A stretch of 64,000 nt of DNA from Candidatus Micrarchaeota archaeon (GTDB taxonomy: Archaea > B1Sed10-29 > JAJRYS01). The stretch lies in contig CAZXTN010000003.1 of NCBI GenBank assembly GCA_964643685.1, forward strand, positions 1-64,000. Reading direction: 5' to 3'. The position numbers were made by a program, and so were the translations under genes. Of the stretch, positions 1 through 64,000 are shown piece by piece; positions within the stretch are counted from its first letter, which is position 1; every line of letters starts with the position of its first letter. Under the pieces are notes generated by a model. It saw nothing but the letters and a program-made list of their open reading frames with translations, was not told the DNA's origin and made no database searches.

Positions 1-130
1 TCCGGCTTCGTTTCGCTCTTGCTTTGCAAGATGCGAGAACTGGCGGGAATAAGCTAGCTGAATGATTTAGATCTTGAGTACAGAGCAGCAGTTGAGAGTT
101 GGATCTTTATTCTTATAAGTGTGTTGCCTG

Positions 131-170
131 TTAAATTACAGAATTGTAATTTAAGAGACAAGTTTATATA
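131..170 (+). promoter_or_regulatory. Inverted-repeat operator plus TATA box of the AbiE-like operon
   Basis: TTAAATTACA-GAAT-TGTAATTTAA perfect 10-bp inverted repeat (131-154) directly upstream of TTTATATA (163-170); ATG at 192. Confidence 0.6.
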
Positions 171-191
171 TTGGGTAAGCGTAATTTATTT

Positions 192-647
192 ATGAATATT
201 TATAAAGCTCTTGAAATTCTCAGGAAAAGTAAAATTCCTGTTTTTAAAACAGTTGATATTGCAAGGAAATTAAAAATTAGCAAGAATAACACAAACGTTT
301 ACATAAAAAGAATGGTTGATAAGGGAATGCTTTACAGGATTTCAAAGGGCTTTTATTCTTTGGAAAATGACCCTATTTTGTACGCATCTTACATTGTTCC
401 AAATTCATATATCTCGTTTAATTCTGCTCTTTATTTAAGAAAAAAAATTAATCAAATCCCTGCTGTTATTCAGGTTGCTGTTCCAAAAAGAATTAAGAAA
501 AATATTGAAGGTGTTGAGTTTATTCCTCTTCCGAAAAAAATGATTAAGGATTTCACAAGATTAAATTATAAGGGATATTCAATTTGGGTTGCAACCGCTA
601 AAAAAGCAAAAGAGGATATAAAATACAAATTTGGTGGTAAAAAGTGA
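192..647 (+). CDS. Type IV toxin-antitoxin antitoxin, AbiEi family (wHTH)
   Basis: N-terminal wHTH (..LYRISKGFY), 'SYISFNSAL' AbiEi motif; overlaps the downstream nucleotidyltransferase; ATG 192 preferred over TTG 171. Confidence 0.8.
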   Translation: MNIYKALEILRKSKIPVFKTVDIARKLKISKNNTNVYIKRMVDKGMLYRISKGFYSLENDPILYASYIVPNSYISFNSALYLRKKINQIPAVIQVAVPKRIKKNIEGVEFIPLPKKMIKDFTRLNYKGYSIWVATAKKAKEDIKYKFGGKK

Positions 648-1396
648 TATCAAAAGAAGAGTTAATTAAGATTGCTAAGAAAAATAATTTAAAGCCATTT
701 CAGCAGGAAAAACATTATATTCAAACTATTATTTTATCTGGAATTTATTCAAGTTTGACAAATGAATTAGTTTTCAAAGGAGGTACTGCTCTTTTTTTCT
801 TTTATGGCTTGAATAGGTTTTCTGAAGACTTGGACTTTACAAAGTTTAAAAATTTTGATATGAAAAAAGTAAAGGAATCAATTCGAAATACCTTTGAATT
901 GTTGAATATTCCTAATAGAATCAAAGAGATGAAAACACCTGCTGGCAAAAAAATAAAAATAAAAGCAGAAGGCCCTTTATATCGTGGAGAGTTAAGTGAA
1001 TGCGTGGTTGATTTGGATATTTCAAATAGGAATGACTTGGTTTTAGAAGCAGAAACAAAAGAGGTAATTCCAATTTACAACGATGTTCGTCCTTTTACAA
1101 TTTCAGTAATGCAAAAAGAAGAGATACTATCTGAAAAAATAAGAGCAGTGATAAAAAGAGACAAAGCAAGAGATGTTTATGATTTGTGGTTTCTTCTTAA
1201 GAAAGGAATTGACTTTGATTTAAATTTAGTAAATAAAAAAATGAAGTATTACAAAGAAAAATTTGACTATGACGAACTCAAATTAAACATAATTAAAAGC
1301 AAAAAGTACTGGAATTCAGATTTGAAAGGACTTTTGCCAGTTGTTCCTTCATTTAACGAAGCTTCAAAACTTATTTTATCTGAAATTAAAGATTAA
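644..1396 (+). CDS. AbiEii/AbiGii-family nucleotidyltransferase toxin
   Basis: FKGGTAL..YGLNRFSEDLDF, EKIRA, RDVYDLW motifs. Confidence 0.88.
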   Translation: MISKEELIKIAKKNNLKPFQQEKHYIQTIILSGIYSSLTNELVFKGGTALFFFYGLNRFSEDLDFTKFKNFDMKKVKESIRNTFELLNIPNRIKEMKTPAGKKIKIKAEGPLYRGELSECVVDLDISNRNDLVLEAETKEVIPIYNDVRPFTISVMQKEEILSEKIRAVIKRDKARDVYDLWFLLKKGIDFDLNLVNKKMKYYKEKFDYDELKLNIIKSKKYWNSDLKGLLPVVPSFNEASKLILSEIKD

Positions 1397-1484
1397 TTGA
1401 CCTATTAATTAATTTACAATTAACAACATATCAAAAGAAGCAGATGCAGAACAACTTTTATACTCCTAAATACTAATTTCATTC

Positions 1485-1696
1485 ATGGGTAAGAAATATT
1501 TATTTGATGAACCTTTAATTAAATGCTTAATAAAATCCAGGTCAAATAGGTTCATGATGCTTGTTGAAATTAATGGAAAAATTGTTGGAAAAAGATAAAG
1601 AAAGCAAGCAAAAAAGGAGCACAACAATGGCAAGTTAATATGAAGACAAATAAAAAAGGAGTTGAATTACTGAATTATTTCAAATTAAACCTATGA
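1485..1696 (+). pseudogene. sfsA: Internally deleted SfsA-like nuclease remnant
   Basis: 1485-1598 reads MGKKYLFDEPLIKCLIKSRSNRFMMLVEING (SfsA N-terminus-like); shifted frame 1595-1696 reads KKASKKGAQQWQVNMKTNKKGVELLNYF (C-terminus-like); core missing. Confidence 0.55.
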
Positions 1697-1811
1697 TTTT
1701 AAAACAAGATATACAAATTAATTTTTTAACCATTTTAAAAAGCAACATCTACAATAACCCTCCTTCCTCAGAAGTATAAAATTAAATAATAGAAAAAAGA
1801 GGTAATAAATA

Positions 1812-2192
1812 ATGAAAATTGAAAAGTTAACAAAATTTAAGACCCTTCTAAAAAAGAAAGAAAAGCCAGAGGAGATAATCAATAATCTCTTTTTATTTTT
1901 AGGTTTTAAAGACACAGAAATCAAGCTATACAATTTACTTTTAAGTAAACAACTAACAATGAAGCAAATTAAAGAGAAAATGGATGTAACCGAAAGAACA
2001 ATCAGAGAAAACATAAAATCCCTATCAGAAAAACAGTTAATAATAAGAAAAGTGGTAACAGAAGACAAAAGATTAAAATATGTCTACTCCTCTGTTCCAA
2101 TTACAAAAGCATGGCAAATAATTAAAAGCCAGATAAGAAAAACAATGAAAAAAGCAGATAAAGTGCTTAAAAAAGGACATTCATTACATTAA
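1812..2192 (+). CDS. TrmB-like winged-helix transcriptional regulator
   Basis: LGFKDTEIKLYNLLL..LTMKQI..VTERTIRENIKSLSEKQLI..KYVY pattern. Confidence 0.75.
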   Translation: MKIEKLTKFKTLLKKKEKPEEIINNLFLFLGFKDTEIKLYNLLLSKQLTMKQIKEKMDVTERTIRENIKSLSEKQLIIRKVVTEDKRLKYVYSSVPITKAWQIIKSQIRKTMKKADKVLKKGHSLH

Positions 2193-2297
2193 TTACCCTC
2201 CTTTTTTATATTTTAAGTAGTCGAAGCAGATTCTCTTCCTTTTTAATTTAACCGGAAGTTATTTAAACAAGAAACTACATTTGAATACATAATTACA

Positions 2298-2325
2298 TAC
2301 ATATGAAATTATAATTTCATATGTA
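2298..2325. promoter_or_regulatory. 28-bp perfect palindrome, probable operator
   Basis: TACATATGAAATTA|TAATTTCATATGTA between a TATA-like TTTAAA (~2262) and SD GGAGGTGA (2338-2345). Confidence 0.7.
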
Positions 2326-2350
2326 AATTTTGCTTTTGGAGGTGAAAAAG

Positions 2351-2488
2351 ATGGTTGATTTAACAGCATTAACTTCAATGGATTTGCCGACAATTGGAAT
2401 TATCCTCGCTGTTCTTTTAGTAATAGCTGGAGCTGCATTGTACTTCACAGGCAATTTAGAGAAGTTAACAGAAAAATTAGGAATCTAA
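2351..2488 (+). CDS. 45-aa single-pass membrane protein (not in ORF track)
   Basis: MVDLTALTSMDLPTIGIILAVLLVIAGAALYFTGNLEKLTEKLGI; perfect SD; followed by a hairpin and T-tract. Confidence 0.75.
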   Translation: MVDLTALTSMDLPTIGIILAVLLVIAGAALYFTGNLEKLTEKLGI

Positions 2489-2610
2489 ACAAAAGCATAA
2501 GGAGGGTGCCTTTTTTTACCTCCTTTAAACCCTCCTTTTAGAAAGAAAGATAAGAACCATTAAACCATTACCATTCTCTTTAATTTTAAAATATACAAAA
2601 GGAATGAATT

Positions 2611-3609
2611 ATGAAAAAATCAAATGAAGTTATTCAAAAAATTTTTGACTTGAACAGCATCACTCCTAATGAAAATATGTGGGTTTGGTGGTTTTGGCTG
2701 TTCACATTTGAAAACCCTTTTAATTCTGAGAAGCCAAGACAACTGGCAATTATGTGGTCTCTGAAAAAGGATGACAATCTTAGTTGTAACAGTTTAGATG
2801 TTTCTATGAAAAGGTTAATCAAAAAAGATGGTTCAATTGAAGCAGTGGTAGCAGCTTGGTATTTTGATGGAGAAAAAATGCATGAAAATTTTTTATTGAA
2901 TAGAACTGAATTAAATCAAACCAGTTATGGAATAAAAACACCTAATCCTAACACAACTTTTGAATTTGAAGATGACACTTTCAGAGTAGTCATAGATAGT
3001 AACATGGAATTTGAAGCTAAGTTAGAAAAGGGAAACAAGTTCACAGAGCCTTGGTTTAAATCCATTAAAAAATTTGGAAGGCAAGTTGACATGGTGGGGA
3101 TAAATAAACTTGACTTAAAAGCAAAAGTAAATGGAAAAAATTTAAATGGAACAGCTTATTTTTCAAAAGTTTCTTTAAAAAACGTGCCTGCTCCTTCATG
3201 GTATTGGGGCCTTTTCCATTTTAAAAACAACAGGTTTTTGTCCTATTTCAACCCTTACATCCTAAAAAAATCAGTCATAGAAGGAGTCACTTACTATGAT
3301 GGAGAAATGGAACATAGATTCAACAATATTAAAATAAAAAAAGAGGAAGGAGAACTCCCGATTTTTCATATAACAGCAAGCGATAAAGATAAAAAAATAG
3401 AATTTTCAGTTGAAACTTATTCAAAAGCAGTTTGGAAATTTAGAAAGAAAAAATTTAAAATAATACCAATTAATTACAATTATAATGAATATCCCTCCAA
3501 AGTAACTAATTTTAAATTTACTGATTTGAAAAACAATAGAACCATTACAGGAAAGGATATTGGCATTGGAATTGGAAACGTTGAACAAACCACAGGAATT
3601 TTAATATAA
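2611..3609 (+). CDS. Hypothetical beta-rich protein, tocopherol cyclase/AttH-like
   Basis: Trp-rich WVWWFWLF and SWYWG motifs, GTAYF, C-terminal G-GNVE; fold assignment tentative. Confidence 0.4.
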   Translation: MKKSNEVIQKIFDLNSITPNENMWVWWFWLFTFENPFNSEKPRQLAIMWSLKKDDNLSCNSLDVSMKRLIKKDGSIEAVVAAWYFDGEKMHENFLLNRTELNQTSYGIKTPNPNTTFEFEDDTFRVVIDSNMEFEAKLEKGNKFTEPWFKSIKKFGRQVDMVGINKLDLKAKVNGKNLNGTAYFSKVSLKNVPAPSWYWGLFHFKNNRFLSYFNPYILKKSVIEGVTYYDGEMEHRFNNIKIKKEEGELPIFHITASDKDKKIEFSVETYSKAVWKFRKKKFKIIPINYNYNEYPSKVTNFKFTDLKNNRTITGKDIGIGIGNVEQTTGILI

Positions 3610-3728
3610 CCCTAATTTTAAAAAGTGAAATATTAATTTATAATAAAAACAAATCTTCCAAAATTGGAGAATTAATCTTTTTAATAATGGAAGTCAAACA
3701 AAGATTAATTAAAAAAAAGGTTAAAACA

Positions 3729-4361
3729 ATGAATATATCAGATTTAACAAAACAAGTTAATTCCTTGAAAAAAACAAGCACAGGAGAATTAATCAAGCAA
3801 AGAATGAAAGAGTTTGAAAAAAACAAAAAAGCTGCAAACAGTACTTTGTTTTCAGAACTAAGCTTCTGCCTTTTGACAGCTAATTTTGACGCTGAAAAAA
3901 CAATAAAAATACAAAGACAAATGGGAAAAGGGTTTCTTAGTTTAAGTGAAAAGCAGTTGAGCAAAAAGTTAAAAGGATTGGGACACAGGTTTCCGAACAC
4001 CAGGGCAAAGTACATTGTTGAAGCAAGAAAACATGCCAAAGATTTGAAAAAAGTTTTGAAACAGTTTAAGACAGACGAGGAAAGAAGAAATTGGCTTGTG
4101 AAAAACATTAAAGGGTTAGGATTCAAAGAAGCATCGCATTTCCTGAGAAATATCGGCTATGAAAACGTTGCTATTGTTGATTTTCATATTCTTGACTTAC
4201 TTGAAAAAAACAATTTAATGCAAAAACCAAAAACACTGAGCAAGAAGAGATACTTGGAAGTAGAGGAGATTCTAAAAAAGATAAGTGAAAAAACAGGAAT
4301 TTCTCTTGGCGAACTTGACTTGTACTTGTGGTTTTTAGAAACAGGCAAAGTGTTAAAATAA
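3729..4361 (+). CDS. ogg: 8-oxoguanine DNA glycosylase/AP lyase (archaeal Ogg2 type)
   Basis: ELSFCLLTAN, HRFPNTRAKYI, HhH IKGLGFKEASHFLRNIG, DFHIL, DLYLW, terminal Lys. Confidence 0.92.
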   Translation: MNISDLTKQVNSLKKTSTGELIKQRMKEFEKNKKAANSTLFSELSFCLLTANFDAEKTIKIQRQMGKGFLSLSEKQLSKKLKGLGHRFPNTRAKYIVEARKHAKDLKKVLKQFKTDEERRNWLVKNIKGLGFKEASHFLRNIGYENVAIVDFHILDLLEKNNLMQKPKTLSKKRYLEVEEILKKISEKTGISLGELDLYLWFLETGKVLK

Positions 4362-4411
4362 ACAATAGTGTTTCAATAACTTAGTAAAATTAAGAAGGGT
4401 GATTTTTGAAA

Positions 4412-4990
4412 ATGAGCGAAACATTAATTAACTTGGCTAAAGCTTTTGTAGGTGAAAGCCAAGCAAGGAACAGGTACACTTTTTATGCGAAAGTGGCTAA
4501 AAAAGAAGGGTATGAGAAAATAAGAGAAATTTTTCTACTAACAGCTGACAACGAAGAAGAACACGCCAAGTGGCTTATGAGAATGATGAACCAGTTGACA
4601 CAAGAAACAGGCGAAACAATCAAAATACCAGAAGCAGAAGTGCCAACAGAGCTAGGAGACACTATTAGCAACTTGAAGTCAGCAATAACAGGGGAAAACT
4701 ATGAAACTGAAACAATGTACCCTGGATTTGCAGACGTAGCTGAGAAAGAAGGTTACTTAGACATAGCAAAGAGGTTAAGAGCAATTGCAAAGGCAGAGTG
4801 GCATCATAGGCAAAGGTTTGAAAAACTCTTAAAGCAATTAGAGAATGACACTTTTTTCAAGAAAGAAGAAAAAGTTTATTGGGTTTGCAGGGAATGCGGT
4901 TACATACACGAGGGAACAGAACCACCTGAAACATGCCCTTCATGCGGACACCCGAAAGCATACTTTGAACTGCAAAACGAGAACTACTGA
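4412..4990 (+). CDS. rbr: Rubrerythrin
   Basis: AFVGESQARNRY, E..H diiron motifs, C-terminal CRECG..CPSC rubredoxin domain. Confidence 0.95.
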   Translation: MSETLINLAKAFVGESQARNRYTFYAKVAKKEGYEKIREIFLLTADNEEEHAKWLMRMMNQLTQETGETIKIPEAEVPTELGDTISNLKSAITGENYETETMYPGFADVAEKEGYLDIAKRLRAIAKAEWHHRQRFEKLLKQLENDTFFKKEEKVYWVCRECGYIHEGTEPPETCPSCGHPKAYFELQNENY

Positions 4991-5079
4991 AGAGAAAAAA
5001 TCTTTTTTTCTCTTTTTTTTATTTATTTTCCTTCTTTCTTTTTATAAAAACCACAAAGCAGAGGGCCTTTGAAAACACT

Positions 5080-5928
5080 TTACACTTTTTTTAAAAAAAC
5101 CCAGTTATCAACACTGTTAGCCCAATTATCATACTCTTCTTTATTAGAAGTAAACCAGTTTCCAATAAACTTATGTGGTTCTTCTTCACTGCATTTTAAA
5201 GGCTTCTCATCTCTTTCTTTTTTTGAAATGATCAATTCCTCCCTTGATTTTACTCCCCTTGATTCATATTCAGAAAAAACTTCATCATCAATTAATTCAA
5301 AAAAAGAAATTAGTTGCTCATCTTGACCATTCCTAACAGACACTGCTATCTCCCCGCTATTTCCAGGGCTGATTGTGCCAATGAACTGCCCAGCTTCAAC
5401 TTCCTCCCCTAAACTCAAGTTAGTCAATACATGAAAAAATCCGAAATAAACAGAGGGGTATTCTTTTGACTGGATTAAAAATTGCTTTTCAACTTCCCCT
5501 AGAGCATTTTTTGAAGAACGCAAATCAACTACTTTTCCAGAAACAGGTGAGAAGTATTTGACAACAGGCCAGTCTGATTCTGAAAAATTGCCTTCATGGT
5601 ACTTGGTCCAAAAAGATTCATTAACGCCAATAGGTTCAAAGTAATGCTTCATGCTCCTGCAAGAAGAAGTTTCATTAAAACCCCTGCTGAAATCATGCCC
5701 AACTCCTGACCTAAACTTTGAAATTTTATAAATTTTATCCAACTCAATAAAATTTTTATGTACAAATTTAGGCAAACTTGAAAGGTTAACTCCTTTAACC
5801 TCTTGATAATTATGTTCATTTTGATGCAAAAGAGGAGTAGTTGAAGTGTTATTAACACAGCCGGTTAAAAAAACAGTTACAAAAACAAAGATTGAAAGCA
5901 AAAAAAGGAGATAATTTTTATTTAGCAT
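5080..5928 (-). CDS. Predicted lipoprotein, M23-peptidase-like fold
   Basis: Signal peptide ending FLTGC; SKFRSGVGHDF..CRSMKHYF, SPVSGKV, FHV..GEEVEAGQFIG. Confidence 0.55.
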   Translation of the reverse strand: MLNKNYLLFLLSIFVFVTVFLTGCVNNTSTTPLLHQNEHNYQEVKGVNLSSLPKFVHKNFIELDKIYKISKFRSGVGHDFSRGFNETSSCRSMKHYFEPIGVNESFWTKYHEGNFSESDWPVVKYFSPVSGKVVDLRSSKNALGEVEKQFLIQSKEYPSVYFGFFHVLTNLSLGEEVEAGQFIGTISPGNSGEIAVSVRNGQDEQLISFFELIDDEVFSEYESRGVKSREELIISKKERDEKPLKCSEEEPHKFIGNWFTSNKEEYDNWANSVDNWVFLKKV

Positions 5929-6037
5929 AAGGATTAAAAATAGTTATTATAATTTAAAACTTTGTTAATTAGGTAACTTTTTTTAAAAAAAGAGGACGTT
6001 ACACCTTTAAATTCTTAATTCTTTTTATTTTAAAACA

Positions 6038-6676
6038 ATGAATGAAAAAGAAATTCTTAAAATTTTAATAAAAGAATACGGCAAGCCGACTACTCAGTTG
6101 ATTCATAGAAATCCTTTCCAGCTGATGATTGCCACGATTTTGTCAGCCCAATGCACTGATGAAAGAGTCAACAAAGTAGCTCCAATTCTATTTAAGAAAT
6201 ATAAGACGCCTAAGGATTTTGCAAAAGCTGATTTGAATGACTTGAAAAGAATAATTAAGTCAACTGGGTATTACAATCAAAAAGCAAAGCGTCTGAAAGA
6301 ATCATCCAAAATGTTAGTTGAAAAATACGGAGGCAAAGTGCCTGAGTCAGTAGACGAGCTTGTTAAGTTGCCTGGCGTTGGGAGAAAAACAGCTAATATT
6401 ATAATCACGTATGGCTTGAAAGGAAACCAGGGCATAGCAGTTGATACTCACGTGCGCAGGGTAAGTTACAGGTTGGGTTTGACTGAAAGCAAAAACCCTA
6501 AAATTATTGAGCAGGATTTGATGAAAAAGTTTAATAAAAAAGACTGGCCTTTAATCAATTCACTGTTGGTATGGCACGGTAGAAAATATTGTAATGCGCG
6601 CAAGCCAAAATGCAAAGAGTGTCCATTAAACAAAATATGTCCAAAAAGAGGGCTGAGCGAAGCGAATGCCGTCTAG
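6038..6676 (+). CDS. nth: Endonuclease III
   Basis: LSAQCTDERVN, LPGVGRKTAN, AVDTHV, CxxxxxxCxxCxxxxxC FeS motif. Confidence 0.96.
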   Translation: MNEKEILKILIKEYGKPTTQLIHRNPFQLMIATILSAQCTDERVNKVAPILFKKYKTPKDFAKADLNDLKRIIKSTGYYNQKAKRLKESSKMLVEKYGGKVPESVDELVKLPGVGRKTANIIITYGLKGNQGIAVDTHVRRVSYRLGLTESKNPKIIEQDLMKKFNKKDWPLINSLLVWHGRKYCNARKPKCKECPLNKICPKRGLSEANAV

Positions 6677-6754
6677 CGATCCAACGGCTGGCCGTTGGCG
6701 CGTAAGCCAAAATGCAAAGAGTGTCCATTGAATAAGATATGTCCAAAAAAAGGA
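6596..6754 (+). repeat. 57-bp direct duplication of the nth 3' end flanking a hairpin cassette
   Basis: 6596-6652 vs 6698-6754, 6 mismatches; intervening CTGAGCGAAGCGAATGCCGTCTAGCGATCCAACGGCTGGCCGTTG. Confidence 0.9.
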
Positions 6755-6765
6755 GTTGAAAAAAA

Positions 6766-8142
6766 GTGAGTGAAGAAAAGTTGAATAGGGTAATTAATTT
6801 TAATCAATTAGTGATTTATGGTGTAGGGGTTATTCTCGGTGCTGGTATTTACGCCTTGATTGGAGAAGCTGCTGGAACAACTGGCCCTAGTTTGTGGATG
6901 AGTTTTTTGTTTGCTGCAATAGTTGCTTCTTTCACTGGATTAAGTTACGCTGAACTTAGTTCAATAAAACAGACAACTGCATCTGAATACATGTACGTCA
7001 AGCAAGGTTTTAAGAACAAAAGAACTGCTTTTATTGTCAGCTGGTTGATTAACATAGTTGACATTACTGCAATTACCACTGTATCTCTTGGTTTTGCTAA
7101 TTACTTTGTTGCTTTATTTTTTCCAAAATTAATTGACAAGGTTATCCTCAGCTTGTTTGAAATAACCTTAACCCCTGTCGTACTTGTTGCTTCTTTGCTC
7201 ATCCTTGCCTTGACTTTAATTAATTACATTGGAATAAAACAATCCGTAAACTTGAACATAATATTCACTTTAATTGAGTCAATTGGTTTATTAGTTATCA
7301 TCCTGCTTGGAGGCATTCACTTGGCTCAAGGAGGGCACGTGCCTAACTTGCTTGAAATGCCTTTTGGTTTTACAGGATTGTTCGGAGCAGTGGCTTTGAT
7401 TTTCTTCGCTTACCTTGGTTTTGAAGACCTGGCTAACTTAGGAGAAGAAGTAAAGGAAGCTAAGAAAAACATTCCAAAAGCAATCTTATTATCAATAGTA
7501 ATAACAACAATCATCTACGTTCTTGTTTCAATTTCAGCTGTAAGCATAATTCCATGGCAACAATTAGGCAATTCTCCTCAGCCACTTGCTGATGTTGCCA
7601 ATGCAAAACTCGGAGCAAAAGGAAGTTTTATGCTTTCTTTCATTGCCTTATTTTCAACTTTCAACACAGTGCTTATAATGATTACAGCTGTTTCAAGAGT
7701 CATTTATGGAATGGCAAAAGATAATTCCTTGCCTAAATTTTTAGCAAAAGTAAGCAGAAAAAGAAAAACACCTGTAAATGCCTTAATTGCAGTTGCTTTA
7801 ATAGCAATTGCAGCTTCTTTCATGAAGGACATTGGAGAAGTAGCTGAGCTTACAACACTTGGAGTGTTTATTGTTTTTGGAATGATAAACGCTTCCTTAA
7901 TTAAAATAAGGTTAAGTAATGAAAAATTACCTGAAGACAGGTTCAAAACTCCTTTCAACATAGGCAGATTTCCTTTAATTCCTTTTTTTGGGTTGCTTTC
8001 AAGCATTTGGATGATTGGAACCTACCTCGTGAAAAACACTGCAAGTGGACTGCAGGTTAATTTATTAAATCCCTCAGTAATAATAGTAATCATTGAGATA
8101 ACACTGGGAATAATTGCTTTTGAACTGCTTAAAAGGAGATGA
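6766..8142 (+). CDS. APC-family amino acid permease
   Basis: GVGVILGAGIY, SYAELSS, FFAYLGFE..EEVK, SRVIYGMA; about 12 TM. Confidence 0.92.
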   Translation: MSEEKLNRVINFNQLVIYGVGVILGAGIYALIGEAAGTTGPSLWMSFLFAAIVASFTGLSYAELSSIKQTTASEYMYVKQGFKNKRTAFIVSWLINIVDITAITTVSLGFANYFVALFFPKLIDKVILSLFEITLTPVVLVASLLILALTLINYIGIKQSVNLNIIFTLIESIGLLVIILLGGIHLAQGGHVPNLLEMPFGFTGLFGAVALIFFAYLGFEDLANLGEEVKEAKKNIPKAILLSIVITTIIYVLVSISAVSIIPWQQLGNSPQPLADVANAKLGAKGSFMLSFIALFSTFNTVLIMITAVSRVIYGMAKDNSLPKFLAKVSRKRKTPVNALIAVALIAIAASFMKDIGEVAELTTLGVFIVFGMINASLIKIRLSNEKLPEDRFKTPFNIGRFPLIPFFGLLSSIWMIGTYLVKNTASGLQVNLLNPSVIIVIIEITLGIIAFELLKRR

Positions 8143-8149
8143 AGAAAAA

Positions 8150-8371
8150 ATGAATACAAGAAGACAAGTAAACGCGCCGGCAATCGGCTTGATAACTTCA
8201 ATTCTTTATTTGCTCGTATTTAGTTTTTCAAGGTTTATTTTGACAAAAGAACCATTCAACTGGAATGAAGCTTTGCTAGGAGCAGTTATCTTCGGATTAA
8301 TTTTTTTCACAATACAACACACAATAAACTTAAAAATAGGCGAAAAACCAGTGTTCTTAAGCAGAATATGA
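8150..8371 (+). CDS. Small two-TM membrane protein
   Basis: Two hydrophobic segments; follows the permease; SD-like AGGAGA. Confidence 0.55.
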   Translation: MNTRRQVNAPAIGLITSILYLLVFSFSRFILTKEPFNWNEALLGAVIFGLIFFTIQHTINLKIGEKPVFLSRI

Positions 8372-8414
8372 AACACCATAAGGTTTATAAACGTCAATAA
8401 TTAGTAAAATAAGC

Positions 8415-8532
8415 GCTGGCGACCACAGCGGAAGGGAAACACCTGGTAACATTCCGAACCCAGAAGTTAAGCCTTCCAGCGATTCGGCGTGTACTGAATT
8501 TATATTCGGGAAAACCGAGACGTTGCCTAGCA
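8415..8532 (+). rRNA. rrf: 5S rRNA (unlinked)
   Basis: GGCGACCACAGCG..ACACCTGG..CATTCCGAACCCAGAAGTTAAGCC..GTACTG..GGGAA..GTTGCC; own TATA (GTTTATAAA ~8383). Confidence 0.93.
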
Positions 8533-8586
8533 TTCTCTACTATAACATAGTAGAGAAGAACTTTCTTTATTTCTTTCTAAAAAAAG

Positions 8587-8784
8587 TTATTTCACTAGCT
8601 CTATTAATTTTTTAGCTATTTCCATGTGTCCTTTTTCCTGGTCTCTTATTAAAGAAAACATTTCAATCAATTCTTTATCATTTAATCTTTCAATATAATT
8701 GGAATAGAGGTTGAATGCTTTTGTTTCCATTTCCAGCAAATGAACAAAAGGATCAATTGTAACTGCAGTGTGTTTAATACTCAT
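8587..8784 (-). CDS. Small two-helix ferritin-like/rubrerythrin half-domain protein
   Basis: LEMETKAFNLY..IRDQEKGH (E..ExxH). Confidence 0.65.
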   Translation of the reverse strand: MSIKHTAVTIDPFVHLLEMETKAFNLYSNYIERLNDKELIEMFSLIRDQEKGHMEIAKKLIELVK

Positions 8785-9013
8785 TTTTATCACTTTTTAA
8801 AATACTTTGCTTGGCTTCTGTTATCATCTTGTAGTGATTCAAGCTTTGTTCTTCAAGCAACTTAAGCAATTCTTCTGCTTGAAGCTGTTTTTCTTTTGGC
8901 AGCTTGTATTCAAGTATTTTTTGCCCTAAGAGGTAGCCTAGTTCAGGCAGGAAGCTTTCTTCTAATTCAATTGCTTCATCAAGCATTTTAATAACTTCTT
9001 GTTTTGAAACCAT
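8774..9013 (-). CDS. Small two-helix ferritin-like protein (degenerate)
   Basis: LDEAIELEE..LEEQSLNH; overlaps the downstream half-ferritin gene. Confidence 0.5.
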   Translation of the reverse strand: MVSKQEVIKMLDEAIELEESFLPELGYLLGQKILEYKLPKEKQLQAEELLKLLEEQSLNHYKMITEAKQSILKSDKNEY

Positions 9014-9113
9014 TGAAGTAAAAAAAAGAGGTTCTGGTTTTTAAAGAAAACGCTTAAATAAAAACAGTGCTTTTAGAAAATTAAAATACTTGAAAAAGAA
9101 GGTGGTTTTTGAA

Positions 9114-9620
9114 ATGAAGAACTTGTTGATTGTTTTAAGCTTGGTTGCAGTTGTTTTTTTAGCTGGTTGCATTCATAAAACAGCTCCTGAACATTCTTTT
9201 GAGGGAATTGATTGTGGCAGTGACACTGTGTGTTTTGCAAGTAATTTAGCTAAATGTAATCCAGCTAAGATTCAAGTAAGCCAAAATGTTAATGGAATGA
9301 ATGCTGTTTTTTACATGGATATTCAAGGAGGAACTGTGGATTCATGTGAAATTTATCAGCAGGTTAAGTCAATTGAGTTTCCTGAGAACATGAGTCCGGT
9401 TGAGAAAATGGCTGCGCAGTTAATGATTGGAGCTGATTCAACTTGCATTGGTCCTGTTGACAAGCTTAAAACAGGCAGTTTTGAGGAGTATGAAAAATAC
9501 TTTAATTGCAGTGGAACTTTGTATGAGTTAATGAAAGCAGGGAGTCAGCAGGTGGAGCAGGTAGTTGATAATACATCTGGGTATGAAGAAGAAGGGAGAA
9601 AAACATTAAACCCTAACTAA
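9114..9620 (+). CDS. Cys-rich predicted lipoprotein
   Basis: Signal ending FLAGC; DCGSD..CF....C pattern; SD GGTGG. Confidence 0.7.
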   Translation: MKNLLIVLSLVAVVFLAGCIHKTAPEHSFEGIDCGSDTVCFASNLAKCNPAKIQVSQNVNGMNAVFYMDIQGGTVDSCEIYQQVKSIEFPENMSPVEKMAAQLMIGADSTCIGPVDKLKTGSFEEYEKYFNCSGTLYELMKAGSQQVEQVVDNTSGYEEEGRKTLNPN

Positions 9621-9884
9621 AAACAATTCAACTTCTTTAAAAAAAGAGGACTTTATGTCCTCTGCCAATCCAATCAGTTTACAAGAGCCTTTACTCGCGT
9701 AAACTTCAGACGACCGTTGGGTAGGAAAATATTAAATTGCAAGAATAAATGGCATCGAGCTTAAGCGAAGATGGCATAGCGATCCAACGGCTGGCCGTTG
9801 GGGAGAAAAACATTAAACCCAACACTAAATTAAGGTAAAACAAGAGTTTTTAGAGGTCATCAAAGGCGAAGCTGAAGATGGCCT
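9594..9884 (+). repeat. Hairpin cassette cluster with 20-bp gene-end duplication
   Basis: GGGAGAAAAACATTAAACCC at 9594-9613 and 9801-9820; 25 bp (9777-9801) identical to 6674-6698; 9847-9884 homologous to the reverse complement of 23127-23165. Confidence 0.85.
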
Positions 9885-9897
9885 AATTATATTTCTT

Positions 9898-11451
9898 TCA
9901 TTTTCCAAATTCGTATACTATTGGCTTGGTTTCTGTTGAGAAGTTTTCAAGTATTACTTTGTCCATTTCAATAGCTGTTCTTTTGTCAAAAACTTCTTTA
10001 GCTGCTTGCAGTTTTCTTTTGCTTTCAGCGTATATTGTCATTAGCTTGTCTCCTTTTTTTACCTTGTCCCCTTTTTCAAAATACATGTAAACTCCAGCTC
10101 CCTTGTCTTTAGGAGCGCCTGCAACTCTTGCAATTTCACTAATGACTTTGTTATGAATCAAATGAATCCTTCCATTCTCCTTAATGTAAATATCAAGCTT
10201 ATGCTGTCCTATTTTCACATCCTCTGGCTTAATGTCAGGGTTTCCTCCTTGCGCTTTAATTATTTCTTTCATTTTTTCCAAAGCCCTTCCATCTTCAAGG
10301 ATTTCCTGAGCCATTTTCTTGCCTTCTCCTTCTTTAGCAACGCCAGCCATTTCCAGCATCAACCCAGCCATTACAAGAGACTTGTCAATTAAGTCAAGGC
10401 TTACTTTTTCACCATAGAGAATTCTTAAAATTTCCCTTGCTTCTAAAGCAGGTCCAATTGCAAACCCTATAGGGTCATACCCTGGTGTGATGATGCAATG
10501 AACTTCCATGCCAAGCTTGGAACCTAAATCCATGAAATCTTTGGCAAGTGACTCAGCTTCTGAATGCGAAGCCATTTTAGAACCAACTCCAACTGGAATG
10601 TCAATTAGAACATGAGTAGCTCCAACAGCCTTCTTTTTTGCAAGGATTGATGCTAAAAGAACTCCACGGGGATCCATTTTTAAAGGGTGTCTTATTTTAA
10701 TCAGCTTGTCATCAGCAGCAGCGAGGTTAACTCCCCCTCCCCAAACCATGCATGCATTTGTTTTTTTAACTACTTTTTCAATTTTATGAGCAGGCAAGCT
10801 TACAGGAGCTAGCACTTCCATTGTATCAGCTGTTCCAGCAGGTGAAGTGATTGCTCTTGAACTTGTTTTAGGAACAGTTATTCCAGCAGCTGCTAAGATA
10901 GGCACAATAAGCATTGTTGTCCTGTTTCCAGGCACCCCTCCAATGCAATGCTTGTCTAAAATAGGCTTTTTTTTAAAATTCAAAGTTCTTCCTGAATCAA
11001 CAATTGCTCTTGTTAAAAACAAAGTTTCTTTGTTACTCAATCCTCTTATGTACATTGCTGTGATAAAAGCAGCGAGTTCAGCGTCACTTAATTCTTCATC
11101 CATCACGCCTTTAATAATTTCCCTTATCTCACTTTCAGTTAATTCAAAGCCATCCATTTTCTTTTTAATGAATTCAATGGAAGCTGGTTTAGGCACTGGC
11201 TCAATGCTTATCTTTTGCCTTGGTTTAAGTTTAAGCTTCTTGCTGATTCCTCTGAATAACCCAATTTCTCCTCTTTTAATTGAAGAATCGCTTAATTCAA
11301 CAAGAGCAATTTGTGATTTTGAATGGTCTCTGACTTCAACCCTGTCCATTACACTTAAGTTCAAGTCAATTGCATCTTCTTTATTCATTACAATGATGCT
11401 TTTTCCACCTGAATCCATGTCCAAATTCTTGTATTTGAATTCATACTTCAC
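9898..11451 (-). CDS. AMP phosphorylase
   Basis: N-terminal double-psi-like domain, DKHCIGGVPGNRTT, KTSSRAITSPAGTAD, GAPKDKGAG. Confidence 0.95.
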   Translation of the reverse strand: MKYEFKYKNLDMDSGGKSIIVMNKEDAIDLNLSVMDRVEVRDHSKSQIALVELSDSSIKRGEIGLFRGISKKLKLKPRQKISIEPVPKPASIEFIKKKMDGFELTESEIREIIKGVMDEELSDAELAAFITAMYIRGLSNKETLFLTRAIVDSGRTLNFKKKPILDKHCIGGVPGNRTTMLIVPILAAAGITVPKTSSRAITSPAGTADTMEVLAPVSLPAHKIEKVVKKTNACMVWGGGVNLAAADDKLIKIRHPLKMDPRGVLLASILAKKKAVGATHVLIDIPVGVGSKMASHSEAESLAKDFMDLGSKLGMEVHCIITPGYDPIGFAIGPALEAREILRILYGEKVSLDLIDKSLVMAGLMLEMAGVAKEGEGKKMAQEILEDGRALEKMKEIIKAQGGNPDIKPEDVKIGQHKLDIYIKENGRIHLIHNKVISEIARVAGAPKDKGAGVYMYFEKGDKVKKGDKLMTIYAESKRKLQAAKEVFDKRTAIEMDKVILENFSTETKPIVYEFGK

Positions 11452-11514
11452 TTAACATCAAACTCCTATTTCACTTCTTTTTAAAAATAACATGCTTAAT
11501 CTTTAAAAAACATT

Positions 11515-11808
11515 TTAAACAAACTTCTCCAACGCTTGCTTCACAGTCATTTTGTCATTAACACCTAAACTCAAAGCTTTTTTACTGACAAAATCAACTT
11601 TTTTCAAAATCATTTCAGCAATTGACTTAACTCCCTTGACCTGAACACAAGCATCTCCAAGTTCATCTGCAACTTTTGAATTAAAATAACCGCATACTGC
11701 ATAGCCTTTATCTGCTTTTATCAGCAGGAAAGGCGCGTTGCCCAAGTCAATCTTTACCCCCACTGCAATGCCGTTGCTTAAATCAATTATTTCAGTTTCA
11801 GAAATCAT
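11515..11808 (-). CDS. YunC/DUF1805 family protein
   Basis: APFLLIKADKGYAVCGYFN..VKGVKS..VSKKALSLGV. Confidence 0.8.
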   Translation of the reverse strand: MISETEIIDLSNGIAVGVKIDLGNAPFLLIKADKGYAVCGYFNSKVADELGDACVQVKGVKSIAEMILKKVDFVSKKALSLGVNDKMTVKQALEKFV

Positions 11809-12658
11809 TGAACATCCACTTCTTTTTCCTTAAAATCAAGTCAGGAAAAGAGTCGATTGAAAACACCCCCAAATCACTTACAGTGAAATCAACATACTCC
11901 TTTGGAGTGAAGTCAAAAGCAGGATTCACCACCTTGATATTTTTTACTCTTGTCTTCCACACTTCGCTTGGCTTCCTCTGTTCAATTTCCTCATTATACC
12001 CATCAATTGTAAAAGGGTCAAATTTCAAGGATTCAAAAGCAGATGCGAAAGTCGTTCTTGCTTCGTCAGCTGCAAGGGCAAGCAAAGAAGTTCCAACTTT
12101 GTTAACCAAGTAACTGTCACTTGTAATGGCATCAGCTCCTACAAGAACCAAGTCAGCATCATTTACAAACAACCTCATTGCAGAGTCAACGTAACTGGTT
12201 ACAGGAATGCCATAAGACGCTAACTGCTTTGCTGTTATCCTGCCTTGAAAAAGAGGACGGGTTTCAGATGAAAAAACTTCCTCAATCTTACCTTTGTCAA
12301 ATGCTTTTTTAATTATCTCAGCTACAAGCGAAGAATGACAGTGCGTCATTACAATTGAATTTCTTTTTATTTTTCTTGCGCCGAATTCAACTGCTTTTTG
12401 AAAACTGTCTTCAATCATCTCTTCAAACTCGTCAACTGCTTCTTCAATTGAGTAACCATCATCAATTTTATAACTCACATACCTCAAGCCATTTCTAAGC
12501 ATGGGTTCAGTTGCTCTTATTTTAAAAAAAGCAGAAGAAGCTTTCTTGTAAGTCTTATAATCCAATCCTTTCAAGGACTTCAAAGCAGTTAAAGCAACAT
12601 TAGTCGCGCCTTGAATCTTAAGGCTTTTTATATCCTTCAAAGTTTTCAAGTAATTCAT
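11798..12658 (-). CDS. Ribose-1,5-bisphosphate isomerase (eIF2B-like)
   Basis: IQGATNVA, MTHCHSS (catalytic Cys), ETRPLFQG, VGADAI, NKVGT, NPAFDFTP; adjacent to AMP phosphorylase. Confidence 0.88.
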   Translation of the reverse strand: MNYLKTLKDIKSLKIQGATNVALTALKSLKGLDYKTYKKASSAFFKIRATEPMLRNGLRYVSYKIDDGYSIEEAVDEFEEMIEDSFQKAVEFGARKIKRNSIVMTHCHSSLVAEIIKKAFDKGKIEEVFSSETRPLFQGRITAKQLASYGIPVTSYVDSAMRLFVNDADLVLVGADAITSDSYLVNKVGTSLLALAADEARTTFASAFESLKFDPFTIDGYNEEIEQRKPSEVWKTRVKNIKVVNPAFDFTPKEYVDFTVSDLGVFSIDSFPDLILRKKKWMFNDF

Positions 12659-13719
12659 AATCTTAACACTCTTTTTACATATTTATTTTTAAGCAGTTCA
12701 GCCATTTGCTTAAAAGCAAGCACGTCCCTCATTTTAACAACTCCAACCAGCTCGCCTTTTTCAACAACAGGCAACATGGGAACACCTGCTTTTTCCATTT
12801 CATGCAATGCTTTTTCAGCTGAATCACTTGGCTTCAGCACAGGCACTTTAAAAGAATTCTCTGCAATTGTCTTGCTTGCATCAACTACTTTTGACAAGTC
12901 AAACAAGTTCAAAGAACCTTTTACAATTGCAAAACTCCTGCGGTAAAAAAACATTTTGTCAACAACATCCTTTACAACCTCTTCTCCGTCAGCAACTAAA
13001 AAATCAGTTGATAAAAGACGTGAAACTTTCACTTTCTTCAAGTAAATAGAATCCATCAAAGCCCTGTATTCTCCGCTTGCACCTATGAAAATAAACCCTG
13101 CTATTAAAAGAAGCCAGAAATCAAAAGCAAGTAAAGAATAGACAACCATAAGCCCTGCAATTGCAAAACTCACATTCCTGGCAATAAAAGTTGCTTTTTC
13201 TCTTGTTGTCTTAAGCGAAAGCACTGCCCTGAATATCCTGCCTCCATCAAGAGGAAAAGCAGGCAGGAACAAGTTGAAACTACCGAGCACGAGATTAGCG
13301 TAAAAAGAATAGTAAATTAAAAGAGGAAAAGAAAGGCTCATTTCATTAATCACTTTGAAAGCATTTTCAAAAGGAAGCTGAAGCAAGTGCATTGAAAAAA
13401 TAAGCAAGTAGCACATTAAGAAATTGAAAAGAGGACCTGCTACAGCCACCGCCACTTCCTTCACTGGCTTTATTTTTTTAATATCCATCAAAGCCATTCC
13501 TCCTATTGGAAGAAGAACAATTTTGTCTACTCTTATGCCAAGGTGTTTGGCTACAAGAGAATGTGAAAATTCATGGAGAGTGACAAAAACAAACACTGTT
13601 AACAGAAGCAATGCAAAAGTTGAGTCAAGAAGGAAAAGGATTAAAATGAAAAAAACAAAGCTTATGTGGGCTTCAACAGGTATCCCGAACAAAGAAAGTA
13701 ATTTATAAGAAGGCTTCAT
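12655..13719 (-). CDS. Site-2 protease (M50) with CBS domains
   Basis: LHEFSHS, LLPIGG, AGPLFN, FNLFLPAFPLDGGR; C-terminal CBS pair. Confidence 0.92.
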   Translation of the reverse strand: MKPSYKLLSLFGIPVEAHISFVFFILILFLLDSTFALLLLTVFVFVTLHEFSHSLVAKHLGIRVDKIVLLPIGGMALMDIKKIKPVKEVAVAVAGPLFNFLMCYLLIFSMHLLQLPFENAFKVINEMSLSFPLLIYYSFYANLVLGSFNLFLPAFPLDGGRIFRAVLSLKTTREKATFIARNVSFAIAGLMVVYSLLAFDFWLLLIAGFIFIGASGEYRALMDSIYLKKVKVSRLLSTDFLVADGEEVVKDVVDKMFFYRRSFAIVKGSLNLFDLSKVVDASKTIAENSFKVPVLKPSDSAEKALHEMEKAGVPMLPVVEKGELVGVVKMRDVLAFKQMAELLKNKYVKRVLRL

Positions 13720-13776
13720 ACAGAATAAAACAAAAGAAACAGGACTATAAATAACTAATTGAAAGAAGGTAAACAA

Positions 13777-14709
13777 ATGGACTCTTTTGAAAAATCAGCA
13801 GAAGTTGTCATAAGCAAGTGCGTGAATCTCAAGCAAGGGGAAAAAGCGCTTATTCTCTGCGATTACTCAACTGAAAAAATTGCACAGAAGCTGTTTGAAA
13901 AAGCAAGTGAAAAAACAGAAGCTGTTCTTGTTAAAACAAAGCCGACTGAAAGGCACGGTGTAGAACCATTAAAAGAAGTTGCTTACTTAATGAGCAAATT
14001 CGACGTAGTTCTTGCTCCGACAAAACACTCCTTGACTCACACCAAGGCAAGGCAAAACGCTACGAAGAAAGGAGCAAGAGTTGTTACAATGCCTGGAATA
14101 ACAAATAAGATTTTTGAAAAAACAATTGACATTGACTACAAGCAATTGAAAAAAGAAGTTGACGAGCTTGCAAAGGAAATGAGGAAAGCAAAAAAGATAA
14201 GAGTGCAGTCAATTAACGGCACTGACTTTGTTTTTGAAAACGATGCAAGCAGAGTAATGGACGATGACAACGGCTTGTTCTTGAAAAAAGGAGATTACGG
14301 CAACTTGCCTGCTGGAGAAGTTTACGTTGCTCCAATTGAAAAAACAGGAAAAGGAGTAATAGTTATTGATTCAATGGAAGATATTTGCAAGCCGAGAACA
14401 AAGCTTCTTGTAAAAAAAGGAAAGGTAATGGAAGTTGAAGGAGATGACAAGTTCAGGGAAAAATTATGGAAGTTGAAGAACGCGCGTAACATAGCTGAGT
14501 TTGGAATTGGCTTGAACCCGAAAGCCACTGTTGTAGGCAACACTCTTGAAGATGAAAAAGTAAAAGGCACGTGTCATTTTGCACTTGGCTCTAATTTTGA
14601 CTTTGGAGGAAAAGTAAAAGCTGAAGTGCATTGGGACGGCATTATAATGGCCCCTTCAATTTGGTTTGATGAGGAAAAAATAATGGACAAAGGAGAACTG
14701 CTTTTATGA
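13777..14709 (+). CDS. Aminopeptidase (M29/AmpS-like)
   Basis: GNLPAGEVYVAP, IAEFGIGLN, EDEKVKGTCHFALG, HWDG. Confidence 0.88.
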   Translation: MDSFEKSAEVVISKCVNLKQGEKALILCDYSTEKIAQKLFEKASEKTEAVLVKTKPTERHGVEPLKEVAYLMSKFDVVLAPTKHSLTHTKARQNATKKGARVVTMPGITNKIFEKTIDIDYKQLKKEVDELAKEMRKAKKIRVQSINGTDFVFENDASRVMDDDNGLFLKKGDYGNLPAGEVYVAPIEKTGKGVIVIDSMEDICKPRTKLLVKKGKVMEVEGDDKFREKLWKLKNARNIAEFGIGLNPKATVVGNTLEDEKVKGTCHFALGSNFDFGGKVKAEVHWDGIIMAPSIWFDEEKIMDKGELLL

Positions 14710-15362
14710 AAGAAAAAAAAGATCTTGAAAAAATAGGCTTGATTGAAGAGAAGAAATTCTGGGCAGTAATGCTTTTGCTTGGCTTGGCAGCTGTTGTTTC
14801 TTATTTTTATGACATGCAAATAAGCTTGGCTTTGCAGTCTATAAGAAATCCTCTGCTGGATAAAGTGATGATAATTGCAACTGATTTAATGGGGCTTTAT
14901 TTAGGCATGCCTCTGCTTGTGATTATTGTTTATTTAAAGGAAAGGAAAAGAGATAAGAGGATATACAGGAAAGTGATAATTTCAATGATTCTGAATATTG
15001 GCTTGAGTTTTATAATCAAGCTAGCAGTGCATCGTCCACGCCCTTATGCAAATGGAATCAAAAGCGCTATAGGAGAAGAGTTTCTTTACTCCTTCCCTTC
15101 AGATCATTCTGCAAGAGCCTTCAATTACTTCTCAATACTCGCTCATTATTACAGGCACAAGCTGTTTTATTACTCATTAGCTACATTCATTGCTTTTTCA
15201 AGAGTTTATCTAGGAGTGCATTATGCTTCTGATGTTATTGCAGGGGCAATGTTTGGCTTAATCATTTCGCATTACACTGTAAAGTACAAGTGGGGAACAA
15301 GAAGCTTTGAGTACTATGAAAAAAAGCTGCTTGAAATGAAAACAAAGTTTAAAAACAAGTAA
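14706..15362 (+). CDS. PAP2-family membrane phosphatase
   Basis: K....RPRP, SFPSDH, SRVYLGVHYASDV. Confidence 0.92.
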   Translation: MKEKKDLEKIGLIEEKKFWAVMLLLGLAAVVSYFYDMQISLALQSIRNPLLDKVMIIATDLMGLYLGMPLLVIIVYLKERKRDKRIYRKVIISMILNIGLSFIIKLAVHRPRPYANGIKSAIGEEFLYSFPSDHSARAFNYFSILAHYYRHKLFYYSLATFIAFSRVYLGVHYASDVIAGAMFGLIISHYTVKYKWGTRSFEYYEKKLLEMKTKFKNK

Positions 15363-15378
15363 AGCTTAATTGGTTAAC

Positions 15379-17091
15379 ATGCTTGAATTGACTTTGATTT
15401 TTCACATTGCTTTAATGGTTCTTGCAGCGACTTTTTTTGCATTCATCTCTCACCTCCTTAAGCAACCTAATTTACTTGGTTACATACTTGCAGGCATAAT
15501 TTTAGGCCCAATTGGATTAAATTTAATTTCAAACACAAGTGAAATACTCACTTTATCTGAACTTGGAATAGCTTTCTTATTATTCAGCGCAGGAATTGAA
15601 ATCAGCTTCAGCAAACTAAAAGGAGTTGGAAAAATAGCTTTCGTAAACGGGTTTCTGCAAGTTGTTCTTACAGCTGGAATCAGCTTCTTAATACTGCAAA
15701 AACTGAACGTGGACTTCTACTCTTCACTTTACATTTCCGCTGCTATTGCTTTCAGCAGCACCACAATTGTATTGAAAATAATGTCTGACAATTTCGAACT
15801 TAACACATTACACGGCAGAATAATGCTAGGAATACTCATAATACAAGACTTGATGGCTATCCTTTTCCTTTCTTTTCTTGAAAACATGCAAAGCATTACA
15901 GCAGCATCAGTAGCTGTTCTTATTGTCAAAGCAGGCGCGCTGTTCCTAATAGGATACTTCCTGAACAAATTCATCTTCCCTAACTTGCTTAAAGCAGCTG
16001 AAAAATCCCAAGAACTCCTATTCCTCACAGCAATTTCAACACTATTCTTCTTCATGGGCCTCGCTTACGACTTAGGCTTCTCAATAGCAATAGGAGCACT
16101 TGTCGGAGGAATCTCACTTTCATTAATTCAATTTGAAACAGAAATAAACGGAAAAATAAAAACGCTTAGGGATTTCTTTGCAATAATCTTCTTCGTCTCC
16201 CTTGGCATGCAAATAACATTGAATTTAAGCCCATGGGCTATTGAACTAATCCTTGCAATCATCCTGCTTACTGTCCTGCTCAAGCCTCTGATACTATTCC
16301 TCCTTCACTTGATATCAGGTTACGGAGGAAGAACTTCTTTAATCACAGGAATAGGGCTTGGTCAAATGAGCGAATTTTCATTCATAATAGCTGTGCAAGG
16401 CGTTGCTCTTGGATACTTGACTCAAGAACAATTCACTGCAATGACAATCCCAATAATACTGACAATAGCTGTCTCTCCTTATTTTTTCAAATACGACAAC
16501 AGCATATTCAACGCATTGTTGAAAATAAAAAATAAATTAAAATTACCTGACTTGAAGTTCATTAGAAGAAGAGTGCCGAAAACGAGAAAAATCAACACAA
16601 AAGAACTTAAAAACCACACCCTGCTAATAGGAGCTCATAGAATGGGAAGAGAGATAATAAACGAGCTTCATAAAAAACACAAGCTAATTATAATTGACTA
16701 CGACCCTGAAGTGATAAAAGAACTTGACTCAAAAGGATACAATTGCATTTACGGAGACGCTTACAACGACTACATCCTTGAAAAAGCAAAAGCAGGTAAA
16801 GCAAAACTAGCAGTCATTACAATTCCAGATGATTCAATAATACTTGCAGTGATTTCAAAACTTAGAAAAATGAACCCAAAAATCAAGATATTCACAAGAG
16901 CAAACTTTGTTGAAGATGCAATTAAATTCTACGAAGCAGGAGCAAATGCAGTGATACTCCCAGAAGTAATAGCTGGACAGAAAATGATTAAAAGAATAAA
17001 CTCCCTAGTAAAAGACGAAGTTAAAATAAAAAAAATGAAAGAAAAGCATTTGAAAGAACTTAGAAAAAACTGCAAAAAAAACAAGACTTGA
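15379..17091 (+). CDS. CPA2 cation:proton antiporter with TrkA-N (KefB-like)
   Basis: GYILAGIILGP, SSTTIVLK, IQDL, FFVSLG, QMSEFSF; C-terminal IGAHRMG..DYDP..YGDA. Confidence 0.92.
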   Translation: MLELTLIFHIALMVLAATFFAFISHLLKQPNLLGYILAGIILGPIGLNLISNTSEILTLSELGIAFLLFSAGIEISFSKLKGVGKIAFVNGFLQVVLTAGISFLILQKLNVDFYSSLYISAAIAFSSTTIVLKIMSDNFELNTLHGRIMLGILIIQDLMAILFLSFLENMQSITAASVAVLIVKAGALFLIGYFLNKFIFPNLLKAAEKSQELLFLTAISTLFFFMGLAYDLGFSIAIGALVGGISLSLIQFETEINGKIKTLRDFFAIIFFVSLGMQITLNLSPWAIELILAIILLTVLLKPLILFLLHLISGYGGRTSLITGIGLGQMSEFSFIIAVQGVALGYLTQEQFTAMTIPIILTIAVSPYFFKYDNSIFNALLKIKNKLKLPDLKFIRRRVPKTRKINTKELKNHTLLIGAHRMGREIINELHKKHKLIIIDYDPEVIKELDSKGYNCIYGDAYNDYILEKAKAGKAKLAVITIPDDSIILAVISKLRKMNPKIKIFTRANFVEDAIKFYEAGANAVILPEVIAGQKMIKRINSLVKDEVKIKKMKEKHLKELRKNCKKNKT

Positions 17092-17121
17092 AAAACAAAT
17101 AAAACAAAGAGGATATGAAAA

Positions 17122-17550
17122 ATGAACTCGAAAATAAAAGCACTTGCAATACTCATAATAAGCATCATTACCTTCAGCTTAGGCTTTTTATCAGAAAACC
17201 TTGGAATAAAAACACTTCAAATAATACCCCCTGCAACAACAAACATCACATTAGTAGTAATCACCTTCGGATTTGGAATGCTCTTCTTCGGATACTTCCC
17301 ATGGATACTAACTTACTTCATAGGGGAATACCTCGGCTTAATTTTCAAACTTCATCAGCAATCCACAACCCAAATATTACTCCTTACCCTTGCAATAATG
17401 CTAATTGCCTTCTCAAGCTCATGGCTTGGAATAAGCTTATACAATGACTTAGCTGGAAAACAAAGCGCTTTCTCAAAAGAATTGAAAAAAAACACGATAA
17501 TCATAATAATCTCACTTATTCTAGCAATAGCAAGCCAAGTTATTGCATAA
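17122..17550 (+). CDS. Hypothetical membrane protein
   Basis: Several hydrophobic segments; correct frame by composition. Confidence 0.65.
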   Translation: MNSKIKALAILIISIITFSLGFLSENLGIKTLQIIPPATTNITLVVITFGFGMLFFGYFPWILTYFIGEYLGLIFKLHQQSTTQILLLTLAIMLIAFSSSWLGISLYNDLAGKQSAFSKELKKNTIIIIISLILAIASQVIA

Positions 17551-17814
17551 AAGTAGTTACAACAATATTTTTAAATAGAAGTTAAGAGCTTAACTATAAC
17601 TGAACAGACCTTTTTTCCAGAATGCGTCACCGTTGTTTTGGGAGAGTTTTCCGTTCAAAAAACTCTCCTATCTATTTTTACCTGAATCAAAAAGCAGAAT
17701 TAGAAGATAATAGAAACAGGAGTTTACAAAACATTTATAAACATGACACGATTACATTCTAACCTGCACACAAGAACTTGGACGAAAAAACGAAATTAAA
17801 GGAGGGACGAGAAA

Positions 17815-17937
17815 ATGAGCATGGCTAAATTTGCTAAATACAAGCAGCTTGAACAATTAAAAACTTTTTCTGAAAACAACAAAAGATACTTAAACATAAG
17901 CATAGGCACTGTAATAACAACCCAAATGCCAAACTAA
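17815..17937 (+). CDS. 40-aa small ORF
   Basis: MSMAKFAKYKQLEQLKTFSENNKRYLNISIGTVITTQMPN; TTTATAAA ~17734 and SD AAGGAGG ~17799. Confidence 0.45.
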   Translation: MSMAKFAKYKQLEQLKTFSENNKRYLNISIGTVITTQMPN

Positions 17938-17950
17938 AAAAAAAATCTCT

Positions 17951-18358
17951 TTAAATCCAAAAAGCAGCTGTCTTCTCCATAGCTGCTTTCAACTCTTTTT
18001 CTTTAACCCTCGGAAACTTCAAAACTTTGAATTCAAACTCTTCTTCAAAATCCCTGTAATTCCTAACCCCCTTCCATGAAACAAACAAGCTCCTTACACC
18101 CGGCTTAGCTTTCTCAACAGCCCTCTTAATCTGCCTCTCACCTAAAAACCGCACAAGAAACTCAAGCTCTTCACTTGAAGCAAAATTACAGCCATTCTCA
18201 AACGCTTTTTTCATTTCATTAACAGCATGCAAAACCTGCTTTTCACCTACAAAAAAAGAAGCATTCAAAACCTGACAACCTTCATGACTATTAAGAAAAT
18301 CCACTACTTTCTGAAAATCAAAGTCCTTAAACTGAACCAATTTAACAACAACCTTCAT
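17951..18358 (-). CDS. cgi121: KEOPS subunit Cgi121
   Basis: QVLNA..GEKQVLHA..ELEFLVRFLGERQIKRA..AMEKTA. Confidence 0.75.
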   Translation of the reverse strand: MKVVVKLVQFKDFDFQKVVDFLNSHEGCQVLNASFFVGEKQVLHAVNEMKKAFENGCNFASSEELEFLVRFLGERQIKRAVEKAKPGVRSLFVSWKGVRNYRDFEEEFEFKVLKFPRVKEKELKAAMEKTAAFWI

Positions 18359-18459
18359 ATAATAAAGTTTAAAAAACAATAAGAATATAAAACAATACAC
18401 TTAAAAATTAAAACAAGCTAATCAAAAAAATGCTTATTTTCAACGGAGGATAGGAAAAC

Positions 18460-18855
18460 ATGGCAAAAACACAATCAAATGAAAACAAGAAAAAACCAAC
18501 AGGTGGAAAAAGAATAAACTACAAGAAAAAGAAGAAGTATGAATTAAGCGGAGTGCAAGCCCTGCCAACTATTTCAAAAAAAGACGAAAGAAAAAAAGTA
18601 AGGGCAATGGGAAACAAGAAAAAAATCAAACTAAAACACGCTTTAAAAGTCAACGTGCTTGACAAAAAAACAGGAAAATACACTGTAACTGAACTGCAGA
18701 CAGCAAGAGAAAACCCTGCAAACAGAAACTTCGCCAGAAGAAACATAATAACAAAAGGAGCAATAATAACAACAAAAATCGGAGACGTGAGAATCACAAG
18801 CAGGCCAGGACAAGACGGATGCGTAAACGCAGTTCTAATAGAAAAAAAGCAGTAA
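18460..18855 (+). CDS. rps8e: 30S ribosomal protein S8e
   Basis: KPTGG, ENPANRNFARRNIITKGAII, TSRPGQDGCVNAVL. Confidence 0.97.
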   Translation: MAKTQSNENKKKPTGGKRINYKKKKKYELSGVQALPTISKKDERKKVRAMGNKKKIKLKHALKVNVLDKKTGKYTVTELQTARENPANRNFARRNIITKGAIITTKIGDVRITSRPGQDGCVNAVLIEKKQ

Positions 18856-18948
18856 ACTGCTTTTTTTAAACCAATTCTTCCTTTTTCTTGGATTCACTTT
18901 TTTAATCAAACCAAACTTTTAAAAGCTAAAAAGCTGTTAAAAAAAACT

Positions 18949-20196
18949 ATGCAAGTATTAAAAGAAAACACACAAGGAATTTTTTACGCTTCTTTAATGC
19001 TATTTCTTGTATTTGGCTTAACATTCATACTAGTAACTACTTTGAATCCATTTGAAACAAATTCATTAAATTTAAAAGCACCAGCACAGCCAGTAATACT
19101 CCCCATAGAATCACCAAGCTGCCCTGTTAACTTAACAACAATAACAAGCAAAGACACTGCAACTTTAAAATGGAACTTATGCAATGAAACAGATTTTTAC
19201 AGGCTAAACAAAAGAGTTTTAAACGGCAGTTGGCAATGGGTAAAAGATTATGAAAAAACAAGAAACAATGCCCTTGTATTAAGACAAGAAGAAGATATGG
19301 AATACAGGATCATAGCCTTAATAGGAGAGTCACTGCAATTAAATGGAACAGAAAATAACACAATTTTAAACATTTCAAACACGATATTAATCCCAGCTAA
19401 AATACAAGAAGAGAGCAATACAAACACAACCCAAGAACAAGACAACTCAACAAGCCCTGAAAATGAAACAAGTTCAGAGCAGCAATTCACTTGTGCAATA
19501 AGCTTAAATTCACTTCAACAAAACAACAGCAGCCAATATACTTTAAAATGGAACTTGTGCAATGAAACAGATTTTTACAGGCTAAACAAAAGAGTTTTAA
19601 ACGGCAGTTGGCAATGGGTAAAAGATTATGAAAAAACAAGAAACAATACAAATGTATCAATGGAAGACAAGGAAATAGAATACAGGATAATAGCAGCAAA
19701 AGGGCAGTCACTGCAGTTAAACGGAACAGAAAACATTACAATCCTAAACATTTCAAACACAGTGCTAATCCCTGCATTAATACAACAAGAAGAAAACACT
19801 ACAAACACAACCCAAGAACAAAACACTACAACAGAAAATCCGCAGAATGAAACAAGCACAAGCAATACAACAAGCACGCAACAATGCAGCGACTCAGATG
19901 CAGGAATAAATAAAAACATTCAAGGAACAGCAACTCTTGGAACCACTTCAAAAACAGACTACTGCTCAGGAGGAGGCTTAATAGAATACTACTGCTTAGA
20001 CAATCAAATAAAATCAGTTTACATTTCATGCGAAGACACATGCCAGAATGGAAAATGCATAACAAATACAACTCAAAATATCACCTCAACAGAAGAACCA
20101 GAACAAGTTCAACCACAACCAACAGTCAAAACAAACACAAACCCTTCAATAATAGACATTTTTTCAGCAATAATAAAATACTTTTTCAAAGTATAA
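18949..20196 (+). CDS. Surface protein with two tandem FN3-like repeats and a Cys-rich module
   Basis: N-terminal TM; TLKWNLCNETDFYRLNKRVLNGSWQWVKDYEKTRNN twice; CSDSD..DYC..EYYC..C...C..G.C; many N-x-S/T sites. Confidence 0.7.
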   Translation: MQVLKENTQGIFYASLMLFLVFGLTFILVTTLNPFETNSLNLKAPAQPVILPIESPSCPVNLTTITSKDTATLKWNLCNETDFYRLNKRVLNGSWQWVKDYEKTRNNALVLRQEEDMEYRIIALIGESLQLNGTENNTILNISNTILIPAKIQEESNTNTTQEQDNSTSPENETSSEQQFTCAISLNSLQQNNSSQYTLKWNLCNETDFYRLNKRVLNGSWQWVKDYEKTRNNTNVSMEDKEIEYRIIAAKGQSLQLNGTENITILNISNTVLIPALIQQEENTTNTTQEQNTTTENPQNETSTSNTTSTQQCSDSDAGINKNIQGTATLGTTSKTDYCSGGGLIEYYCLDNQIKSVYISCEDTCQNGKCITNTTQNITSTEEPEQVQPQPTVKTNTNPSIIDIFSAIIKYFFKV

Positions 20197-20244
20197 AGAA
20201 AAAACAAGATTAACTTTTTATTAACCAAGCACTTAAACACACTT

Positions 20245-22725
20245 ATGCCCAACTTTAAAGGACTAACCACAAAACAAGCCAAACAGCTTCAGGAAAAATA
20301 CGGGAAAAACGAGATACAAGAAGGCAAGAAAAAAAGCAAGTTGCAATTGCTTCTTGAACAATTCACTTCCCCAATCATCCTTCTTTTAATCCTCGCTGCA
20401 ATTGTCTCACTTTTCGTCAACCACCAGCAGCATCAAAACTACTTCGATTCAATACTAATACTAATAATAGTCCTAGCTTCTGGAATAGCAGGCTTCATAC
20501 AAGACTACAAAGCAGAAGAAGCAGTGGAAGCACTTAAAAAACTATCAACGCCAACAGCCAAAGTAATTAGAAACGGAAAAGAAATTGTAATAAGTTCAAG
20601 TGAACTTGTACCAGGGGACATTATCCTGCTTGAAGGAGGAGACGTTGTCCCAGCTGACGCTGTCATCCTAGAAGGAGAACTTGAAGTCGACGAATCCGTG
20701 CTTACAGGCGAAAGCGGTTCAGTGAAAAAAACAAAAAACCAAAACATTTTCTCAAACTCAAACATCTACGTAGGCAGAGCAGTAGCTCAAGTCAAAGCAA
20801 TTGGAATGCAGACAAAAGTCGGCAGAATAGCAGCTAAAATGCAGGAAATACAGCAAGAAAACACTCCATTCCAAAGCCATATGAATTCATTCACTAAAAA
20901 AATAGTCGCATTTACAATCATTGTAATAATCCTAACTTTCCTAGCAAGCTACGGAAAATTCGGAGTAATGGAAGCATTCATGATAGCAGTTTCCCTAGCA
21001 GTCGCAGCCATACCAGAAGACCTGCCAGCAGTCATAACAATAGCAGTTTCCCTCGGCGCCAAACAAATGGCAAAAAAGAAAGCACTAATCAGAAGACTAG
21101 CTACAGCAGAGTCAATCGGCACAATAGAAGTAATCTGCACAGACAAAACAGGCACACTTACCTTGGGAAAAATGAAACTAGAAAAATACTGGTACCCAAA
21201 CAAAGCAAACAATGAAGAACTATCCCTCCAATGCTCCTACTACTGCAACGACGCTGAAAAAATAATCAAAAACGGAAAACCGCAATGGGTAGGAGACGAA
21301 ACAGACATAGCCCTCAAAGAACATTCATTCAACAAAATAAAAGAGATAGGAAAAAGAATACACACAATCCCCTTCAGTTCAAAAAGAGAGATGATGACAG
21401 TAACCCAGGAACTAAAAAAAGGAATATTCACTTACTCAAAAGGAGCACCTGAAGTCATTCTCGAAAAATGCACGAAAGTAAAAACAAGCAAAGGAGAAAC
21501 AAAACTAACTCAAAAAATGAAACAAGAGATACTTGGAAAAAATGAAGAATTTGCCTCGCAAGGATACCGCGTACTAGCACTAGCATACAAAAAAGGAAGC
21601 AAAAAACCAGAACAAGAACTTACATTCATCGGACTAAGCGTGCTGATAGACCCCCCTCACCCAGAAGCAGCAACAGCAGTAAAAGAATGCCAAGAAGCAG
21701 GCATAAGAGTAATCATGATCACAGGAGACAACCCTAAAACAGCTGAAAGCATAGCAAAAAAAGTCGGAATAAAAACAAAACAAGTGGTTATAGGAAAAGA
21801 AATTGATGAAATGACTGACGAAGAACTCGGCATAAAACTAAACCAAGGAGTAAATGTATTTGCACGCACTGACCCTTTCCACAAGCTTAGAATACTCCAA
21901 GAACTGCAAAGACAAGGCAAAGTCGTGGCAATGACAGGAGACGGAGTAAACGACTCCCTTGCCTTGAAAAAAGCAGACGTCGGCATAGCAATGGGCTTAA
22001 GAGGAACAGAAGTAGCTAAAGAAGCCAGCGACATAATACTACTAGACGACAACTTCACTACAATCAGAGACTCCATCAAAGAAGGCAGAAGAATCTTCGA
22101 CAACATCAGAAAATTCGTCGACTACCTCTTAACATGCAACACAGCAGAAGTAGCAGTAGTGCTACTCTCATCACTCTTCCTTCCTTTCATAAGCCTATTC
22201 CCAGTGCAAATCCTATGGATAAACCTAATCACAGACGGCTTGCCTGCGCTCGCATTATCAGTAGACCCAGCCAGGCCAGATATAATGAAAAGAAAACCAA
22301 GAAAAAAAACAGAAGGAATCATAAACAAAAAACTAGCTTTCCTAATAGGAGGAATAGGAATTAAAAAATCACTTGTAATAATAGCAACTTTCCTAGCAGT
22401 GCTTCCATTCGGAATAGACAAAGCAAGAACAGCTTTATTCACTTCATTCATAATGTACGAATTCGTAAGAATAGCAGTAATAAGATACAACGAGAAACTA
22501 GAGTCAATAAAAGAATGGGTAGCAAACAAGTACCTCACATACTCATTAATAAGCTCGCTTGCGCTTCAAATAGGAATAATATACACTCCAATAGGAAAAT
22601 ACTTCAAAGTAGTCCCGCTTGGAATACAAGAATGGGCAATCATACTAACAGGAACAATAATAGGCTTCATACTAGGGATACTCATAGCTGAAATAATAGA
22701 CAAAAAAATAAAACAAGAATATTAA
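20245..22725 (+). CDS. P-type ATPase, Ca2+-transporting (IIA-like)
   Basis: LTGES, PEDLP, DKTGTLT, KGAPE, TGDN, TGDGVND, QILWINLITDGLPA. Confidence 0.95.
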   Translation: MPNFKGLTTKQAKQLQEKYGKNEIQEGKKKSKLQLLLEQFTSPIILLLILAAIVSLFVNHQQHQNYFDSILILIIVLASGIAGFIQDYKAEEAVEALKKLSTPTAKVIRNGKEIVISSSELVPGDIILLEGGDVVPADAVILEGELEVDESVLTGESGSVKKTKNQNIFSNSNIYVGRAVAQVKAIGMQTKVGRIAAKMQEIQQENTPFQSHMNSFTKKIVAFTIIVIILTFLASYGKFGVMEAFMIAVSLAVAAIPEDLPAVITIAVSLGAKQMAKKKALIRRLATAESIGTIEVICTDKTGTLTLGKMKLEKYWYPNKANNEELSLQCSYYCNDAEKIIKNGKPQWVGDETDIALKEHSFNKIKEIGKRIHTIPFSSKREMMTVTQELKKGIFTYSKGAPEVILEKCTKVKTSKGETKLTQKMKQEILGKNEEFASQGYRVLALAYKKGSKKPEQELTFIGLSVLIDPPHPEAATAVKECQEAGIRVIMITGDNPKTAESIAKKVGIKTKQVVIGKEIDEMTDEELGIKLNQGVNVFARTDPFHKLRILQELQRQGKVVAMTGDGVNDSLALKKADVGIAMGLRGTEVAKEASDIILLDDNFTTIRDSIKEGRRIFDNIRKFVDYLLTCNTAEVAVVLLSSLFLPFISLFPVQILWINLITDGLPALALSVDPARPDIMKRKPRKKTEGIINKKLAFLIGGIGIKKSLVIIATFLAVLPFGIDKARTALFTSFIMYEFVRIAVIRYNEKLESIKEWVANKYLTYSLISSLALQIGIIYTPIGKYFKVVPLGIQEWAIILTGTIIGFILGILIAEIIDKKIKQEY

Positions 22726-22794
22726 AAACAAAAAAAAACAAAATAAAAAAATAGAAAAAAGCAAGTTTTTCTCTTAAAAAGGGGGTTTTAAAAA

Positions 22795-23007
22795 ATGAAA
22801 AAACTCGGAAGAATAATCTCAAAAGAAAAAAAACACGTTGTTCTAAAAACAGACAAACTAGTTAAACTAGGAGCAAAAATCTTTGACGAAAAAGGCATAC
22901 TCATAGGACACGTAACAGACTACTTCGGACCAGTAGACGGGCCATACCTACTAATAAAACCAACAAAAGACGCTGAACACTTAATAGGCAAAGAAGTATA
23001 CGGCTAA
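22795..23007 (+). CDS. gar1: H/ACA RNP subunit Gar1
   Basis: MKKLG..GAKIFD..IGHVTDYFGPVDGPY. Confidence 0.82.
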   Translation: MKKLGRIISKEKKHVVLKTDKLVKLGAKIFDEKGILIGHVTDYFGPVDGPYLLIKPTKDAEHLIGKEVYG

Positions 23008-23015
23008 AAAAGCAA

Positions 23016-23100
23016 GCAGGGGTGCCGGAGCCTGGACAACGGGCAGGGTTGAGGGCCCTGTGACTTAGTGTCCACGCGAGTTCAAATCTCGTCCCCTGCA
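23016..23100 (+). tRNA. tRNA-Leu(GAG)
   Basis: Acceptor GCAGGGG/CCCCTGC-A, anticodon stem CAGGG/CCCTG with loop TTGAGGG, long variable arm, GTTCAAATC; CCA not encoded. Confidence 0.95.
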
Positions 23101-23102
23101 TC

Positions 23103-23233
23103 CCAACGGCCGTCCGTTGGATCGACAGGCCATCTTTCGGCTTCGCCTTCGATGACCTCTAAAAAAAAGAGGGCTCTCATTTTCTTTTTTAAAAAACATA
23201 AAGAAGAAGTTATCGAGCAAAGCGAAGATAACT
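23103..23233. repeat. Hairpin cassette cluster abutting tRNA-Leu 3' end
   Basis: CCAACGG-CCGT-CCGTTGG; AGGCCATC..GATGACCT; AGTTATC-GAGCAAAGCGAA-GATAACT; homologous to 6674-6698, 9750-9801 and 9847-9884. Confidence 0.85.
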
Positions 23234-23312
23234 TTAATTTTTCGTCACTTGTCAAAGAGAGGCTTTTAAAAGCAAAACCCTGCTTAGTAAAAAAACAGAG
23301 GTGAGTTAAAAA

Positions 23313-23558
23313 ATGAAACTCAATGAAAAAAACTTTGCAATAGCATCAGGATTAACCTGGGGACTGTGGTTGTTTGTCCTGACAATAATTTCAACAGCAA
23401 CAGGCTATGCAGCAGCAATTTTAGCTCCACTAAGTTCAATATACATAGGATACACAGTAAGCTATGTTGGAAGCATAATAGGGCTAATCTGGGGATTCAT
23501 AGACGCAGGAATAGGAATGTACATCCTTGCTTGGATTTACAACAAGCTAGGAGAATAA
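23313..23558 (+). CDS. Small membrane protein (family often labelled holin-like)
   Basis: MKLN..FAIASGLTWG..Y.GY....GSIIGLIWGFID..AWIYN; SD GAGGTGA. Confidence 0.7.
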   Translation: MKLNEKNFAIASGLTWGLWLFVLTIISTATGYAAAILAPLSSIYIGYTVSYVGSIIGLIWGFIDAGIGMYILAWIYNKLGE

Positions 23559-23791
23559 AAGACAAGCAATAAAAGCGTCCTTTAAGCTTTGATTCAAAAA
23601 AAGGACGCGTTATTGCTTTTTTCAAAAAAAAATTAATTCAAAAACAAGCTTAACCAAAAAGTTTAAATACTACTTTTATTAGAAGTATATAAAACTTACT
23701 ATTTTTTTGTTTTTTAGTGAAAATAGTGAGTTTAAAAAAAAATTAAATGAAATTGCTAATTCTTTTTTAAAAAAAATTAAAAGGTGTGTAA

Positions 23792-24850
23792 ATGGTTGTT
23801 AAAAAAAAGCAAGTTAAGAAGAAAACAGTCGCTAAGAAATCAGTTAAAAAACATGTAAAAAAAACAACAAAAGCAGCAAAAAAGACATTAAAAAAAGAAG
23901 AACCAGTTGAAGTTAAAAAAACAGAAGCCACTAACCAGAATCATCATCAAATAGTATGCCCTGAATGCGGAAGCACTGACATTACAAAGGATTATGCAAG
24001 AGCAGAATTAGTATGCAACAAATGCGGGCTTGTTTTAGAAGAAGATATTATTGATACTGGACAGGAATGGAGGGCTTTTGACAGCGAACAGAGGGCTTCA
24101 AGAGCAAGAACAGGAGCTCCAATCAAATTCACTAAGCCAAACAAAGGGCTTTCAACTGAAATAGACCAATACAACAGGGACATAAGAGGAGTTAAAATTT
24201 CAGCTAAGTCAAAAGCGCAGATGACTAGATTAAGAAAATGGCACAAGAGAACCTCCATTTCATCTTCAATGGAAAGAAACCTTGCAATTGCCTTAAGCGA
24301 ATTAGAGAGAATCTGCTCTTCTCTTTCGCTTCCTTCAAACATAAGAGAAGCATCTGCCTTACTTTATAGAAAAGCAGTTGAAAAAGGACTTATCAGAGGC
24401 AGGTTGATTGAATCAGTAGTAGCTGCTGTAATTTACACTATCTGCAGGCAATATGGAATTCCAAGAACACTTGATGAAATCTCAGCAGTGTCAGGAATCA
24501 ACAAGAAAGAAATTGGAAGAACTTACAGGTTCTTAAAAAAAGACTTAGGAATTAACATGCCTTTAACCAACCCAGTTCATTACATTCCAAGATTTGCTTC
24601 TGAACTAGGTTTAAGCGGTGAAGTTCAGGAAAAAGCAAGAGAAATACTGGAACAGGCAATTGACTCTGGATTGATTTCAGGAAGAGGACCAACAGGAGTA
24701 GCAGCAGCAGCTGTTTACATAGCAGGAGTCCTGATGGGCGAGAGGAAAACACAGAAAGAAGTAGCTGACGTAGCTGGAGTAACTGAAGTCACCATTAGGA
24801 ACAGGTACAGGGAATTGAAAGAAAAATTAGGATTAGACGTGCCTGCTTAA
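23792..24850 (+). CDS. tfb: Transcription initiation factor IIB
   Basis: CPECGS..C..CG zinc ribbon, EWRAF, two cyclin repeats, VTEVTIRNRY; K-rich N-terminal extension. Confidence 0.97.
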   Translation: MVVKKKQVKKKTVAKKSVKKHVKKTTKAAKKTLKKEEPVEVKKTEATNQNHHQIVCPECGSTDITKDYARAELVCNKCGLVLEEDIIDTGQEWRAFDSEQRASRARTGAPIKFTKPNKGLSTEIDQYNRDIRGVKISAKSKAQMTRLRKWHKRTSISSSMERNLAIALSELERICSSLSLPSNIREASALLYRKAVEKGLIRGRLIESVVAAVIYTICRQYGIPRTLDEISAVSGINKKEIGRTYRFLKKDLGINMPLTNPVHYIPRFASELGLSGEVQEKAREILEQAIDSGLISGRGPTGVAAAAVYIAGVLMGERKTQKEVADVAGVTEVTIRNRYRELKEKLGLDVPA

Positions 24851-24956
24851 AAATTTAAATAAATTATGAGAAAAAAGTTCTTTTTTTCTCTTCTTTTTCT
24901 TTTCTTTGAAAAAACCTTTTATTTTTTATACTGAAACTTCTTTTTTTAAAACTAGT

Positions 24957-26249
24957 ATGGAAGCAAAAAAAGCTCAAGGAAGCTTAGAATACTTGATAAT
25001 AATAGCTGCTGTGCTTGCAATAGCAGCAATAGTTATTTTATTTGTTACAGGAAGCTTCGGAGCAAGCAAGTCAAGCGCTGACGTTTCAAAATGCAAAATA
25101 GCTGCTGCTAAATGCAGCAATGAAAAAGCAACAAGCCAAGGAGCTCCATGCGATTACTGTGAAAGAGACTGTCCTGAACCGTTATGGGATGAATGCAAAG
25201 CAGGTGAACCTGATAAGATTATAGGAGTTGAATGTGAAAAAACAAGCGACTGCAAGCAAAAAGAATGCAATACAGTTACCTGCACTGAAGAAGGTTACTG
25301 TGAATACGAACCAGTTGATGAGGGAATAGAATGCGGTGGAACAGGAGAATGCAAGTCAGGGGCATGTGTTTTTGAACCGAAAATTGAAAGTTTGTCTTTT
25401 CATTCAACTTCTAATCCTATAAATATTTTTGTAAAAGACAACTTGGCTTACGTGGCTGATGGTAGGTTTGGCTGGAAGATTTTCAATGTAACTGACAAGC
25501 TAGATACCCCAAAACTTTTGTATATCCACAGCAATAATAATAAATTTGTTAGGAAGGTGTTTGTTGATAACAATAAGGGGTATGTTGCAGCAGCAGAAGA
25601 AGGGTGGAAAGTTTTTAATGCAAGCAAACAAGATGAAATTTATTCAAATGAAATAGCAAATAACGGCGTTGTTTATGATGTTTTTGCTGACAATGATTAC
25701 TCCTATGTAATAGCAAATAACAACTTATCTATCTTTAGAATGGATAAGATTCAAAAACCAGAATTAATAGGCTCTCTTGGAAACTCTTTTTCAGATCCTT
25801 CTTTGTTTGTAAAAGGAAATTTTATTTACGTAACATCAGGCAATTATTTAAAAATTATTAATGCAACTGATAAGAGCAATTTGAAAATAATCTCTTCAGT
25901 TTATTTAAAATACTCAAGAGAAGTTTTTGTACAAGATGACTATGCTTACATTGCTAATGATAAAAATTTATCAATTGTCAGAATAACAGATAAAACAAAT
26001 CCAGTTTTAATAAAATCAATTCAGCTTAATGGATACAAGGCTCAGGGAGTATTTGTATCTGGGCAATATGTTTATATCTCCGATGATAATGGAGGAGTAA
26101 AAGTGATTAACATCGAAGACAAAAATAATCCAAAACAGATAACAGAATGGAGCATAAGCAGCGTCTTGCATAGTTTTGTAAAATACCCTTATATTTATTC
26201 AATATCAGCAACTAAAGGCCTTCATGTTGGTAAAATTGAAAACTTTTAA
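24957..26249 (+). CDS. Class III signal peptide (pilin-like) protein with Cys-rich region and LVIVD repeats
   Basis: KKAQGSLEYLIIIAAVLAIAAIV; multiple Cys; repeated V.V.G.YAYVA...G..I.NI.D..NP. Confidence 0.82.
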   Translation: MEAKKAQGSLEYLIIIAAVLAIAAIVILFVTGSFGASKSSADVSKCKIAAAKCSNEKATSQGAPCDYCERDCPEPLWDECKAGEPDKIIGVECEKTSDCKQKECNTVTCTEEGYCEYEPVDEGIECGGTGECKSGACVFEPKIESLSFHSTSNPINIFVKDNLAYVADGRFGWKIFNVTDKLDTPKLLYIHSNNNKFVRKVFVDNNKGYVAAAEEGWKVFNASKQDEIYSNEIANNGVVYDVFADNDYSYVIANNNLSIFRMDKIQKPELIGSLGNSFSDPSLFVKGNFIYVTSGNYLKIINATDKSNLKIISSVYLKYSREVFVQDDYAYIANDKNLSIVRITDKTNPVLIKSIQLNGYKAQGVFVSGQYVYISDDNGGVKVINIEDKNNPKQITEWSISSVLHSFVKYPYIYSISATKGLHVGKIENF

Positions 26250-26308
26250 TTTTTGAAACCGCTTTTTTACAAATTATTAAAAAGGATTGTTTACTTAACT
26301 ATTTTTTA

Positions 26309-26782
26309 ATGTTGTTTAAAGATGCTTTGAAAAAAAGCAGGGGAGTTGAAGAAGTTAGTGCTTTGAATGAAAGCAGTGACAAGGAATTGACTGCTGCAAT
26401 GGCTATTTTAAAGCCAGGAGTTTATGAAGTGCATGAATGGATTTTCATGTATTATAATGGAAAAGAAAATAAAACAACGCAAGTAGTGGTTACTGAACAA
26501 GGCGTTGAAGTGAAGAACCCTGAACAGCCTTTAAAACCAAGCACTGTTGCTCTTGATTTAAGTAAAGTTAAAACAAATTCAGATAATATGATTAAAAAAG
26601 CAGTTGATGAATTTAAAAAATACAAGAAGCCGTTAAGCCAAGTGATTATTAATTTGACACAAGAAGAAAAGCCTGTTTGGAGGTTCAGTTTTATTACAAA
26701 AAGCTTGGAAGTAGTGACAATCAAAATCAATGCAGAAACAGGCGAAGTTTTAGATAAAAAGATACAAGCGTTAACTAAATAA
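26309..26782 (+). CDS. PepSY-like domain protein
   Basis: C-terminal PVWRF..IKINAETGEVL. Confidence 0.6.
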   Translation: MLFKDALKKSRGVEEVSALNESSDKELTAAMAILKPGVYEVHEWIFMYYNGKENKTTQVVVTEQGVEVKNPEQPLKPSTVALDLSKVKTNSDNMIKKAVDEFKKYKKPLSQVIINLTQEEKPVWRFSFITKSLEVVTIKINAETGEVLDKKIQALTK

Positions 26783-26783
26783 A

Positions 26784-26913
26784 AGACAGCTAAGCGAAGC
26801 GCATGCTGTCTACAGGGGAATCAGAAACTCCCTAGAAATCAATCGCCTAAAGACTCAAACGTTTTTCCTTAACAGGAAAAACTGAGAGGGGCAGCCAGCC
26901 CCCTGCGTTTCGG
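26784..26913 (+). repeat. Hairpin cassette between convergent genes
   Basis: AGACAGC-TAAGCGAAGCGCAT-GCTGTCT..CAGGGG..CCTAGA..GAGGGGC..GCCCCCTGCG..TCGGT; homologous to 44262-44350 on the minus strand. Confidence 0.75.
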
Positions 26914-27300
26914 TTAGATTTTCTTGTCTTCTCCGAATTTTTCATCCAAGTCCCTTTTGATTGAATTGCAGTCTGCAATAATCACGTCAAGGTGCTTAGT
27001 CATTCTGTCTTTTTCTTTTTCAATTTCTTTTGCTTTCCTGTATGGCTTTGAAGCTTCTTTGAACATCCTGTAGTCAAGCATTGCGTAAGGATACTCGTTC
27101 ATTTTTTTGGTTACGTCATCTACTATTTCAGCAAGAAATTGATTCATTGCAATCTTTACTTCTTTTTTAATCATTTTGCCTGAATCAATGTGTTTTTTCA
27201 TTTCCCTTACAATAGTTGCTGTTGGAAAAACCAAGTCAAGCTTGTCATCTTCAACTTCGTCTTCGACAACTTCGTCAATTTTTTCATCTAAATCAGCCAT
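26914..27300 (-). CDS. Histone-fold protein with acidic N-tail and C-terminal coiled coil
   Basis: FPTATIVREMK..KMIKKEVKIAMNQFL..LDYRMFKEA histone-fold pattern; own TATA and SD GGAGGAGTGA. Confidence 0.65.
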   Translation of the reverse strand: MADLDEKIDEVVEDEVEDDKLDLVFPTATIVREMKKHIDSGKMIKKEVKIAMNQFLAEIVDDVTKKMNEYPYAMLDYRMFKEASKPYRKAKEIEKEKDRMTKHLDVIIADCNSIKRDLDEKFGEDKKI

Positions 27301-27433
27301 TCAAATTCACTCCTCCAATTTAATGAAGCTGCTTAAAACTATGCAAGCAACTTTTTTTTAAGCAAAAATCAGCGCGCTTCCACGCTTACTATAATTTAAA
27401 ACAATTGACGTATATAAACCTGATTGCTTTTGC

Positions 27434-28597
27434 TTATGCTGATTCCACTACTTTTTTCAATTCCTCTGCTTTGTTTGTCTTCTCCCAAGTGAACTCAGGT
27501 TCTTCTCTTCCAAAATGCCCGTAAGCAGCTGTCTTCAAGTAAATCGGGCGAAGCAAGTCAAGTTCTTGAATTATTTCCTTTGGCTTGAGTTTGAAGACTT
27601 TTTTCACTGCTTCAACAAGCCTTTCATCGCTTGCTTTTCCAGTGCCGAAAGTATTAACATAAATGGACACTGGTTCAGCTACTCCGATTGCATAAGCTAA
27701 CTGCACTTCGCATTTGTCAGCTAACCCGGAAGCAACAATGTTTTTCGCAATGTATCTTGCCATGTATGAAGCGCTTCTGTCTACTTTTGAAGGGTCTTTT
27801 CCTGAAAAAGCGCCTCCGCCGTGGCTTCCTACCCCTCCGTAAGTGTCTACTATTATTTTTCTTCCAGTGACTCCAGTGTCTCCAGGTGGTCCTCCTATTA
27901 CGAATTTTCCAGTTGGGTTAATGTAGTACTTTGTGTTTTCATCAATCCATTCTCCGCAAACAGGCTTGATTAATTTTTCAATCAAAGTTTTTTCAATTTC
28001 ATCATGTGAAACTTCAGGGTCATGCTGGGTTGAAACTACAATTGCTTCAACTCTTTTTGGCTTGCCTTCTTCATATTCTACAGTCACTTGTGCTTTGCCG
28101 TCTGGACGAAGCCATTTAATTTCGCCTGTTTTTCTCAGACGTGCAAGGCTGTAAGTTAGCTTGTGAGCTAAGTATATTGGAAGGGGCATTAGAACAGGTG
28201 TTTCGTTTGATGCATAGCCGAACATGAGCCCTTGGTCCCCTGCTCCTTGTTCTTCAAACAAGCCTTGGCCTTCACTTACTCCTTGTGAAATGTCAGGGCT
28301 TTGCTCGTGCAATGAAACCAGGACGCTGCAGTCATCTGCGTTAAAGCCGTATAATGGGTTGTCGTATCCTATTTTTTTCAAAACTTCTCTGACTGTTTTT
28401 TGAATGTCAACATGCGCTTCTGTAGTGACTTCTCCTGCCACTACGATTAAGCCGGTGGTTGTGAGTGTTTCAACTGCTACTCTTGAATTAATGTCTTTTT
28501 CAAGCAAAGCATCTAAAATAGCATCTGAAATTTGGTCGCATACTTTGTCAGGATGCCCTTCTGTAACAGATTCTGAAGTGAACAAGTAATTAGTCAC
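27434..28597 (-). CDS. metK: S-adenosylmethionine synthetase, bacterial/eukaryotic type
   Basis: [63 protein letters not shown]. Confidence 0.97.
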
Positions 28598-28600
28598 TTT

Positions 28601-28840
28601 TCAGAACACCTCCTTTTCTATTTCGCAGTCATAACCTTCTTCTTTGACAATGTCTCTTATTCTCATTTCAAAAAAGTCAGTTTCCTTATGCTGCTTAAGG
28701 GTAACATAAACTCTTTTATTATCTTCGTTGATTTCAATGTTTTCAATTAAGCCTAGAGCGACAACGCTGTTTCCTTCAATGTCTCTTATTTCTTGAAACT
28801 CGTTCATTAAGTAATCCTTGTTAAGCATGAAAAAAATCAC
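28601..28840 (-). CDS. Small DUF59/MIP18-like protein
   Basis: EIRDIEGNSVVALGLIENIEI..VYVTL resembles the DUF59 N-terminal motif; the T..C motif is absent. Confidence 0.45.
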   Translation of the reverse strand: MIFFMLNKDYLMNEFQEIRDIEGNSVVALGLIENIEINEDNKRVYVTLKQHKETDFFEMRIRDIVKEEGYDCEIEKEVF

Positions 28841-28848
28841 TTATTAAT

Positions 28849-30780
28849 TTAAAAAATAAACTTGAGGAGAATGACAATCATTACAAGAATAGCAACTGCA
28901 AGGGCTACAATCATTAAAGCTTCTAAACTGAATTCAGGCACTTCAAATTTTTCCTTGTAGAAATTCACGTCAAACTCGTAAGAGTAATGAGCGTTGACAA
29001 AACCGGTTTCAAAGCCTTGCAAGTCAATCTTGTAAACTCCTTCATCATTAGGATAGAATATTGATTCATAAAGTCCTGTTTGTTCATTTTGACTGAAGTC
29101 CGCTTTAATAGTCCTGCCTGACGGCTCGACAATGCTTCCTATGACAAGGGCTCCTGGTACAGAACGGTTTTCTTCATCAAGCAAGTCAACTTTAATTAAA
29201 ACACCTTTTGACTTGTTCAATTCAATTGACTCGTTTTCATAAGGAGAAACAATTGAAAAATTAAGCACATGAGGGCTTATTTGAAAACTTGTTTCAGCAA
29301 CTGCTGTCAAATCCAAGTACTTGGCAACTGCTTTCAAGGAATAGTCACCGCTTGAAAGACGAGGAGTTGAATAAGCATATTCTCCATAAGAGTCATAACT
29401 CATTTCATGCTTCTCGTCATTCAAGAAAATATAAACAGAGGCATTAGGCAACCTAACGTCGTTGTAAAGAACTAAAGTTCTTATGTTCAAGCTGCTGTTT
29501 TCAACATAAACTTCAGGCAAAGGGCTTAAAATGTTTACAGTGAAATTTTCAACTTCAGCTAATTGAGTTGAATTGCCAACAATCAAGAAAATTGTTTTGA
29601 CTGCTTTTTCATTTCCCTTCTCTAAGTGGAATTCAACAGAGTAATCACCTGACTCGTTGAAGAAATAAGAAGCTTCATAAGAGAACCTGCCTGCAGTCAT
29701 TTCAACTGAGTCATAATCCTCTCCATAACGCTTGATTTTCATAACTGCGTCAGCGTCGCTGATAAGCAAGCCCCTCTCGTCAAAAAAATTAACTTCAAAA
29801 CTGACGCTTGAATTCAAGGAATAATTAAACACACCTGGCTCAACCAAGTAAATACTCGGCCCATTTGAAATGGAATTTTCAGACTGTGTTTCAGAAACAG
29901 AAACAGGCACATCCTTAACCAAGTCAAAATCATTGTATTTGATTTCAACAGCAAGGGAATAATTTCCGCTTGTAACATTCAAAGGAATAAAGCCCTTAAA
30001 AGCACCTGGGTAATACAAGCTAAGCTTCTGCTGGTTGAAGACAAAACCGCTTGAATTAACAAGCTTCACAACCCCTGTTCCGCTTCTAATGTTCTTGCTT
30101 CCATAAACAAAAACTGCTTCTACATAAGCAACAGCATCTTTTTTGAAAACAGTGTTTTCCTGTGGGGAATAAACATTAATGAAAGCAGTTTTTCCCTCAT
30201 CAACGCTTAAAGAACAAAAAGCATGCCTGTGTGAATCGCTGAAAACAGCGTCAAAGTCAATGTCATAATCGCCTGCAGGGAGCTTCAAGTACTTTGAAAA
30301 ATGGCAGTCAACTCCTTTGTCCATTTTATAAGAACCTCCGTTAAACCTCATGAAAACACTGGCATCCTGGCAAAAGCCGTTGTCATTCGCGCTTGCTTCA
30401 AACTTGTACAAGCCAGTTTCTTCGTCAAAAACAGGTGGCTTGACATTCAAATAAGTTGAAACCAAGCCATTGTCAGTTAAAACTAACTTTTTAATAACAG
30501 AGTCATTCACGCCGTCAGCATCAGTGACAGTTAAATTAACTATATGCTCACCTGGCTCTGAAAAAACAATCTGAAAATGCTCGTCAGAATGCTGTTCAAT
30601 GCCGTCAATGCTCCAGATGTAATCAACAGCATCAATGGAATTGCTTGCATCAAAGTAAATTCTTAAAGGAGCATCGCCTGACACTGGGTTGAAAGTAAAA
30701 TCAGCAACTGGCTTAGCTAATACAAAAGAAACTAGAAACAAAAACACTGCTAAAATTTTCAAAAACTTCACTGCAATCAC
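28849..30780 (-). CDS. PKD-domain surface protein with Ig-like repeats and C-terminal anchor
   Basis: Signal peptide; PVADF..SGDAPL.I.FDAS..Y.W..PG.H.V.LTVTD; C-terminal TM. Confidence 0.8.
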   Translation of the reverse strand: MIAVKFLKILAVFLFLVSFVLAKPVADFTFNPVSGDAPLRIYFDASNSIDAVDYIWSIDGIEQHSDEHFQIVFSEPGEHIVNLTVTDADGVNDSVIKKLVLTDNGLVSTYLNVKPPVFDEETGLYKFEASANDNGFCQDASVFMRFNGGSYKMDKGVDCHFSKYLKLPAGDYDIDFDAVFSDSHRHAFCSLSVDEGKTAFINVYSPQENTVFKKDAVAYVEAVFVYGSKNIRSGTGVVKLVNSSGFVFNQQKLSLYYPGAFKGFIPLNVTSGNYSLAVEIKYNDFDLVKDVPVSVSETQSENSISNGPSIYLVEPGVFNYSLNSSVSFEVNFFDERGLLISDADAVMKIKRYGEDYDSVEMTAGRFSYEASYFFNESGDYSVEFHLEKGNEKAVKTIFLIVGNSTQLAEVENFTVNILSPLPEVYVENSSLNIRTLVLYNDVRLPNASVYIFLNDEKHEMSYDSYGEYAYSTPRLSSGDYSLKAVAKYLDLTAVAETSFQISPHVLNFSIVSPYENESIELNKSKGVLIKVDLLDEENRSVPGALVIGSIVEPSGRTIKADFSQNEQTGLYESIFYPNDEGVYKIDLQGFETGFVNAHYSYEFDVNFYKEKFEVPEFSLEALMIVALAVAILVMIVILLKFIF

Positions 30781-30924
30781 TTTAAATAATTAAGAAAAAA
30801 CACTAATAAAAAACTACTTATTTATGAAAAGCCCCATGCAAAAAGCTCTAGAACAGGTTAAAATATGAAGTTTTGAAGCTGTTTCTTTAATGTTTTTAAA
30901 CTAATAACTCTAAAAGAAAAAGCA

Positions 30925-32778
30925 ATGAATCAGAAACTCAAAGATGAAAAAATAAAAGTAGTCAAACTAACCAAGTACTTAAGGTCACTGCCTTCAACAA
31001 AACAAGCTTACTTCTTAATCATCTTAACTTCAATAGTAATTGGAATAGCAAGCCACTACATACTTACCAGAAGCATAAGCCCAATAGATTCCCTAAAAGC
31101 AGGCACAATAATAGGACTGATTTTTCTAGGATTGCCTACAATAACAACTGCAATACTGACAACAACAATGACGCTTAAAACAAAAGCAAAAATAGACTTT
31201 AAAGAATCAGTCTACCTAGCAACAGCAGGAATGCTTATCATAACAATACCTTACTTGATTGGAATATGGCTTTCAACTTCAAACACCCTCTACCTCATTG
31301 ACTTGCTTATATTCGGCTACTCAGCAATATTCCTAATAAGAGTAATTACAATAATACTAATCACCCCAAACGGGATAATAAAATCAACACCAATCGCCTT
31401 AATCCAGCCACTCGCAGGATTCCTTTTCATTTCAACAATAACAGCAGTAAACACAGTATACACCCTCATACCAATGCCGCAGATAAACATATTCACATTC
31501 ACTGCAAAATCACTAATAAGCCTGGCAATAATGGTTGGAAGCACAATACTCCTGATAAAAGCAATCGACGCGCCGATGAAAAAAAACTTCGGCATAAAAT
31601 CAACAACACTTACCAGAGCTTTCCTCGCCCACTGGCTGAACAACTCCCTTGACATAGAAGAAAAAATGGCACCTTCAACAGAAAAAATAAACGCCTTAAT
31701 AGGAATCATAACATTCAAGGCAAAAAACAAAATAAAAGCAGTGCTGATAACCCCTTACCTGCACCCAGGGCCATTCGCAGAAATAGCAGGAGCAAAAATA
31801 GCAAAAGAACTGACAAAAATAGACAAAGACCTAAACACCACTACCCTCGTGGCACACGGAACAGCAACCCACGACTTAAACCCAATGAGAACAGAAGACC
31901 TGCCTAAAATAAGAAAAACAATAACCCAGAAAATCAAAGCAATGAAATTCAAAAAAGAAAAAATGTCATTTGAAAAAGCAGAGACAAAAAACGCTGAAAT
32001 GACAGGCGCGTCATTCGGAGACAACGTGTTCATGGCATCTTCTTTTTACCCGAAAGCAACAGAAGACATTGACTTGTCAATAGGAAAAAACATAATGAGC
32101 AAAATGGAAAAAAACTTCACAAACGCCATTTACGCAGACGCGCATAATTGCAACAGGGACGGGCACTTCACAGTATTTTCAGGAGACCCTAGAACAGCTT
32201 ACCTTGAAGAAGCAGCAGAACAGCTAAGCAGAAAGCTGCTGAAAGCAAAAAAAGAAAACTTTCAAGTAGGAGTAAGCGCAGTTAAAATCAAAAACTACTC
32301 AGAAAAAGAAGGCTTGGGGACAGCAGGCATAAGAACCCTTCTTTTCAAAACACAATCAGGAAAAAAATACGCTTTCATAATAATAGACGCTAACAATTTG
32401 AAAGGCAACTTGAGAAAAACAATCCTCGATGAAGCCAAAAAACAAGGAATAGAAAAAGCAGAGGTAATGACAACAGACTCGCATACAGTAAACAACATTC
32501 AAGGAGTATACAACCCGTTCGGAGAAAGAATACCATTGAATGAAATCAAAAAAGCAATAAGAAAAGGAATTGAAGAAGCTGAAAAAAACCTGGAGCAAGC
32601 AGAAGTAAGCGTGGAAAAAATAAAAGTCCCTGGAATAAGAGTGCTTGGAATGCAAAGAGCAAGCGAATTAATAGCAACTATAAATTCAATAGTTTCTTCA
32701 ATGACAATACTAGGGCCTTTCGTCCTGGCAAGCGGAATACTGCTTTCGCTTCTGTCAATATTAATAATAACATGGTGA
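30925..32778 (+). CDS. DUF2070-family membrane protein
   Basis: TM N-half; HPGPF, HG..THDLNP, DAHN, DANN, TTDSH motifs. Confidence 0.85.
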   Translation: MNQKLKDEKIKVVKLTKYLRSLPSTKQAYFLIILTSIVIGIASHYILTRSISPIDSLKAGTIIGLIFLGLPTITTAILTTTMTLKTKAKIDFKESVYLATAGMLIITIPYLIGIWLSTSNTLYLIDLLIFGYSAIFLIRVITIILITPNGIIKSTPIALIQPLAGFLFISTITAVNTVYTLIPMPQINIFTFTAKSLISLAIMVGSTILLIKAIDAPMKKNFGIKSTTLTRAFLAHWLNNSLDIEEKMAPSTEKINALIGIITFKAKNKIKAVLITPYLHPGPFAEIAGAKIAKELTKIDKDLNTTTLVAHGTATHDLNPMRTEDLPKIRKTITQKIKAMKFKKEKMSFEKAETKNAEMTGASFGDNVFMASSFYPKATEDIDLSIGKNIMSKMEKNFTNAIYADAHNCNRDGHFTVFSGDPRTAYLEEAAEQLSRKLLKAKKENFQVGVSAVKIKNYSEKEGLGTAGIRTLLFKTQSGKKYAFIIIDANNLKGNLRKTILDEAKKQGIEKAEVMTTDSHTVNNIQGVYNPFGERIPLNEIKKAIRKGIEEAEKNLEQAEVSVEKIKVPGIRVLGMQRASELIATINSIVSSMTILGPFVLASGILLSLLSILIITW

Positions 32779-32785
32779 AAAAAAA

Positions 32786-33907
32786 ATGAAAATTGGGTAT
32801 TTTACTGAAACTTACTTGCCTCAGACAAACGGAGTTGTTGAGTCAATAAACAACCTCGGGCAGGAGCTTGTTAAACGAGGACATGAAGTGCATATTTTCG
32901 CGCCTAATCCAGGAATAAAAGAATACAAAGGAATGAAAATACACCCTGTTCCAGGCATAAACTTCAAGCCTTACCCTGATTACAAAATAGCAATACCTAT
33001 AAAAGTAAAAGTGCCTGAACTTGACATCGTGCATACCCACGGGCCTTTTTCAATGGGAGTATACGGGCTTTACATAGCTAAAAAGCAACGCATACCAGCA
33101 GTGTCAACTTACCATACTCTCTTGTCAGAATACGTTGATTATGTTTCAAGGCACTGGCAGAAAGTAACTAAAAAAATAGCAGAGGAGTACTGCGAGTATC
33201 ACTACAGAAGATATGATTCTTTAATTACGCCAAGCAGTTACATGAAACAAAGCCTTTCAAAAAAACTGCAGTTGAAAACAACTGTAATTCCAACGCCCAT
33301 CAAAAACCTGAAGCCAGTGGCAAACGCGAAGAAAAAACTAGGACTGCAGAAATACAAGAGAGTTTACTTGCATTTAGGAAGAATAAGCCCTGAGAAAAGC
33401 ATTGACGTCATACTAAAAGCAGTTCCTTTATTCGTGGAAGAAAATGAAATCCTGTTAATTGCAGGCAAAGGGCCTGAACTTCCAAAGCTTAAAAAACTCG
33501 CAAAAGAACTTAAGCTTGGGAAAAAAGTCAAATTCCTCGGCTACGTGCCTGAAGAACTGAAAACAACTTATTACTCAGCAGCTGACTTGTTCATAACAGC
33601 TTCTAAAAGCGAAACAGAAGGACTTGTAGTCATTGAAGCGCAGGCATGCGGAACTCCTGTAATAGCACCTGAAGCAACAGCAATGCCTGAATTAATAACA
33701 GAAGGCAAAAACGGGTACTTGTTCACGCCTGACAATTACAAGGAACTGGCAAGAGCAATCAATTTCCACAAGTTTCCTAAGACAATGAAAAAAGAAGCAG
33801 TTAAAAAAGCAAGGCAGTACAGCATTAAAAAATCAGCAGACAAGCTTGAAAAACTATATGAAAAAGCAATCAAGCAAAAGAAAAAGAAAAAATTTTACTT
33901 CTTTTAA
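32786..33907 (+). CDS. GT4 glycosyltransferase
   Basis: FTETYLPQTNGV, TYHT, GRISPEK, SETEGLVVIEAQACG. Confidence 0.92.
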   Translation: MKIGYFTETYLPQTNGVVESINNLGQELVKRGHEVHIFAPNPGIKEYKGMKIHPVPGINFKPYPDYKIAIPIKVKVPELDIVHTHGPFSMGVYGLYIAKKQRIPAVSTYHTLLSEYVDYVSRHWQKVTKKIAEEYCEYHYRRYDSLITPSSYMKQSLSKKLQLKTTVIPTPIKNLKPVANAKKKLGLQKYKRVYLHLGRISPEKSIDVILKAVPLFVEENEILLIAGKGPELPKLKKLAKELKLGKKVKFLGYVPEELKTTYYSAADLFITASKSETEGLVVIEAQACGTPVIAPEATAMPELITEGKNGYLFTPDNYKELARAINFHKFPKTMKKEAVKKARQYSIKKSADKLEKLYEKAIKQKKKKKFYFF

Positions 33908-33922
33908 AAATTAAAAAAAAAA

Positions 33923-35083
33923 TCAATTCAAAAACTGTTCATATACTTCTTCAACTTGCTTTCCTACAACACTCCAATCAAAGTTCTTTTTAACTCTTTC
34001 ATAAGCTTCTTTTGCCTTCTTTTTCCTTAACTTTGAATCAGACAAATATTTTTCAATAGCTTTACGTAGGGCTTCTGAATCCCGGGAAGGAACCATTAAA
34101 GCAGTATCAGCTAAAACCTCTGGAATGCCCCCTACATTTGTTGAAACAACAGGAGTTTCAGCAGCCATTGCCTGAATCAACACAATTCCAAACGGCTCAT
34201 GCAAGCTCGGCAAAACAAACACGTCAGCAGCTGAATACAATTCAACCATCTCCTCTTCAGTCAACCTCTCTGGCTTAAGAGTCACCCTGCCTTTCAATTC
34301 ACGCGAAGACATTAACTTCCTTATCTTATTCTCATAATCAAAACCGCTTGCATCAAACCTTCCTTTAATAATTAAATGAAAATCAAAGTCAAGCCCCTTC
34401 ACAGCTTCTAATAAGTATTCTATTCCTTTCTGTGGCACGAGACGCGCGTCAGTCAATAACAAAAACTCTGCACCAACTTCATCTTTTAAATTAGTTTTTC
34501 TCCTCTTCCAATTTTTCACATAAATTCCGTTATAAGCAACGCCTGTCTGTTTTTTAGGGTAATTTTTTGGAACAGTCACGTCAAGCGAATACTGCGAGTT
34601 AGCGAAAATGAAATCTGTTCTTCTCATTAAAAAATTGCCAAACAAGTCGTCAAACAAGCCTCCGAAAAAATTCGTCTGCCAGTTAATGTCTTCAGGACGG
34701 GAGTTATGAATTGTTAAAAACAGCTTTTTATGAAGCAGTTTTTTATGAAGCAGTAAGGGGTAATAGCTCAGGAAGTACCTTGAATGCAAGTGAATGAAGT
34801 CAGGGTTGATTTTTTTCAACAACTTGTAACCAGTGTAGGTATAGCCGATTGGATGAGCGTAAGGAGGAGGAAGCAGGGCAGGCAACTTGTATAATATGAT
34901 GCTGTTGAGGCGGTGTACGTTTATGCCGAACAAGTTCTCTTCTTTTGCTTGTCCTTTTTCACGGGAGCATATGACGTCAACTTCATGTCCTTTGCTTACG
35001 AGGTATTTTGACAAGTCAAGGACGTAATTTTCAGTGCCTCCTCTGAAGGGGTAAAAAAATGGGTTGACCATTGTGATATGCAT
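33923..35083 (-). CDS. GT4 glycosyltransferase
   Basis: GGTE, RLVPQKG, EPFGIVLIQAMA..GGIPE. Confidence 0.92.
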   Translation of the reverse strand: MHITMVNPFFYPFRGGTENYVLDLSKYLVSKGHEVDVICSREKGQAKEENLFGINVHRLNSIILYKLPALLPPPYAHPIGYTYTGYKLLKKINPDFIHLHSRYFLSYYPLLLHKKLLHKKLFLTIHNSRPEDINWQTNFFGGLFDDLFGNFLMRRTDFIFANSQYSLDVTVPKNYPKKQTGVAYNGIYVKNWKRRKTNLKDEVGAEFLLLTDARLVPQKGIEYLLEAVKGLDFDFHLIIKGRFDASGFDYENKIRKLMSSRELKGRVTLKPERLTEEEMVELYSAADVFVLPSLHEPFGIVLIQAMAAETPVVSTNVGGIPEVLADTALMVPSRDSEALRKAIEKYLSDSKLRKKKAKEAYERVKKNFDWSVVGKQVEEVYEQFLN

Positions 35084-35153
35084 GCTAGAATTAAAGAAAA
35101 AAGAGTTTAATAAAAGTAACTAAAAAGAGATTTAAAAAAAGGAAGGTGTTTTG

Positions 35154-35393
35154 TTAATGCTGTACTACTATTATGTCTTTGACTGACTTTACTCTCTTGT
35201 ATAGCACGCTTTTCTTTTGAAGTATTTTAGACGCGTCTGTTTTAGAACTAGCCAAGCTTCTGATCGGCTCAGTGGTTATTCTAATGACTTCTCCTTTTTC
35301 CAAGTCAATTATGAAGTCATTGGCTCTGCCTAAATAAGCTCCATTAGTGTCATAAATTCCTAAGCCGTACATTTTTGAAACAGCGTAACTCAT
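35154..35393 (-). CDS. PRC-barrel protein (CdpB-like)
   Basis: SKMYGLGIYDTNGAYLGRANDFIID..VKSVKDIIVV. Confidence 0.82.
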   Translation of the reverse strand: MSYAVSKMYGLGIYDTNGAYLGRANDFIIDLEKGEVIRITTEPIRSLASSKTDASKILQKKSVLYKRVKSVKDIIVVQH

Positions 35394-35464
35394 GATTTAA
35401 TTTTAACACGTAATTCATTTAAAAAGTTAATGCTTTATTAATGCTTGATGCGAGGTAAAAAGCA

Positions 35465-36382
35465 ATGGATTTTGAAAAATGCTTCAAGTTGCTGAATCCT
35501 GAAAGCAACAAAAGAGTAATAGTTGCAACTGCAGAGCCTGTTTCAGTTGCTTTGTATTTAGCAGGAAAAGCAAAAGAACAAGGCAAGGTAGTTGAAGCAA
35601 CTGCCTTAACAGCGAACCTAGAAGAAGATAAAAGCATAAGAGACAAAGTATATGAAATTGAAGAAAAACACCCTGAATTAAAAGAAGTTATTGAAAAAGG
35701 CTTGCCTAAAACTGTTTTTGAAAAAACAAGTTTTGAGAACTTTCAGACAAAATTAAAATATGATTACTTGGTTTTTGAACAAAATAAAATTGAAAAAAAG
35801 CACTTTGAAAAAATAATAAGTTTAGGCATAAAAAAAGCAGTTGTTTCCCTTCCTTTATCTTATTTCATGCCAATGGAAGCTTATGAAACAAAATTCTTCT
35901 TGATTAAAAAAAGAGCAATGAAAAGCTTGAAGCAGCTGCTTGAAGAAGCAGGAGCGCATATTAGTTATTACGACGCAGAAGGACAGTCTCTAATTGTCGT
36001 GTTTGAAAGCATTGAAAAAGCACTTGAATTCAAGCAAGCTGGCTTGGAAAAAGCAAGCGAGGAAATTGTCAAAGAACTTGAAAAGTACTTGAAATACGTG
36101 AAAGAAAACGCTGAATTTGCAGTGAAAAGCGAAGACGGAGAATACCTTTATTACATAAAAACAATGCAGGGGGAAAAAGGTTTTTTTGAATATGAATTGA
36201 TTTACTTCAACGGAATGCATAAAATCTCTGTAAAAGACAAGAAAACAAAAGGAAAGAAGTATGAAATTGCCGTGCTTCCGAACACGCGTGTGTTTCAGAA
36301 AGAGCTTGAAAAAAAAGAAGTGATAATAACAACTAAAACAGAAGCAGTTAAATTATTTCAAGAAACTTACTCTCCTTATTAG
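35465..36382 (+). CDS. Hypothetical protein
   Basis: 305-aa open frame with SD GAGGT; no motif recognised. Confidence 0.65.
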   Translation: MDFEKCFKLLNPESNKRVIVATAEPVSVALYLAGKAKEQGKVVEATALTANLEEDKSIRDKVYEIEEKHPELKEVIEKGLPKTVFEKTSFENFQTKLKYDYLVFEQNKIEKKHFEKIISLGIKKAVVSLPLSYFMPMEAYETKFFLIKKRAMKSLKQLLEEAGAHISYYDAEGQSLIVVFESIEKALEFKQAGLEKASEEIVKELEKYLKYVKENAEFAVKSEDGEYLYYIKTMQGEKGFFEYELIYFNGMHKISVKDKKTKGKKYEIAVLPNTRVFQKELEKKEVIITTKTEAVKLFQETYSPY

Positions 36383-36469
36383 GCATAAGAAGGTAAAAAC
36401 TAATTTAAACATGTAATGAGCAAGAAATAATCAGTAAAAAAAGGAGGAATATGAAAAGGAGGCGTGGAA

Positions 36470-36976
36470 ATGGATTTTTTTAAAAAAAAGAAGAAAAAAG
36501 AAAATGATTTTTTCAGTGGTTTTTTCGACGATGATTTTAACAAGATTTTCAGCAACATGTTCAGAGACATACAGCAACAAATGGCTGAACTTGAAAAAAA
36601 CATGCATGAAATGGAAAACCAGCCAGGAGTTAAGAAAAGAACTTATGGCTTCACTATGAAAATAGGGCCAGACGGGCATGTTAAAATAGAAGAATTCGGC
36701 AACATTCCAACAGAAAAAACAAGCAAAAAAGCAAAACATCCTTTAAGGCAACCTTTAGTTGACGTAATGGACAGGGAAAAAGAAGTAGCAGTCATAGCAG
36801 AACTTCCAGGCGTTTCAAAAAAAGACATTAAACTAAAGCTAAGCAAGGACAAGAAAAAACTTACGATAACAGCAGGAGACAAGTACTACAAAGAACTTAA
36901 ACTCCCTGCAAAAGTTAAAAAAATAGAAAAACAAACATACAAAAATGGAATTTTAGACGTAACTTTAAAAAAGTGA
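36470..36976 (+). CDS. hsp20: Archaeal small heat shock protein Hsp20
   Basis: YGFTMKIGPDG..EEFGN, PLVDV..AELPGV, YKNGILDV. Confidence 0.92.
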   Translation: MDFFKKKKKKENDFFSGFFDDDFNKIFSNMFRDIQQQMAELEKNMHEMENQPGVKKRTYGFTMKIGPDGHVKIEEFGNIPTEKTSKKAKHPLRQPLVDVMDREKEVAVIAELPGVSKKDIKLKLSKDKKKLTITAGDKYYKELKLPAKVKKIEKQTYKNGILDVTLKK

Positions 36977-37029
36977 AGCAGTACACGCCTTCCTTTTTTC
37001 CTTTTTAAAAAAATTGGTGAATGTACAGA

Positions 37030-37497
37030 ATGCCTGAATGCGAAATATGTGGCAGATACACTGACGACTTGTACACTATTGAAGTTGAAAGAGCAATCCT
37101 GCAAGTATGCAGGCAATGTTCTACAAAAGGCAAGTTCATAGCAAAAGTAAGAGAAGAGAAAAAACCAAAAAAAATAGTAATAGTTAATGAACAGCCAGTT
37201 GAAGAACTAATTGACAACTACGACGAGCTCGTGAAAAAAAAGAGAAAAGAAGCTGGATTCACTCAAGAAGAACTTGCTAAAAAAATAAACGAGCCGCTGT
37301 CAACAATTAAGAAAATAGAAAACGCGCAACTGCATCCAACTGAAAAAACAGCTAAAAAACTTGAAAAATTATTCGGAATAAAGTTGTATCAAATTGTAAA
37401 AAAACAGGACATAGAACAGCCTTCAGTTAAAAAAACAGAGCAAGGGCATCTTACTCTTGCAGACGTAGTGAGGATAAAAAAGAAAAAAAGAGAGTGA
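37030..37497 (+). CDS. Multiprotein bridging factor aMBF1
   Basis: CEICG..VC..C zinc ribbon plus Cro-HTH (TQEELAKKINE..KIE), TLAD end. Confidence 0.9.
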   Translation: MPECEICGRYTDDLYTIEVERAILQVCRQCSTKGKFIAKVREEKKPKKIVIVNEQPVEELIDNYDELVKKKRKEAGFTQEELAKKINEPLSTIKKIENAQLHPTEKTAKKLEKLFGIKLYQIVKKQDIEQPSVKKTEQGHLTLADVVRIKKKKRE

Positions 37498-37507
37498 ATT
37501 AATAAAA

Positions 37508-38788
37508 ATGAGTTACTTTACATGGGCGATAATAATTCTGCTGGCAACTGCCCCTGCCTGGCTTTTTAAAAAGTACTTGAAAATGGACACAGCAGGGCCA
37601 ATAGTTCTTTGGAAAACAAAAAAAGGCACTGGAATTGTCAAGAAAATAGCTAAGTTCTCTTTCTTCACTTACTTAGCTGACTTGGGATTGATTTTTTCAT
37701 TTGGATTAATAGGAGCTTATTACCTCTTGTTTTCAAAAGAGCACAAATACAAGTTAAAACACGTGCTTGTCATGTACTTTGTTTTTCTCGCTTCAGCTTT
37801 GATATTCACTGAACCAACTGCATTTGCTGGAAAAATAACTCATCTTGACTTCATAATCACTTTGTTCACAACCGGCTTCGGAGGATTCATGTTCTATTCC
37901 CTCCTATGGAGCACGTGGGTAGTTGCTTACCAGTATTACATAGGAACACAACCTGTTCCAATGGTTCAGCCAATAATACCAGGAGTAGACATTCCAGGAG
38001 CGCCTATAAAAGTTCCACTCAGCGCCTTAATTGGAATGGTTATACTTGTAATAGTCCACGAGTTCTCACATGGAGTACTTGCAATAAGAGAAAAAATAAA
38101 ACTAAAAACACTTGGAGTAGCTACTCTTGGAATATTTCCAATAGGCGCTTTTGCAGAACCAGATGAAAAACAACTTGAAAAAACCACTCCTAAAAAAAGA
38201 ATGAGAGTATACTCAGCTGGCTCAATGGCTAACTTTCTAACAGCAATGATTTTCCTGGCTTTACTAATCCCATCAACAGCATTAATCAACCCTTCATTAA
38301 TGAATGATTATAGCACAAGTATAGTAACAGTAACACCTGGCTCGCCAGCTGACTTAGCTGGATTAAAACCAGGAATGAAAATATACGGCACAAGCTTTAT
38401 AGAACAACCTAGAATACCTAACACGCCAATCACTTTAAAAACAAGCGAAGGAGAAAAAACTATAATCAGAAATGAGGAAGGAATGATTGGAATAACTTAC
38501 GACACTCATTTCCAGCTTACTTCAAACCAATTAAGCCACTGGATAAAATACTACTACTTGGAAATAATTACCTGGACTTTCCTGCTAAACTTATTAGTTG
38601 GAATGTTCAACTACTTACCTTTTGCAATATTTGACGGCGCAAAACTATTCGAGGACTTGATAAACTTTTACGACTACAAGCTAAGAAGAAAAAAAGACAA
38701 AACACTAAGCAAAAAACTTCTTAAAGGAATATTTTGGATAATAGTAATTACTTTCATCATAAACTTCCTACCTTACTTCATAAAATAA
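37508..38788 (+). CDS. Site-2 protease (M50) with PDZ-like insert
   Basis: VHEFSHG, GAFAEPD, AGSMAN, SPADLAGL.PG, FNYLPFAIFDG. Confidence 0.9.
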   Translation: MSYFTWAIIILLATAPAWLFKKYLKMDTAGPIVLWKTKKGTGIVKKIAKFSFFTYLADLGLIFSFGLIGAYYLLFSKEHKYKLKHVLVMYFVFLASALIFTEPTAFAGKITHLDFIITLFTTGFGGFMFYSLLWSTWVVAYQYYIGTQPVPMVQPIIPGVDIPGAPIKVPLSALIGMVILVIVHEFSHGVLAIREKIKLKTLGVATLGIFPIGAFAEPDEKQLEKTTPKKRMRVYSAGSMANFLTAMIFLALLIPSTALINPSLMNDYSTSIVTVTPGSPADLAGLKPGMKIYGTSFIEQPRIPNTPITLKTSEGEKTIIRNEEGMIGITYDTHFQLTSNQLSHWIKYYYLEIITWTFLLNLLVGMFNYLPFAIFDGAKLFEDLINFYDYKLRRKKDKTLSKKLLKGIFWIIVITFIINFLPYFIK

Positions 38789-38806
38789 AAAATTAAATTG
38801 CTTTTC

Positions 38807-39145
38807 ATGAACTCAAAACAACTGACAGACATCATTTACAAAGCAGCACGCGAAAAGAAAAATGAGGAAAAAATCAAATTCATTACAAACGCTGCAATCG
38901 GCTACCTCGAAGCAGCTTTAACCATTGCAAAAAAACAAGAAAACCCTTCAAAACAATTGCAGCAGGAAATGAGCAGCCACGCTTCAACAATACAAATACT
39001 TGAAAAGCTTCAAAACAAGTACTTGAAACTAATGAAACAAAACCCCCATAAAAAAAACATGTACGTGAAAGAATACTACGGCAGGGCATCATCAGTGCTG
39101 AAAAAACTGAAATTCACAGAAACAGAAGAACTCATAAAGAAATAA
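38807..39145 (+). CDS. Hypothetical helical protein
   Basis: Open frame with normal coding composition. Confidence 0.55.
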   Translation: MNSKQLTDIIYKAAREKKNEEKIKFITNAAIGYLEAALTIAKKQENPSKQLQQEMSSHASTIQILEKLQNKYLKLMKQNPHKKNMYVKEYYGRASSVLKKLKFTETEELIKK

Positions 39146-39150
39146 TTTTC

Positions 39151-40086
39151 TTAATTTTTTAACTGCTCTTCAATCCTTTTTATTTTTTCAATTAATTCTC
39201 TTCTTTTACTGCTTAATTCCTTTGCTTTTCCTTCATACTCCTTTAATGCTTTTTCAACTTCTTCCTTGTTTCTTAAAAACCTTTTCGTGCCTTTTAATGG
39301 GAAATGGCTGTTGAAGATTTTATGAAGCTCTTTTATTTTTCCTGAAGTTCTTTTATTCTTTTCAACAATACTCCTCATTAGATTTAAATCTGTTTCAGCT
39401 TGCTTTGCTTTCTCAGTATAATTTTTAGAAGCAATTTGCTTTTCAAGTTCTTTTAATTGAGTTTCCAAAACCTGCTTTTCTTTTATTAATTTTTCAGCTT
39501 GTTCAGGAGACAAAAGTTGCTTAGACCCTATGCCCTGCTTCAATTTCTTGCTTCTTTCTTTTCTGATTTTCTTCTCTTTTCTAATTCCTCTTGAGACAGA
39601 AGGATGAAAACGATGAAAAATAGACTTATCTTCAACTTCTTTTCCTGTCACTTGCTTTTTTGCTTTTTCAAGTTGCTGTTCATTTTTTTCAATTTCATTT
39701 TGAACTTCTTTTTTAAGAGCTTTTACAGCTTCAAGCATGGGGGAATAGCCAATTTTTCTTACTGCTGCTGGATTTTCCTTTGCTCTTTTTTTAATTGCTT
39801 TAATGTAATTTTCAGAAATCCCTGCTAAACGAGCTTTTAAAACAAGATTGTTAAGTTCTTTATCAGATAAGGGAGAGGAGTCAGCAATATCCTCTCTTAA
39901 TTTTTCTTCCTCTTCATTTAAGTATTGCCTTTTCTCCCATGGAAGAAGAGAGTTCATGTCCTCTATTAATTCATTAGAATAATTGTTTAAAATAAATTTT
40001 TTAGTGAGCCTTTCACGCGATTTCAAATTAGAAGAAGCATAACCAGAAGCAGGTCCGGAAGTATATCTCCTTGTTTTTCGCCCCAT
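39151..40086 (-). CDS. Orphan K/E-rich coiled-coil protein with basic N-terminus
   Basis: 311-aa ORF, MGRKTRRY.., heptad-rich. Confidence 0.75.
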   Translation of the reverse strand: MGRKTRRYTSGPASGYASSNLKSRERLTKKFILNNYSNELIEDMNSLLPWEKRQYLNEEEEKLREDIADSSPLSDKELNNLVLKARLAGISENYIKAIKKRAKENPAAVRKIGYSPMLEAVKALKKEVQNEIEKNEQQLEKAKKQVTGKEVEDKSIFHRFHPSVSRGIRKEKKIRKERSKKLKQGIGSKQLLSPEQAEKLIKEKQVLETQLKELEKQIASKNYTEKAKQAETDLNLMRSIVEKNKRTSGKIKELHKIFNSHFPLKGTKRFLRNKEEVEKALKEYEGKAKELSSKRRELIEKIKRIEEQLKN

Positions 40087-40112
40087 AAAAAATCACTCTT
40101 AATAAAAATTAA

Positions 40113-40967
40113 TTAAATTTCTTCATTTAAAAATCTTTGAATGTCTCTTAACAACCTTGCAGTACCCTTATTTTTAGGGTCCTTCAATGAACGATACCTT
40201 GTTAAGTTTTTATCTATAAACTCTTCTGAAGTCAAAAACTTTTTAATCTCTTTTGAAGAAGCATTTTTAGGCAAAGCAAAAGTTTCAACAATCACATTCT
40301 TTATTAACCTATTTTCAACAGCAGTGTCAAGCAAAGGGCTGGCTTTCTTAACCGCTTGCTTTTTTTTCATCTCTGCTTTTGTTAAAGGGTTTTCAAAACT
40401 TCTTTTCTGAACCCCTTGATTTGAATCAGAAGCCTTGCTTCTTTTCATCCACTGCAAGACTTTTTCTTTCCTTGAAGCCAAACGCTCTGTCAGCCTAGGC
40501 TGCAAATCCTCTTCAGAAAGACTACCCTTGACAGGAGTGACTCTTTCAGAAGCTTCAAGAGCCTGTTTTTCAAACCTTATCTGAGAACTGAGAAAATTAC
40601 GAAACTTTTCAGCTTCTTCTGCAGCTGCTTTATTGAAAAGCTTAAAAGCTCTTTTCATCTCCTGCTTCTCTTCTCTTGTTGCCCCTTGCATGTCAGCTTG
40701 AAAAAGTCCTCTTAAATCAAAAGCTGTTTTGTAATCCTTTCTTAGTTCTTCAAGCCTTCTCACTCTTTCTTCAACAGGCAAGTTTTCAATTTCCTTCAAA
40801 ATCTCATTCTGCAAGTTCTTTCTTTCTTCTTTGGAAACGGCCTTCGATTCCTCATAAAAAGCATTCTTCCCTCTTTTTATAACTTCGCCTGTAACAGGAT
40901 CTCTTTTAACTGGTTTTGGATATTTTTTATGGGTTATTTCTGAAACTCTTACTCCTCTTCTAGTCAT
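40113..40967 (-). CDS. Orphan charged helical protein with basic N-terminus
   Basis: 284-aa ORF, MTRRGVRV..KKYPKPVKR; TATA (TTTTATA on minus) about 25 bp upstream. Confidence 0.75.
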   Translation of the reverse strand: MTRRGVRVSEITHKKYPKPVKRDPVTGEVIKRGKNAFYEESKAVSKEERKNLQNEILKEIENLPVEERVRRLEELRKDYKTAFDLRGLFQADMQGATREEKQEMKRAFKLFNKAAAEEAEKFRNFLSSQIRFEKQALEASERVTPVKGSLSEEDLQPRLTERLASRKEKVLQWMKRSKASDSNQGVQKRSFENPLTKAEMKKKQAVKKASPLLDTAVENRLIKNVIVETFALPKNASSKEIKKFLTSEEFIDKNLTRYRSLKDPKNKGTARLLRDIQRFLNEEI

Positions 40968-41082
40968 AAATTAATTATGAAAAAACAGGTATAAAAAACC
41001 AATTCAGTTGCTTGCAAAAAATATGCGTAAAAAGTCATGTTTAAGATAGTTTAATAAACAAAACAGGATATAAGAAAAAATA

Positions 41083-41850
41083 ATGGTAAAAAGAAGAAAA
41101 GATATAACAAGATTTAAAGAAAGTAAAGAACTAGAAAACAAATTCATAAAATTAATTAAAAGAGGAAAAATAACAGAAGAAGACTTGAGTATAATAAAAG
41201 CAATTTTTGACAAAAGCAAAAATGAAGATTATAAAGCAAGCCAAGAAAGGAGAAGAAGGGCAGTAGATGAAGCAGAATTAAGAGCACAGAAAGAAGAAGT
41301 GCCTCTTGAAACAAGGAGAGTATTACTAGAATCTGCATTCAAAGGTGAAAAAATAATAGAAGCTTCAAGGCAATTAAAAGAAAAGCAGAAAGAGATAGCA
41401 GAAAGAGTAAAGGAAACACCCGAAGAAAAAAGAGAAGAGCAACTTAGAAGAGAACTAGCAGAAATAAGACAAGCTAAAAAGAAAGCAAGAGAAGAAGAAG
41501 AGTACTTAATATACTCTGAATTAGAAAAGGATGTTGAAAAAGCCTTGAAAATGGCAAAAAGATTAAACAAAGAAGAAAAACAAGTTGAAGTAAAACCAGA
41601 GCAAAAAGAAGCTGAAAAAATCAGGAAAAGATATTTCAAAACATCAGGTTATTTAGATGATGACATGAGAGCAATAAAAACAATGAATGCAATGAGAAAA
41701 GTAGCTGAAAAAACAAAAAAAATAACACCTGAAATAGCTAAAGTTATTAAAAAAGAAGCTGAGAAAGCAGGAATAAGCACTAATCTTTTATTAGCAGTAA
41801 TAAAAGAAAAAAGACAGTTAACTAAAGAAGAAGAGGAGCTTCTAAAATAA
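41083..41850 (+). CDS. Orphan K/E/R-rich coiled-coil protein with basic N-terminus
   Basis: 255-aa ORF, MVKRRKDITRF. Confidence 0.75.
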   Translation: MVKRRKDITRFKESKELENKFIKLIKRGKITEEDLSIIKAIFDKSKNEDYKASQERRRRAVDEAELRAQKEEVPLETRRVLLESAFKGEKIIEASRQLKEKQKEIAERVKETPEEKREEQLRRELAEIRQAKKKAREEEEYLIYSELEKDVEKALKMAKRLNKEEKQVEVKPEQKEAEKIRKRYFKTSGYLDDDMRAIKTMNAMRKVAEKTKKITPEIAKVIKKEAEKAGISTNLLLAVIKEKRQLTKEEEELLK

Positions 41851-41917
41851 AAAGAAACAAAAACAACTTCGATTTCTTAACCTAAATTTTTATATTAAAA
41901 AAACGCGTTTGTTTCTT

Positions 41918-43549
41918 ATGCCTCAAAAATTCATTTTCATAACAGGAGGAGTAATGTCAGGACTTGGAAAAGGCATTACAACTAGTTCTATAGGCAGGCT
42001 GTTGATGAGCAAAGGCTACACAGTAACAGCAATGAAAATAGACCCATACATAAACATAGACGCAGGCACAATGCGCCCAACAGAACACGGCGAAGTCTTC
42101 GTAACAAAAGACGGAGGAGAAATAGACCAAGACCTAGGCAACTACGAGCGATTCCTAGGAGTAGAACTTACAAAAGAAAGCAACCTCACAACAGGAAAAG
42201 TATACAAAAAAGTAATTGAAAAAGAAAGAAACGGCGATTACCTTGGAAAAACAGTGCAGCCAATACCACACATAACAAACGAAATAAAAAAAACAATCAA
42301 AAAAAACGCAGGAAACAAAGACATCCTATTAATTGAAATAGGAGGAACAGTAGGAGACTACGAAAACGTATTATTCCTAGAAGCAGCAAGGCAAATGAAA
42401 CTAGAGCAAGGAAACGAAAACATTGCATACGTGCACGTAACACTGCTGCCAAAACCACCTTCCCTAGGCGAAGCCAAAACAAAGCCAACACAACACTCAG
42501 TTAAAATGCTAAACCAAATGGGAATACAGCCAGACTTCCTCGTATGCAGGACAACAAACGGAGGACTGGACGAGATAAGAAAAGAGAAATTATCGCTGTT
42601 CTGCAACATTCCAAAACAAAACATAATAGACAACCCAGACGTAAAAACAATATACGAAGTCCCATTATTATTTGACAAGCAAAACTTCGGGGAAAAAATA
42701 CTCGAAAAACTAAACTTAAAGCCGAAAGGAAACGCGCTTTACCCATGGCAAGTGATTGTTGAAAAAATGAAAAAAGCAGACAAAGAAGTAAAAATAGGGA
42801 TGGTTGGCAAATACTTAAAAACAGGAGAAGGGCAATTAATCGACTCCTACATTTCAGTAAACGAGGCAATAAAACACGCGTGCGCTGAATTAAACGCAAA
42901 GCCGAAAATCGTCTGGATAAGCGCGAAAGAAATAGAAGAAGATGAAAAAAAATTAAGTGAGTTAAAAGAACTTGACGCAGTGATAGTTCCAGGTGGATTT
43001 GGAAAAACAGGCATAGAAGGAAAAATAAAAACAATCCAATACTGCAGAGAAAACAACATCCCTTACCTCGGCTTATGCCTAGGACTGCAACTCGCAGTCA
43101 TTGAATACGCTAGAAACAAATGCGGGTTAAAAGAAGCTAATTCAACTGAATTCAATGAAAACACTCCTTACCCAGTAATTGACTTCCTGCCAGAACAAAG
43201 AAACATAATGAAAAAAGGAGGCACAATGAGGCTCGGTGAATACACTGCAATCCTAAAAGAAAACACAGCTGTAAAAAGGTTATATGAAAAGCTAGGGAGG
43301 ATAGAAAACAAAAAAGAAGCTAAAGAAAGACACAGGCACAGGTACGAAGTCAACCCAGAATACCATGAAACTCTCATTGAAAACGGGCTAGTGATTTCAG
43401 GAACAAGCCCTGATGGAAAATTAGTTGAATTCATAGAACTGCCAAGCCACAAGTACTTCATAGCTACACAAGCTCATCCTGAATTCACATCCAAGCCAGG
43501 CAACCCAAACCCCTTATTTTACGGATTAATAGAAGCAGCGCTTAAATAA
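41918..43549 (+). CDS. pyrG: CTP synthase
   Basis: TGGVMSGLGKG, KIDPYIN, KTKPTQHS, GLCLG, ERHRHRYE, HPEF. Confidence 0.98.
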   Translation: MPQKFIFITGGVMSGLGKGITTSSIGRLLMSKGYTVTAMKIDPYINIDAGTMRPTEHGEVFVTKDGGEIDQDLGNYERFLGVELTKESNLTTGKVYKKVIEKERNGDYLGKTVQPIPHITNEIKKTIKKNAGNKDILLIEIGGTVGDYENVLFLEAARQMKLEQGNENIAYVHVTLLPKPPSLGEAKTKPTQHSVKMLNQMGIQPDFLVCRTTNGGLDEIRKEKLSLFCNIPKQNIIDNPDVKTIYEVPLLFDKQNFGEKILEKLNLKPKGNALYPWQVIVEKMKKADKEVKIGMVGKYLKTGEGQLIDSYISVNEAIKHACAELNAKPKIVWISAKEIEEDEKKLSELKELDAVIVPGGFGKTGIEGKIKTIQYCRENNIPYLGLCLGLQLAVIEYARNKCGLKEANSTEFNENTPYPVIDFLPEQRNIMKKGGTMRLGEYTAILKENTAVKRLYEKLGRIENKKEAKERHRHRYEVNPEYHETLIENGLVISGTSPDGKLVEFIELPSHKYFIATQAHPEFTSKPGNPNPLFYGLIEAALK

Positions 43550-43584
43550 AGAACAAAAAACAATAAAAAAAATCAAGTGAGAAA

Positions 43585-44190
43585 ATGGCATTAACTGATT
43601 TTGAAAAAAAAGAAAAAAAACAAGAAGCTTACGAAGTTATAAAACTGAAAAAAATCGTGAAAGGAATAAAAGCTTCAGAAGAAACAGAAGAAAAAAGAAA
43701 CAGCAACGAACTTACCTTAATTTTTAAAAAACCTGATTTTTACCTTGAAACAAAAAAAGAAAATCATTACTCAATATGGCACAAGCCGACAATAATACTT
43801 CCTTACGAAGAAAAAACAAGAGAAGAAAAACCTGACTTTGTTTTCATTGCTGAAAAAACAAAACACTTGTATACTCTGGAGAATCTTGAAAAAAAAATAA
43901 AAACTCATAAAAAGATGACTGAAAAAATGAAAAAAGAACTCAGCAAAGAACTTTTAAAAAAAATGAAAAAAATAAAACTGCTTTTATACATAAGAAAAAA
44001 CTTGACTCAAAAAGAATTGACAAAAATAATCATTACAGCAAGTTACTTGAAACCAGAATACGCGGTAATAATTCTTGAAGAAAGCATGAAACCTTCAATT
44101 AAAATCGCCATGCCTGAGCAGATAAACTGCATTGAAAATACTGGAATAAACCAGCAGAAAGCAAAAAAAGCACTAAGGCAAGTGCTTTGA
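43585..44190 (+). CDS. Hypothetical protein (possible degenerate PD-(D/E)XK fold)
   Basis: 201-aa ORF; KPDFVFI motif only. Confidence 0.55.
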   Translation: MALTDFEKKEKKQEAYEVIKLKKIVKGIKASEETEEKRNSNELTLIFKKPDFYLETKKENHYSIWHKPTIILPYEEKTREEKPDFVFIAEKTKHLYTLENLEKKIKTHKKMTEKMKKELSKELLKKMKKIKLLLYIRKNLTQKELTKIIITASYLKPEYAVIILEESMKPSIKIAMPEQINCIENTGINQQKAKKALRQVL

Positions 44191-44223
44191 AACTAAGAAA
44201 ATAGATTAGGCAACGTTAAAATG

Positions 44224-44471
44224 AAAAATTAGATTATATATTCTTTCATTCTTCTTTTGATCACCGAGCCGCGGGGGACTCACCGCCCCCCTCAACTCTA
44301 GGTAACTCCTGCTCCCCCTGCTGACCACATGCGCTTCGCTTAGTGCTCATTTTTAGGGAATTCTTGAAAACTTTGAGTTTTCAAGTTTGCGAAGTTATAT
44401 TTCGCATAATCTGATCTCCCTCCTTAATAATAAAAAAATTAGATTATATATTCTTTCATTCTTCTTTTGAT
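44224..44471 (-). repeat. 38-bp perfect gene-end duplication flanking a 172-bp hairpin cassette
   Basis: AAAAATTAGATTATATATTCTTTCATTCTTCTTTTGAT at 44224-44261 and 44434-44471; insert has several hairpins including CTAAGCGAAGCGCATG (minus). Confidence 0.9.
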
Positions 44472-45122
44472 TTCGTCAAGAGGAAGAACAGTAGTTACTA
44501 ATGGAATTTTTTCAACCTCTGAAATCTTAAGAGCAACCTTGTCAACTTCAGAAATGTTATGAAGCACAACCATGGTAGGCTTCAATTTAGTTACACGGAT
44601 TGCAATCAAAGGGCTTCTTCCCATTGAAACATTAGTGAAAATCAAAGCCCTTTCAGTAGTGTTGCCGTAAATTTTAATAAATTCATCAGCAGGCAGTTCA
44701 AGAATAGCGCGGATAGAATCAACAATAGTAAAGCCGTAAATTTTGGTTTTTTTCAGAACTGCTTCGTTTGAAATTATTCTCCCTTCAATTGATTTTACAA
44801 AATCCTTTGACTTCATTGACTTGGAAAAATCCTCCACGTCAAAAACTTCACTTGGCTTCTGCAATTGAAGCTTTTTATAAACCCAGCCTCCTTTCTGCCT
44901 GTCAATTTCAATAATGGCATTCACAAACCTTTTAATAATGCTTGCTCCTGGACTCTTTCTCCTATTCCCTTCATAATCAGAGATAGTTGAAGGAGTTACA
45001 TTTAAAAAATCAGCTAATTCAGTTTGAGAAATTCCGAAAATTTCACGCCATTTTTTCAAAGAAGAGCCAGGGTTGTCACTTAAGGTAATTTCCCCTGCAA
45101 TGTCAAGCAAAATCTTGTCCAT
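44439..45122 (-). CDS. Conserved archaeal XRE-HTH transcriptional regulator (COG1709-like)
   Basis: IAGEITLSDNPG..KKWRE.F..SQ.ELA..ISDYE..RRKSPG; ERALIFT.VS.GRSP.IAIRV. Confidence 0.85.
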   Translation of the reverse strand: MDKILLDIAGEITLSDNPGSSLKKWREIFGISQTELADFLNVTPSTISDYEGNRRKSPGASIIKRFVNAIIEIDRQKGGWVYKKLQLQKPSEVFDVEDFSKSMKSKDFVKSIEGRIISNEAVLKKTKIYGFTIVDSIRAILELPADEFIKIYGNTTERALIFTNVSMGRSPLIAIRVTKLKPTMVVLHNISEVDKVALKISEVEKIPLVTTVLPLDEIKRRMKEYII

Positions 45123-45164
45123 TATCTACAATAAACGTAAAAGGGATTTAAAAAACAGTTAGTT

Positions 45165-45600
45165 TAAAAAGGGGGGTAGGAGAGGGGGAAAAATTGGCTC
45201 ACCCAGCCAAAGAAATCCTCTTTGTATATAAAAGAAGAATTGTTGCTAATCCTCTCCAAAAAATTGGACTATTTAAAAATTTAACAAGTCAAGTATATAA
45301 AGGTTATGGTTAAATGAGCAGTTGAATTGGACAAATTTTCAATCAAATCTCATAAAATTGAATATTTTTGTATAAGTGAAGAATGTTAAGAAATTTTATT
45401 GCAAGTTTGTCTATTTTCTAACAATAAGTTTATATATTTATTTAGTGTTGATTTTAATTAAGAACTGGAGGTGGTTTGAAATTAAACTCAAACCAGTTAG
45501 AACAATGTGAGAAGGGTTCAGGGGGAAAGGCTCACCCAGCCAATAGGGATTTTATTTGCTCCTTCCTCCCTTCTCCAACTTCACCCTTTTTTTCAGAATT
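45165..45600. ncRNA. Two putative divergent structured small RNAs
   Basis: Divergent TTTATATA boxes (45294-45301 minus; ~45429 plus), closing stems, T-tracts, shared GGCTCACCCAGCCAA at 45196-45210 and 45529-45543. Confidence 0.4.
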
Positions 45601-45678
45601 TCTTGTTTTTTAAGAAAAAGGGATTAGTCTAGGTTTTTCTGCTGGATAGTGTTTTAAAGAAAAAAGAGAGAGAGGGTT

Positions 45679-45924
45679 TTAATAAGGGAAATTGACGACT
45701 ACGTATCTTCCTACTGCTTTTACTTCGCTGAATGGAATGTTCAGCAAGCCGTGCTTGTCAAGGTGGTCTTTTATTTCTTTAAGTTCATGATCTGGCTTGA
45801 CAATAAGGTTTGTTAAAGCGCCGTTTATTTCAAAGTAAACATCCATTACTTCCCCTAGTTCTAATCCGCTGTTGGAAACTACTTTTTTTTCAAGCAAGTG
45901 CTTTCCTAATATTGGTTTTGACAT
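45679..45924 (-). CDS. PRC-barrel protein (CdpB-like)
   Basis: LLEKKVVSNSGLELGEVMDV..IPFSEVKAVGRYVVV. Confidence 0.85.
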   Translation of the reverse strand: MSKPILGKHLLEKKVVSNSGLELGEVMDVYFEINGALTNLIVKPDHELKEIKDHLDKHGLLNIPFSEVKAVGRYVVVNFPY

Positions 45925-45943
45925 TCAACAAACACCTCTTTTT

Positions 45944-46180
45944 TTAGTCGGTTATGATTATGTCTCCGACTGCTTTTACTTTTTCAAATGGAATGAAGTT
46001 TTCTTTTATGAATTTTTTAGCTTCTGTTGCTTCTCTTCCAAGTATTGAAGTTGCTTCTGCTTTCAGTAAGAATTTTATTTGTCCTTCTTCTGGTTCTATT
46101 AAAACGTCTTTTGCAACTCCTATGAAACTGCTTTTTTGCGAGTAGATTCTTCTGCCGTAAATATCAGTTAATTTGTTCAT
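45944..46180 (-). CDS. PRC-barrel protein (CdpB-like)
   Basis: LTDIYGRRIYS....IG..KDVLI..IPFEKVKAVGDIII. Confidence 0.85.
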   Translation of the reverse strand: MNKLTDIYGRRIYSQKSSFIGVAKDVLIEPEEGQIKFLLKAEATSILGREATEAKKFIKENFIPFEKVKAVGDIIITD

Positions 46181-46315
46181 TTTGCTAATCCCCCTTTATT
46201 TCATTTCTTTTTTTAACTTAAGAAAAATAAAGGAAAGAATTGTTTTTAATTGTTTTGTTTTAAGGAATAGCGCTCAGAGAAATAAAAAAGAAGAAAGGTG
46301 AAAAAAAGTGTTTTT

Positions 46316-46669
46316 TTAATGCATTGATTTTTCAGCTTCTTCTATTGTTTTTTTGGATTCATTCATTCTTGATTGAAGTCTTTCTGCTTGTGTTTTCAGC
46401 ACATTTATTCTTGATTTGAGTTCTTCTCTTTTTTTGTTCAGTTCTTCTTTCAACTGCTTTGGCTCTTGCTCTATTAGGATAGTGCCCACTGCTTTGAATG
46501 TTTTTCCTTTTGCTTTTTCAAGTTCCATTAAAGCAACGTCTGTTTGAGCAAGGTCTATTTCAAGTCTTTGCAGTTGAGAGTCAACCATTTGCAATTGCCT
46601 TTGGTAATTTTGAAATTTAAGCAGTTCTTTTTGCAGTTCCTTGTTTGAAATTTGTTTATTTTCCGTCAT
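46316..46669 (-). CDS. pfdB: Prefoldin subunit beta
   Basis: Coiled coil-FKAVGTILI-coiled coil; conserved position in the exosome superoperon. Confidence 0.88.
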   Translation of the reverse strand: MTENKQISNKELQKELLKFQNYQRQLQMVDSQLQRLEIDLAQTDVALMELEKAKGKTFKAVGTILIEQEPKQLKEELNKKREELKSRINVLKTQAERLQSRMNESKKTIEEAEKSMH

Positions 46670-46677
46670 TTTGTTTC

Positions 46678-47112
46678 TCACTCCTGTAATTTTATTTTTA
46701 CAATTACTTTTTCCTTGTTTTTGAATATTATCTGGTTGTCTTGTTTTAGAATTTTATTTTCAGCTTCTTCGTCTGATGAAGTGTTGAATAGTTTTTCAAG
46801 CTCTTCTGGACAATTGATTGAATTCCATTTTTGCTTTTCTTTTGTCAAATAAACTCCTTTTATTTTTAATTCTTCTGCCCAGTTCCAGTTTTCATTGTTT
46901 AGTGTTATAAAGCGCATGAGGTGAGGATTTCCTTGCTTGTCTGTGACAATGCATATTTTTGGGTATCCTTTGCTTCTTGCTATTTCAACAAGTTCTTCTA
47001 TTCCTTTTTTTCCTCTTGTTAAGTAAATGGAATCAGGAAGCAGGTTGCTTATTTTTTTTGAGAATATTCTTGTGTTTTTCGATGGCTTCCTGCTTGTTGT
47101 AAAAAGCATCAT
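46678..47112 (-). CDS. Brix/Imp4-like ribosome biogenesis protein
   Basis: TTSRKPSKNTRIF..Y.TRGK..GNP. Confidence 0.85.
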   Translation of the reverse strand: MMLFTTSRKPSKNTRIFSKKISNLLPDSIYLTRGKKGIEELVEIARSKGYPKICIVTDKQGNPHLMRFITLNNENWNWAEELKIKGVYLTKEKQKWNSINCPEELEKLFNTSSDEEAENKILKQDNQIIFKNKEKVIVKIKLQE

Positions 47113-47122
47113 TTTAAATCAG

Positions 47123-47251
47123 TTAATCTGTTTTTATTTTTTTAACAACAGGCGGCCTTTCTTTTATAAGTATCCTGTAGCCGCAGTGAGGGCATTTTAC
47201 GACAGAGATGTCATCTATTTCAGCTCCGCATGAAAAACATTTCCAAGCCAT
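47123..47251 (-). CDS. rpoP: RNA polymerase subunit Rpo12/P (not in ORF track)
   Basis: MAWKCFSCGAEIDDISVVKCPHCGYRILIKERPPVVKKIKTD; SD GGAGGT. Confidence 0.93.
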   Translation of the reverse strand: MAWKCFSCGAEIDDISVVKCPHCGYRILIKERPPVVKKIKTD

Positions 47252-47331
47252 TTTATTAAAAACCTCCATTCATAAGCTTTAAAAAAACCTTTTCCTAATT
47301 TTTTTTAATTAAGAAAAGGGGGTTTTGAGTT

Positions 47332-47607
47332 TTAAGCTACTTGTTTTAAAGTAGTTTTTTTCAAGATTCTTTCAGTCATTTTGCCAACAGCAGTTTGTGG
47401 CTTGTAAGCTCCTCCTGCTATTTCAGCGCCGCATTTTGAGCACACCCAAAGAGAGTAGCCTTTTCTTTTCAAGGCTTTTCTTCCACATTGAGGGCATTTT
47501 TGCTTTGACTTTTGCTCTTTTTCAATGTCTCTTACTATTTGCTTTAATGGAGTGCTGTACCTTGAACCGAACCTGCTTGCTGACTTCAGCTTTGTTTTCT
47601 TAACCAT
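47332..47607 (-). CDS. rpl37ae: 50S ribosomal protein L37Ae (eL43)
   Basis: RFGSRY, CPQC..WVCSKCG..AGGAY. Confidence 0.95.
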   Translation of the reverse strand: MVKKTKLKSASRFGSRYSTPLKQIVRDIEKEQKSKQKCPQCGRKALKRKGYSLWVCSKCGAEIAGGAYKPQTAVGKMTERILKKTTLKQVA

Positions 47608-47671
47608 TTTCTTTTTTCACTTCCCTTGATTTTTCTAAGCTTGTATTTTCTTTTTTTGGGTTTTTATTCAT

Positions 47672-48460
47672 TTATATTAGTTTTCTTATCTTTTTTGTGG
47701 CTTTAACTGCTGTTTCAAACATTTGGTTTATTTCTTCAATTGTAAATGAGCCTTTGCCCATTTTCTGAGCTGCTGACAAGTGGCCGTCATCTCTTATGGA
47801 CATTACCATCATTGCATCAGAGACTTTTTCTTCTGTCAAGGAAGGGTCTAGTACAATTGAGTCTCCTATTTTTGCGAAAGTGGCTGTCATTGGCTTGTAT
47901 TTAACAGGTAATTTTCCCTGCGTTTCTTCTTTAATTAGCCTTTCTTTTTCTTCGTCGTATTTTGGAAGACGAGTGTTCCATAATGCTTTTACTGCGCCGA
48001 TTGTAGCTGCGTCGAAGAAGTTTCCGTCAAAATCAAGCACATGCAAGTCAATTAAGGCAGTCCATACTTTTTCGCCTTCAACTATGCACATTTTTTCAAA
48101 GTCTATTGCTCCTGATTCTCTTATTCCCCTGTCAACGACTCTTGCGAATTCAATTGATTCAGGTGAAGGTGGGCCTGAGTAATAAAGGGGTGATGCGATT
48201 GGAACTAATTCTGAGTTTGTAACCATGTTTCCTTCTTTTTCATGATCTGGATATGGTGTTCCAATGTCCATTTTTACTCCTACAAGCACTTGGGTTTCCC
48301 CTAGTTTGACTAAAGCGCTTCCTTCTGCTTTCGGAACATAACCTTCTATTATTTCAATTTTTCTGTATTCGTCGAATTTTCTTCCATCTTCTCTTTCGCC
48401 TTGTTTTAACATTCTGGTAATTGAATCTTTTTTAAGTTTTAAGATAATATTTTCATCCAT
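47672..48460 (-). CDS. rrp42: Exosome subunit Rrp42
   Basis: REDGR..EYR, AEGSA.VKLG.TQV, VDRGIRES, DFDGN. Confidence 0.95.
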   Translation of the reverse strand: MDENIILKLKKDSITRMLKQGEREDGRKFDEYRKIEIIEGYVPKAEGSALVKLGETQVLVGVKMDIGTPYPDHEKEGNMVTNSELVPIASPLYYSGPPSPESIEFARVVDRGIRESGAIDFEKMCIVEGEKVWTALIDLHVLDFDGNFFDAATIGAVKALWNTRLPKYDEEKERLIKEETQGKLPVKYKPMTATFAKIGDSIVLDPSLTEEKVSDAMMVMSIRDDGHLSAAQKMGKGSFTIEEINQMFETAVKATKKIRKLI

Positions 48461-48488
48461 TTCAAATCTCTCCTTTTTCTATTTTTTT

Positions 48489-49235
48489 TCACTGCATTTC
48501 TTCTGCTATTTCTTTTTGTTCTTTTTCATATTTTTCTTTAAGAGCCTGCCTTTGTTTTTCGTAAATAACAGGCACTGCTTTTTTAATCAAGTCCATTGCC
48601 TTGTCAAATTCTTCTTTTGAAAAATCGCCGTCCATTTGCATTAGGACAACTTCTCCTGTTGACGGCACTATTCCCATTGGCATGTCTGCTTGCCCGAAGT
48701 TGTCTTCTTCTTTTCCTAGGTCAAGTATGACTTGGTCTCCTGCTTTTCCAGCAGCTACTCCTACTATTAAGTCTTTCATTGGCACTCCTGCGTCTGCTAC
48801 TGCAACTGAAGCTGCTGTTAATGCAGCGCATCTTGTGCCTGCGTCTGCTTGCAGTATTTCTACAAAAATGTCTATTGATGCTTTTGGGAAGTAGTTTGTA
48901 AAGATGACTTTTTCAAATGCTTCTTGTGATATTTTTGATATTTCAGTTGACCTTCTGTCTGGTCCTGGTCTTTTCCTGTCTTCAACTGAGAATGGAGCCA
49001 TGTTGTACCTGTATCTGATTCTTGCTTTTAATGGGTCTTGTTCGTGCCTTGGGAGGCATTCTCTTGGCCCGTAAACAGCTGCTAGGACTTTGTTCTTGCC
49101 CCATTCAAGCAAGCATGAACCATCTGCTCTTTTAAGCACTCCTGCTGTTATTTTCAAGTCTCTTAATTCGTCAAATTTTCTTCCGTCTATTCTTTTTCCG
49201 TTTTTAAATAATTCAATTTCTTTGCTTCCGCTCAT
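48489..49235 (-). CDS. rrp41: Exosome subunit Rrp41
   Basis: RIDGR..ELR, VYGPRE, YNMAPFS, QADAGTR, DMP. Confidence 0.96.
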   Translation of the reverse strand: MSGSKEIELFKNGKRIDGRKFDELRDLKITAGVLKRADGSCLLEWGKNKVLAAVYGPRECLPRHEQDPLKARIRYRYNMAPFSVEDRKRPGPDRRSTEISKISQEAFEKVIFTNYFPKASIDIFVEILQADAGTRCAALTAASVAVADAGVPMKDLIVGVAAGKAGDQVILDLGKEEDNFGQADMPMGIVPSTGEVVLMQMDGDFSKEEFDKAMDLIKKAVPVIYEKQRQALKEKYEKEQKEIAEEMQ

Positions 49236-49249
49236 TTTTCATTCACCTT

Positions 49250-49855
49250 TTAGTTTTTGTTTTTCAATTCTTCATCTAGGAATTTAGTTATTTTGTCAGT
49301 TAATCCTGAAGTGTGTGCTTCTTTTTCTATTTTGTAAATTGCTTTCTTCAGAATGTTTGAGTTTTCTCCTTTGATCCATATTCTTCCGTTTCTGCCTATG
49401 AATAGGTTGCATCCTGTCTTATTTTTCAAAAGTTCTATCATGGAATTCTTTTTTCCAATGACTCTTGGTATTCTAACAGGGGAGATTTCTACAATTTCTC
49501 CTTCATATAATTGTCTTTCGTCTCCGAGTTTTGTGGATTTTACTTCATCAACTTCGAAGATTTTAGCAAAAACCACGTCTCCTTTTTTGTATTCTCTTCT
49601 TGTAGGTAGGAAAGCAGTGTAGGGGGAGTTGATGTCAACAACTGCTCCTCCGAATTTTGCTTCTTCAATGACTCCTACTACAAGGTCTCCTTCTGAGGGA
49701 ATGTATTTTCCGCTTAATGGGATTATTTTTTCCCTTCCTTCGTTTTCAGTAAGGACTCCGTAAACGCTTGAATAAAAATCGTTTCCTTTTCTGTAGGAAT
49801 ACATTCCTCTTGCATTTACTTTGTCTCCTGGTAAAACAATTCTTTTTTCGCTCAT
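49250..49855 (-). CDS. rrp4: Exosome RNA-binding subunit Rrp4
   Basis: IVLPGD, YIP..GD.V.G, PRVIGK..SM, GRNGRIW. Confidence 0.93.
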   Translation of the reverse strand: MSEKRIVLPGDKVNARGMYSYRKGNDFYSSVYGVLTENEGREKIIPLSGKYIPSEGDLVVGVIEEAKFGGAVVDINSPYTAFLPTRREYKKGDVVFAKIFEVDEVKSTKLGDERQLYEGEIVEISPVRIPRVIGKKNSMIELLKNKTGCNLFIGRNGRIWIKGENSNILKKAIYKIEKEAHTSGLTDKITKFLDEELKNKN

Positions 49856-49899
49856 TTCAAATCACTCTCTTTCAAAACTTTTTTTTAAAAAAAATTTGT

Positions 49900-50598
49900 T
49901 TATTTTCTTTCAATTACCTTAAATTCTGCTTCTCCGTGTGTTATTTTGTTTATTTTGTCTTCAAAATCAGATTTCATTCCAGCTGGGATTTCAATTACGC
50001 AGTAGTAACTTCCATCATTCATCCATTGTTCTTTGGTTCTTTTCAAAGTTTTTAGGTAACCTACTGCTTTTCCTGAGTAAGTAGCAGGGACTCTGACAAC
50101 TATTTCATCAACTTCCATTTTGATAGGAAGAACTTTTTTCATTTTAGCAAGGACGCTTTCAACTTGTGATTCGGCTGACTTGAAAATGTCAACAGGGCAT
50201 TTTGCTTCTTCAAAAGCTTTTTCCAATCTTTTAAGTGTATGTGGCACGTGTGTTCTTGGGTCAACAGCGCTTATTGAAATCAAATGAAGCACTTGTTTTT
50301 TCTTCTCTTCCATCATTCTGTGCCTTTGTTCAGTTGTAAGTTGAATTTCTCCTTTTTTAATAATCACTGGAACAATTTGCTTGTAGTCAGTTGTTCCAAA
50401 AACTTTAATTAAATCCTCTTCAGATGCTTTTTTAGCTTTTGATGAATCAGAGTAAATGTCAGAAGCAGCTATTAAGTCATCAACTTCAATTTCCTTGCCT
50501 TGTTTGAAGTCCCTTGAAAGTTCAGGGTCAACAAGAGCTTCAAAATGCATTTCTCCTTTTTTGTATCTTGCAATTACTGCTTTATCCAAACTAATCAT
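49900..50598 (-). CDS. Ribosome maturation protein SBDS/Sdo1
   Basis: ARY..G.HFE.LVDP, GEIQLTTEQR, DPRT..PH, EIPAG. Confidence 0.95.
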   Translation of the reverse strand: MISLDKAVIARYKKGEMHFEALVDPELSRDFKQGKEIEVDDLIAASDIYSDSSKAKKASEEDLIKVFGTTDYKQIVPVIIKKGEIQLTTEQRHRMMEEKKKQVLHLISISAVDPRTHVPHTLKRLEKAFEEAKCPVDIFKSAESQVESVLAKMKKVLPIKMEVDEIVVRVPATYSGKAVGYLKTLKRTKEQWMNDGSYYCVIEIPAGMKSDFEDKINKITHGEAEFKVIERK

Positions 50599-50665
50599 TT
50601 TCACAAACCCTCTTTAAATAAAAATAAAAGCAAAGGAAGAGAAGCAAAACAAAAATTTGTTTGCT

Positions 50666-51385
50666 TTACTTCACTTTAGATATGTACTTCTGAAGAACAT
50701 CTTTTTCCAATTTAGTGTATTTCCTGGTTTTTTTAGGAATGTAATAAACGTCAACAGTTTCCTTGCTTATTTTCTTATCACCTACTTTTTTAAGAGTCTT
50801 TAAAGCAAGCATTACTGCTTCTTCAAAAGACGCTGCTTCTTTATACTCTTTTTGAAGAAAAGCCTCTGCTTCAGCTTTTCCTCCTCCAATTGCAGCTGCA
50901 TACAGTTCATTGAACGCGCCTGAAGGATCTGTTTCAAACAATCTGGCGCCAGTGTCATCAACGCCTGTTATTAAAAGAGATGCTCCGAAAGGACGAGCTC
51001 CTCCAAATTGAGTATATGCCTGCTTCAAATCACAAACATCTTGAGTGAGAGTTTGAATATCAATTGGTTTTCCGTAAATTAATTTTTCTTCTTGCGCAAC
51101 TATCCTTGCATGGTCAACAAGCCTCCTGGCATCTGCAACCAAGCCAGAAGTAGCAACTCCAACATGCTCATCTATTTGGAATATTTTTTCAATAGACTCT
51201 CCTCTAAGCAGTTTTGAATTAATATTTTTGTCAACAGCTAATAAAACGCCATCTTTGTAAATCATTCCAAGAGCAGTTGTTCCTCTTTTAACAGCTTCTC
51301 TTGCATATTCTACTTGAAACAGCCTTCCATCTGGGCTGAAAACAGTTATTGCGCGGTCATAAGCCGACGGCGACGCTGGATACAT
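50666..51385 (-). CDS. psmA: Proteasome alpha subunit
   Basis: YDRAITVFSPDGRLFQVEYAREAV, SGLVADAR, RPFG, ETDPSG. Confidence 0.98.
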   Translation of the reverse strand: MYPASPSAYDRAITVFSPDGRLFQVEYAREAVKRGTTALGMIYKDGVLLAVDKNINSKLLRGESIEKIFQIDEHVGVATSGLVADARRLVDHARIVAQEEKLIYGKPIDIQTLTQDVCDLKQAYTQFGGARPFGASLLITGVDDTGARLFETDPSGAFNELYAAAIGGGKAEAEAFLQKEYKEAASFEEAVMLALKTLKKVGDKKISKETVDVYYIPKKTRKYTKLEKDVLQKYISKVK

Positions 51386-51652
51386 AAACAATTACCTCCG
51401 TTTTTTCAAAAAAGGCAAAAGGCAAAACATTTTTTTAAAGCAAGTTAAAAATGAATCTTCTGGTAAGAAAAAATTCAAATTGCCTTTTTTTCCTAAAAAA
51501 GATAAACACTTTTTATTTATAAATTAGTTTTCCAAGGACTCTATACCTCAGCCAATTACCTCACTAATTTTTAAATTTTTTCACAACTGAGTTTAACATA
51601 TGAAATAAATCCTTTTTATAACTTACTTTTCACTGACGTTGGATAGAAAAAA

Positions 51653-51988
51653 TTATTTTTTAATAAAAGAATCTGCTTTTTTAACAGTTCCTGTTACCCT
51701 TATTATTTTAACAACAATTTTTTCATTTTCAATTTTTTCAAAAAAACCAAGAGCAAACAAAACCAGATTTAAATAATCATTATTGACTCTTATAATCCCT
51801 GCTTTCTGCTTTTCATAATACTTAACAAGCCAAAAACCTGAATTTGAAAATCCAAACAAGCCAAGCGCTTTAAAAATAACATTATTAATTTCTTTCTCAA
51901 CTTGCTTTTTTGAAAAAACCTTGCTTGAAGCGATTTCAAAAGCAACATACCTTCTTCTATCTCTTAAAGTAGGGGGAAGTGGTTTCAT
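51653..51988 (-). CDS. rnp2: RNase P protein Pop5
   Basis: LPPTLRDRRRYVAF, GIIRV, VTGTVKK. Confidence 0.9.
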   Translation of the reverse strand: MKPLPPTLRDRRRYVAFEIASSKVFSKKQVEKEINNVIFKALGLFGFSNSGFWLVKYYEKQKAGIIRVNNDYLNLVLFALGFFEKIENEKIVVKIIRVTGTVKKADSFIKK

Positions 51989-52051
51989 CAGCAATTCAAC
52001 CTCTTTCAAACTTCTTTTTTTCAACTCCTATTAAAATTAAATGAATTCAAA

Positions 52052-52522
52052 TCAATGAACATAAGGTTCATATGCTTGGTTTAAACTCCATTTCGCCTGA
52101 GGCTTGCTCATGCCTAAAAACATGCCGAAACCAATAAGCACATTAGCATCTTTTAACCTGCTTTCATCTCGTGCATTTGAACAAATAAGAATATTATTCT
52201 TCTGCTTCAAGCAAATCTTAACAGCTTCTTTCAAATTCCTTAAATAAAGCACTTGGCTTACTCCTTTTAGGTTCAAAACAGAGTTTAAAGAAAAAGCAAT
52301 TGAAACATTGTTATCTTTGGCTATTTGAGCTACTGCAGTGTCAAACTCTTTTGTAAAAGAAACAGGGTCAAGGAGAACCTGAACTCCTTTTGTCCTGACA
52401 ATCTTTCTATTAAGCTCAAGGCTTCCTCCTTGCTTGATTTTAACATCTTTTTCAGACAAGTACTTTTTAAAACCCATTTCACTGGCTTTGCTTTTCAACT
52501 CATCTGAAACCAAATCGTACAA
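52052..52522 (-). CDS. rnp3: RNase P protein Rpp30 (short)
   Basis: LNRK, D...AQIAKDNNVSI, ICSNA; syntenic between rpl15e and rnp2. Confidence 0.75.
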   Translation of the reverse strand: MYDLVSDELKSKASEMGFKKYLSEKDVKIKQGGSLELNRKIVRTKGVQVLLDPVSFTKEFDTAVAQIAKDNNVSIAFSLNSVLNLKGVSQVLYLRNLKEAVKICLKQKNNILICSNARDESRLKDANVLIGFGMFLGMSKPQAKWSLNQAYEPYVH

Positions 52523-52533
52523 CGGTTAACACC

Positions 52534-53097
52534 TTAGTACTTTTTCCTCTGCTTGTTCTTGCTTCCTTTGGCTTTTGTCTTTGGCTTGGATTTCTTACCA
52601 GCGCTTGTCTTGTTCCTATGCACTCTTCTTGTCTCGCTGCAAATCCAATTCAAATCCTTGTCCTTCTTAATGGCAGGATGAGTAGGGTCAACCATTATAA
52701 CTTCAAACCACTTATACTGCCCATCCTCCATAACCAAATAAGAATTTAAAACCTCCAAGTTAGGGAACTTTCTTGCAATCCTCTCTTCAGCAATCAACTG
52801 AATAGACTTCTGCCTTTTAATTTTCCTAACACCCATTTTAGAGTGTCTTCTTCCAGCCCTCACTCTCTTATGAACACCGCTTCCTCTCCTAACTCTTATC
52901 CTGGCAACAACAACACCTTGCTTTGCCTTATAACCAAGTTCTCTTGCTCTTGGAATATTTGTCGGCTTACCTAGCCTGACAACAACAGGCTCTCTCCTTA
53001 ACTCAAGAAGCCTTCCTTTATGCATTTCCTTAGCTCCAGGCTCTTTGCCTTTCCATTCTTTTTGAAACAATTCCTTTATTCTCTTAATTGCACTCAT
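52534..53097 (-). CDS. rpl15e: 50S ribosomal protein L15e
   Basis: [40 protein letters not shown]. Confidence 0.97.
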
Positions 53098-53116
53098 TTC
53101 TCAACACTCCTTTAAT

Positions 53117-53152
53117 TCATCGTTCTCCCTTTAAAGGGAACATTCGATACTG
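53117..53152 (-). promoter_or_regulatory. Putative eL15 ribosomal leader
   Basis: 5'UTR TCGAATGT-TCCC TTTAAA GGGA-GAACGA resembles the eL15-Euryarchaeota r-leader (recalled, not aligned). Confidence 0.5.
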
Positions 53153-53395
53153 CTTAAAAAAACAGTGAATTAATTATTGCATTAATTTATTTTTAAAGCT
53201 TTGGAACAACACAACTTTTTAAATGAAAAGGTTTAAAAACAAAACCATTAATAAATAATAAACACTCCTTCGACTACTTGCTTAACAAGACGTCCACAGG
53301 AGAAAAAAATAAAAAAAGATTCAATTAAAAAAAATGAATCTAATTTTAAAAAAAAAGAAATTTTAATTAAAACTTAAGGACAGGTGGAAAACAAA

Positions 53396-53986
53396 ATGGC
53401 TTCTTTGAAACCAGCAAAAACACAAAGAGAACCAAGAAGAGCTTGGACAAGAACAGCTAAAAGAAAAGTAAAAAAAGCATTCGTACGCGGAGTACCTGAC
53501 TCTCGTTTAAGAAGCTTTGACATGGGCTTTGCAAAACCAAAAGACTGCGAAATAGAACTAGACTTAGTGTCAAGCGAACATTTTCAAATGAGAGACAACT
53601 CACTTGAATCAGCAAGAGTCATGGCAAACAAAATATTTGAAAAAAAAATAGGAAGAGACTTCTACTACTTCAAAGTAAGAGTATTCCCACACCAATGCTT
53701 AAGAGAACATTCCATGCTAACAGGAGCAGGAGCAGACCGTTTATCATCTGGAATGAGAAAGCCATTCGGACGCCCAATAGGAAGAGCAGCTGTCGTGAAA
53801 AAAGGCCAGAAAATATTCACAGTATACACAATGAAACAATTTGAAAACCACGCAAAAGAAGGCTTGAAAAGAGCGGCAATGAAACTAAGCGGAAGCCCAA
53901 AAATCGTGATAAAAGACATTAGCAAAAACAAGCCTGAAAAACTAATGCCAGGAAAAAAGAAGAAAAAAAGAGACTTCAAAAAATAA
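53396..53986 (+). CDS. rpl10e: 50S ribosomal protein uL16 (L10e)
   Basis: LESARV, RVFPHQ.LREH..GAGADRLSSGMRKPFGRP.G. Confidence 0.96.
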   Translation: MASLKPAKTQREPRRAWTRTAKRKVKKAFVRGVPDSRLRSFDMGFAKPKDCEIELDLVSSEHFQMRDNSLESARVMANKIFEKKIGRDFYYFKVRVFPHQCLREHSMLTGAGADRLSSGMRKPFGRPIGRAAVVKKGQKIFTVYTMKQFENHAKEGLKRAAMKLSGSPKIVIKDISKNKPEKLMPGKKKKKRDFKK

Positions 53987-54145
53987 AACAACAAAGCAAC
54001 TTTTCTCATTTTTTTACTTTTTCTTATTTTATTCAATTAACAATTAGACTTAACTCTAAAAAAAGCTTTATTAATTCAAAAAAAGACAACTTAAAGTAAT
54101 AGGTAAAACAAATTCTTAAAAAAAAGGCAATTGAGGTTAATTAAA

Positions 54146-54718
54146 ATGAACAGTAGGCAAATACAAGAGATGGTAAAAAGAGAACTTGAAAAAAGAAAAG
54201 GTAACATGACAAGCGCAGCAAGCAATGCAGAAAAATCAAAGAAATCAGAACTGCTTCGTAGGAGAGCAGAATTAAAAGCATCATTGCTTAGAACAAACGC
54301 TGTTTCTGATAAAATAAATAAGAAATTAGTGGAAGGATTGATTAAAAAAAGCTTAAAAGAGCAGATAAAATACAACAGGGAAAGAGGATTGCCTACTGAA
54401 CAACTGGAATGGGATTTAAGGAGAACAAAGGAGATTGCTAATGAAATTTATGACAACCCTGAAGTGCAGAGGGCTTTGAATGAACAGAGGAGAGCAATAA
54501 GAACAAGCAGCAAAAAACAGCAGAGCAACACAATCATAGACAGTTTGCTTGGAGCAGGAGCTTTAGTAGTGGGATCCCCTGTAAATTTTTTACTTGCAAT
54601 GGGTTTAATAGGTAAAAAAACAGGCGAGCATGCCATAAAAAGAAAAAAACTAAAACCACTCCAAGAAGATATAAGAAAAAGGTTAAAAGAAAACAAAGAA
54701 AAATTGAAAGAAAGTTAA
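54146..54718 (+). CDS. Orphan basic coiled-coil protein with Gly-rich hydrophobic hairpin
   Basis: ORF with SD GAGGT; IIDSLLGAGALVVGSPVNFLLAMGLIG segment. Confidence 0.65.
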   Translation: MNSRQIQEMVKRELEKRKGNMTSAASNAEKSKKSELLRRRAELKASLLRTNAVSDKINKKLVEGLIKKSLKEQIKYNRERGLPTEQLEWDLRRTKEIANEIYDNPEVQRALNEQRRAIRTSSKKQQSNTIIDSLLGAGALVVGSPVNFLLAMGLIGKKTGEHAIKRKKLKPLQEDIRKRLKENKEKLKES

Positions 54719-54772
54719 ATAATCCTTTTTTTACTTACTTATTTTTTTAAAAGCAAACGTTTTAATGACTTG

Positions 54773-54882
54773 TTTTTTTGCCGTTAGGCAAAAAACCTTT
54801 TCAAACTTCAAAGAAGTTTGAACTTGGCTATTGAGGCGTAAGCCGAAAATAGCCTTATTGATGCAAACTTTTAAAGTTTGCT
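54773..54882. repeat. Four-hairpin cluster at tRNA-Ala 3' end
   Basis: TTTTTTGCC/GGCAAAAAA, TTCAAACTTC/GAAGTTTGAA, GGCTATT-GAGGCGTAAGCCGAA-AATAGCC, GCAAACTT/AAGTTTGC. Confidence 0.75.
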
Positions 54883-54883
54883 A

Positions 54884-54995
54884 TGGACTCGGCGGGAGTT
54901 GAACCCGCGGCCTCTCCCACGCCAAGGGAGCAATCTGTAGCGAAAACAATCCGTTTGGGGAAGTGGGTTTGTTTTTACCACTGATCTACGAGCCC
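54884..54995 (-). tRNA. tRNA-Ala(GGC) with 40-nt intron at position 20/21 (54937-54976)
   Basis: GGGCTCG/CGAGTCC-A acceptor with G3:U70, CTCCC-TTGGCGT-GGGAG anticodon arm, GTTCAACTC; canonical BHB at the intron ends. Confidence 0.93.
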
Positions 54996-55133
54996 GGTTG
55001 TAAAGAAAGGTTTTTTGCTGGTTAAATTTAGTTTTTTGGTTATTTTTAATTGTTTTTGAAGAATAAGGATTTGATTTAAATTAAGGAGAAGGGAAGGTGG
55101 GGGCTTCCTTTCTTTTGAAGGGTTTTTTGCTGT

Positions 55134-55358
55134 TTAAGGTGAAACGTATAGTATGTTGTCTCCTCTTACTATTACTGTGCCTATTTTTGATTTCAGTTGC
55201 TCGTTTTCAAGTTCTTCTGCTTCGTCAAGCACTAGGTTCATGTGTTGGTCAAATGCTTTTAGTTTTCCTCTTAGTTGCTTGTTGCCTTTTAGTCTTACTA
55301 GTACTTGTTGGTTCATTTCTTTGTTCAGCAAGTCAAATGGTCTTGTTATTGATTCCAT
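55134..55358 (-). CDS. Sm-like archaeal protein (SmAP1/Lsm)
   Basis: RPFDLL, GKLKAFDQHMNLVL, IVRGDNI. Confidence 0.96.
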   Translation of the reverse strand: MESITRPFDLLNKEMNQQVLVRLKGNKQLRGKLKAFDQHMNLVLDEAEELENEQLKSKIGTVIVRGDNILYVSP

Positions 55359-55367
55359 GTTTTTAAT

Positions 55368-56141
55368 TCACCTCTTTTTTAAAAATTTAAATAAACTTGA
55401 AAACAAGCTTTTTTTTGCTTGTTTTTTTGTATAGGGGATTCCTGTGATTTCAGATGCTGTTTTTATTATTTCTTGGATGGATTCGTTTGATTCGTTTGTT
55501 TTAATGAGTGGTTTTCCTTTTAAAACGCTTTTTTTAAGTTCTTCATCTACTTTTATTCTAGCTAGGATTGGGACGTTTAAGAGGGATGTGATGTCTTTTT
55601 CGCTTAATTCTCCTTTGGTTTTTTTAATCATGTTTAGGATGACTCCTTTGACTTCTGAGCCCATTTTTTCAGCTGTTAGGTAAGTTTTGTAGCCGTCTGT
55701 GGCGCTCATTGGCTCTAGGGTCATTACGAGGATTGTTTCGCTGCATGCTGCAAAGCAGGCGATTGTGTCTCTGCCTATTCCTGCTGGGCAGTCAACTAAG
55801 ACGTAGTCTGCTTTTTTTTTGAATTCTTTGATGATTGTGATTAGTTTGTCTGGGTCTATTCTTTTGAATTGCTGTGGTGAGATTCCTGCTGGCACGAACC
55901 AGGCGTTTTTGTCAACTTCGTAGAGTACGTCGTTTATTTCAGCTTCTCCGCTTATTACTTCTTTTAAGGTGATTGGTCTGCCTTCCATTCCGAGAACTAG
56001 TTCAAGGTTAGCCATGTCTAAGTCAGCGTCGACCATTATTACTTTTTTTCCTAGTTTAGATAAAGCTAGTCCTAAGTTTGCTGTGATTGTTGTTTTGCCT
56101 ACTCCTCCTTTTCCAGAGGCTATTGCAATTGCTTTGCTCAT
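55368..56141 (-). CDS. minD: MinD-family ATPase
   Basis: SGKGGVGKTT, DADL.MANL, DCPAG; C-terminal amphipathic helix (SLFSSLFKFL). Confidence 0.9.
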   Translation of the reverse strand: MSKAIAIASGKGGVGKTTITANLGLALSKLGKKVIMVDADLDMANLELVLGMEGRPITLKEVISGEAEINDVLYEVDKNAWFVPAGISPQQFKRIDPDKLITIIKEFKKKADYVLVDCPAGIGRDTIACFAACSETILVMTLEPMSATDGYKTYLTAEKMGSEVKGVILNMIKKTKGELSEKDITSLLNVPILARIKVDEELKKSVLKGKPLIKTNESNESIQEIIKTASEITGIPYTKKQAKKSLFSSLFKFLKKR

Positions 56142-56182
56142 TTTTTTTCTCTCCTCTTAATAACTTGCTGTTGGAATTTTTT

Positions 56183-56635
56183 TCACTTCAAGTTGAAATT
56201 TTGGATTCCTTTGTTTATTTTTTTGACAATTTGTCTTGTTTCAATTGCTGAAATGTCACCTGATGTTCTGAATATGTATGTTAAGTCATCTTCTGTATAT
56301 AAAACATTATAATGTTCTTTGTCTTTCACTATTAAGAGGTTTGCGTTTGGAAATTCTGTTTTAATGAATTCCTGTAAGGAAGTTGATTTTATTGCTTTTT
56401 CAAATGCTTGTTCTTTTTCAGTTGACATTAAAACGCTGCCGTCTTTTTTTGAAACAATTACTGAGTCAAGCGCGTAGTCTTCAACTACATTTTTAACATA
56501 GCCATCTGGTTCTTTTGCTTCTTCTCTTTTTTTCTGTTCAATTAATTCAAGGAGGATTTGGATTCTTTTTTCAAGTTTTTCTTCTTTGGTTTTCTTGTTT
56601 AAAATTTTATAAGCTATTTTTTTAAAAAAACTCAT
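56183..56635 (-). CDS. Hypothetical protein, roadblock/profilin-like C-terminal domain
   Basis: Amphipathic N-terminus, coiled coil, then LDSVIVSKKDGSVLMST pattern. Confidence 0.5.
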   Translation of the reverse strand: MSFFKKIAYKILNKKTKEEKLEKRIQILLELIEQKKREEAKEPDGYVKNVVEDYALDSVIVSKKDGSVLMSTEKEQAFEKAIKSTSLQEFIKTEFPNANLLIVKDKEHYNVLYTEDDLTYIFRTSGDISAIETRQIVKKINKGIQNFNLK

Positions 56636-56696
56636 TTTCAAGCGTCACCTTTTTTTTAGTTGATTTCTAGTTACTCAGAAGTAGTTAATTAACATT

Positions 56697-57338
56697 TCAT
56701 CTTTTTTTCAGAAGCTTAGCTAGTTTTGAAAACCTGTCGCTTGCATCTTCTTTTTTTGTCTTCTCCTGTTTTTCTTGGTTTTTTGAAAGTGTTTTTTTAA
56801 TTTCATCATTTTCTGATTTTGCCTTGTTTAAAAGCTGAGCCATTGAAGAATCTTTTGCAATTGTTTTAGTTAACCCGAATTTTTTAAACAAGTCTTCTTT
56901 TTGAATGCCTTCTCCTGATTCTTCAGCAAGCTGTTTTTCATAATCTTCTTTGAAGTAATTCAGTATTTTTAAATTTTCTTTGTCTACTGCTTGTTTCAGG
57001 TTGTTCTCTTCATTTAAAGTGAGAATCAACTGCACTTGATAAGAATTGAGTGAAAACAAGTCAATCACACCTATTTTTGCATTCAAGGCATTCAAGCTTC
57101 TTTCAAGAGCTTCTTCTGCTAAAAAGCTTTTGTTAAACTTGTAATAATCATAGTTAGAGGAGACAATTTTGCCGTTGCTGAATACGACTATTCCTTCTTC
57201 TAAACCTTGTTTTCCATGAATGGTTATGCAGAAATACCCGTTGAAGCTTTCATCCATTAATTTTTTCACGTACTGCGCAGGCACAATGCTTGCCAATTCT
57301 TTTCCTGTTTCAACAGGGCTTCCAGCAGACAATTTCAT
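56697..57338 (-). CDS. DUF2226-family protein
   Basis: FNGYFCITI.G..GLEEGIVVF.NGKIV; L....N; EDLFKKFGL. Confidence 0.75.
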   Translation of the reverse strand: MKLSAGSPVETGKELASIVPAQYVKKLMDESFNGYFCITIHGKQGLEEGIVVFSNGKIVSSNYDYYKFNKSFLAEEALERSLNALNAKIGVIDLFSLNSYQVQLILTLNEENNLKQAVDKENLKILNYFKEDYEKQLAEESGEGIQKEDLFKKFGLTKTIAKDSSMAQLLNKAKSENDEIKKTLSKNQEKQEKTKKEDASDRFSKLAKLLKKR

Positions 57339-57374
57339 TTTAAAAAAAACAACTCCCTTAAATTTTCTTTTAAT

Positions 57375-57836
57375 TTACTTCAATTTAGTGATTGTTTTCT
57401 TGTTGAACACGAGGATGTGGTCAGCTGTGTTTTTCAAAGCAGCTGCAATCGGCTCGCTTCCAACGACAATTGTTTCCTTACCATGCTCCTTTGCCTTGGA
57501 CACAACAGGATGAAAGTCAGAATCGCGTGTCATCAAGGCAATCACATCAATGTGTTCATTGAAAACATACTCCATTGCCTCAGCAGCCATAGGTGCATCC
57601 ACGTCATCACTAGTGACTATTACAGGCTCAAAACCTTGATTGACAACAGCTTCAATTAACTTATCAGGCGCAAACTGGTTTAAGAAAATTTTAGATACTG
57701 TCAAGTTGCCGAATTTCTCCAGCTCGTTCCTAATAATGTTTAAGTCAACGTCAAACTCTTTCCTAAGCATGTTAGGACCGTCAACGAAAAAAGCAATTTT
57801 CTTAACTTCATTTTTTCTTTTTCCAAAACCAAACAT
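57375..57836 (-). CDS. NYN-domain protein (TIGR00288-like)
   Basis: FVDGPNMLRKEF, DVD, TRDSDF.P, AL.NTAD. Confidence 0.92.
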   Translation of the reverse strand: MFGFGKRKNEVKKIAFFVDGPNMLRKEFDVDLNIIRNELEKFGNLTVSKIFLNQFAPDKLIEAVVNQGFEPVIVTSDDVDAPMAAEAMEYVFNEHIDVIALMTRDSDFHPVVSKAKEHGKETIVVGSEPIAAALKNTADHILVFNKKTITKLK

Positions 57837-57860
57837 TTCAAAAACCAAACTCCTTCTTGC

Positions 57861-58613
57861 TTAAATTTTCAAATCAAATGCCTTGACTGTATTTTTTTCA
57901 GTTGCCTTGCTTGCTTCTTCAAAAGTTATTCCCAGTTCAGATGCAATTAAAGCAATTAATTCGCTTACATTAACAGGCTCGTTCCTCTCCTTTCTGTTGA
58001 AAGGGTTCAAGTAAGGCGAATCAGTTTCAGTAAGCAAGTAATCTAACTCAATTTCCTTAATTAAATCTTTGGTTTTTCTTGAATACAACGCTTTCGTAGT
58101 TACACCTATGAAAAACCCGTTGTCAACAGCTCTTTTAATCAAATCGCTTGAAGCTTCAAATGAATGCATTATCACTTGCGTAGCTGCCCCCCTTTCAGCC
58201 ATTTTCAAAGCATCTTCCTCTGCATTTCTAGAATGAATTACAAGGGGCTTGTTCAAATCATTAGCCAATTCAATGAACTTCGTGAAATTTTCTTTTTGCC
58301 TGCCATGATTTTCCTTGTCCCAGTAATAATCCAGCCCAACTTCTCCGACAGCAACCATCTTTTCATGATTCTCTTCAATGAAAGAAATCACTTGACTTAA
58401 CTTGCTTTCTCTCAAAGTAGTAATAGGTCCTAAGCCGAAGCAGGGAAATACAAAACCAAGGAACTCTTCGCTTATTCTTAAATTCTTTTCATTTGAAGCA
58501 AGAGAATCAGACAAGGTAATTACTGCCGAGAGTTTCTGCTTGGCTCTCTCAATAACTTCAATTAAGTCACTGTTGAAACTTGAGTCATCTAAATGTGAAT
58601 GCGAGTCAATCAT
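57861..58613 (-). CDS. tatD: TatD-family nuclease
   Basis: IDSHSHL, GEVGLDY, IHSR, MHSF, ETDSPY, RNEP. Confidence 0.95.
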   Translation of the reverse strand: MIDSHSHLDDSSFNSDLIEVIERAKQKLSAVITLSDSLASNEKNLRISEEFLGFVFPCFGLGPITTLRESKLSQVISFIEENHEKMVAVGEVGLDYYWDKENHGRQKENFTKFIELANDLNKPLVIHSRNAEEDALKMAERGAATQVIMHSFEASSDLIKRAVDNGFFIGVTTKALYSRKTKDLIKEIELDYLLTETDSPYLNPFNRKERNEPVNVSELIALIASELGITFEEASKATEKNTVKAFDLKI

Positions 58614-58671
58614 TAATTTAAATTAAAACAGTTTAAGTATTTATAAAGGATTTAAGAGTAATTGATTAACT

Positions 58672-59706
58672 ATGAATATTAAAAAACTTACAATCACAAG
58701 CTTGCTGATAGGAGTGCTTGCTTATGCCTTGATTGGATTTGGCGTGGGCTTACCTGAAGTCATAAAAGCGCTTAAGAACGTCAAGTACGAGTACCTATTC
58801 TTAGCAGTGTTTGCTTATGCTTTCAGCTTGCTTATGATTACTCTCAGATGGAAGGAAATTACAAACAATGCTGGAATTAAAATAAGCACCTGGAAGCTTT
58901 ACTTAATGACTTTAGCTGGAGTGACTTTCAGCAACATTACACCAAGCTCCAGAATGGGAGGAGAGCCAATTAAAGCTTACTTTTTAAACAAGCATTCAGG
59001 AACTAAAATGAAAACAAGCTTTGCAACAATAGTAAGCGCCAGAATATTCGACGCAATAATCTTCATGCTTGTATCAATAATCGTTCTAAGCTACTCAGTA
59101 ATAAACTTGACTCTTCCAAAATACGTCAGCATACTGCTAATAATTTCCCTTGCAATATCAGTTGGAATAATATGGTTCATTGTATACGTGTCAGTTCAGC
59201 CAAAAGCAGCTGAGTCAATAGCAATATGGTTCATCAGAAAATTCAAAAGATTTTCAAAAACACTAAGGACAGAAGGATTTGAAAACAAGATAAAGAAAGA
59301 AATAAAAGAATACTCAGAGAACATGAACAAATTCCTTAAAACAAAAAAACTTTGGATAACCTGCTCAACTTACACTATCCTAATGTGGTTTTTTGACGTG
59401 CTTAGAATGTACTTGATTTTCTTCGGATTAGGATTGAACACCAACCCAATGATGCTTTTAATGGTCCTTGTACTATCCGGACTGGTTGGAGGAATACCTG
59501 TTTTCCCAGGAGGCATAGCAGTTACTGAATCAACAATGATAGTGGCATACAACGCCTTTCAAATACCATTAGCAGTAGCAGGAATAGCAACAATACTAGA
59601 CAGAATGGTTTACTTCTGGCTTTATACTTTCCTCGGACTCATCGCAGCTTACAAACTCGGAATAAAAAAATACGAAAAAGAACAATCAAAAAACAAAGAG
59701 TTTTAA
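58672..59706 (+). CDS. Lysylphosphatidylglycerol synthase TM/flippase-like protein (UPF0104)
   Basis: RW..NITPSSRMGGEP.KAY, R.FD, PGG....E, DR. Confidence 0.88.
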   Translation: MNIKKLTITSLLIGVLAYALIGFGVGLPEVIKALKNVKYEYLFLAVFAYAFSLLMITLRWKEITNNAGIKISTWKLYLMTLAGVTFSNITPSSRMGGEPIKAYFLNKHSGTKMKTSFATIVSARIFDAIIFMLVSIIVLSYSVINLTLPKYVSILLIISLAISVGIIWFIVYVSVQPKAAESIAIWFIRKFKRFSKTLRTEGFENKIKKEIKEYSENMNKFLKTKKLWITCSTYTILMWFFDVLRMYLIFFGLGLNTNPMMLLMVLVLSGLVGGIPVFPGGIAVTESTMIVAYNAFQIPLAVAGIATILDRMVYFWLYTFLGLIAAYKLGIKKYEKEQSKNKEF

Positions 59707-59797
59707 ATAATCAAAACAATTATAAAAAAAGACCAAGTTAATAAAAAACAAGGAAACATCAAAAAAAAATTAAAAACAGCAATCGGAGGATGTTTAA

Positions 59798-60193
59798 ATG
59801 TCAGTTACAGTTGGACAAGTAAAAGACTTGAAAGAAGGAAGGTACGTCGTAATAGATGGAGAACCATGCAAAATAACTTCTATTCAAAAATCAAAGCCAG
59901 GTAAACACGGCTCAGCAAAAGCAAGAGTCGAAGGAGTATCCTTATTCAGCGGAAGCAAAAAAACACTTTTGAAAAGCGTTGACTCCTCATGCGAAATACC
60001 AGAACTCCTAAGAAAAAAAGCACAAGTAATAGCAAACCTTGGGGGAAACAGGCTTCAATTAATGGACTTGGAAACCTACGAAACATACGAAATTGACGTG
60101 GACCCAGAATACGCTGACTTGCAATCAGGCAGAGAAGTAGAAGTCCAAGAAATCATGGGAAGAAGATTCTTGACTCATGCCAAAAAGGAATAA
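59798..60193 (+). CDS. eif5a: Translation factor aIF5A
   Basis: SKPGKHGSAKAR, QLMDLETYET. Confidence 0.97.
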   Translation: MSVTVGQVKDLKEGRYVVIDGEPCKITSIQKSKPGKHGSAKARVEGVSLFSGSKKTLLKSVDSSCEIPELLRKKAQVIANLGGNRLQLMDLETYETYEIDVDPEYADLQSGREVEVQEIMGRRFLTHAKKE

Positions 60194-60613
60194 TAGCTCT
60201 TCAAAATTATTTTTTCTTTTAGGGCGTGTTTTTCTTTTCCACAGGGTACACAGAAAAAGAAAAAGCGCGACGGAGGTTCCTAACACACGCAAAGAAAGAA
60301 TAAGACTTTCTTCAAACTTACTTTTTTCTTATTTTTTCAAAACCAGCTCCTTTTTTACTTGAACAAACACCCTATTAGCTTTATTCGTGTATTCAGGGCT
60401 TTTGACACCCCCTTACTTCCAGTATTCGGCGCTGAGAGATTTTTTCAGGAAATAAAAGCTTCTCCGGGCTTTTCGCTTCAAAAAAAGCTGGTAAAACAGG
60501 TTTTTTGATTGAATTTTCCTTTTTCTAGCTTTGTTTAAACTGGTTTTAACTTGCTAGTGTTTGAAAATTATTAAATTAAAATAAAATTTCAACAAAACTA
60601 AAACAAGCAAGTT

Positions 60614-60657
60614 AGTTAACATTATAAGTTAACTTTATATAGTTTGGAACTTATAAT
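60614..60657 (+). promoter_or_regulatory. TATA box flanked by inverted repeats (TA operator)
   Basis: AGTTAAC-N7-GTTAACT (60614-60634); ATTATAAGTT (60621-60630) and AACTTATAAT (60648-60657) around TTTATATA. Confidence 0.6.
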
Positions 60658-60975
60658 ATGAAAAAAATTGAATTAATAAAAGAACTTTCATTGCCTGAAA
60701 GTACAAGCAACAAAATAAAACTAAGAAAAAAGATATTTATTGAAAAATCAAAAGTGAAGCAGTTTGCTGTCCAACTTGAAATTGAACAAGATAATAAATT
60801 CAAGCCAATAATAAGATTTGACGCTTATCATGGCTTTGTTCACAAAGATGAATTTTTCAAAAACAGGCCTAAGAAAAAAACAAAAATTGCTATAGAAAAT
60901 TTGAAGGAAGCAGTGGATTTGGCTGAAAAAGATTTGTTAGAAAATCTTGAAATGTATGTGAGGAGATTTGAATGA
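60658..60975 (+). CDS. Putative toxin (DUF7718/TumE-like)
   Basis: FAVQLE..IIRFDAYHGFVHKD motif; overlaps the downstream HTH gene. Confidence 0.6.
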   Translation: MKKIELIKELSLPESTSNKIKLRKKIFIEKSKVKQFAVQLEIEQDNKFKPIIRFDAYHGFVHKDEFFKNRPKKKTKIAIENLKEAVDLAEKDLLENLEMYVRRFE

Positions 60976-61316
60976 AAAAAGCGAAAGAAGAGATAAAGGA
61001 TTTTTTCAAACTCGGCAGAAAAATAATAGAAAACCCTGAACTTGCTGAAACAATGCCAAGTGAAATTTTCATTCCCTCGGGAGTCAAAATTTCTGAAATA
61101 CTCTCAGAGAAAAGAATAGAACTACTTAGTTTAATTGCCAAACAGCCAAACAAAACAATTAATGAACTTTCAAAAGCGACAAAAAGAAAAAAAGAAGCAA
61201 TTAGCAGAGACATTAAATTTCTTAAAAAACACAACTTAGTTGAAACAAAAAAAAGAGGAAGGGAAAAACAAGTTAAAACAAGCATTAAATATGTATTAAT
61301 TCCGATTTCAAACTAA
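60972..61316 (+). CDS. wHTH putative antitoxin (HVO_A0114/TumA-like)
   Basis: LSEKRIELL..TINELS....R....ISRDIKFL....LV....GREK. Confidence 0.7.
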   Translation: MKKAKEEIKDFFKLGRKIIENPELAETMPSEIFIPSGVKISEILSEKRIELLSLIAKQPNKTINELSKATKRKKEAISRDIKFLKKHNLVETKKRGREKQVKTSIKYVLIPISN

Positions 61317-61323
61317 AAAGAAA

Positions 61324-61758
61324 TCAATTCCCCCCTTTTCTTTTCTTAAGCTTTGGAGTAACATAAGGCAATTTTTTCATTTGAAGGTTTTTCAGCACAA
61401 AAACAGTTGGTGCTTCTTCATCAAAACCGTATTTCTCAAACAATTTCCTTGCAGCTGGCGAAACAGAATTTAAAAAAACAGTTTCAACTCCTTTCTTTTT
61501 CAAGTCATCCAAAACCTTCACTAAATTAACTTCAGCTATTTTCTGTCCTCTGAATTCTTCTAGTGTTTCAACATTTTCCAAATAAGCAGTTTTCTGCTCC
61601 TTTGGATAAATGTAATACCTTAAAAAACCAGCTTCTTTCCTTCCTCCCTGCGTGTTAAGGTAAAGAGTCCTTTTCTTCTCCACATAACCATCTTTAGTTT
61701 TCCTTGATTTAACACTAAAACCAAACAACTTTCTCTTACGCATTGACTCACTAGCCAT
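61324..61758 (-). CDS. GNAT acetyltransferase
   Basis: VET.EEFRGQKIA, V.L.S...A..LFEKYGF. Confidence 0.8.
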   Translation of the reverse strand: MASESMRKRKLFGFSVKSRKTKDGYVEKKRTLYLNTQGGRKEAGFLRYYIYPKEQKTAYLENVETLEEFRGQKIAEVNLVKVLDDLKKKGVETVFLNSVSPAARKLFEKYGFDEEAPTVFVLKNLQMKKLPYVTPKLKKRKGGN

Positions 61759-61819
61759 TACTTTCAATTAAGCAAAAGAAGTTATTTAAAACTAATTAAA
61801 ACTCCTCAAAAAAAGCTTT

Positions 61820-62287
61820 TTACTGTTGCTTTTTCTTAACTCTTAAAACAAGAGGGATCTTCTTCTCCTGCAAGTTTTCAATAACCAAAGGGCCTCCTCT
61901 TTTTGATTTTCTTGTAAAGCCAAAATCTTCATACATTTTTTTAGCCATGTCAGTTGGATACAAAGCAACAAAATTAACCCCCTTAGCTTTCAAATCAACA
62001 AGAGTCTTATACAAATTAAAAGAAGCTACTTTCCTCCTCCTCTCGCTTGGAAAAGTATCCACGTGAATAATATAAGAAGTATTATCAGGATTAATAACAT
62101 ACTCAATCGAACCAATTACCCTACCATTTTCCTTAATCTGCCTTTTTTTAACAACAGAACCATCTTCAACTTCATACTTTCTAACACTCTGCCTAAACAT
62201 CTTGCTTTTTCCAGCTTGTTTTGAATACTTAACAGCATCAGCAGCTGAATTCTTCCTAACCCTTCCAGGAACCTTTTTATTAACCAT
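61820..62287 (-). CDS. GNAT acetyltransferase (paralog of the neighbour)
   Basis: VDT.PSERRRKVA, V.L.P...A..MYEDFGF; shares NL.K.L.DLK.KGV and NLQ.KK.P with 61324-61758. Confidence 0.78.
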   Translation of the reverse strand: MVNKKVPGRVRKNSAADAVKYSKQAGKSKMFRQSVRKYEVEDGSVVKKRQIKENGRVIGSIEYVINPDNTSYIIHVDTFPSERRRKVASFNLYKTLVDLKAKGVNFVALYPTDMAKKMYEDFGFTRKSKRGGPLVIENLQEKKIPLVLRVKKKQQ

Positions 62288-62356
62288 AATACTTTTTAAT
62301 AAGCAAAAATAACTATTTAAAATTAATTAAAAAAAAGCATGCAGAGTTTGAAAAAA

Positions 62357-63820
62357 ATGGCTGACGACATAAAATTCAACAAGAAAAAAAACAAAGACTT
62401 CTCAGAATGGTACTTTGAACTCTTAAAAGCAGCTGACGTCATAGACCAAAGATACCCAGCAAAAGGATTCATAGTCCACAAAGAAATAGCTGCAATAGCA
62501 GAAAGAGAAATGTACAAATTATTTGAAAAAGAACTAGACAAAACAGGACACAAAATGATGAGATTCCCAGCAGTCATACCAGAATCAGTATTTGCAAAAG
62601 AAGTGGAACACATTGAAGGATTCACACCAGAAGTGTTCTGGATAGAAAAAGGAGGCAACGACGAACTCCCTGAAAAAATGGGACTACGTCCAACCTCAGA
62701 AACAGCCATGTACACAATGTACTCAAAATGGATAAGAAGCTACAGAGACCTCCCACTCAAAGTTTACCAAGAAGCGCAAGTATGGAGATACGAAACCAAA
62801 CACACCCGTCCTTTACTCAGAGACAGGGAATTCTACTGGATAGAAGCGCACAACGTCTTCGCTTCAAGAGAAGAAGCTGAAAAACAAGTAACAGAAGACA
62901 TGAACATCACAGAAAAAGTGCTACATGAACAACTAGGCATACCCTTCCTATTCTTCAAGCGCCCTGAATGGGACAAATTCAACGGAGCAGAATACACTTA
63001 CGGCGCAGACGTGCTAATGCCAAACGGCTTAGTAATACAACAGCCATCAACCCACTTCCTAGGGCAAAATTTCTCAAAAGCATATGACATAAAATTCCTA
63101 GATGAAGACGAAAAAGAAAAATACGCGTGGCAAACATGCTACGGCCCGGCAATATCAAGAATACTCTCATCAGTAATCGCACTGCACGGCGACGACAAAG
63201 GACTAATCTTCCCATGGAACATCGCGCCATACCAAGCAGTAATCATACCAATCTACAAAAAAGACACAGACAAAGAAGCAATAGAAAACAACTGCAAAGA
63301 ACTGCAAAAACAATTGATTGAAAAAGGAGTTAGAGCAGAAATTGATTTAAGCGAAAAACGCCCAGGAGCAAAGTACTACTATTGGGAATTAAGAGGAGCA
63401 TGCATAAGAATAGAAATCGGCGCAAGAGAAGTAGAAAACAAAGAACTTACAATCGCAAGAAGAGACACAGGAGAAAAAATAAAAATAAAACAAGAAGAAC
63501 TAGACGCTTACCTTGAAAAACTCCCAAAAGAAATAATTAAAAATTTGAAAACAAAAAGAGACGAAGAATTCAAAAACGCGTTGCACGAAGCAAACTCACT
63601 TGAAGAATTGAAAAAAGAGTTGGACAAAGGAGGATTCGTTAAAATCAACATTTGTTCAAGAGACACTGACGGAGAACAATGCGCCGATGTCATAAAAGCA
63701 GAAACCAACGGCGGAGAAGTAAGAGGAACACTCCACGGCAAAGAAGAAAAGCCAACAGGAAACTGCATAATATGCGGCAAAAAAGCAAACGCAGTAGTAT
63801 ACGTAGCAAAATCATATTAG
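62357..63820 (+). CDS. proS: Prolyl-tRNA synthetase, archaeal/eukaryotic type
   Basis: LRPTSET, RYETKHTRPLLRDREF, HFLGQNFSKA, HGDDKGL, C-terminal ..AKSY. Confidence 0.97.
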   Translation: MADDIKFNKKKNKDFSEWYFELLKAADVIDQRYPAKGFIVHKEIAAIAEREMYKLFEKELDKTGHKMMRFPAVIPESVFAKEVEHIEGFTPEVFWIEKGGNDELPEKMGLRPTSETAMYTMYSKWIRSYRDLPLKVYQEAQVWRYETKHTRPLLRDREFYWIEAHNVFASREEAEKQVTEDMNITEKVLHEQLGIPFLFFKRPEWDKFNGAEYTYGADVLMPNGLVIQQPSTHFLGQNFSKAYDIKFLDEDEKEKYAWQTCYGPAISRILSSVIALHGDDKGLIFPWNIAPYQAVIIPIYKKDTDKEAIENNCKELQKQLIEKGVRAEIDLSEKRPGAKYYYWELRGACIRIEIGAREVENKELTIARRDTGEKIKIKQEELDAYLEKLPKEIIKNLKTKRDEEFKNALHEANSLEELKKELDKGGFVKINICSRDTDGEQCADVIKAETNGGEVRGTLHGKEEKPTGNCIICGKKANAVVYVAKSY

Positions 63821-64000
63821 AAAAACCTTTAAAAACAATTAAAAGCATTAATTGAAAACAGAAGAGGGTTTTAACGCGACCATGCAACCAAAACAGCCTC
63901 TTTCTGAAAAAAACAAATATTGATTAGAGTTGATTATCAAATGGACTTTAAGTTAAAAGAAAAACGCTGGAACACGGCTTTTCTTTTAAAAAAAGAAAAC

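Follow-up and report, generated by a model that had tools for sequence, protein, structure and literature searches.

Known transcription-associated strand asymmetries leave the sense strand G/T-rich, and codons ending in A or C match anticodons starting with G or U. Another genome of DPANN type, G042, changes skew sign at orc1 with classical polarity, the leading strand being G/T-rich. Paravel et al. 2026 (PMC12999951) report that at an origin of Haloferax volcanii the GC skew of third positions and non-coding DNA is the reverse of that in bacteria, and Dierksheide et al. 2026 (PMC13323073) show that bacteria with runaway transcription are under selection for purine-rich sense strands. The archaeal genome analysed here (G000) lacks a sharp flip at its sole orc1/cdc6: the skew passes from +0.43 to -0.4 over ~10 kb across this gene, with genes diverging from that point, and no ORB-like repeats were found beside it. 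The pattern that we describe, A/C-rich and G/T-rich stretches on the scale of a few kilobases, points to strand-biased mutation around heavily transcribed blocks and not to a regular series of origins.

G000, a DPANN-type archaeal MAG, is small (695 kb, 36% GC, 12 contigs, 91.75% complete) and has one redundancy, C1:75876-101373 being duplicated by C8, and the window is the 64-kb stretch at the start of its contig C3. Genes were called with a custom ORF caller, a subset being validated by tblastn, gene names in the window are from Pfam, and the anchoring operons are presumed from their annotation to be highly expressed, no RNA run containing this organism having been found. Sense keto skew is defined as (G+T-A-C)/N at third positions or four-fold sites along the sense strand; p is the + strand keto skew at four-fold sites per segment. 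G000 was compared with G001, G004, G010, G041 and G042, and Logan contigs of run X2, which may be the source sample of G000, were used for checking flips.

Per-gene four-fold skew in G000 is over-dispersed (SD 0.352 vs 0.108 binomial; 548 genes). Same-oriented neighbours agree in sense skew (r = +0.711, n=385) and opposite-oriented neighbours are anti-correlated (r = -0.590, n=152; 0/2000 shuffles below -0.318), in divergent (r = -0.536, n=72) as well as convergent pairs (r = -0.512, n=80) and also with restriction to tblastn-validated genes (r = -0.487, n=63). With the regional trend of 3-15 kb removed, the + strand skews of opposite neighbours correlate at r = 0.46 (n=151). Sense skew exceeds +0.3 in 74 genes (45 tblastn-validated), and skew differs between gene halves at |Z| > 3 in 30 of 222 long genes. 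Since opposite neighbours are anti-correlated, spacers share the skew and changes occur within genes, the skew is tied to the DNA strand rather than the gene, as a preliminary description of the window, made by eye, had proposed. Its claim of independence from gene orientation is correct for single genes (orientation coefficient -0.03 for the own gene) and has to be given up regionally, as the field correlates with regional gene orientation (-0.18 for neighbours). The skew is not a method artefact, since the same script applied to G010 (569 kb) gives near-expected dispersion (SD 0.133 vs 0.108), with neighbour correlations of +0.10 and -0.13.

Gene orientation leaves the skew unexplained and significant changepoints are present, eight of them at four-fold sites in the window (16.7, 23.5, 29.2, 44.7, 50.1, 55.1, 56.4 and 58.9 kb). 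Segmentation gives the following domains:

176..16725, + strand: weakly skewed domain (p = -0.07)
16731..23516, + strand: strongly A/C-rich (p = -0.53)
23528..29158, + strand: near-neutral to mildly G/T-rich (p = +0.04)
29161..44727, + strand: mixed, moderately A/C-rich (p = -0.22)
44733..50074, + strand: G/T-rich (p = +0.32; +0.49 at all third positions)
50080..55137, + strand: A/C-rich (p = -0.25)
55140..56405, + strand: strongly G/T-rich (p = +0.65)
56420..58926, + strand: transition domain (p = -0.10)
58941..64000, + strand: A/C-rich, start of a 19-kb domain ending at 77.9 kb of C3 (p = -0.44)

Excursions in the first domain are gene 9090-9620 (+0.31) and genes 11515-13776(-) (-0.21 to -0.34). 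The second, whose left edge falls within the Na+/H+ exchanger gene 15370-17091, has every gene on the + strand (S8e, P-type ATPase, Gar1) and reaches -0.72 at all third positions over 20.9-23.5 kb, tRNA-Leu (23016-23100) lying immediately left of the 23.5-kb up-step. Skew is +0.12 over 25.4-29.8 kb in the third domain, and the fourth has sub-steps at 30.9, 32.7, 36.5, 39.2, 41.0 and 43.7 kb and contains the glycosyltransferase gene 33923-35083(-), whose previously reported internal flip is confirmed, from -0.14 in the 5' half to +0.26 in the 3' half (Fisher p = 0.0002). The - strand exosome superoperon is divided by the 50.1-kb flip inside the SBDS gene, where local gene order is kept in G004: its distal half (Rrp4, Rrp41, Rrp42, L37ae, prefoldin beta, PRC-barrel genes; 44733..50074, all genes on -) has A/C-rich sense strands, and its proximal half (SBDS, proteasome alpha, Rpp30, rpL15e; 50080..55137, which also includes rpL10e(+) and gene 54131-54718(+)) G/T-rich ones. 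At 55.14 kb, beside an intron-sized tRNA (54884-54995(-)), third-position skew changes by +1.09, more than at any other step in the window; the domain that begins there covers Lsm, a MinD/ParA-type ATPase and gene 56183-56641, which are - strand genes. Codon strings quoted in the preliminary description were located at 52711-52755(-) in rpL15e, 53711-53737(+) in rpL10e and 55146-55163(-) in Lsm, genes with sense keto skews at third positions and four-fold sites of +0.24 and +0.27, -0.59 and -0.55, and -0.62 and -0.52, respectively. The - genes DUF2226, NYN and TatD of the transition domain are neutral to G/T-rich in sense, this domain being continuous with the next across the divergent promoter at 58.6 kb (junction 58642: R = -0.25). 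In the last domain the + genes aIF5A and ProRS have sense skews of -0.5 to -0.6 and the embedded - strand GNAT genes (61324-62287) of +0.44 and +0.53 (junction 62313: R = -0.57).

The asymmetry acts on DNA, not codons. GC and TA skews covary at four-fold sites (r = 0.535), and spacers carry the same skew (r = 0.64, 192 spacers), more weakly than four-fold sites (slope 0.36); divergent, promoter-side spacers follow the field (r = 0.65, 48 spacers) and convergent ones do not (r = 0.10, n=30). Codon positions 1 and 2 also shift, with slopes of 0.19 and 0.08 versus four-fold sites. At four-fold sites of the most skewed genes the strand complementary to sense consists of T 74%, G 11%, A 9% and C 5.5%. 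The extremes lie on the RNAP, ribosomal-protein and EF operons, whose sense strand reaches 74% A at these sites. Composition is mirrored, the antisense of G/T-sense genes equalling the sense of A/C-sense genes of equal skew, and in domains with |p| >= 0.25 the A/C-rich strand is sense for 206,928 of 290,611 coding bases (71%).

The field is anchored on strong operons. Its most extreme domain (C1 116-157 kb, p -0.6 to -0.9) holds RNAP B/A'/A'', L30e, NusA, S12, S7, EF-2, EF-1alpha, S10, L3-L4-L2-S3, SecY and adk. Genes next to the rRNA operon on the other strand show the same sign, which also speaks for anchoring. Upstream of strong genes, opposite-oriented neighbours share the strong gene's sign at 16 of 18 junctions (0-500 nt), where the mean skew is -0.26 vs a baseline of +0.22; this mean decays to ~0 by 2-3 kb. 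Downstream flanks are similar (11 junctions): runs of at least five T lie on the strong gene's strand in 9/11 spacers, and the sign is kept in 10/11 neighbours beyond. Terminator-like T-runs do not stop the skew, which leaks over ~3 kb into neighbours of opposite orientation on either side. Genes for a P-type ATPase, a MinD-like ATPase, ProRS and CTP synthase are strongly skewed as well, and not obviously highly expressed.

We tentatively favour, at somewhat less than an even chance, a field of strand-asymmetric mutation centred on heavily transcribed loci, which probably arises where replication and transcription collide in a genome that would have no dominant fixed origin. In strong co-oriented blocks the transcription template strand is driven T/G-rich, mainly by purine-to-T plus C-to-T changes, making the sense strand A/C-rich, and the effect fades over ~3 kb into both flanks whatever the gene orientation there, so that genes of minority orientation acquire G/T-ending codons. 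Forks in the family of G000 may lack one dominant fixed origin and would thus meet strong blocks from both sides, head-on forks stalling at them; the lagging-strand template of such forks would be the transcription template, the same physical strand, which may remain single-stranded or damaged for a longer time within the block and near it. Cytosine deamination, together with A insertion after depurination, could turn the exposed strand T-rich. Under classical polarity of the G042 type, prolonged head-on exposure would be expected to give a T/G-rich template in strong operons, a calibration taken from two other lineages (G042, G041), with G042 covering only ~1.5 kb left of orc1. The strand-exposure or strand-damage reading already offered for the window fits the base signature; R-loop exposure of the non-template strand predicts the opposite sign. 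Several observations fit the favoured reading poorly. Flank skews at the rRNA operon, which is presumably transcribed more than any other locus, are only moderate, at -0.15 to -0.36 on the upstream side and -0.16 on the downstream side, and a gene in its flank has the opposite sign (+0.38); the four skewed genes of doubtful expression, the low spacer slope and the off-field convergent spacers also count against it. Searches of G000 (91.75% complete) detected no UDG (PF03167) and no endonuclease V, but repair-gene content does not track skew amplitude across genomes, G004 without matches to either being weakly skewed, G001 with UDG intermediate and G010 without UDG almost unskewed.

Many close fixed origins or ssDNA-exposure sites producing a sawtooth had been the initial interpretation, which resembles the N-domains of mammalian chromosomes and which we now consider very improbable. 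Locally, sense skew falls along transcription in 8 of the window's 10 co-oriented runs, which drift toward A/C in + coordinates, and at all third positions the window has 19 steps, 8 up (mean 0.53) and 11 down (mean 0.44). Outside the window 35 of 68 runs fall and 33 rise, and the 74 genome-wide breakpoints comprise equally abrupt and about equally frequent up-steps (34, mean 0.49) and down-steps (40, mean 0.46), with irregular segment lengths of 0.7-54 kb; small negative steps are in faint excess (230 vs 182), and steps with |d| > 0.6 (14 up, 6 down) show no significant bias. Four of the seven jumps read by eye match up-steps (23.1 to 23.5, 32.5-34.8 to 32.7, 45.3 to 43.7/45.7 and 54.2-55 to 55.1 kb), those at 8.5-9 and 14.7 kb fall below the penalties used, with gene 9090-9620 the sole riser, and at 63.3 kb nothing changes, + strand skew being -0.67 to -0.75 across 62.1-64.6 kb. 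The supposed 10-kb period is absent, the genome-wide autocorrelation decaying monotonically, and no 8-mer is convincingly shared among the breakpoints (best in 8/74; ~0.01 after Bonferroni correction). The field forms bumps centred on heavily transcribed operons and is not antisymmetric around points, which is not the shape that origins would make, and the single orc1/cdc6 without adjoining ORB-like repeats likewise speaks against dense fixed origins; what stands is a DNA-level asymmetry beyond orientation, codon selection and inversions. A fork-direction map of reversed polarity, with forks passing strong operons almost only co-directionally and an A/C-rich leading strand, is improbable. Operons acting as polar barriers, or initiation zones upstream of them, with error-prone bypass of lesions on the leading-strand template as one possible cause of the polarity, would account for the strand field, both flanks and the co-orientation, and the falling skew at orc1 and the Haloferax origin agree with it. 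However, mutational polarity would have to be the reverse of that at orc1 of G042 and G041, initiation would have to be very dense, and a simple barrier predicts upstream spread only; PolB and PolD are both present in G000, G001, G010, G041 and G042.

Net transcription alone, skew at a site reflecting the balance of transcription on both strands, is unlikely. A stalled RNA polymerase could, for example, shield template lesions where transcription-coupled repair is missing, and read-through and far-upstream transcripts antisense to neighbours would serve the flanks. The extremes on RNAP, ribosomal-protein and EF operons, an amplitude apparently graded with presumed expression, and changepoints enriched at gene boundaries (34% within 50 nt vs 15% of random positions) suit it, as does the exosome superoperon, whose halves contrast in G000 and, in the same sense but weakly, in G004, which could reflect an internal promoter. 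Upstream spread into divergent neighbours lacks a simple transcriptional cause, divergent spacers follow the field, which persists beyond T-runs and changes inside genes, own orientation adds almost nothing beyond that of neighbours, and the known asymmetries have the opposite sign, as weakly in G010. Selection on RNA or translation, i.e. purine or A loading, avoidance of U-tract termination or preferred A/C-ending codons, deserves very little credence and is largely refuted as sole cause, though it could add to the extremes: anticodon matching, the purine-rich sense strands of runaway-transcription bacteria and the 74% A of presumably most expressed operons agree with it, but it cannot yield the genes above +0.3, the anti-correlated neighbours, the spacer skew or the mirrored compositions. 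Runs of at least five T (319 in 73 kb of G/T-sense genes, 44 in 114 kb of A/C-sense genes) are not depleted versus synonymous shuffles in any class (ratios 1.19-1.22), and G010 has the same strong operons without bias. Relics of inversion or gene transfer in a two-replichore genome, or assembly chimeras, are hardly credible. Synteny with G004 breaks at ~17.1 kb, close to the 16.7-kb changepoint, rpL10e has the reverse orientation in G004 and the MAG carries the C8 redundancy. Yet G004:C6 and G001:C4 are collinear with C3 44-78 kb, rpL10e being the only exception in relative orientation, and since gene order across the flips at 50.1, 55.1, 56.4 and 58.9 kb is conserved in these two other genera, the field is no inversion patchwork. 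No differences are seen in the X2 contigs that span the 50.1-, 56.4- and 58.9-kb flips, X2 possibly being the source sample, and the fact that positions 1 and 2 are far less skewed than four-fold sites indicates filtering by purifying selection, unlike sequencing error. Sense skews of orthologues correlate at ~55% amino-acid identity (r = 0.53, n=126, G001; r = 0.40, n=65, G004), where synonymous sites are expected to be saturated, which argues for a field that is maintained, not a relic; two sister genera share the trait at lower strength, and a further family belonging to the same order nearly lacks it.

Within 1 kb of a tRNA gene lie 4 of 50 changepoints vs 4% of random positions, a weak test with only 9 tRNAs detected, and in the window taken by itself there is a weak oscillation of about 20 kb (64 bins).

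We show the synonymous-site skew of the source genome (G000; 695 kb in 12 contigs, 36% GC) to be a property of the DNA strand and not of the gene, since opposite-oriented neighbouring genes are anti-correlated in their sense-strand skew. Genes were called by our own simple ORF and codon-score script; third codon positions, and four-fold degenerate ones separately, were scored as keto (G/T) or amino (A/C), and the skew was expressed on the gene's sense strand (s) or put on the + strand (p). Among the 548 genes that have 40 or more four-fold sites, contig C8 being taken out, s is over-dispersed (SD 0.352 vs 0.108 from sampling). Same-oriented neighbours agree (r = +0.711, n = 385) and opposite-oriented ones take opposite values (r = -0.590, n = 152), whether the pair diverges (-0.536) or converges (-0.512); in 2000 shuffles of the opposite-neighbour test r stayed at -0.318 or higher, and r is -0.487 (n = 63) with only genes confirmed by tblastn in relatives. 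The preliminary description had claimed, quoting three codon strings, that the bias follows the strand and not the gene, which these correlations of opposite sign bear out; the strings were located in rpL15e (-), rpL10e (+) and Lsm (-), with four-fold s of +0.27, -0.55 and -0.52, respectively. The flip it had placed within a single gene (33923-35083) is significant as well (Fisher p = 0.0002), and the two halves differ at |Z| > 3 in 30 of 222 long genes.

The MAG of G000 is fragmented and in one place redundant: C1:75876-101373 recurs at 99.95% identity as contig C8 (25.8 kb), a duplication in the bin or assembly by which about 25 kb are counted twice in the first-pass statistics. The key numbers (SD, neighbour r, the 74 steps, detrended r) were recomputed without C8; it is still included in the spacer r, the slopes of positions 1 and 2, the GC/TA covariance, the 86 segments, the domains with |p| >= 0.25, the gene halves, the orientation regression, the distance decay of opposite pairs, the first upstream-spread figures and the gene-to-gene jumps. 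The gene set of the window (G000:C3:1-64000) is archaeal (TFB, rpL15e, rpL10e, rpS8e, L37ae, Lsm, exosome subunits, proteasome alpha, aIF5A), and the nearest relatives of the ProRS of G000 are found in MAGs labelled as DPANN-type archaea.

The skew extends beyond synonymous sites. Spacers of 80 nt or more (n = 192) are skewed like the DNA on either side of them (r = 0.64, p = 1.6e-23), and so are the 48 divergent ones among them (r = 0.65). Codon position 1 is shifted too (slope 0.19), as is position 2 (slope 0.08), and the GC skew of four-fold sites varies together with their TA skew (r = 0.535). The orientation regression gives -0.18 for the neighbours' orientation versus -0.03 for the gene's own, and the junction estimates give a strand term with an SD of 0.24 and a sense term with an SD of 0.13 at a sampling SE of 0.07. 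A model combining a constant strand term per contig with a gene-specific sense term is rejected, as opposite neighbours still correlate (r = 0.46) once the regional trend over 3-15 kb is subtracted; with distance, the opposite-pair correlation decays from 0.55 at <2 kb to 0.07 at 10-15 kb. Translational selection on codon usage is likewise rejected, since the skew also affects spacers and the first two codon positions, compositions are mirror-symmetric and 74 genes are strongly G/T-ending.

Likelihood segmentation of the four-fold sites, run with arbitrary penalties, yields 86 segments with C8 included and, with C8 removed, 74 steps in about 669 kb, with 34 up-steps averaging 0.49 and 40 down-steps averaging 0.46; internal segments span 0.7-54 kb (median 5.6 kb) with means from -0.87 to +0.79. 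Seven jumps had been read by eye from the window, four of which match up-steps at 23.5, 32.7, 43.7/45.7 and 55.1 kb, while those at 8.5-9 and 14.7 kb lie below threshold and the profile at 63.3 kb is flat. The proposed sawtooth is a feature of the window and not of the genome: a drift towards A/C in + coordinates is mathematically identical to s falling along the co-oriented runs, and s falls in 8 of 10 such runs inside the window and in 35 of 68 elsewhere (33 rise), with symmetric step sizes; the gene-to-gene jumps are symmetric genome-wide. The suggested period of about 10 kb was not recovered, the genome-wide autocorrelation decaying monotonically and a wobble of about 20 kb appearing only in the window's 64 bins. 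A motif search revealed no convincing 8-mer shared by the 74 breakpoints. tRNA genes are found within 1 kb of 4 of 50 changepoints compared to 4% of random positions, a non-significant result of a weak test resting on 9 tRNAs, all that ARAGORN, run without intron search, reported in the whole assembly. A tRNA of 112 nt (window 54884-54995, -) was matched by Rfam and missed by ARAGORN, and is therefore probably intron-containing.

Amplitudes are largest on the RNAP, ribosomal-protein and EF operons, whose expression is deduced from annotation, and some extreme genes are no obvious high expressers. A search for RNA runs containing window 55000-64000 listed none. The most extreme domain reaches p of -0.6 to -0.9, with all its genes on the + strand:

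C1 116-157 kb, + strand: RNAP B/A'/A'', L30e, NusA, S12, S7, EF-2, EF-1alpha, S10, the L3-to-SecY ribosomal-protein cluster and adk

Domains with |p| >= 0.25 comprise 337,852 of 676,706 bases, and the A/C-rich strand is the sense strand for 71% of the coding bases there. A single extreme domain, G000:C4:49254-50085, breaks the rule that extremes have an A/C-rich sense strand, with p of +0.79 on + genes and thus a strongly G/T-rich sense strand.

The skew of strong genes leaks into opposite-oriented neighbours, which we measured on the strong gene's strand starting from genes with s < -0.4, an arbitrary cut-off. At 20 upstream junctions the 0-500 nt bin has a value of -0.28, compared with +0.22 for the genome baseline, and zero is approached by 2-3 kb, with 16/18, 16/18, 13/15, 5/12 and 7/15 junctions negative in successive distance bins. 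The 11 downstream junctions give -0.16, -0.15, -0.16 and -0.07 in successive bins; runs of at least five T are present on the strong gene's strand in 9 of the 11 downstream spacers, and the sign is kept beyond in 10 of the 11 neighbours. The skew is therefore not confined to the transcription unit, spreading about 3 kb into opposite-oriented neighbours on both sides. Its sign, by the orientation regression, is not set by the carrier gene's own orientation. Around the rRNA operon (C2:38230-44052, +), flanking - genes show -0.15 to -0.36 upstream, with one exception of +0.38, and -0.16 downstream. The 23S rRNA match in this region (G000:C2:40326-44052, +) measures 3727 nt against a model of 2987 positions and contains a called ORF (C2:42482-42979); the extra length could be an insertion or an intron.

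Comparison with relatives, which were sampled in part, shows the field to be shared by two sister genera (G001, G004). C3 44-78 kb is collinear with G004:C6 and G001:C4, all relative orientations being the same except that of rpL10e, and the flips at 50.1, 55.1, 56.4 and 58.9 kb, lying within the collinear block, therefore arose in situ. A patchwork of inversions or rearrangements is rejected on the same grounds, as these four flips are off synteny breakpoints, the 16.7-kb change being the one with a break nearby. rpL10e (window 53384-53986, +) is inverted relative to G004, in which it points the same way as Lsm and rpL15e. About 25 kb of the window (about 17.1-41 kb) are absent from G004:C6, which is otherwise collinear and in which the orthologues of 15370 and 41909 adjoin; this difference between the genera is a rearrangement or an insertion/deletion. 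The field is weaker in both sister genera, with an SD of 0.283 and neighbour r of +0.67 and -0.53 in G001 (193 kb examined) and an SD of 0.206 and neighbour r of +0.45 and -0.25 in G004 (131 kb examined). Orthologues that share about 55% of their amino acids have correlated sense skews (r = 0.53, n = 126 for G001; r = 0.40, n = 65 for G004); the field is continually renewed by something local and conserved. The control genome G010, from another family of the same order, gave an SD of 0.133 vs 0.108, neighbour r of +0.10 and -0.13, 11 segments and a weakly G/T-rich sense strand when its two contigs (569 kb in total) were run through the same scripts. Among 62 scorable ProRS loci of other archaea, a few show either a strand-type (L065, L043) or a sense-type skew (L038, L045).

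G000 has a single orc1/cdc6 gene (C1:187515-188720), at which we observed no sharp flip, the fall of p from +0.43 to -0.4 being gradual and taking about 10 kb; a search for ORB-like repeats around it returned only low-complexity T-rich matches. In two other DPANN genomes p changes at orc1: in G042 (contig C18) it flips from about -0.2 to values of +0.2 to +0.46 held for 14 kb whatever the gene orientation, and in G041 it steps from -0.35 to -0.1. This polarity is the classical one, with a G/T-rich leading strand, and together with the weakly G/T-rich sense strand of G010 it implies that the family of G000 has the opposite sign on strong operons. The gene for the PolD large subunit is close to orc1 in all five genomes (G000:C1:178839-188720, G001:C1, G010:C2, G041:C7, G042:C18); orc1 comes before PolD in G041 and G042 and PolD before orc1 in G000, G001 and G010, with opposite-strand genes between the two in G000 and G001.

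The base signature of the field suggests more than one type of substitution. Across gene classes the four-fold composition changes from 0.74 to 0.18 for A, 0.09 to 0.62 for T, 0.11 to 0.07 for C and 0.055 to 0.13 for G at an A+T of about 0.8, and as the purine content shifts from 0.80 to 0.31, transitions alone are insufficient. The T-rich strand (T 74%, G 11%, A 9%, C 5.5%) looks like one losing purines to T, in addition to C to T, for which depurination followed by insertion of A, plus deamination, would be the candidate chemistry. The antisense strand of G/T-sense genes has the composition of the sense strand of A/C-sense genes at equal skew. Neither UDG (PF03167) nor EndoV was found in G000, and a simple repair-gene cause is rejected because the presence of UDG/EndoV does not track amplitude among G000, G001, G004 and G010. 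A difference in the polymerase set is excluded by PolB and PolD being present in all five genomes checked. Thermophily as a cause is rejected, since 2 of 41 genomes exceed the reverse gyrase cut-off and G000 does not, the run label 'hydrothermal vent metagenome' being no evidence of growth temperature.

Replication-associated asymmetry of the Borrelia burgdorferi type, also seen here in G042 and G041, has two domains per replicon, switching at origin and terminus, and strand-specific codon usage. G000 resembles it in an A/C versus G/T bias at synonymous and non-coding sites that is strand-bound and overrides gene orientation, and in codon usage being shifted more than amino-acid usage. It differs in that polarity does not switch only at origins and termini with constant amplitude: there are 74 changepoints with graded amplitudes of 0-0.9, orc1 is not marked by a sharp switch, and the sense strand of most genes is the A/C-rich one, contrary to leading-strand genes in the classical case. 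To account for the field, whose anchoring, two-sided spread and base signature are established by the data above, we prefer a route via the stalling of head-on forks, keeping the classical chemistry by which the strand left single-stranded becomes T/G-rich. Forks are assumed to reach strong operons from both sides; those arriving head-on would stall, the lagging-strand template being the same physical strand as the transcription template, and this strand would be over-exposed in and around the strong block. Such a route would give the observed sign, an amplitude rising with transcription, a two-sided spread on the same strand and indifference to local genes. It would join fork direction with transcription load, by analogy with the head-on replication-transcription conflicts of Bacillus subtilis, in which head-on genes have a higher mutation rate; such conflicts are not known to produce a compositional field around co-oriented operon blocks.

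Several rivals to head-on stalling have to be weighed. Transcription-associated asymmetry between sense and template strand, known in enterobacteria and mammals, shares with our data the largest amplitudes on the operons expected to be most transcribed, which speaks for net transcription including hidden antisense transcripts; the sign, however, is reversed (sense A/C-rich), and the skew reaches beyond transcription units and is shared by opposite neighbours and divergent spacers. A filter acting through co-directional forks would require a reversed polarity, whereas G041 and G042 have the classical one. Dense fixed origins, as proposed in the preliminary description, recall the mammalian N-domains ('factory roof') with their many polarity changes per molecule and their link between skew and orientation, but the spacing in G000 is irregular and the abrupt-up, gradual-down asymmetry of an N-domain or multi-origin sawtooth is absent genome-wide (34 vs 40 steps, 35 vs 33 runs).

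Selection on RNA might act on T-runs, but compared with synonymous shuffles these are not depleted in any class (ratios of about 1.2), giving no sign of such selection. Relics or artefacts, finally, could be suspected in an assembly carrying a duplicated contig; Logan contigs of sequencing run X2, possibly the source sample, match the window without differences and span the flips at 50.1, 56.4 and 58.9 kb, with short matching pieces only from runs X3-X5. Four-fold sites are skewed far more strongly than codon positions 1 and 2, so the skew has been filtered by purifying selection and is not sequencing error, and the correlated orthologue skews of the sister genera argue against a relic. The field may be the imprint of fork direction and stalling in an archaeon that has lost a dominant fixed origin, with dispersed (e.g. 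recombination-dependent) initiation and heavily transcribed operons as polar obstacles, a wider model that we consider rather unlikely. If it were true, the replication dynamics of uncultured DPANN archaea would be readable from sequence alone. Should the field record fork-transcription interplay, it would give a sequence-based handle on replication in unculturable organisms.

Two recent surveys describe the cumulative GC skew of archaea as tracking local gene-strand bias, with a much reduced ability for strand-specific mutational skew and local deviations caused by gene orientation, and report third-position and non-coding skews opposite to gene-strand bias in Haloferax volcanii (Paravel et al. 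2026, PMC12999951; Mottez et al. 2023, bioRxiv 10.1101/2023.11.15.567178). The sign relation in G000 is that of H. volcanii; unlike in the surveys, its four-fold and spacer sites are very strongly skewed, and the carrier gene's orientation does not account for this. Several polarity changes need not imply several origins, according to Xia 2012, and a bacterial-type cumulative skew is given for 18 of 224 RefSeq archaeal genomes by Chen et al. 2020. In the open-access literature searched we found no account, for DPANN archaea, of skew fields that have kilobase scale and ignore gene orientation. G000, and more weakly the two sister genera, have synonymous-site strand asymmetries among the strongest one could expect, and such fields distort expression prediction from codon usage, detection of foreign genes, GC-skew checks of MAGs and phylogenies of biased genes.

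Two minor observations concern the gene content of the window. The start of the contig (171-1396, +) carries a type IV toxin-antitoxin pair, in which a gene resembling the AbiEi antitoxin precedes one for an AbiEii nucleotidyltransferase toxin. Three small PRC-barrel genes of about 80 aa are present on the - strand (35154-35393, 45679-45924 and 45944-46180), two of which adjoin at the distal end of the exosome superoperon.

Follow-up and report, generated by a model that had tools for sequence, protein, structure and literature searches.

Hairpin elements beside duplicated gene ends in a micrarchaeal genome as candidate mobile introns

The 64,000-nt stretch of Candidatus Micrarchaeota DNA analyzed here (the window) carries short hairpin cassettes at the 3′ ends of genes and tRNAs, some of them placed between two copies of the same gene end, which raises the question of what these cassettes are and how they came to lie there. 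The initial annotation treated them as one dispersed family marked by GC-GAA-GC hairpins and possibly mobilized by an enzyme encoded outside the window. Its context included neither the archaeal host nor the tRNA-intron domain, ending at the 3′ splice junction or next to it, that is described below. The genome is archaeal, 695 kb in size and 92% complete; it encodes EndA and TFIIB, its sole PF01974 match lies within a 170–amino acid open frame, and 12 of its 21 tRNAs found by ARAGORN have introns. The reading we favor, at a probability of roughly 0.55, is that the cassettes are modular, noncoding, GC-rich hairpin elements of a mobile intron type that insert with long target duplication. Elements lying beside second copies of gene ends may reveal how archaeal introns spread.

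At the nth gene (endonuclease III, HhH-GPD), copy 1 of the gene end (6596..6647, +) holds the last codons of the gene, and the open reading frame (ORF) 6038-6676 runs through it to a stop codon within the insert. The cassette that follows (6650..6698, +) consists of a purine-loop hairpin (GCGAAGC) and then the hairpin CCAACGG-CTGG-CCGTTGG; copy 2 of the gene end (6698..6749, +) starts on the cassette’s final base, providing a full native-looking C terminus with its stop codon. At ORF 9090-9620, two copies of a 20–base pair (bp) gene end (9594..9613 and 9801..9820, both +) flank a 180-nt insert (9621-9800) whose 3′ end is a cassette at 9750..9801 (+), and here, too, copy 2 begins at the cassette’s last base. 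Part of this insert (9639-9729) is also present, with six differences, on a contig of another organism from the same sample (X1 record 1, 17951 nt). A further cassette, at 23103..23165 on the reverse strand, is free of duplication, and its 3′ end adjoins the 3′ end of tRNA-Leu(GAG) (23016-23100, +) in antisense. These three cassettes constitute family A, and the CCAACGG..CCGTTGG hairpin is found only there in the genome. Solo purine-loop hairpins, likewise free of flanking duplication, are located at 9847..9884 (+; GGTCATC-AAA-GGC-GAA-GCT-GAA-GATGGCC), which is similar to the first half of the cassette at 23127-23158(−), and at 23206..23235 (+; GAAGTTATC-GA-GC-AAA-GC-GAA-GATAACTTT).

Family B has two copies in the window and at least 14, about 15, in the genome as estimated with nhmmer and covariance models. 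One copy (44264..44350, −; 95.5 bits, and also 69 bits with E 4e-16) contains hairpins H1, H2, and H3 and the tail GCGGCTCGG and is the core of a larger insert, 44262-44433. This insert separates the true end of an HTH-domain gene (44439-45122, −), which is the proximal copy or copy 1 (44434..44471, −), from a distal copy, copy 2 in the gene direction (44224..44261, −), comprising the last 32 nt of the gene plus 6 nt. The other copy is a long variant (26783..26913, +; 87.5 bits) whose H2 and H3 are separated by a 44-nt insert; it is free of duplication and takes up exactly the space where the ORFs 26309-26782 and 26914-27300 converge. In addition, a composite of four hairpins (54773..54882, +), including GGCTATT-GA-GGC-GTAA-GCC-GAA-AATAGCC at 54826-54854, adjoins the 3′ end of the intron-bearing tRNA-Gly(CCC) (54884-54995, −) in antisense. 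Its homologs at C2:39900-40060, C6:17425-17570, and C4:1-185 differ from it in the hairpin sequences that occupy this position.

The sites thus resolve into sequence families A and B, solo hairpins, and a composite instead of one related family, and positions 1-60, previously listed as a probable copy, are devoid of a related motif. Family A and the solo hairpins gave no match to the family B module model; they would be tied to family B by a shared H1-type hairpin only, and this counts against the favored reading. The annotated hairpins do exist in the sequence, and most fold better than dinucleotide shuffles: z scores were −4.8 for 23205-23236 and −4.6 for 54820-54860 (0 of 200 shuffles equaled either), −3.1 for 9840-9890, −2.8 for 23100-23170(−), and −2.6 for 9745-9805. 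The fold of 6640-6705 was weak (z of −1.6, equaled by 17 of 200 shuffles). The purine-loop architecture occurred at 12 genome sites versus none in any of 10 first-order Markov simulations, with a pattern defined after the examples were known and with ~8 of the 12 sites representing a single sequence family. With looser architecture criteria, the genome scan returned 79 matches, mostly chance-looking. The observation that outer stems vary yet stay paired was borne out by double changes at three of seven outer H1 pairs among 10 copies. The GC-GAA-GC motif itself turned out to be a local feature rather than a shared hallmark, the 5′ hairpin in other genomes being mostly unrelated.

Family B elements open with an A-rich leader and a variable 5′ hairpin, H1, which in this genome has the GC-GAA-GC cap; a conserved 3′ module of ~60 nt comes next, in which H2 is followed by the long hairpin H3 ending GCGGUUCGG. 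The base of H3 is RAACUG/CGGUUY, and the module terminates in GG. The element ends precisely on its 3′ side, while its 5′ portion varies or is cut short; 5′ junctions are located at A-runs, and the tail is similar to the 5′ half of the T-arm. In H3, 96.2% of cells are paired, double changes occur at 11 of 13 pairs, and none of 500 shuffles matched the covariation score. Of 63 distinct copies, 62 keep one particular U.G pair, and this speaks for an RNA on this strand. The covariance-model scan proposed in the initial annotation recovered family B copies in this genome and beyond: the module is present in 4 of 31 genomes of the same phylum, in 24 of 61 genomes of a second phylum, and, in a scan of named records, in 69 of 80 public loci, all with archaeal titles (the 11 misses were all bacteria-titled). 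Module copies also lie within introns, in more than one kind of tRNA, and ahead of start codons.

The family B module is an archaeal tRNA-intron domain. At four of the public loci, it makes up the 3′ portion of a tRNA intron and its final bases fall at the 3′ splice junction or next to it; removal of the module-ending intron restores an ARAGORN cloverleaf [tRNA-Thr (two loci), tRNA-Ser, and tRNA-Arg]; the Rfam tRNA model covers two of the four. In this genome, C1:166397-166657 yields a 76-nt tRNA-Gln only once a module-ending T-loop intron is removed, and in other archaea, the module is the 3′ part of anticodon-loop introns. Strict hBHBh′ motifs using the tail were found at tRNA-Ile C3:79637, C4:33984, L066, L152, and L112, and three sites have strict motifs at 59/60. 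In some tRNA T-loops, the module and a short adaptor (UGAG/UGAA) pair with the T-loop into a textbook bulge-helix-bulge (BHB), and the splicing endonuclease could therefore attach the second 3′ exon to the tRNA body. No such motif exists at the ends of protein genes, where the upstream copy is read and translation ends within the element.

Several results count against the favored reading. At the exact repeat period, 3 of 48 duplication loci had a strict BHB versus 28 of 1152 controls; the four protein-gene loci here all lacked one, and two of the four intron examples (L105 and L113) had none at the ARAGORN junction. Alignments of intron 5′ parts in search of a decayed 3′-exon remnant were no better than shuffles in all four cases. 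Antisense abutment on tRNAs, seen at window positions 23103-23165 and, as read from flanks, at 4 of 28 loci, also speaks against it.

All three gene-end duplications noted in the window are real, with the correction that the first is 52 rather than 57 nt, the larger figure including edges. The repeats 6596-6647 and 6698-6749 differ at 5 of 52 nt, while 44224-44261 and 44434-44471 are identical (38/38), as are 9594-9613 and 9801-9820 (20/20). In another run (X3), contigs cover 6397-6829 and 9653-10068 with no differences; since they span two of the three duplications, these two are not artifacts of one assembly. Module sites outside introns are gene or tRNA ends, typically with a direct 15- to 126-bp duplication of the neighboring gene end. 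A duplicate starting at the tail accompanies 9 of 15 family B copies and two of three family A copies in this genome, 13 of 28 loci by hand count from the listing, and 22 of 65 loci in another set. Because the second copy starts at the module’s last base, the host gene remains intact. Repeats at tRNA sites extend from the T-loop to the 3′ end. Coding duplicates at 12 ORF-end loci have 35 synonymous versus 3 nonsynonymous differences (14/0 in a ppsA-like gene, where serine codon-family switches occur, 6/0 in L121, and 4/0 in window nth, with 4 of 13 compared codons differing), and up to 14 of 31 codons differ without an amino acid change.

The elements look mobile because near-identical 87-nt cores occur at unrelated loci, their occurrence across taxa is patchy, and target duplications flank them. 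We infer DNA-level mobility by insertion with long target duplication. The suggestion of a nonautonomous mobile element holds in that the copies are dispersed, noncoding, structure-conserved, and enzyme-free, but not as regards its HUH/REP kind. Neither the copies nor their immediate surroundings encode an enzyme, in agreement with its proposed location elsewhere. Searches of this 92%-complete genome for integrase, RVT_1, Y1_Tnp, and Cas1 gave no match, and a TnpB search gave a weak zinc-ribbon match only; given the completeness, an enzyme could be absent from the assembly. Against the favored reading, no empty allele was seen at any site in contigs of four runs, with no insert-skipping joint among the joints listed, and there were no close relatives among metagenome nth loci (identity of ≤59%).

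Movement of single-stranded DNA hairpins by an HUH (Y1) enzyme encoded elsewhere, as in REP/REPIN or IS200/605 systems, would suit dispersed, hairpin-rich, noncoding copies and the excess of GCGAAGC in the genome (33 + 30 sites versus ~13 per strand expected from base composition). Yet the HUH/RAYT check returned no Y1_Tnp match in the 92%-complete genome, the conserved wobble pair indicates RNA rather than single-stranded DNA, and module ends lie at or beside tRNA splice junctions; elements of the HUH, REP-RAYT, IS200-605, or IS91 kind are not known to leave long, variable target duplications. We consider this origin scarcely credible. Nearly as improbable is that the cassettes never move and are lineage-specific 3′ untranslated region or trailer structures (terminators, stabilizers, or processing signals) born in place, with local tandem duplications. 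All window copies do lie at gene or tRNA ends, one filling a convergent spacer exactly, and the lack of empty sites fits; however, near-identical cores at unrelated loci, the patchy presence of one module across two phyla, its presence ahead of start codons and in the introns of various tRNAs, and the insert segment common to another organism of the same sample do not.

A SINE-like retroelement, whose RNA is recognized by its structured 3′ module and undergoes target-primed reverse transcription into nicked DNA, would account for the precise 3′ and variable or truncated 5′ ends, the varying repeat length, RNA-level conservation including the U.G pair, and several insertion points at T/A runs resembling terminators. 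But some insertion points fall within ORFs, away from transcript ends, and the reverse transcriptase expected from the target-primed idea was not found in this genome (no RVT_1 match); RVT_1 is present in 7 of 61 second-phylum genomes and in only 2 of the 24 that carry the element. We regard this route as quite unlikely. Unlikely, though to be taken more seriously, is a miniature integrative cassette: a small circle (or linear form) made of the element and one target gene-end copy, which enters the homologous gene end in another cell or lineage by a single crossover through host RadA or a trans recombinase, like a phage whose attP site includes a tRNA 3′ end. It accounts for repeats of any length beginning at the tail, for the identity of recent copies, for the allele-like older coding repeats (35 versus 3, with the serine switches), and for tRNA repeats that resemble classical att sites as outlined in PMC2853133. 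It leaves unexplained the new target segments on near-identical cores (C1:166698 versus C9:5823) and the match of the module end with tRNA splice junctions; moreover, the genome gave no match for a tyrosine integrase, and 100 to 250 bp would make very small DNA circles.

For mobile introns inserting with long target duplication, we tentatively prefer a copy-choice route, that is, template switching in replication or break repair. The strand would exit at A-tracts and re-enter at a microhomology such as GGTTCG, common to the tail and tRNA T-arms. Existing insertions would then pass from one lineage to another as their flanking repeats undergo ordinary homologous recombination, which would explain why coding copies differ like diverged functional alleles. 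Template switching alone predicts identical newborn repeats and leaves the synonymous divergence at up to 14 of 31 codons unexplained.

Known systems share parts of this picture. REP/REPIN-RAYT and IS200/IS605 sequences are short dispersed noncoding hairpin repeats at gene ends; the elements described here differ in having no Y1 enzyme, long duplications, RNA-type conservation, and an intron location. Fungal mitochondrial mobile ORFs, such as that of Allomyces atp6, bring a replacement gene end, and the insert at a gene 3′ end with two readable C-terminal coding copies is alike; those ORFs carry an endonuclease, whereas our elements are noncoding and have no endonuclease ORF.

Insertion with long target duplication is described for bacterial kilobase-sized restriction-modification units (Furuta et al. 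2010, PMC2853133; Nobusato 2000 cited there). The likeness lies in target sequence that is directly repeated over tens to hundreds of bp, often overlapping a gene 3′ end, and in the absence of a mobility gene. There, insertion was demonstrated through empty-site comparison; the archaeal inserts are structured, noncoding, and 50 to 180 nt long, and no empty site was found for them. A Caldiarchaeum tRNA-Thr gene disrupted by a 1.8-kb recombinase-bearing element, proposed as an intron-gain route in PMC3293823, also has a tRNA fragment copy adjoining the insert; our elements have no ORF, and the genome gave no recombinase match. For the transposing tRNA introns of Thermoproteales (Fujishima et al. 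2010, via PMC4090602 and PMC3239211), DNA-level movement was inferred, as here. The shared part in our case is a defined ~60-nt structured covarying module, which occurs in several DPANN-type phyla and the second phylum, lies also at protein-gene ends and starts, and is flanked by long target duplications. ARMAN-2, likewise an ultrasmall archaeon, has T-loop tRNA introns (59/60 and 53/54) of 13 to 25 nt with strict or relaxed BHB motifs and a broad-specificity endonuclease; they are not described as a repeated family in PMC3239211. In our elements, unlike those of ARMAN-2, an intact first 3′ exon is kept upstream, and splicing would therefore be optional.

The initial annotation had grouped the GC-GAA-GC hairpins at gene and tRNA 3′ ends of the window into one dispersed family and read them as a REP/REPIN-like HUH or one-ended element. 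The hairpins it listed are present, and most fold clearly better than shuffled sequence; nothing related was found at positions 1-60, which had been counted as a probable copy. Rather than one family, the hairpins comprise several groups. Family A consists of three cassettes (6650-6698, 9750-9801, and 23103-23165, the last in reverse orientation) that share a CCAACGG..CCGTTGG hairpin found nowhere else in the genome. The copies at 26783-26913 and 44264-44350 (reverse) are members of a larger family, family B. Two solo hairpins (9847-9884 and 23206-23235) lack duplications, and a four-hairpin composite at 54773-54882 has homologues on three other contigs, with the same hairpin architecture at the same place and different hairpin sequences.

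The three long gene-end duplications previously reported also exist. They involve the end of the endonuclease III gene nth (6038-6676), whose stop codon falls within the cassette (6596-6647 and 6698-6749; 52 nt, 5 differences); the end of an HTH-domain gene (44224-44261 and 44434-44471; 38 nt, identical); and the end of ORF 9090-9620 (9594-9613 and 9801-9820; 20 nt, identical). The regions 6397-6829 and 9653-10068 are also spanned, with no difference, by contigs from another run, so the 52- and 20-nt duplications are not artefacts of this one assembly. The inserts contain no ORF, and the window's own copies lie outside tRNAs. When the window was scanned against Rfam, 5S rRNA and tRNA were the sole matches, the element being unmatched at E up to 10 or 1. 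The 5S rRNA gene is a lone one (8415-8531, plus strand), located between an amino-acid permease gene and ORF 9090-9620. A tRNA-Gly(CCC) gene at 54884-54995 (minus strand), missed by ARAGORN at default settings and found by Rfam and ARAGORN -i, has an anticodon-loop intron of 35 nt (ARAGORN) or 40 nt [scan for the bulge-helix-bulge (BHB) motif of the archaeal splicing endonuclease] with a strict BHB. The region 18949-20196 contains a 90-nt exact direct repeat spaced by 378 nt within one ORF (19180-19269 and 19558-19647) and more repeats nearby; this ORF probably encodes a repeat-domain protein.

Family B elements are composed, in order, of an A-rich leader and three hairpins, H1, H2, and H3. 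In the host genome, H1 is GACCAC-TAAGCGAAGCGCATG-GTGGTC, and its outer stem varies with compensation, which bears out the earlier statement that the outer stems differ yet stay paired. H2 has a conserved AUCAGGA loop, while H3 is a long hairpin whose RAACUG base is paired with CGGUUY and followed by GG. To describe the 3′ part of the element (H2 and H3, hereafter the module; its last bases are the tail), we used a covariance model and aligned 69 matches, 63 of them distinct. In this alignment, 96.2% of cells are paired and 11 of 13 pairs are changed on both sides; none of 500 shuffles reached as high a covariation score, and all slid controls were far lower. One U.G pair is preserved in 62 of the 63 module copies and several G.U pairs occur in H1, which speaks for an RNA made from this strand over a DNA hairpin. 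Likeness to hammerhead, HDV-like, and group I RNAs and to group II domain V was considered and seems unlikely; the RAACUG/CGGUUY base resembles what we take to be the domain V base, but without the AGC triad and other intron domains. A K-turn reading of the GA/GAA hairpin was rejected on inspection, as the tandem G.A register would break the outer stem.

Within the phylum to which the window belongs, 4 of 31 genomes have the module; in a second archaeal phylum, 24 of 61 do, at 1 to 12 copies each. A degenerate pattern scan of named genome records returned at least 121 stretches, of which 80 loci were examined. Among the matches listed, 69 of these 80 matched the full model, under titles of Micrarchaeota, Aenigmatarchaeota, Iainarchaeota, Nanoarchaeia, Altiarchaeales, or just "archaeon"; the 11 loci without a match were all records titled as bacteria. 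The covariance model and survey of relatives suggested by the initial annotation recovered the module in two phyla; family A went undetected by model R2. The GC-GAA-GC cap is seen in H1 of the host genome; elsewhere, H1 is mostly an unrelated hairpin, so the cap is largely local. At the H1 place, the distant genome G072 has CTATC-GA-GC-GAAA-GC-GAA-GATAG. The family-level genome set around another genome, G044, consisted of G044 alone. By eye, no gene is common to the neighbouring ORFs listed for 28 loci. In the second phylum (e.g., loci L022, L017, L032, and L086), pyrimidine-rich hairpins CCTTTTCTTTC..GAAAGAAAAGG lie between the tRNA gene and the element and may be the tRNA terminators of that lineage.

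The host genome (695 kb in 12 contigs, 36% G+C, 92% complete), whose sequence in the window occurs in runs labelled as hydrothermal vent metagenomes, with no RNA run among those listed, is archaeal. It encodes TFIIB and a tRNA-splicing endonuclease (PF01974 match at C1:21078-21338, E 4.8e-34), and 12 of its 21 ARAGORN tRNAs contain introns. Contig C8 has contexts identical to those of contig C1 (e.g., C1:83241/C8:7452 and C1:84400/C8:8611) and seems to repeat part of it, through assembly redundancy or a real large duplication.

In several loci from metagenome-assembled genomes (MAGs), a tRNA predicted by ARAGORN spans the module. At four of them (L105, L113, L152, and L112), the cloverleaf is restored once the intron is removed, yielding tRNA-Thr(UGU), tRNA-Thr(CGU), tRNA-Ser(GGA), and tRNA-Arg(CCU), and the introns end at, or at most 4 bases from, the last base of the module. 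The Rfam tRNA model independently spans L105 and L113. In the host genome, tRNA-Gln(UUG) at C1:166397-166657 is interrupted by two introns, one in the anticodon loop and one in the T-loop, the latter ending in the module; the 76-nt tRNA-Gln was recognised only after both introns had been removed in silico. Together, the four intron loci and the T-loop intron of tRNA-Gln indicate that, on the predicted tRNA folds, the module is the 3′ domain of an archaeal tRNA intron family and ends at or beside the 3′ splice junction.

The geometry of splicing was then considered. At some tRNAs, UGAG or UGAA comes after the tail and leads into the last bases of the T-loop. This adaptor would pair with T-loop positions 54-57 of the intact upstream tRNA, with the T-stem as the outer helix, and a strict 3-4-3 BHB at 59/60 is predicted for tRNA-Ile at C3:79637, for a tRNA at C4:33984, and for locus L066 of the second phylum. 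In ARMAN-2, T-loop introns at 59/60 are cut by a broad-specificity endonuclease (PMC3239211). Strict BHBs using the tail are also predicted at intron loci L152 and L112, and none was found at the predicted junction of L105 or L113. At the repeat period, a strict BHB was found in 3 of 48 duplication loci versus 28 of 1152 control offsets, in a test that misses tRNAs already carrying a T-loop intron. Protein-gene duplications had no BHBs above controls (0 of 4 protein-gene loci of the host genome), the scoring being of the strict motif and relaxed motifs being covered only loosely, in the protein-gene scan. Since the protein-gene loci of the host genome have no BHB motif and the BHB geometry is not general, we conclude that at the protein-gene insertions of the window the upstream copy of the gene end would be the one read. 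No decayed remnant of a 3′ exon was evident in the intron heads, all four alignments being no better than shuffles.

At sites other than introns, duplications are the rule: the upstream sequence recurs, its second copy beginning at the tail or a few bases away from it. In the host genome, such duplications accompany 9 of the 15 copies of family B and 2 of the 3 of family A; they also accompany 13 of 28 loci in the second phylum (our own count) and 22 of 65 MAG loci, for which just ~280 nt of flank could be inspected. The repeats are 15-126 bp long, many of them below 30 bp. They contain 3′ parts of tRNAs (the T-arm through the 3′ end, and as much as ~100 nt past it), protein C-termini and, at certain loci, the ribosome-binding site of the downstream gene together with its start codon. 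At L062 and L084 (both in genome G066) and L059 (genome G079), a start codon stands 3-25 nt downstream of the tail; in the host genome, GGTGA or GGTGAGGAT, a sequence that we take to be Shine-Dalgarno-like, often comes after the tail.

The host genome also has inserts of the same logic with other hairpin modules, as well as duplications of tRNA 5′ ends. One further 3′ module, with hairpin AAATGCAATTTTTGTTAAAAATTGC, occurs in place of H2-H3 behind an H1-type hairpin at C1:110290-110620 (L014), C1:220447-220670, and C4:700-960; here too, a second tRNA 3′ end comes after the module, and one tRNA-Leu has three 3′-end copies. At locus L005 (C6:36066-36640), a tRNA-His-like gene (GUG, G-1 encoded) with an anticodon-loop and a T-loop intron has its 5′ end, promoter region included, in duplicate and its 3′ exon in three copies with two elements between them, in a tandem array. 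It is the only tRNA-His-like gene found, with no second tRNA-His in the ARAGORN listing of the genome. The same logic is seen at the 5′ end of a protein gene, where a 34-bp duplication of its start, ATG included (63939-63972 and, just beyond the window end, C3:64066-64099), flanks a 93-nt hairpin-rich insert without H2-H3.

Coding duplications were compared at the 12 loci whose repeat spans an ORF end preceded by 60 or more codons. The copies differ synonymously at 35 codons and nonsynonymously at 3 (39 versus 13 in the script total, which includes loci of uncertain frame). In a ppsA-like gene, 14 of 31 codons differ, including two switches of serine codon family, with no amino-acid change; 6 of 8 codons differ in L121, 4 of 6 in L072, and 4 of 13 in nth of the window. 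Neutral decay of an unused copy cannot give such near-only synonymous divergence. Therefore, either both copies are used or one derives from a diverged functional allele, which could have been brought in by import of an element with its gene end or by later recombination of a functional copy. The divergence is a signal of selection or of horizontal exchange. A metagenome search with the nth protein gave a best identity of 59%, indicating no near relatives; a second Fe-S motif was found in none of 80 loci, but this motif also misses the window's own partial second copy.

Near-identical cores at unrelated loci, the patchy distribution of the module across two phyla, and the presence of a 90-nt piece of the insert at 9621-9800 in a contig of another organism from the same sample lead us to infer that the elements are probably mobile. 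An empty allele was not found: no joint listed for other-run contigs over 6001-26000, where coverage is low and piecemeal, skips an insert. The shared piece of the insert behind ORF 9090-9620 is 9639-9729; it recurs with 6 differences in a 17951-nt contig of run X1 that belongs to this other, much more abundant organism.

How the elements would move was assessed against known classes. While the observations behind the initial annotation were largely right, its HUH/REP interpretation is not supported. IS200/IS605 and REP-RAYT elements are known to insert without target duplication; here direct repeats of 15-126 bp flank many copies, the module ends at or beside tRNA splice junctions, and the 92%-complete genome has no match to the Y1 transposase/RAYT model PF01797. 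A casposon was rejected, since Cas1 was not found in the 92%-complete genome (PF01867, 0 matches) and the repeat lengths differ from the 14-15 bp of casposon target duplications. The ends of the copies, AAGACCAC... and ...GCGGTTCGG, are not inverted repeats and the duplications have no fixed length, which speaks against a MITE of a DDE transposon. Against a TnpB guide RNA (scaffold plus flanking guide), the genome gave no TnpB match other than a zinc-ribbon hit of 23.6 bits, under the cut-off. For an integrase-mediated element the repeats are there and the recombinase is not (PF00589, 0 matches in the genome, a model that divergent SSV-type integrases may escape).

Three routes were weighed for an insertion whose 3′ end is precise, whose 5′ end varies, and whose repeats can have any length, one edge lying in the gene. 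We tentatively prefer template switching during replication or repair, which is suggested by the A-runs at 5′ junctions, by a tail (GCGGTTCGG) that resembles the 5′ half of the T-arm, and by the absence of enzymes. A rival is single-crossover integration of a small unit composed of the element and a gene end. Target-primed reverse transcription, the other rival, would call for the partner enzyme that the initial annotation had proposed to look for; RVT_1 has no match in the host genome, and of the 7 among 61 second-phylum genomes with a reverse transcriptase, 2 are among the 24 that bear the element. These counts also speak against a non-LTR or SINE-like retroelement.

The module could be the vehicle by which archaea gain introns, as a mobile intron domain that spreads without an enzyme of its own; we give this a probability of about 0.3. 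It would insert along with a second copy of the exon or gene end downstream, so that the host gene works spliced or unspliced, and the insertion would turn into an obligatory BHB intron upon decay of the first copy. Protein genes would be colonised as well, with both C-terminus copies under purifying selection. If true, this would be the first mechanistic clue to the arrival of introns spliced by the endonuclease. For the gain and movement of archaeal tRNA introns, the module, found in many DPANN-type and related archaea, offers a definable, searchable, and strongly covarying intron part. It occurs in three states: in anticodon-loop introns, in a T-loop intron, and in fresh-looking insertions beside intact genes with duplicated ends. 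These states and a searchable module make the question of intron gain testable. In practice, the elements account for standard tools finding only 21 tRNAs in the host genome and flag spurious gene-end extensions in annotation.

No Rfam family matches the module, and in the literature other than subscription papers (e.g., Fujishima 2010) and supplements we found no description of it or of introns with duplicated gene ends. A 2026 preprint (10.64898/2026.10.13.758758) leaves open how Asgard tRNA introns arrive. The insertion pattern matches the descriptive class "insertion with long target duplication," with no mobility gene in or beside the insert; the repeats measure 52 and 38 bp in the window and reach 126 bp elsewhere. 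This class is known for bacterial restriction-modification units, where it is likewise unexplained (PMC2853133). The closest known system is found in Thermoproteales, in which transposition of tRNA introns has been inferred; a review (PMC4090602) calls its mechanism unknown. The module would belong with the mobile archaeal introns.

Follow-up and report, generated by a model that had tools for sequence, protein, structure and literature searches.

A two-hairpin element probably entered the last codons of nth with a long target duplication in a DPANN archaeon

We analysed a 64,000-nt stretch of a Candidatus Micrarchaeota genome (contig CAZXTN010000003.1, positions 1 to 64,000; hereafter the window), in which housekeeping genes make up the ORFs at 4.4-24.8 kb. 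At the locus under study, nth, identified by an HhH-GPD profile match (1.7e-28), is followed by an amino-acid permease gene, and the junction of the two genes carries these features:

6038..6676, + strand: nth (endonuclease III) ORF, 212 aa; its last seven codons and TAG would stem from an inserted element
6596..6652, + strand: upstream, expressed copy of the gene end, ARKPKCKECPLNKICPKRG; its clean target part ends in an A-run at about 6646
6647..6674, + strand: element hairpin 1, AGAGGGC / loop TGAGCGAAGCGAAT / GCCGTCT, with a stem that covaries across the family
6653..6676, + strand: new nth tail LSEANAV plus TAG, from hairpin 1 and the linker; present in none of the homologues examined
6677..6698, + strand: linker followed by hairpin 2 (CGAT-CCAACGG-CTGG-CCGTTGG), which forms the exact right end of the element
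6698..6754, + strand: downstream, stranded copy of the gene end, ARKPKCKECPLNKICPKKG, the probable ancestral end
6751..6754, + strand: GGAG, 12-15 nt ahead of the permease GTG
6755..6769, + strand: ancestral last codons VEKK and TGA, overlapping the permease GTG
6766..8142, + strand: amino-acid permease gene, whose start would formerly have overlapped the nth stop

The 3' end of nth is present twice. Direct repeats at 6596-6652 and 6698-6754 match at 51 of 57 positions, start 102 nt apart and lie in the same frame, that of nth, in which both encode ARKPKCKECPLNKICPK(R/K)G. As the first-pass annotation had described, the six mismatches (repeat positions 6, 33, 36, 39, 53 and 57; all transitions) comprise five synonymous changes and one R/K difference. 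The nth ORF closes with ...CPKRGLSEANAV-TAG, and the second copy stays open in frame to a TGA at 6767-6769 that overlaps the permease GTG at 6766, again as first reported; taken together, insert and repeat span 34 codons exactly, interrupted by one in-frame stop (...NAV*RSNGWPLARKPKC...VEKK*). The 46-nt insert occurs once in the window. A CCAACGG-CTGG-CCGTTGG hairpin lies at 6681-6698; its last G is base 1 of the second copy, and its core occurs three times in the window against 0.01 expected. The true start of the insert lies further upstream, in a first hairpin, AGAGGGC-TGAGCGAAGCGAAT-GCCGTCT, at 6647-6674. Since hairpin 1 already begins at 6647, the last two repeat mismatches are better read as microhomology at the junction of element and target, and the clean repeat measures about 51 nt with four mismatches, all of them synonymous third-position transitions.

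Independently assembled data from other samples and studies reproduce this structure. Logan contigs of runs X3 (433 nt, 6397-6829) and X4 (239 nt, 6591-6829), although of a depth of only about 3, span both repeat copies and the insert with no differences, and no contig lacking the insert was seen among the Logan contigs of runs X1-X4, those covering 6250-7200 coming from X3 and X4, although X1 and X2 contain all the sampled words too. The contigs bridge the whole structure, and it is therefore not an assembly chimera.

Positions 6647-6698 constitute a full copy of a non-coding, two-hairpin element of about 53 nt, found at five sites in this 0.7-Mb DPANN genome and at seven sites in sister-species contigs; the hairpin-2 core accounts for three sites in the 695,104-nt genome. 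The element occurs in a short variant and in a long variant with extra sequence within hairpin 2 (window 9643-9719 and C2:1545-1622), and its hairpin-1 design, AGA-NNNN...NNNN-TCT, is common to it and to the type I element of about 80 nt, the commonest in the genome. It is a member of a lineage-specific repeat superfamily. Further copies in the window lie as follows:

9594..9833, + strand: sister locus at the end of ORF 9090-9620, with a perfect 20-nt repeat (9594-9613 / 9801-9820) around a composite insert
9645..9663 and 9714..9720, + strand: hairpin 1 and right end CCGTTGG of the long variant at this locus
9720..9729, + strand: 10-nt relic GGTAGGAAAA at the same locus
9749..9801, + strand: short variant at the same locus
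23103..23160, - strand: third short-variant copy, directly behind tRNA-Leu(GAG) (23016-23100), in opposite orientation and with no flanking repeat detected
26784..26915, + strand: type I element copy of about 80 nt, sharing the hairpin-1 design and lying immediately behind a stop codon
44224..44471, - strand: type I element flanked on both sides by perfect 38-nt repeats of a gene 3' end

The ends of the element are rather precise in 12 copies (AGAsG... on the left, ...CCGTTGG on the right). The right end abuts unrelated flanks in the five own-genome and seven metagenome copies, upholding the original proposal that the right junction is set by the hairpin end; the roughly 45 bp of cargo proposed with it is present as an insert, and instead of being private to nth it is part of the element at 6647-6698, shared with these other sites. 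The flanks include the nth codon run, the ORF 9090 end, the end of a histone-like gene (whose 58-aa product matched no Pfam family) and tRNA-Leu, and in all three copies flanked by repeats the last G of the element is also the first repeat base. The hairpin-1 stem covaries, with 94% of cells paired, three of seven pairs changed on both sides and a covariation score of 0.378 against 0.152 in shuffles, none of 500 of which scored as high. A 25-nt stretch of the nth element, TAGCGATCCAACGGCTGGCCGTTGG, is identical to the copy at 9777-9801. The seven metagenome copies reside on six low-GC contigs of one metagenome, with flanks 81-87% identical to this genome, and the multi-copy families differ between sister species at orthologous sites. 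Hairpin 2 was absent from all 30 other genomes of the class searched; four matches in genome contigs were taken as chance, their hosts being bacteria of 60-68% GC. In Rfam no match over 6500-6900 was better than E = 3.7, and neither 1-30000 nor 44100-44600 yielded a relevant family; the fold energy of the insert is ordinary for its composition (z = -0.96; z = +0.35 for a 201-nt region).

Relatives identify the downstream copy as the ancestral, translationally coupled end, in agreement with the first-pass annotation. Their nth ends once, as ...CP(K/R)(K/N)GV(E/D/Q/K)..; each of the nine nth tails inspected in relatives has one Fe-S loop, LSEANAV appears in none of them and a G-V-(E/D/Q/K) continuation in four, and the nine closest database homologues (the nearest of them 78-82% identical) agree in loop and tail, with the continuation in six. 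Close homologues also display natural R/K-type variation (CPKRGV in P0002, KKGV in P0003). Three genomes of the same family (G001, G003 and G004), distant at about 62% amino-acid identity, carry one copy of the nth end and no insert: the DNA of G001, ...aaaaggagttgaataaagtgagt, agrees with the tail of the stranded copy, and in G003 nth overlaps the ATG of the same permease gene by 8 nt. The genome holds no nth paralogue that could have donated the upstream copy, and the 26-mer common to both repeat copies matched no metagenome contig. A sister-species contig, that of locus L030, is collinear with window 17395-17681 and is expected to start near the nth/permease junction.

The same architecture recurs across the genome. 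In about 20 of 29 local repeat pairs inspected, the end of a gene or tRNA is followed by a hairpin insert and then by a second copy of that end, with repeats of 19-57 nt; the 29 were drawn from 92 listed pairs that include scaffolding artefacts and intragenic repeats. Repeat length varies from about 51-57 nt at nth to 20 nt at 9594/9801 and about 33 nt at C2:1485/1622, and at about 13 other loci the two copies are identical. Inserts are copied together with flanking DNA: at the ORF 9090 and histone-like loci the long variant has the same leader, the same element and the same 10 nt (GGTAGGAAAA) past its right end, where the upstream repeat instead reads GG(C/G)AGAAAAA, and type I copies bring additional, variable DNA on their left side and fragments of tRNA T-arm on their right. 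Tandem end-element-end-element arrays are found at L027, L031 and C6:36369. In all nine own-genome cases with an assignable 3' end (an ORF or recognisable tRNA, judged by eye) the element runs in the direction of the gene. A reading-frame regularity gave no clear signal, the spacing being divisible by three in 19 of 38 pairs (intragenic protein repeats included).

Profile searches for mobility enzymes in this genome, which is 91.75% complete, returned no match for RVT_1 (PF00078), Phage_integrase (PF00589), DDE_Tnp_1 (PF01609), Cas1 or Y1_Tnp (PF01797). For a Cas12f/TnpB zinc ribbon, the sole match, at 47419-47529, stayed below threshold (23.6 bits; cut-off 26.3).

Among known systems, the closest parallel is insertion with long target duplication, reportedly also the subject of Nobusato et al. 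2000 (Gene 259:99). The account by Furuta, Abe & Kobayashi 2010 (PMC2853133) describes direct repeats of more than 30 bp that copy the target, vary in length, are not always identical (44/46, 43/46) and often span a translation stop or start, with no transposase or integrase, with empty sites in relatives and with the mechanism given as unknown; the described cases are bacterial restriction-modification units of kilobases, and no archaeal case survived its screen. The nth locus resembles these in its repeat of 51-57 nt, which is single in the distant, insert-free relatives, and in having no mobility gene in or beside its 53-nt insert; it differs in its cargo, two hairpins of a multi-copy family rather than a restriction-modification unit, and in its host, a DPANN archaeon. 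The first-pass annotation had likened the junction to att-site gene-end replacement. That analogy is not supported, given that no tyrosine integrase was found in the 91.75%-complete genome, that every site has a different target with no attachment sequence common to the copies, and that about 20 unrelated ends look alike; different targets, recurring architecture and the lack of an integrase mark nth as an insertion with long target duplication instead.

Other classes match in part. Long, variable direct repeats also accompany certain insertion sequences, reportedly 19-26 bp in IS1630 and 8-514 bp in IS1634/IS1549 (PMC2266710); these elements are 1.5-2 kb long and encode a DDE transposase, of the IS4-related type in the IS1634 family, whereas the nth insert is non-coding and has no inverted terminal repeats. 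MITEs, REP/BIME sequences and IS200/IS605 derivatives are likewise small, non-coding, hairpin-forming, multi-copy and located at gene ends, and IS200/IS605 derivatives share the asymmetric ends and subterminal hairpins. MITEs, however, have inverted terminal repeats and short fixed duplications, whereas AGAGGGC... and ...CCGTTGG are not complementary and the duplications here are long and variable; IS200/IS605 derivatives make no duplication and need the Y1 transposase. At rhs and T6SS effector loci, C-terminal displacement is said to proceed similarly (Kirchberger et al. 2017; Jackson et al. 2009), and mORF endonuclease elements of fungal mitochondria set a new 3' end before the old one. Both resemble nth in placing a new end ahead of an orphan old end, with one junction homologous and the other illegitimate; both supply a functional C-terminal domain with an immunity or endonuclease gene, in contrast to two hairpins and seven arbitrary codons. 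SINEs and target-primed reverse transcription are similar in their duplications of variable length, in having a 3' end that is precise and a 5' end that varies, and in flank carry-over. The nth element, by contrast, ends in CCGTTGG with no A-rich tail, no reverse transcriptase was found, and the duplications exceed the typical length. A diversity-generating retroelement would produce adenine-specific differences with a reverse transcriptase, unlike the C/T, A/G and G/A transitions at nth. Our literature search returned no published description of such hairpin insertions with gene-end duplication in these archaea.

We conclude, with a probability of about 0.85, that an element was inserted at nth with a long target duplication that left the ancestral nth end stranded. 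The non-coding element of about 53 nt would have entered the last codons of nth, with some 51 nt of target duplicated alongside. Translation of nth would now run from the upstream copy into hairpin 1 and stop at the TAG of the element; the ancestral ...GVEKK end and the stop/start overlap with the permease would have been lost from nth, and the downstream copy would remain as an untranslated leader of the permease, with its GGAG and GTG start. Such an insertion could be tolerated because the long duplication left both neighbouring genes what they need.

As to how the element arrived, we tentatively suggest, at a little under even odds, that it has no enzyme of its own and that strand or template switching, in replication or in repair, copied it into place. 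The sequence of the target is CCAAAAAAAGGAG and that of the element leader (T)nAAAGAG, and a nascent strand might quit the target in the A-run and anneal, through this microhomology, to the leader AAAGAG of a second element copy. The strand would copy that element through the end of the very stable second hairpin and then re-anneal upstream on the original template, replicating the gene end a second time. GCGAAGC hairpins have polymerase-stalling properties. The uniform same-sense orientation is not predicted by passive switching, and the precise ends and compensated hairpin-1 stem fit recognition by a protein, such as a trans-acting transposase or nuclease, neither of which was found.

The divergence of the two copies bears on timing. 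If the expressed copy alone were constrained, five synonymous changes out of six would have P = 0.016-0.11, and four out of four on the 51-nt repeat P = 0.011-0.063, for a pair chosen as striking out of about seven diverged ones. Pooling seven coding repeat pairs gives 17 synonymous against 7 non-synonymous changes (P = 0.0001-0.03; with 2 of the 17 possibly located in a 5' UTR), and 12 against 6 with nth left out (P = 0.003-0.12). Simple decay of a free copy would predict fewer synonymous changes than are seen, both at nth and in the pool. Other stranded copies do carry amino-acid changes (GRKTVGSYDI against the family-conserved GRKTVR..D). The element itself looks younger than the repeat, to judge from its sequence: the repeat copies differ by 8-10%, yet TAGCGATCCAACGGCTGGCCGTTGG is unchanged relative to its sister copy and both hairpins are intact. 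Strand-asymmetric deamination was considered and set aside, the C/T and A/G pattern holding for all four nth differences but being mixed in other pairs. That the four to six differences postdate the insertion, coding selection having preserved the upstream copy, we rate at even odds or a shade above; the complete account, joining insertion, switching and divergence in situ, falls slightly on the favourable side of even.

It is rather unlikely that the element is non-autonomous and enzyme-driven, with a trans-acting transposase or nuclease, unassembled here or borne on a virus or plasmid, recognising the hairpin ends and making widely staggered cuts whose gap filling would give long, variable duplications as in IS1634/IS1549. 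The documented repeats of those elements, the precise ends of the 12 copies, the covariation of hairpin 1 with its conserved AGA...TCT closing pairs, and the multi-copy families that differ between sister species all suit it; the empty profile searches, the absence of terminal inverted repeats, the varying left ends and the flanking DNA brought from previous sites do not, and the 10 flank bases shared by two loci are left unexplained.

Also unlikely is the origin first proposed for the expressed end, import together with the hairpin from a diverged relative's allele. Homology within nth would have produced one junction, illegitimate joining at the hairpin end the other (homology-facilitated illegitimate recombination), in effect a C-terminal displacement with almost no cargo, and both copies would have evolved as real coding ends in separate lineages. 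The synonymous excess, at nth and pooled, the intact element in an 8-10% diverged repeat, the natural R/K variation and the co-occurrence in vent metagenomes of related species with the same element family all accord with import. The claim is nevertheless not established by P values of 0.016-0.11 for a pair flagged because it looked synonymous, and stranded copies decay elsewhere. A donor nth would already have to read into the element after CPKRG, which merely shifts the insertion to another lineage; LSEANAV occurs in none of the nine nearest homologues, no donor allele was found, and the identical copies at about 13 other loci show that foreign alleles are not needed for the architecture.

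We regard as distinctly improbable a dedicated process that turns over gene ends, in which hairpin-bounded cassettes (a few codons, a stop and two hairpins) are copied sense-wise onto gene and tRNA 3' ends with long duplications and the displaced ends stay under coding-like constraint. Such constraint might act through exchange of cassettes or ends between lineages, or through removal or bypass at the RNA level, as with type I elements in tRNA T-loops, and the nth locus would then correspond, among protein genes, to a tRNA intron acquired through insertion with duplication.

Very unlikely, too, is an RNA-mediated origin, the insert being either a retroposed transcript 3' end finishing at hairpin 2, or part of 102 nt that are removed or read through and leave the stranded copy in use. 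The sense orientation in nine of nine cases, the precise right and variable left ends, the 34 codons with one in-frame stop and the synonymous excess would fit, as would the type I 3' module inside the T-loop region of tRNA-Gln, which must be removed from the RNA. Against it, there is neither a reverse transcriptase match nor an A-tail; a bulge-helix-bulge scan yielded nothing beyond background, its single weak, A/U-rich candidate (6623/6725, offset 102) having come from criteria that produce about 30 hits in every 240 nt; TAG, if rare, is a normal stop in this genome, closing 26 of the 440 long ORFs; and the spacing is a multiple of three in only four of eight pairs at protein-gene 3' ends.

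We give almost no credence to an assembler having joined two strain alleles in tandem: exact 55-nt artefactual repeats do occur around 100-N scaffold gaps, but the nth repeat is inexact, its longest shared run of 26 nt is below Logan's k of 31, its insert is a family member with defined ends, and the bridging contigs already contradict it.

Insertion with long target duplication ties a single odd nth locus to a genome-wide family of hairpin elements spreading without a recognisable mobility enzyme. It would mean that insertions at overlapping gene junctions are affordable even for a very compact genome, neither gene being lost and each neighbour receiving one copy of the junction. Should template switching at stable hairpins underlie the spread, that process is naturally recorded in these genomes; should there be an enzyme, it would be of a new kind, making widely staggered cuts. 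Because the same elements lie in tRNA genes, the process may also account for oddly positioned introns in archaeal tRNAs.

The end of nth, which encodes endonuclease III, is present twice ahead of the amino-acid permease gene that follows it, and the two copies flank an element of about 53 nt. The junction and the related copies of the element comprise the following features (window coordinates unless a contig of this genome is named).

6038-6676, nth (endonuclease III), HhH-GPD E = 1.7e-28
6647-6674, hairpin 1, AGAGGGC / TGAGCGAAGCGAAT / GCCGTCT, overlapping the final "repeat" bases and encoding the new nth tail
6681-6698, hairpin 2
6766-8142, amino-acid permease gene, GTG start, next gene after nth
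9643-9719 and C2:1545-1622, long variants of the element, about 35 extra nt within hairpin 2
23103-23124, opposite orientation, variant of the element 3' of tRNA-Leu

The direct repeats (6596-6652 and 6698-6754) differ at 6 of 57 positions, all transitions (five synonymous, one R/K), and their 102-nt offset places both in one reading frame. Each encodes ARKPKCKECPLNKICPK(R/K)G, with three of the Fe-S loop's four cysteines; the upstream copy continues LSEANAV-TAG and the downstream copy VEKK-TGA, this TGA overlapping the permease GTG, so that 6596-6769 reads in frame through a single stop (...NAV*RSNGWPLARKPKC...VEKK*). The first-pass annotation had described an in-frame repeat with a hairpin at the start of its second copy, and this anatomy is right: the final base of CCAACGG-CTGG-CCGTTGG is the first base of the downstream copy. 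A spacing of exactly 102 nt is found in four unrelated pairs (starts C2:1759, C3:6596, C6:36066 and C2:36772), which may be coincidence, and a stand-alone 5S rRNA gene (8415-8531, 67 bits) adjoins the permease gene end.

The structure is not produced by assembly. The annotation had suggested looking for sequence spanning both copies, and Logan contigs of two sequencing runs from other samples and studies bridge it entirely with no differences (X3, 6397-6829; X4, 6591-6829); their depth is about 3, two further runs (X1 and X2) have no contig over this part, and no insert-free contig was seen. Exact 55-nt repeats around 100-N gaps elsewhere in the genome (C1:199881-200090, C4:40522-40731, C5:27105-27314) and at a contig start (C8:1-172) are artefacts, produced by scaffolding in a k = 55 assembly, and carry no biology.

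Judged by comparison with relatives, the downstream copy is the ancestral, translationally coupled nth end, as first proposed, because the Fe-S loop is single in the nth of nine relatives with inspected tails and nine nearest database homologues (62-82% identity), the DNA of G001, a relative of the same family (...aaaaggagttgaataaagtgagt), closely matches the stranded tail, and in G003, another such relative, the same permease gene lies 3' of nth with its ATG overlapping the nth stop by 8 nt. Homologous proteins stop a few residues past CP(K/R)(K/N)G, usually with V and then E, D, Q or K, and the LSEANAV tail occurs in none of the nine relatives or nine homologues. After insertion, none of the four nth cysteines is lost and the protein has an arbitrary tail of 7 extra residues; the permease gene is no longer coupled to nth but retains the 72 nt upstream of it, with GGAG positioned 12-15 nt before the GTG. 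A BHB scan (at background) and stop usage gave no evidence of read-through or splicing at nth; TAG ends 26 of 440 long ORFs. Both 6698-6769 and C5:14421-14512 are former stop-on-start gene overlaps in which duplication left each gene one junction copy, and at the latter the downstream gene's copy has the stronger GGAGGTGA motif.

The insert is predicted to fold into two hairpins, and it is not the private filler of about 45 bp that had been supposed but a family element present at multiple sites in this genome and its sister species. An exact second copy of its final 25 nt, TAGCGATCCAACGGCTGGCCGTTGG, lies at 9777-9801, and within the 695-kb genome the short form of hairpin 2 is confined to three sites (nth, 9777-9801 and 23103-23124). 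Hairpin 2 was found in none of 30 further genomes in the class and occurs seven times on six low-GC contigs of one metagenome, whose flanks are 81-87% identical to this genome and which therefore come from a sister species; the consensus there is (T)nAAAGAG - hairpin 1 - GT - CGATCCAACGGNNGGCCGTTGG, with the right end always ...CCGTTGG. The hairpin 1 design (AGA-NNNN / loop TAAGCGAAGCGCAT or TTTAT / NNNN-TCT) is common to the type I element, the genome's commonest, of about 80 nt. The hairpin 1 stem is maintained via compensatory changes: in six distinct sequences, 94% of cells are paired and three of seven pairs are changed on both sides, for a covariation score of 0.378 (0.152 in shuffles, none of 500 scoring as high). 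The element has no Rfam match.

Genome self-comparison gave 92 local direct-repeat pairs, a count that takes in scaffolding artefacts (exact 55-mers at 100-N gaps) and intragenic repeats; about 20 of the 29 inspected consist of a gene or tRNA end, a hairpin-rich insert of 35-220 nt and a copy of that end, with repeats of 19-57 nt, about 13 of them perfect. Among such loci is 44224-44471 (-), where perfect 38-nt repeats of the 3' end of a gene enclose a type I element. At the sister locus (9594-9833), a perfect 20-nt repeat encloses a composite insert with long and short variants. Three in-frame tail versions of one gene stand in series across 9594-9885 (starts 9594, 9720 and 9801; spacings 126 and 81 nt), and a hairpin module comes after every one of them, the third module (9847-9884) being hairpin 1 alone. 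The final 20 or so residues of this ORF (9090-9620) have no counterpart in relatives, where homology stops at about residue 146-156 of 176. At C2:1341-1710, a conserved 58-aa histone-like gene, which has no Pfam family, has its end duplicated around a long variant; the expressed copy has the family GRKTVR..D end, and the stranded copy, GRKTVGSYDI, is followed by a solo hairpin 1 (AGACGGC-TTTAC-GCCTTCT). In relatives, too, this gene has a GC-rich hairpin directly past its stop. At C1:166380-166830, the type I 3' module lies in the T-loop region of a tRNA-Gln, flanked by GCGGTTCG-like repeats, and once more past the tRNA, where copies of the tRNA 3' end enclose it; no tRNA is called there by ARAGORN. 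The tRNA locus at C2:39781-40160 and its sister-species orthologue have exons about 90% identical, unrelated inserts in the T-arm region and wholly different downstream hairpin modules. A 94-aa frame at 47419-47529 (-) has a sub-threshold Cas12f/TnpB zinc-ribbon match (23.6 against a cut-off of 26.3 bits).

The long variants at the ORF9090 and histone-like loci have in common a leader, the element and 10 nt, GGTAGGAAAA, past its right end, where the upstream repeat has GG(C/G)AGAAAAA instead; the long-variant insert was therefore copied, along with DNA flanking it, from an earlier site, and was joined in short homology. Left boundaries vary and include extra DNA, and type I copies terminate in tRNA T-arm pieces. 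Copied flanks and variable boundaries favour a copying process (strand switching or recombination) over cut-and-paste. At nth we favour a template switch (probability about 0.4), because the left junction lies within an A-run (target CCAAAAAAAGGAG, element leader AAAGAG) and the right junction has one G in common. A nascent strand would leave the nth target, copy another element through the end of the stable hairpin 2 and re-anneal upstream, so that the gene end would be replicated twice; the GCGAAGC mini-hairpin is exceptionally stable in single-stranded DNA. Precise element ends, the covarying hairpin 1 stem and sense orientation relative to the gene in all nine assignable cases run counter to such a switch; they fit movement by a trans-acting enzyme, which we consider rather unlikely, or an RNA intermediate, which seems improbable. 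Reverse transcriptase, tyrosine integrase, DDE transposase, Cas1 and Y1 transposase had no matches in the genome (91.75% complete). As these matches are missing, targets are unrelated between sites and repeat lengths vary, both att-site exchange and an ordinary MITE are excluded; the first-pass analogy to att-site gene-end replacement is wrong.

Synonymous differences between repeat copies are in moderate excess. Enumerating every substitution in the nth-end repeat gave P = 0.0013-0.018 for at least five of six synonymous if both copies drift freely, and 0.016-0.11, a spread set by the assumed transition bias, if one copy drifts and the expressed one tolerates synonymous changes alone; the cleaner 51-nt repeat (4/4 synonymous) gave 0.011-0.063. 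Seven coding pairs pooled had 17 synonymous and 7 non-synonymous differences (P = 0.0001-0.03; 2 of the 17 possibly in a 5' UTR), or 12 and 6 without nth (P = 0.003-0.12). In-situ divergence of the nth-end copies has, in our view, even odds or slightly better. That the expressed end was imported from a diverged allele would fit this excess and an element that looks younger than the repeat, but the nth pair was selected because of its pattern, amino-acid changes do occur in other stranded copies, the donor nth would need the element already inside, and no donor allele was found; import is unlikely.

Among published classes, the nearest by description is insertion with long target duplication, whose repeats likewise span stops and starts and are not always identical, and whose mechanism is not known; as described there, it concerns bacterial restriction-modification units only (Furuta et al. 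2010, PMC2853133). IS1634 and IS1549 also have long repeats (8-514 bp) but, as described, encode their own transposase (PMC2266710). The nth locus is a real, well-preserved case of recurrent insertion of a small hairpin element at DPANN archaeal gene ends, a phenomenon apparently new to the literature.
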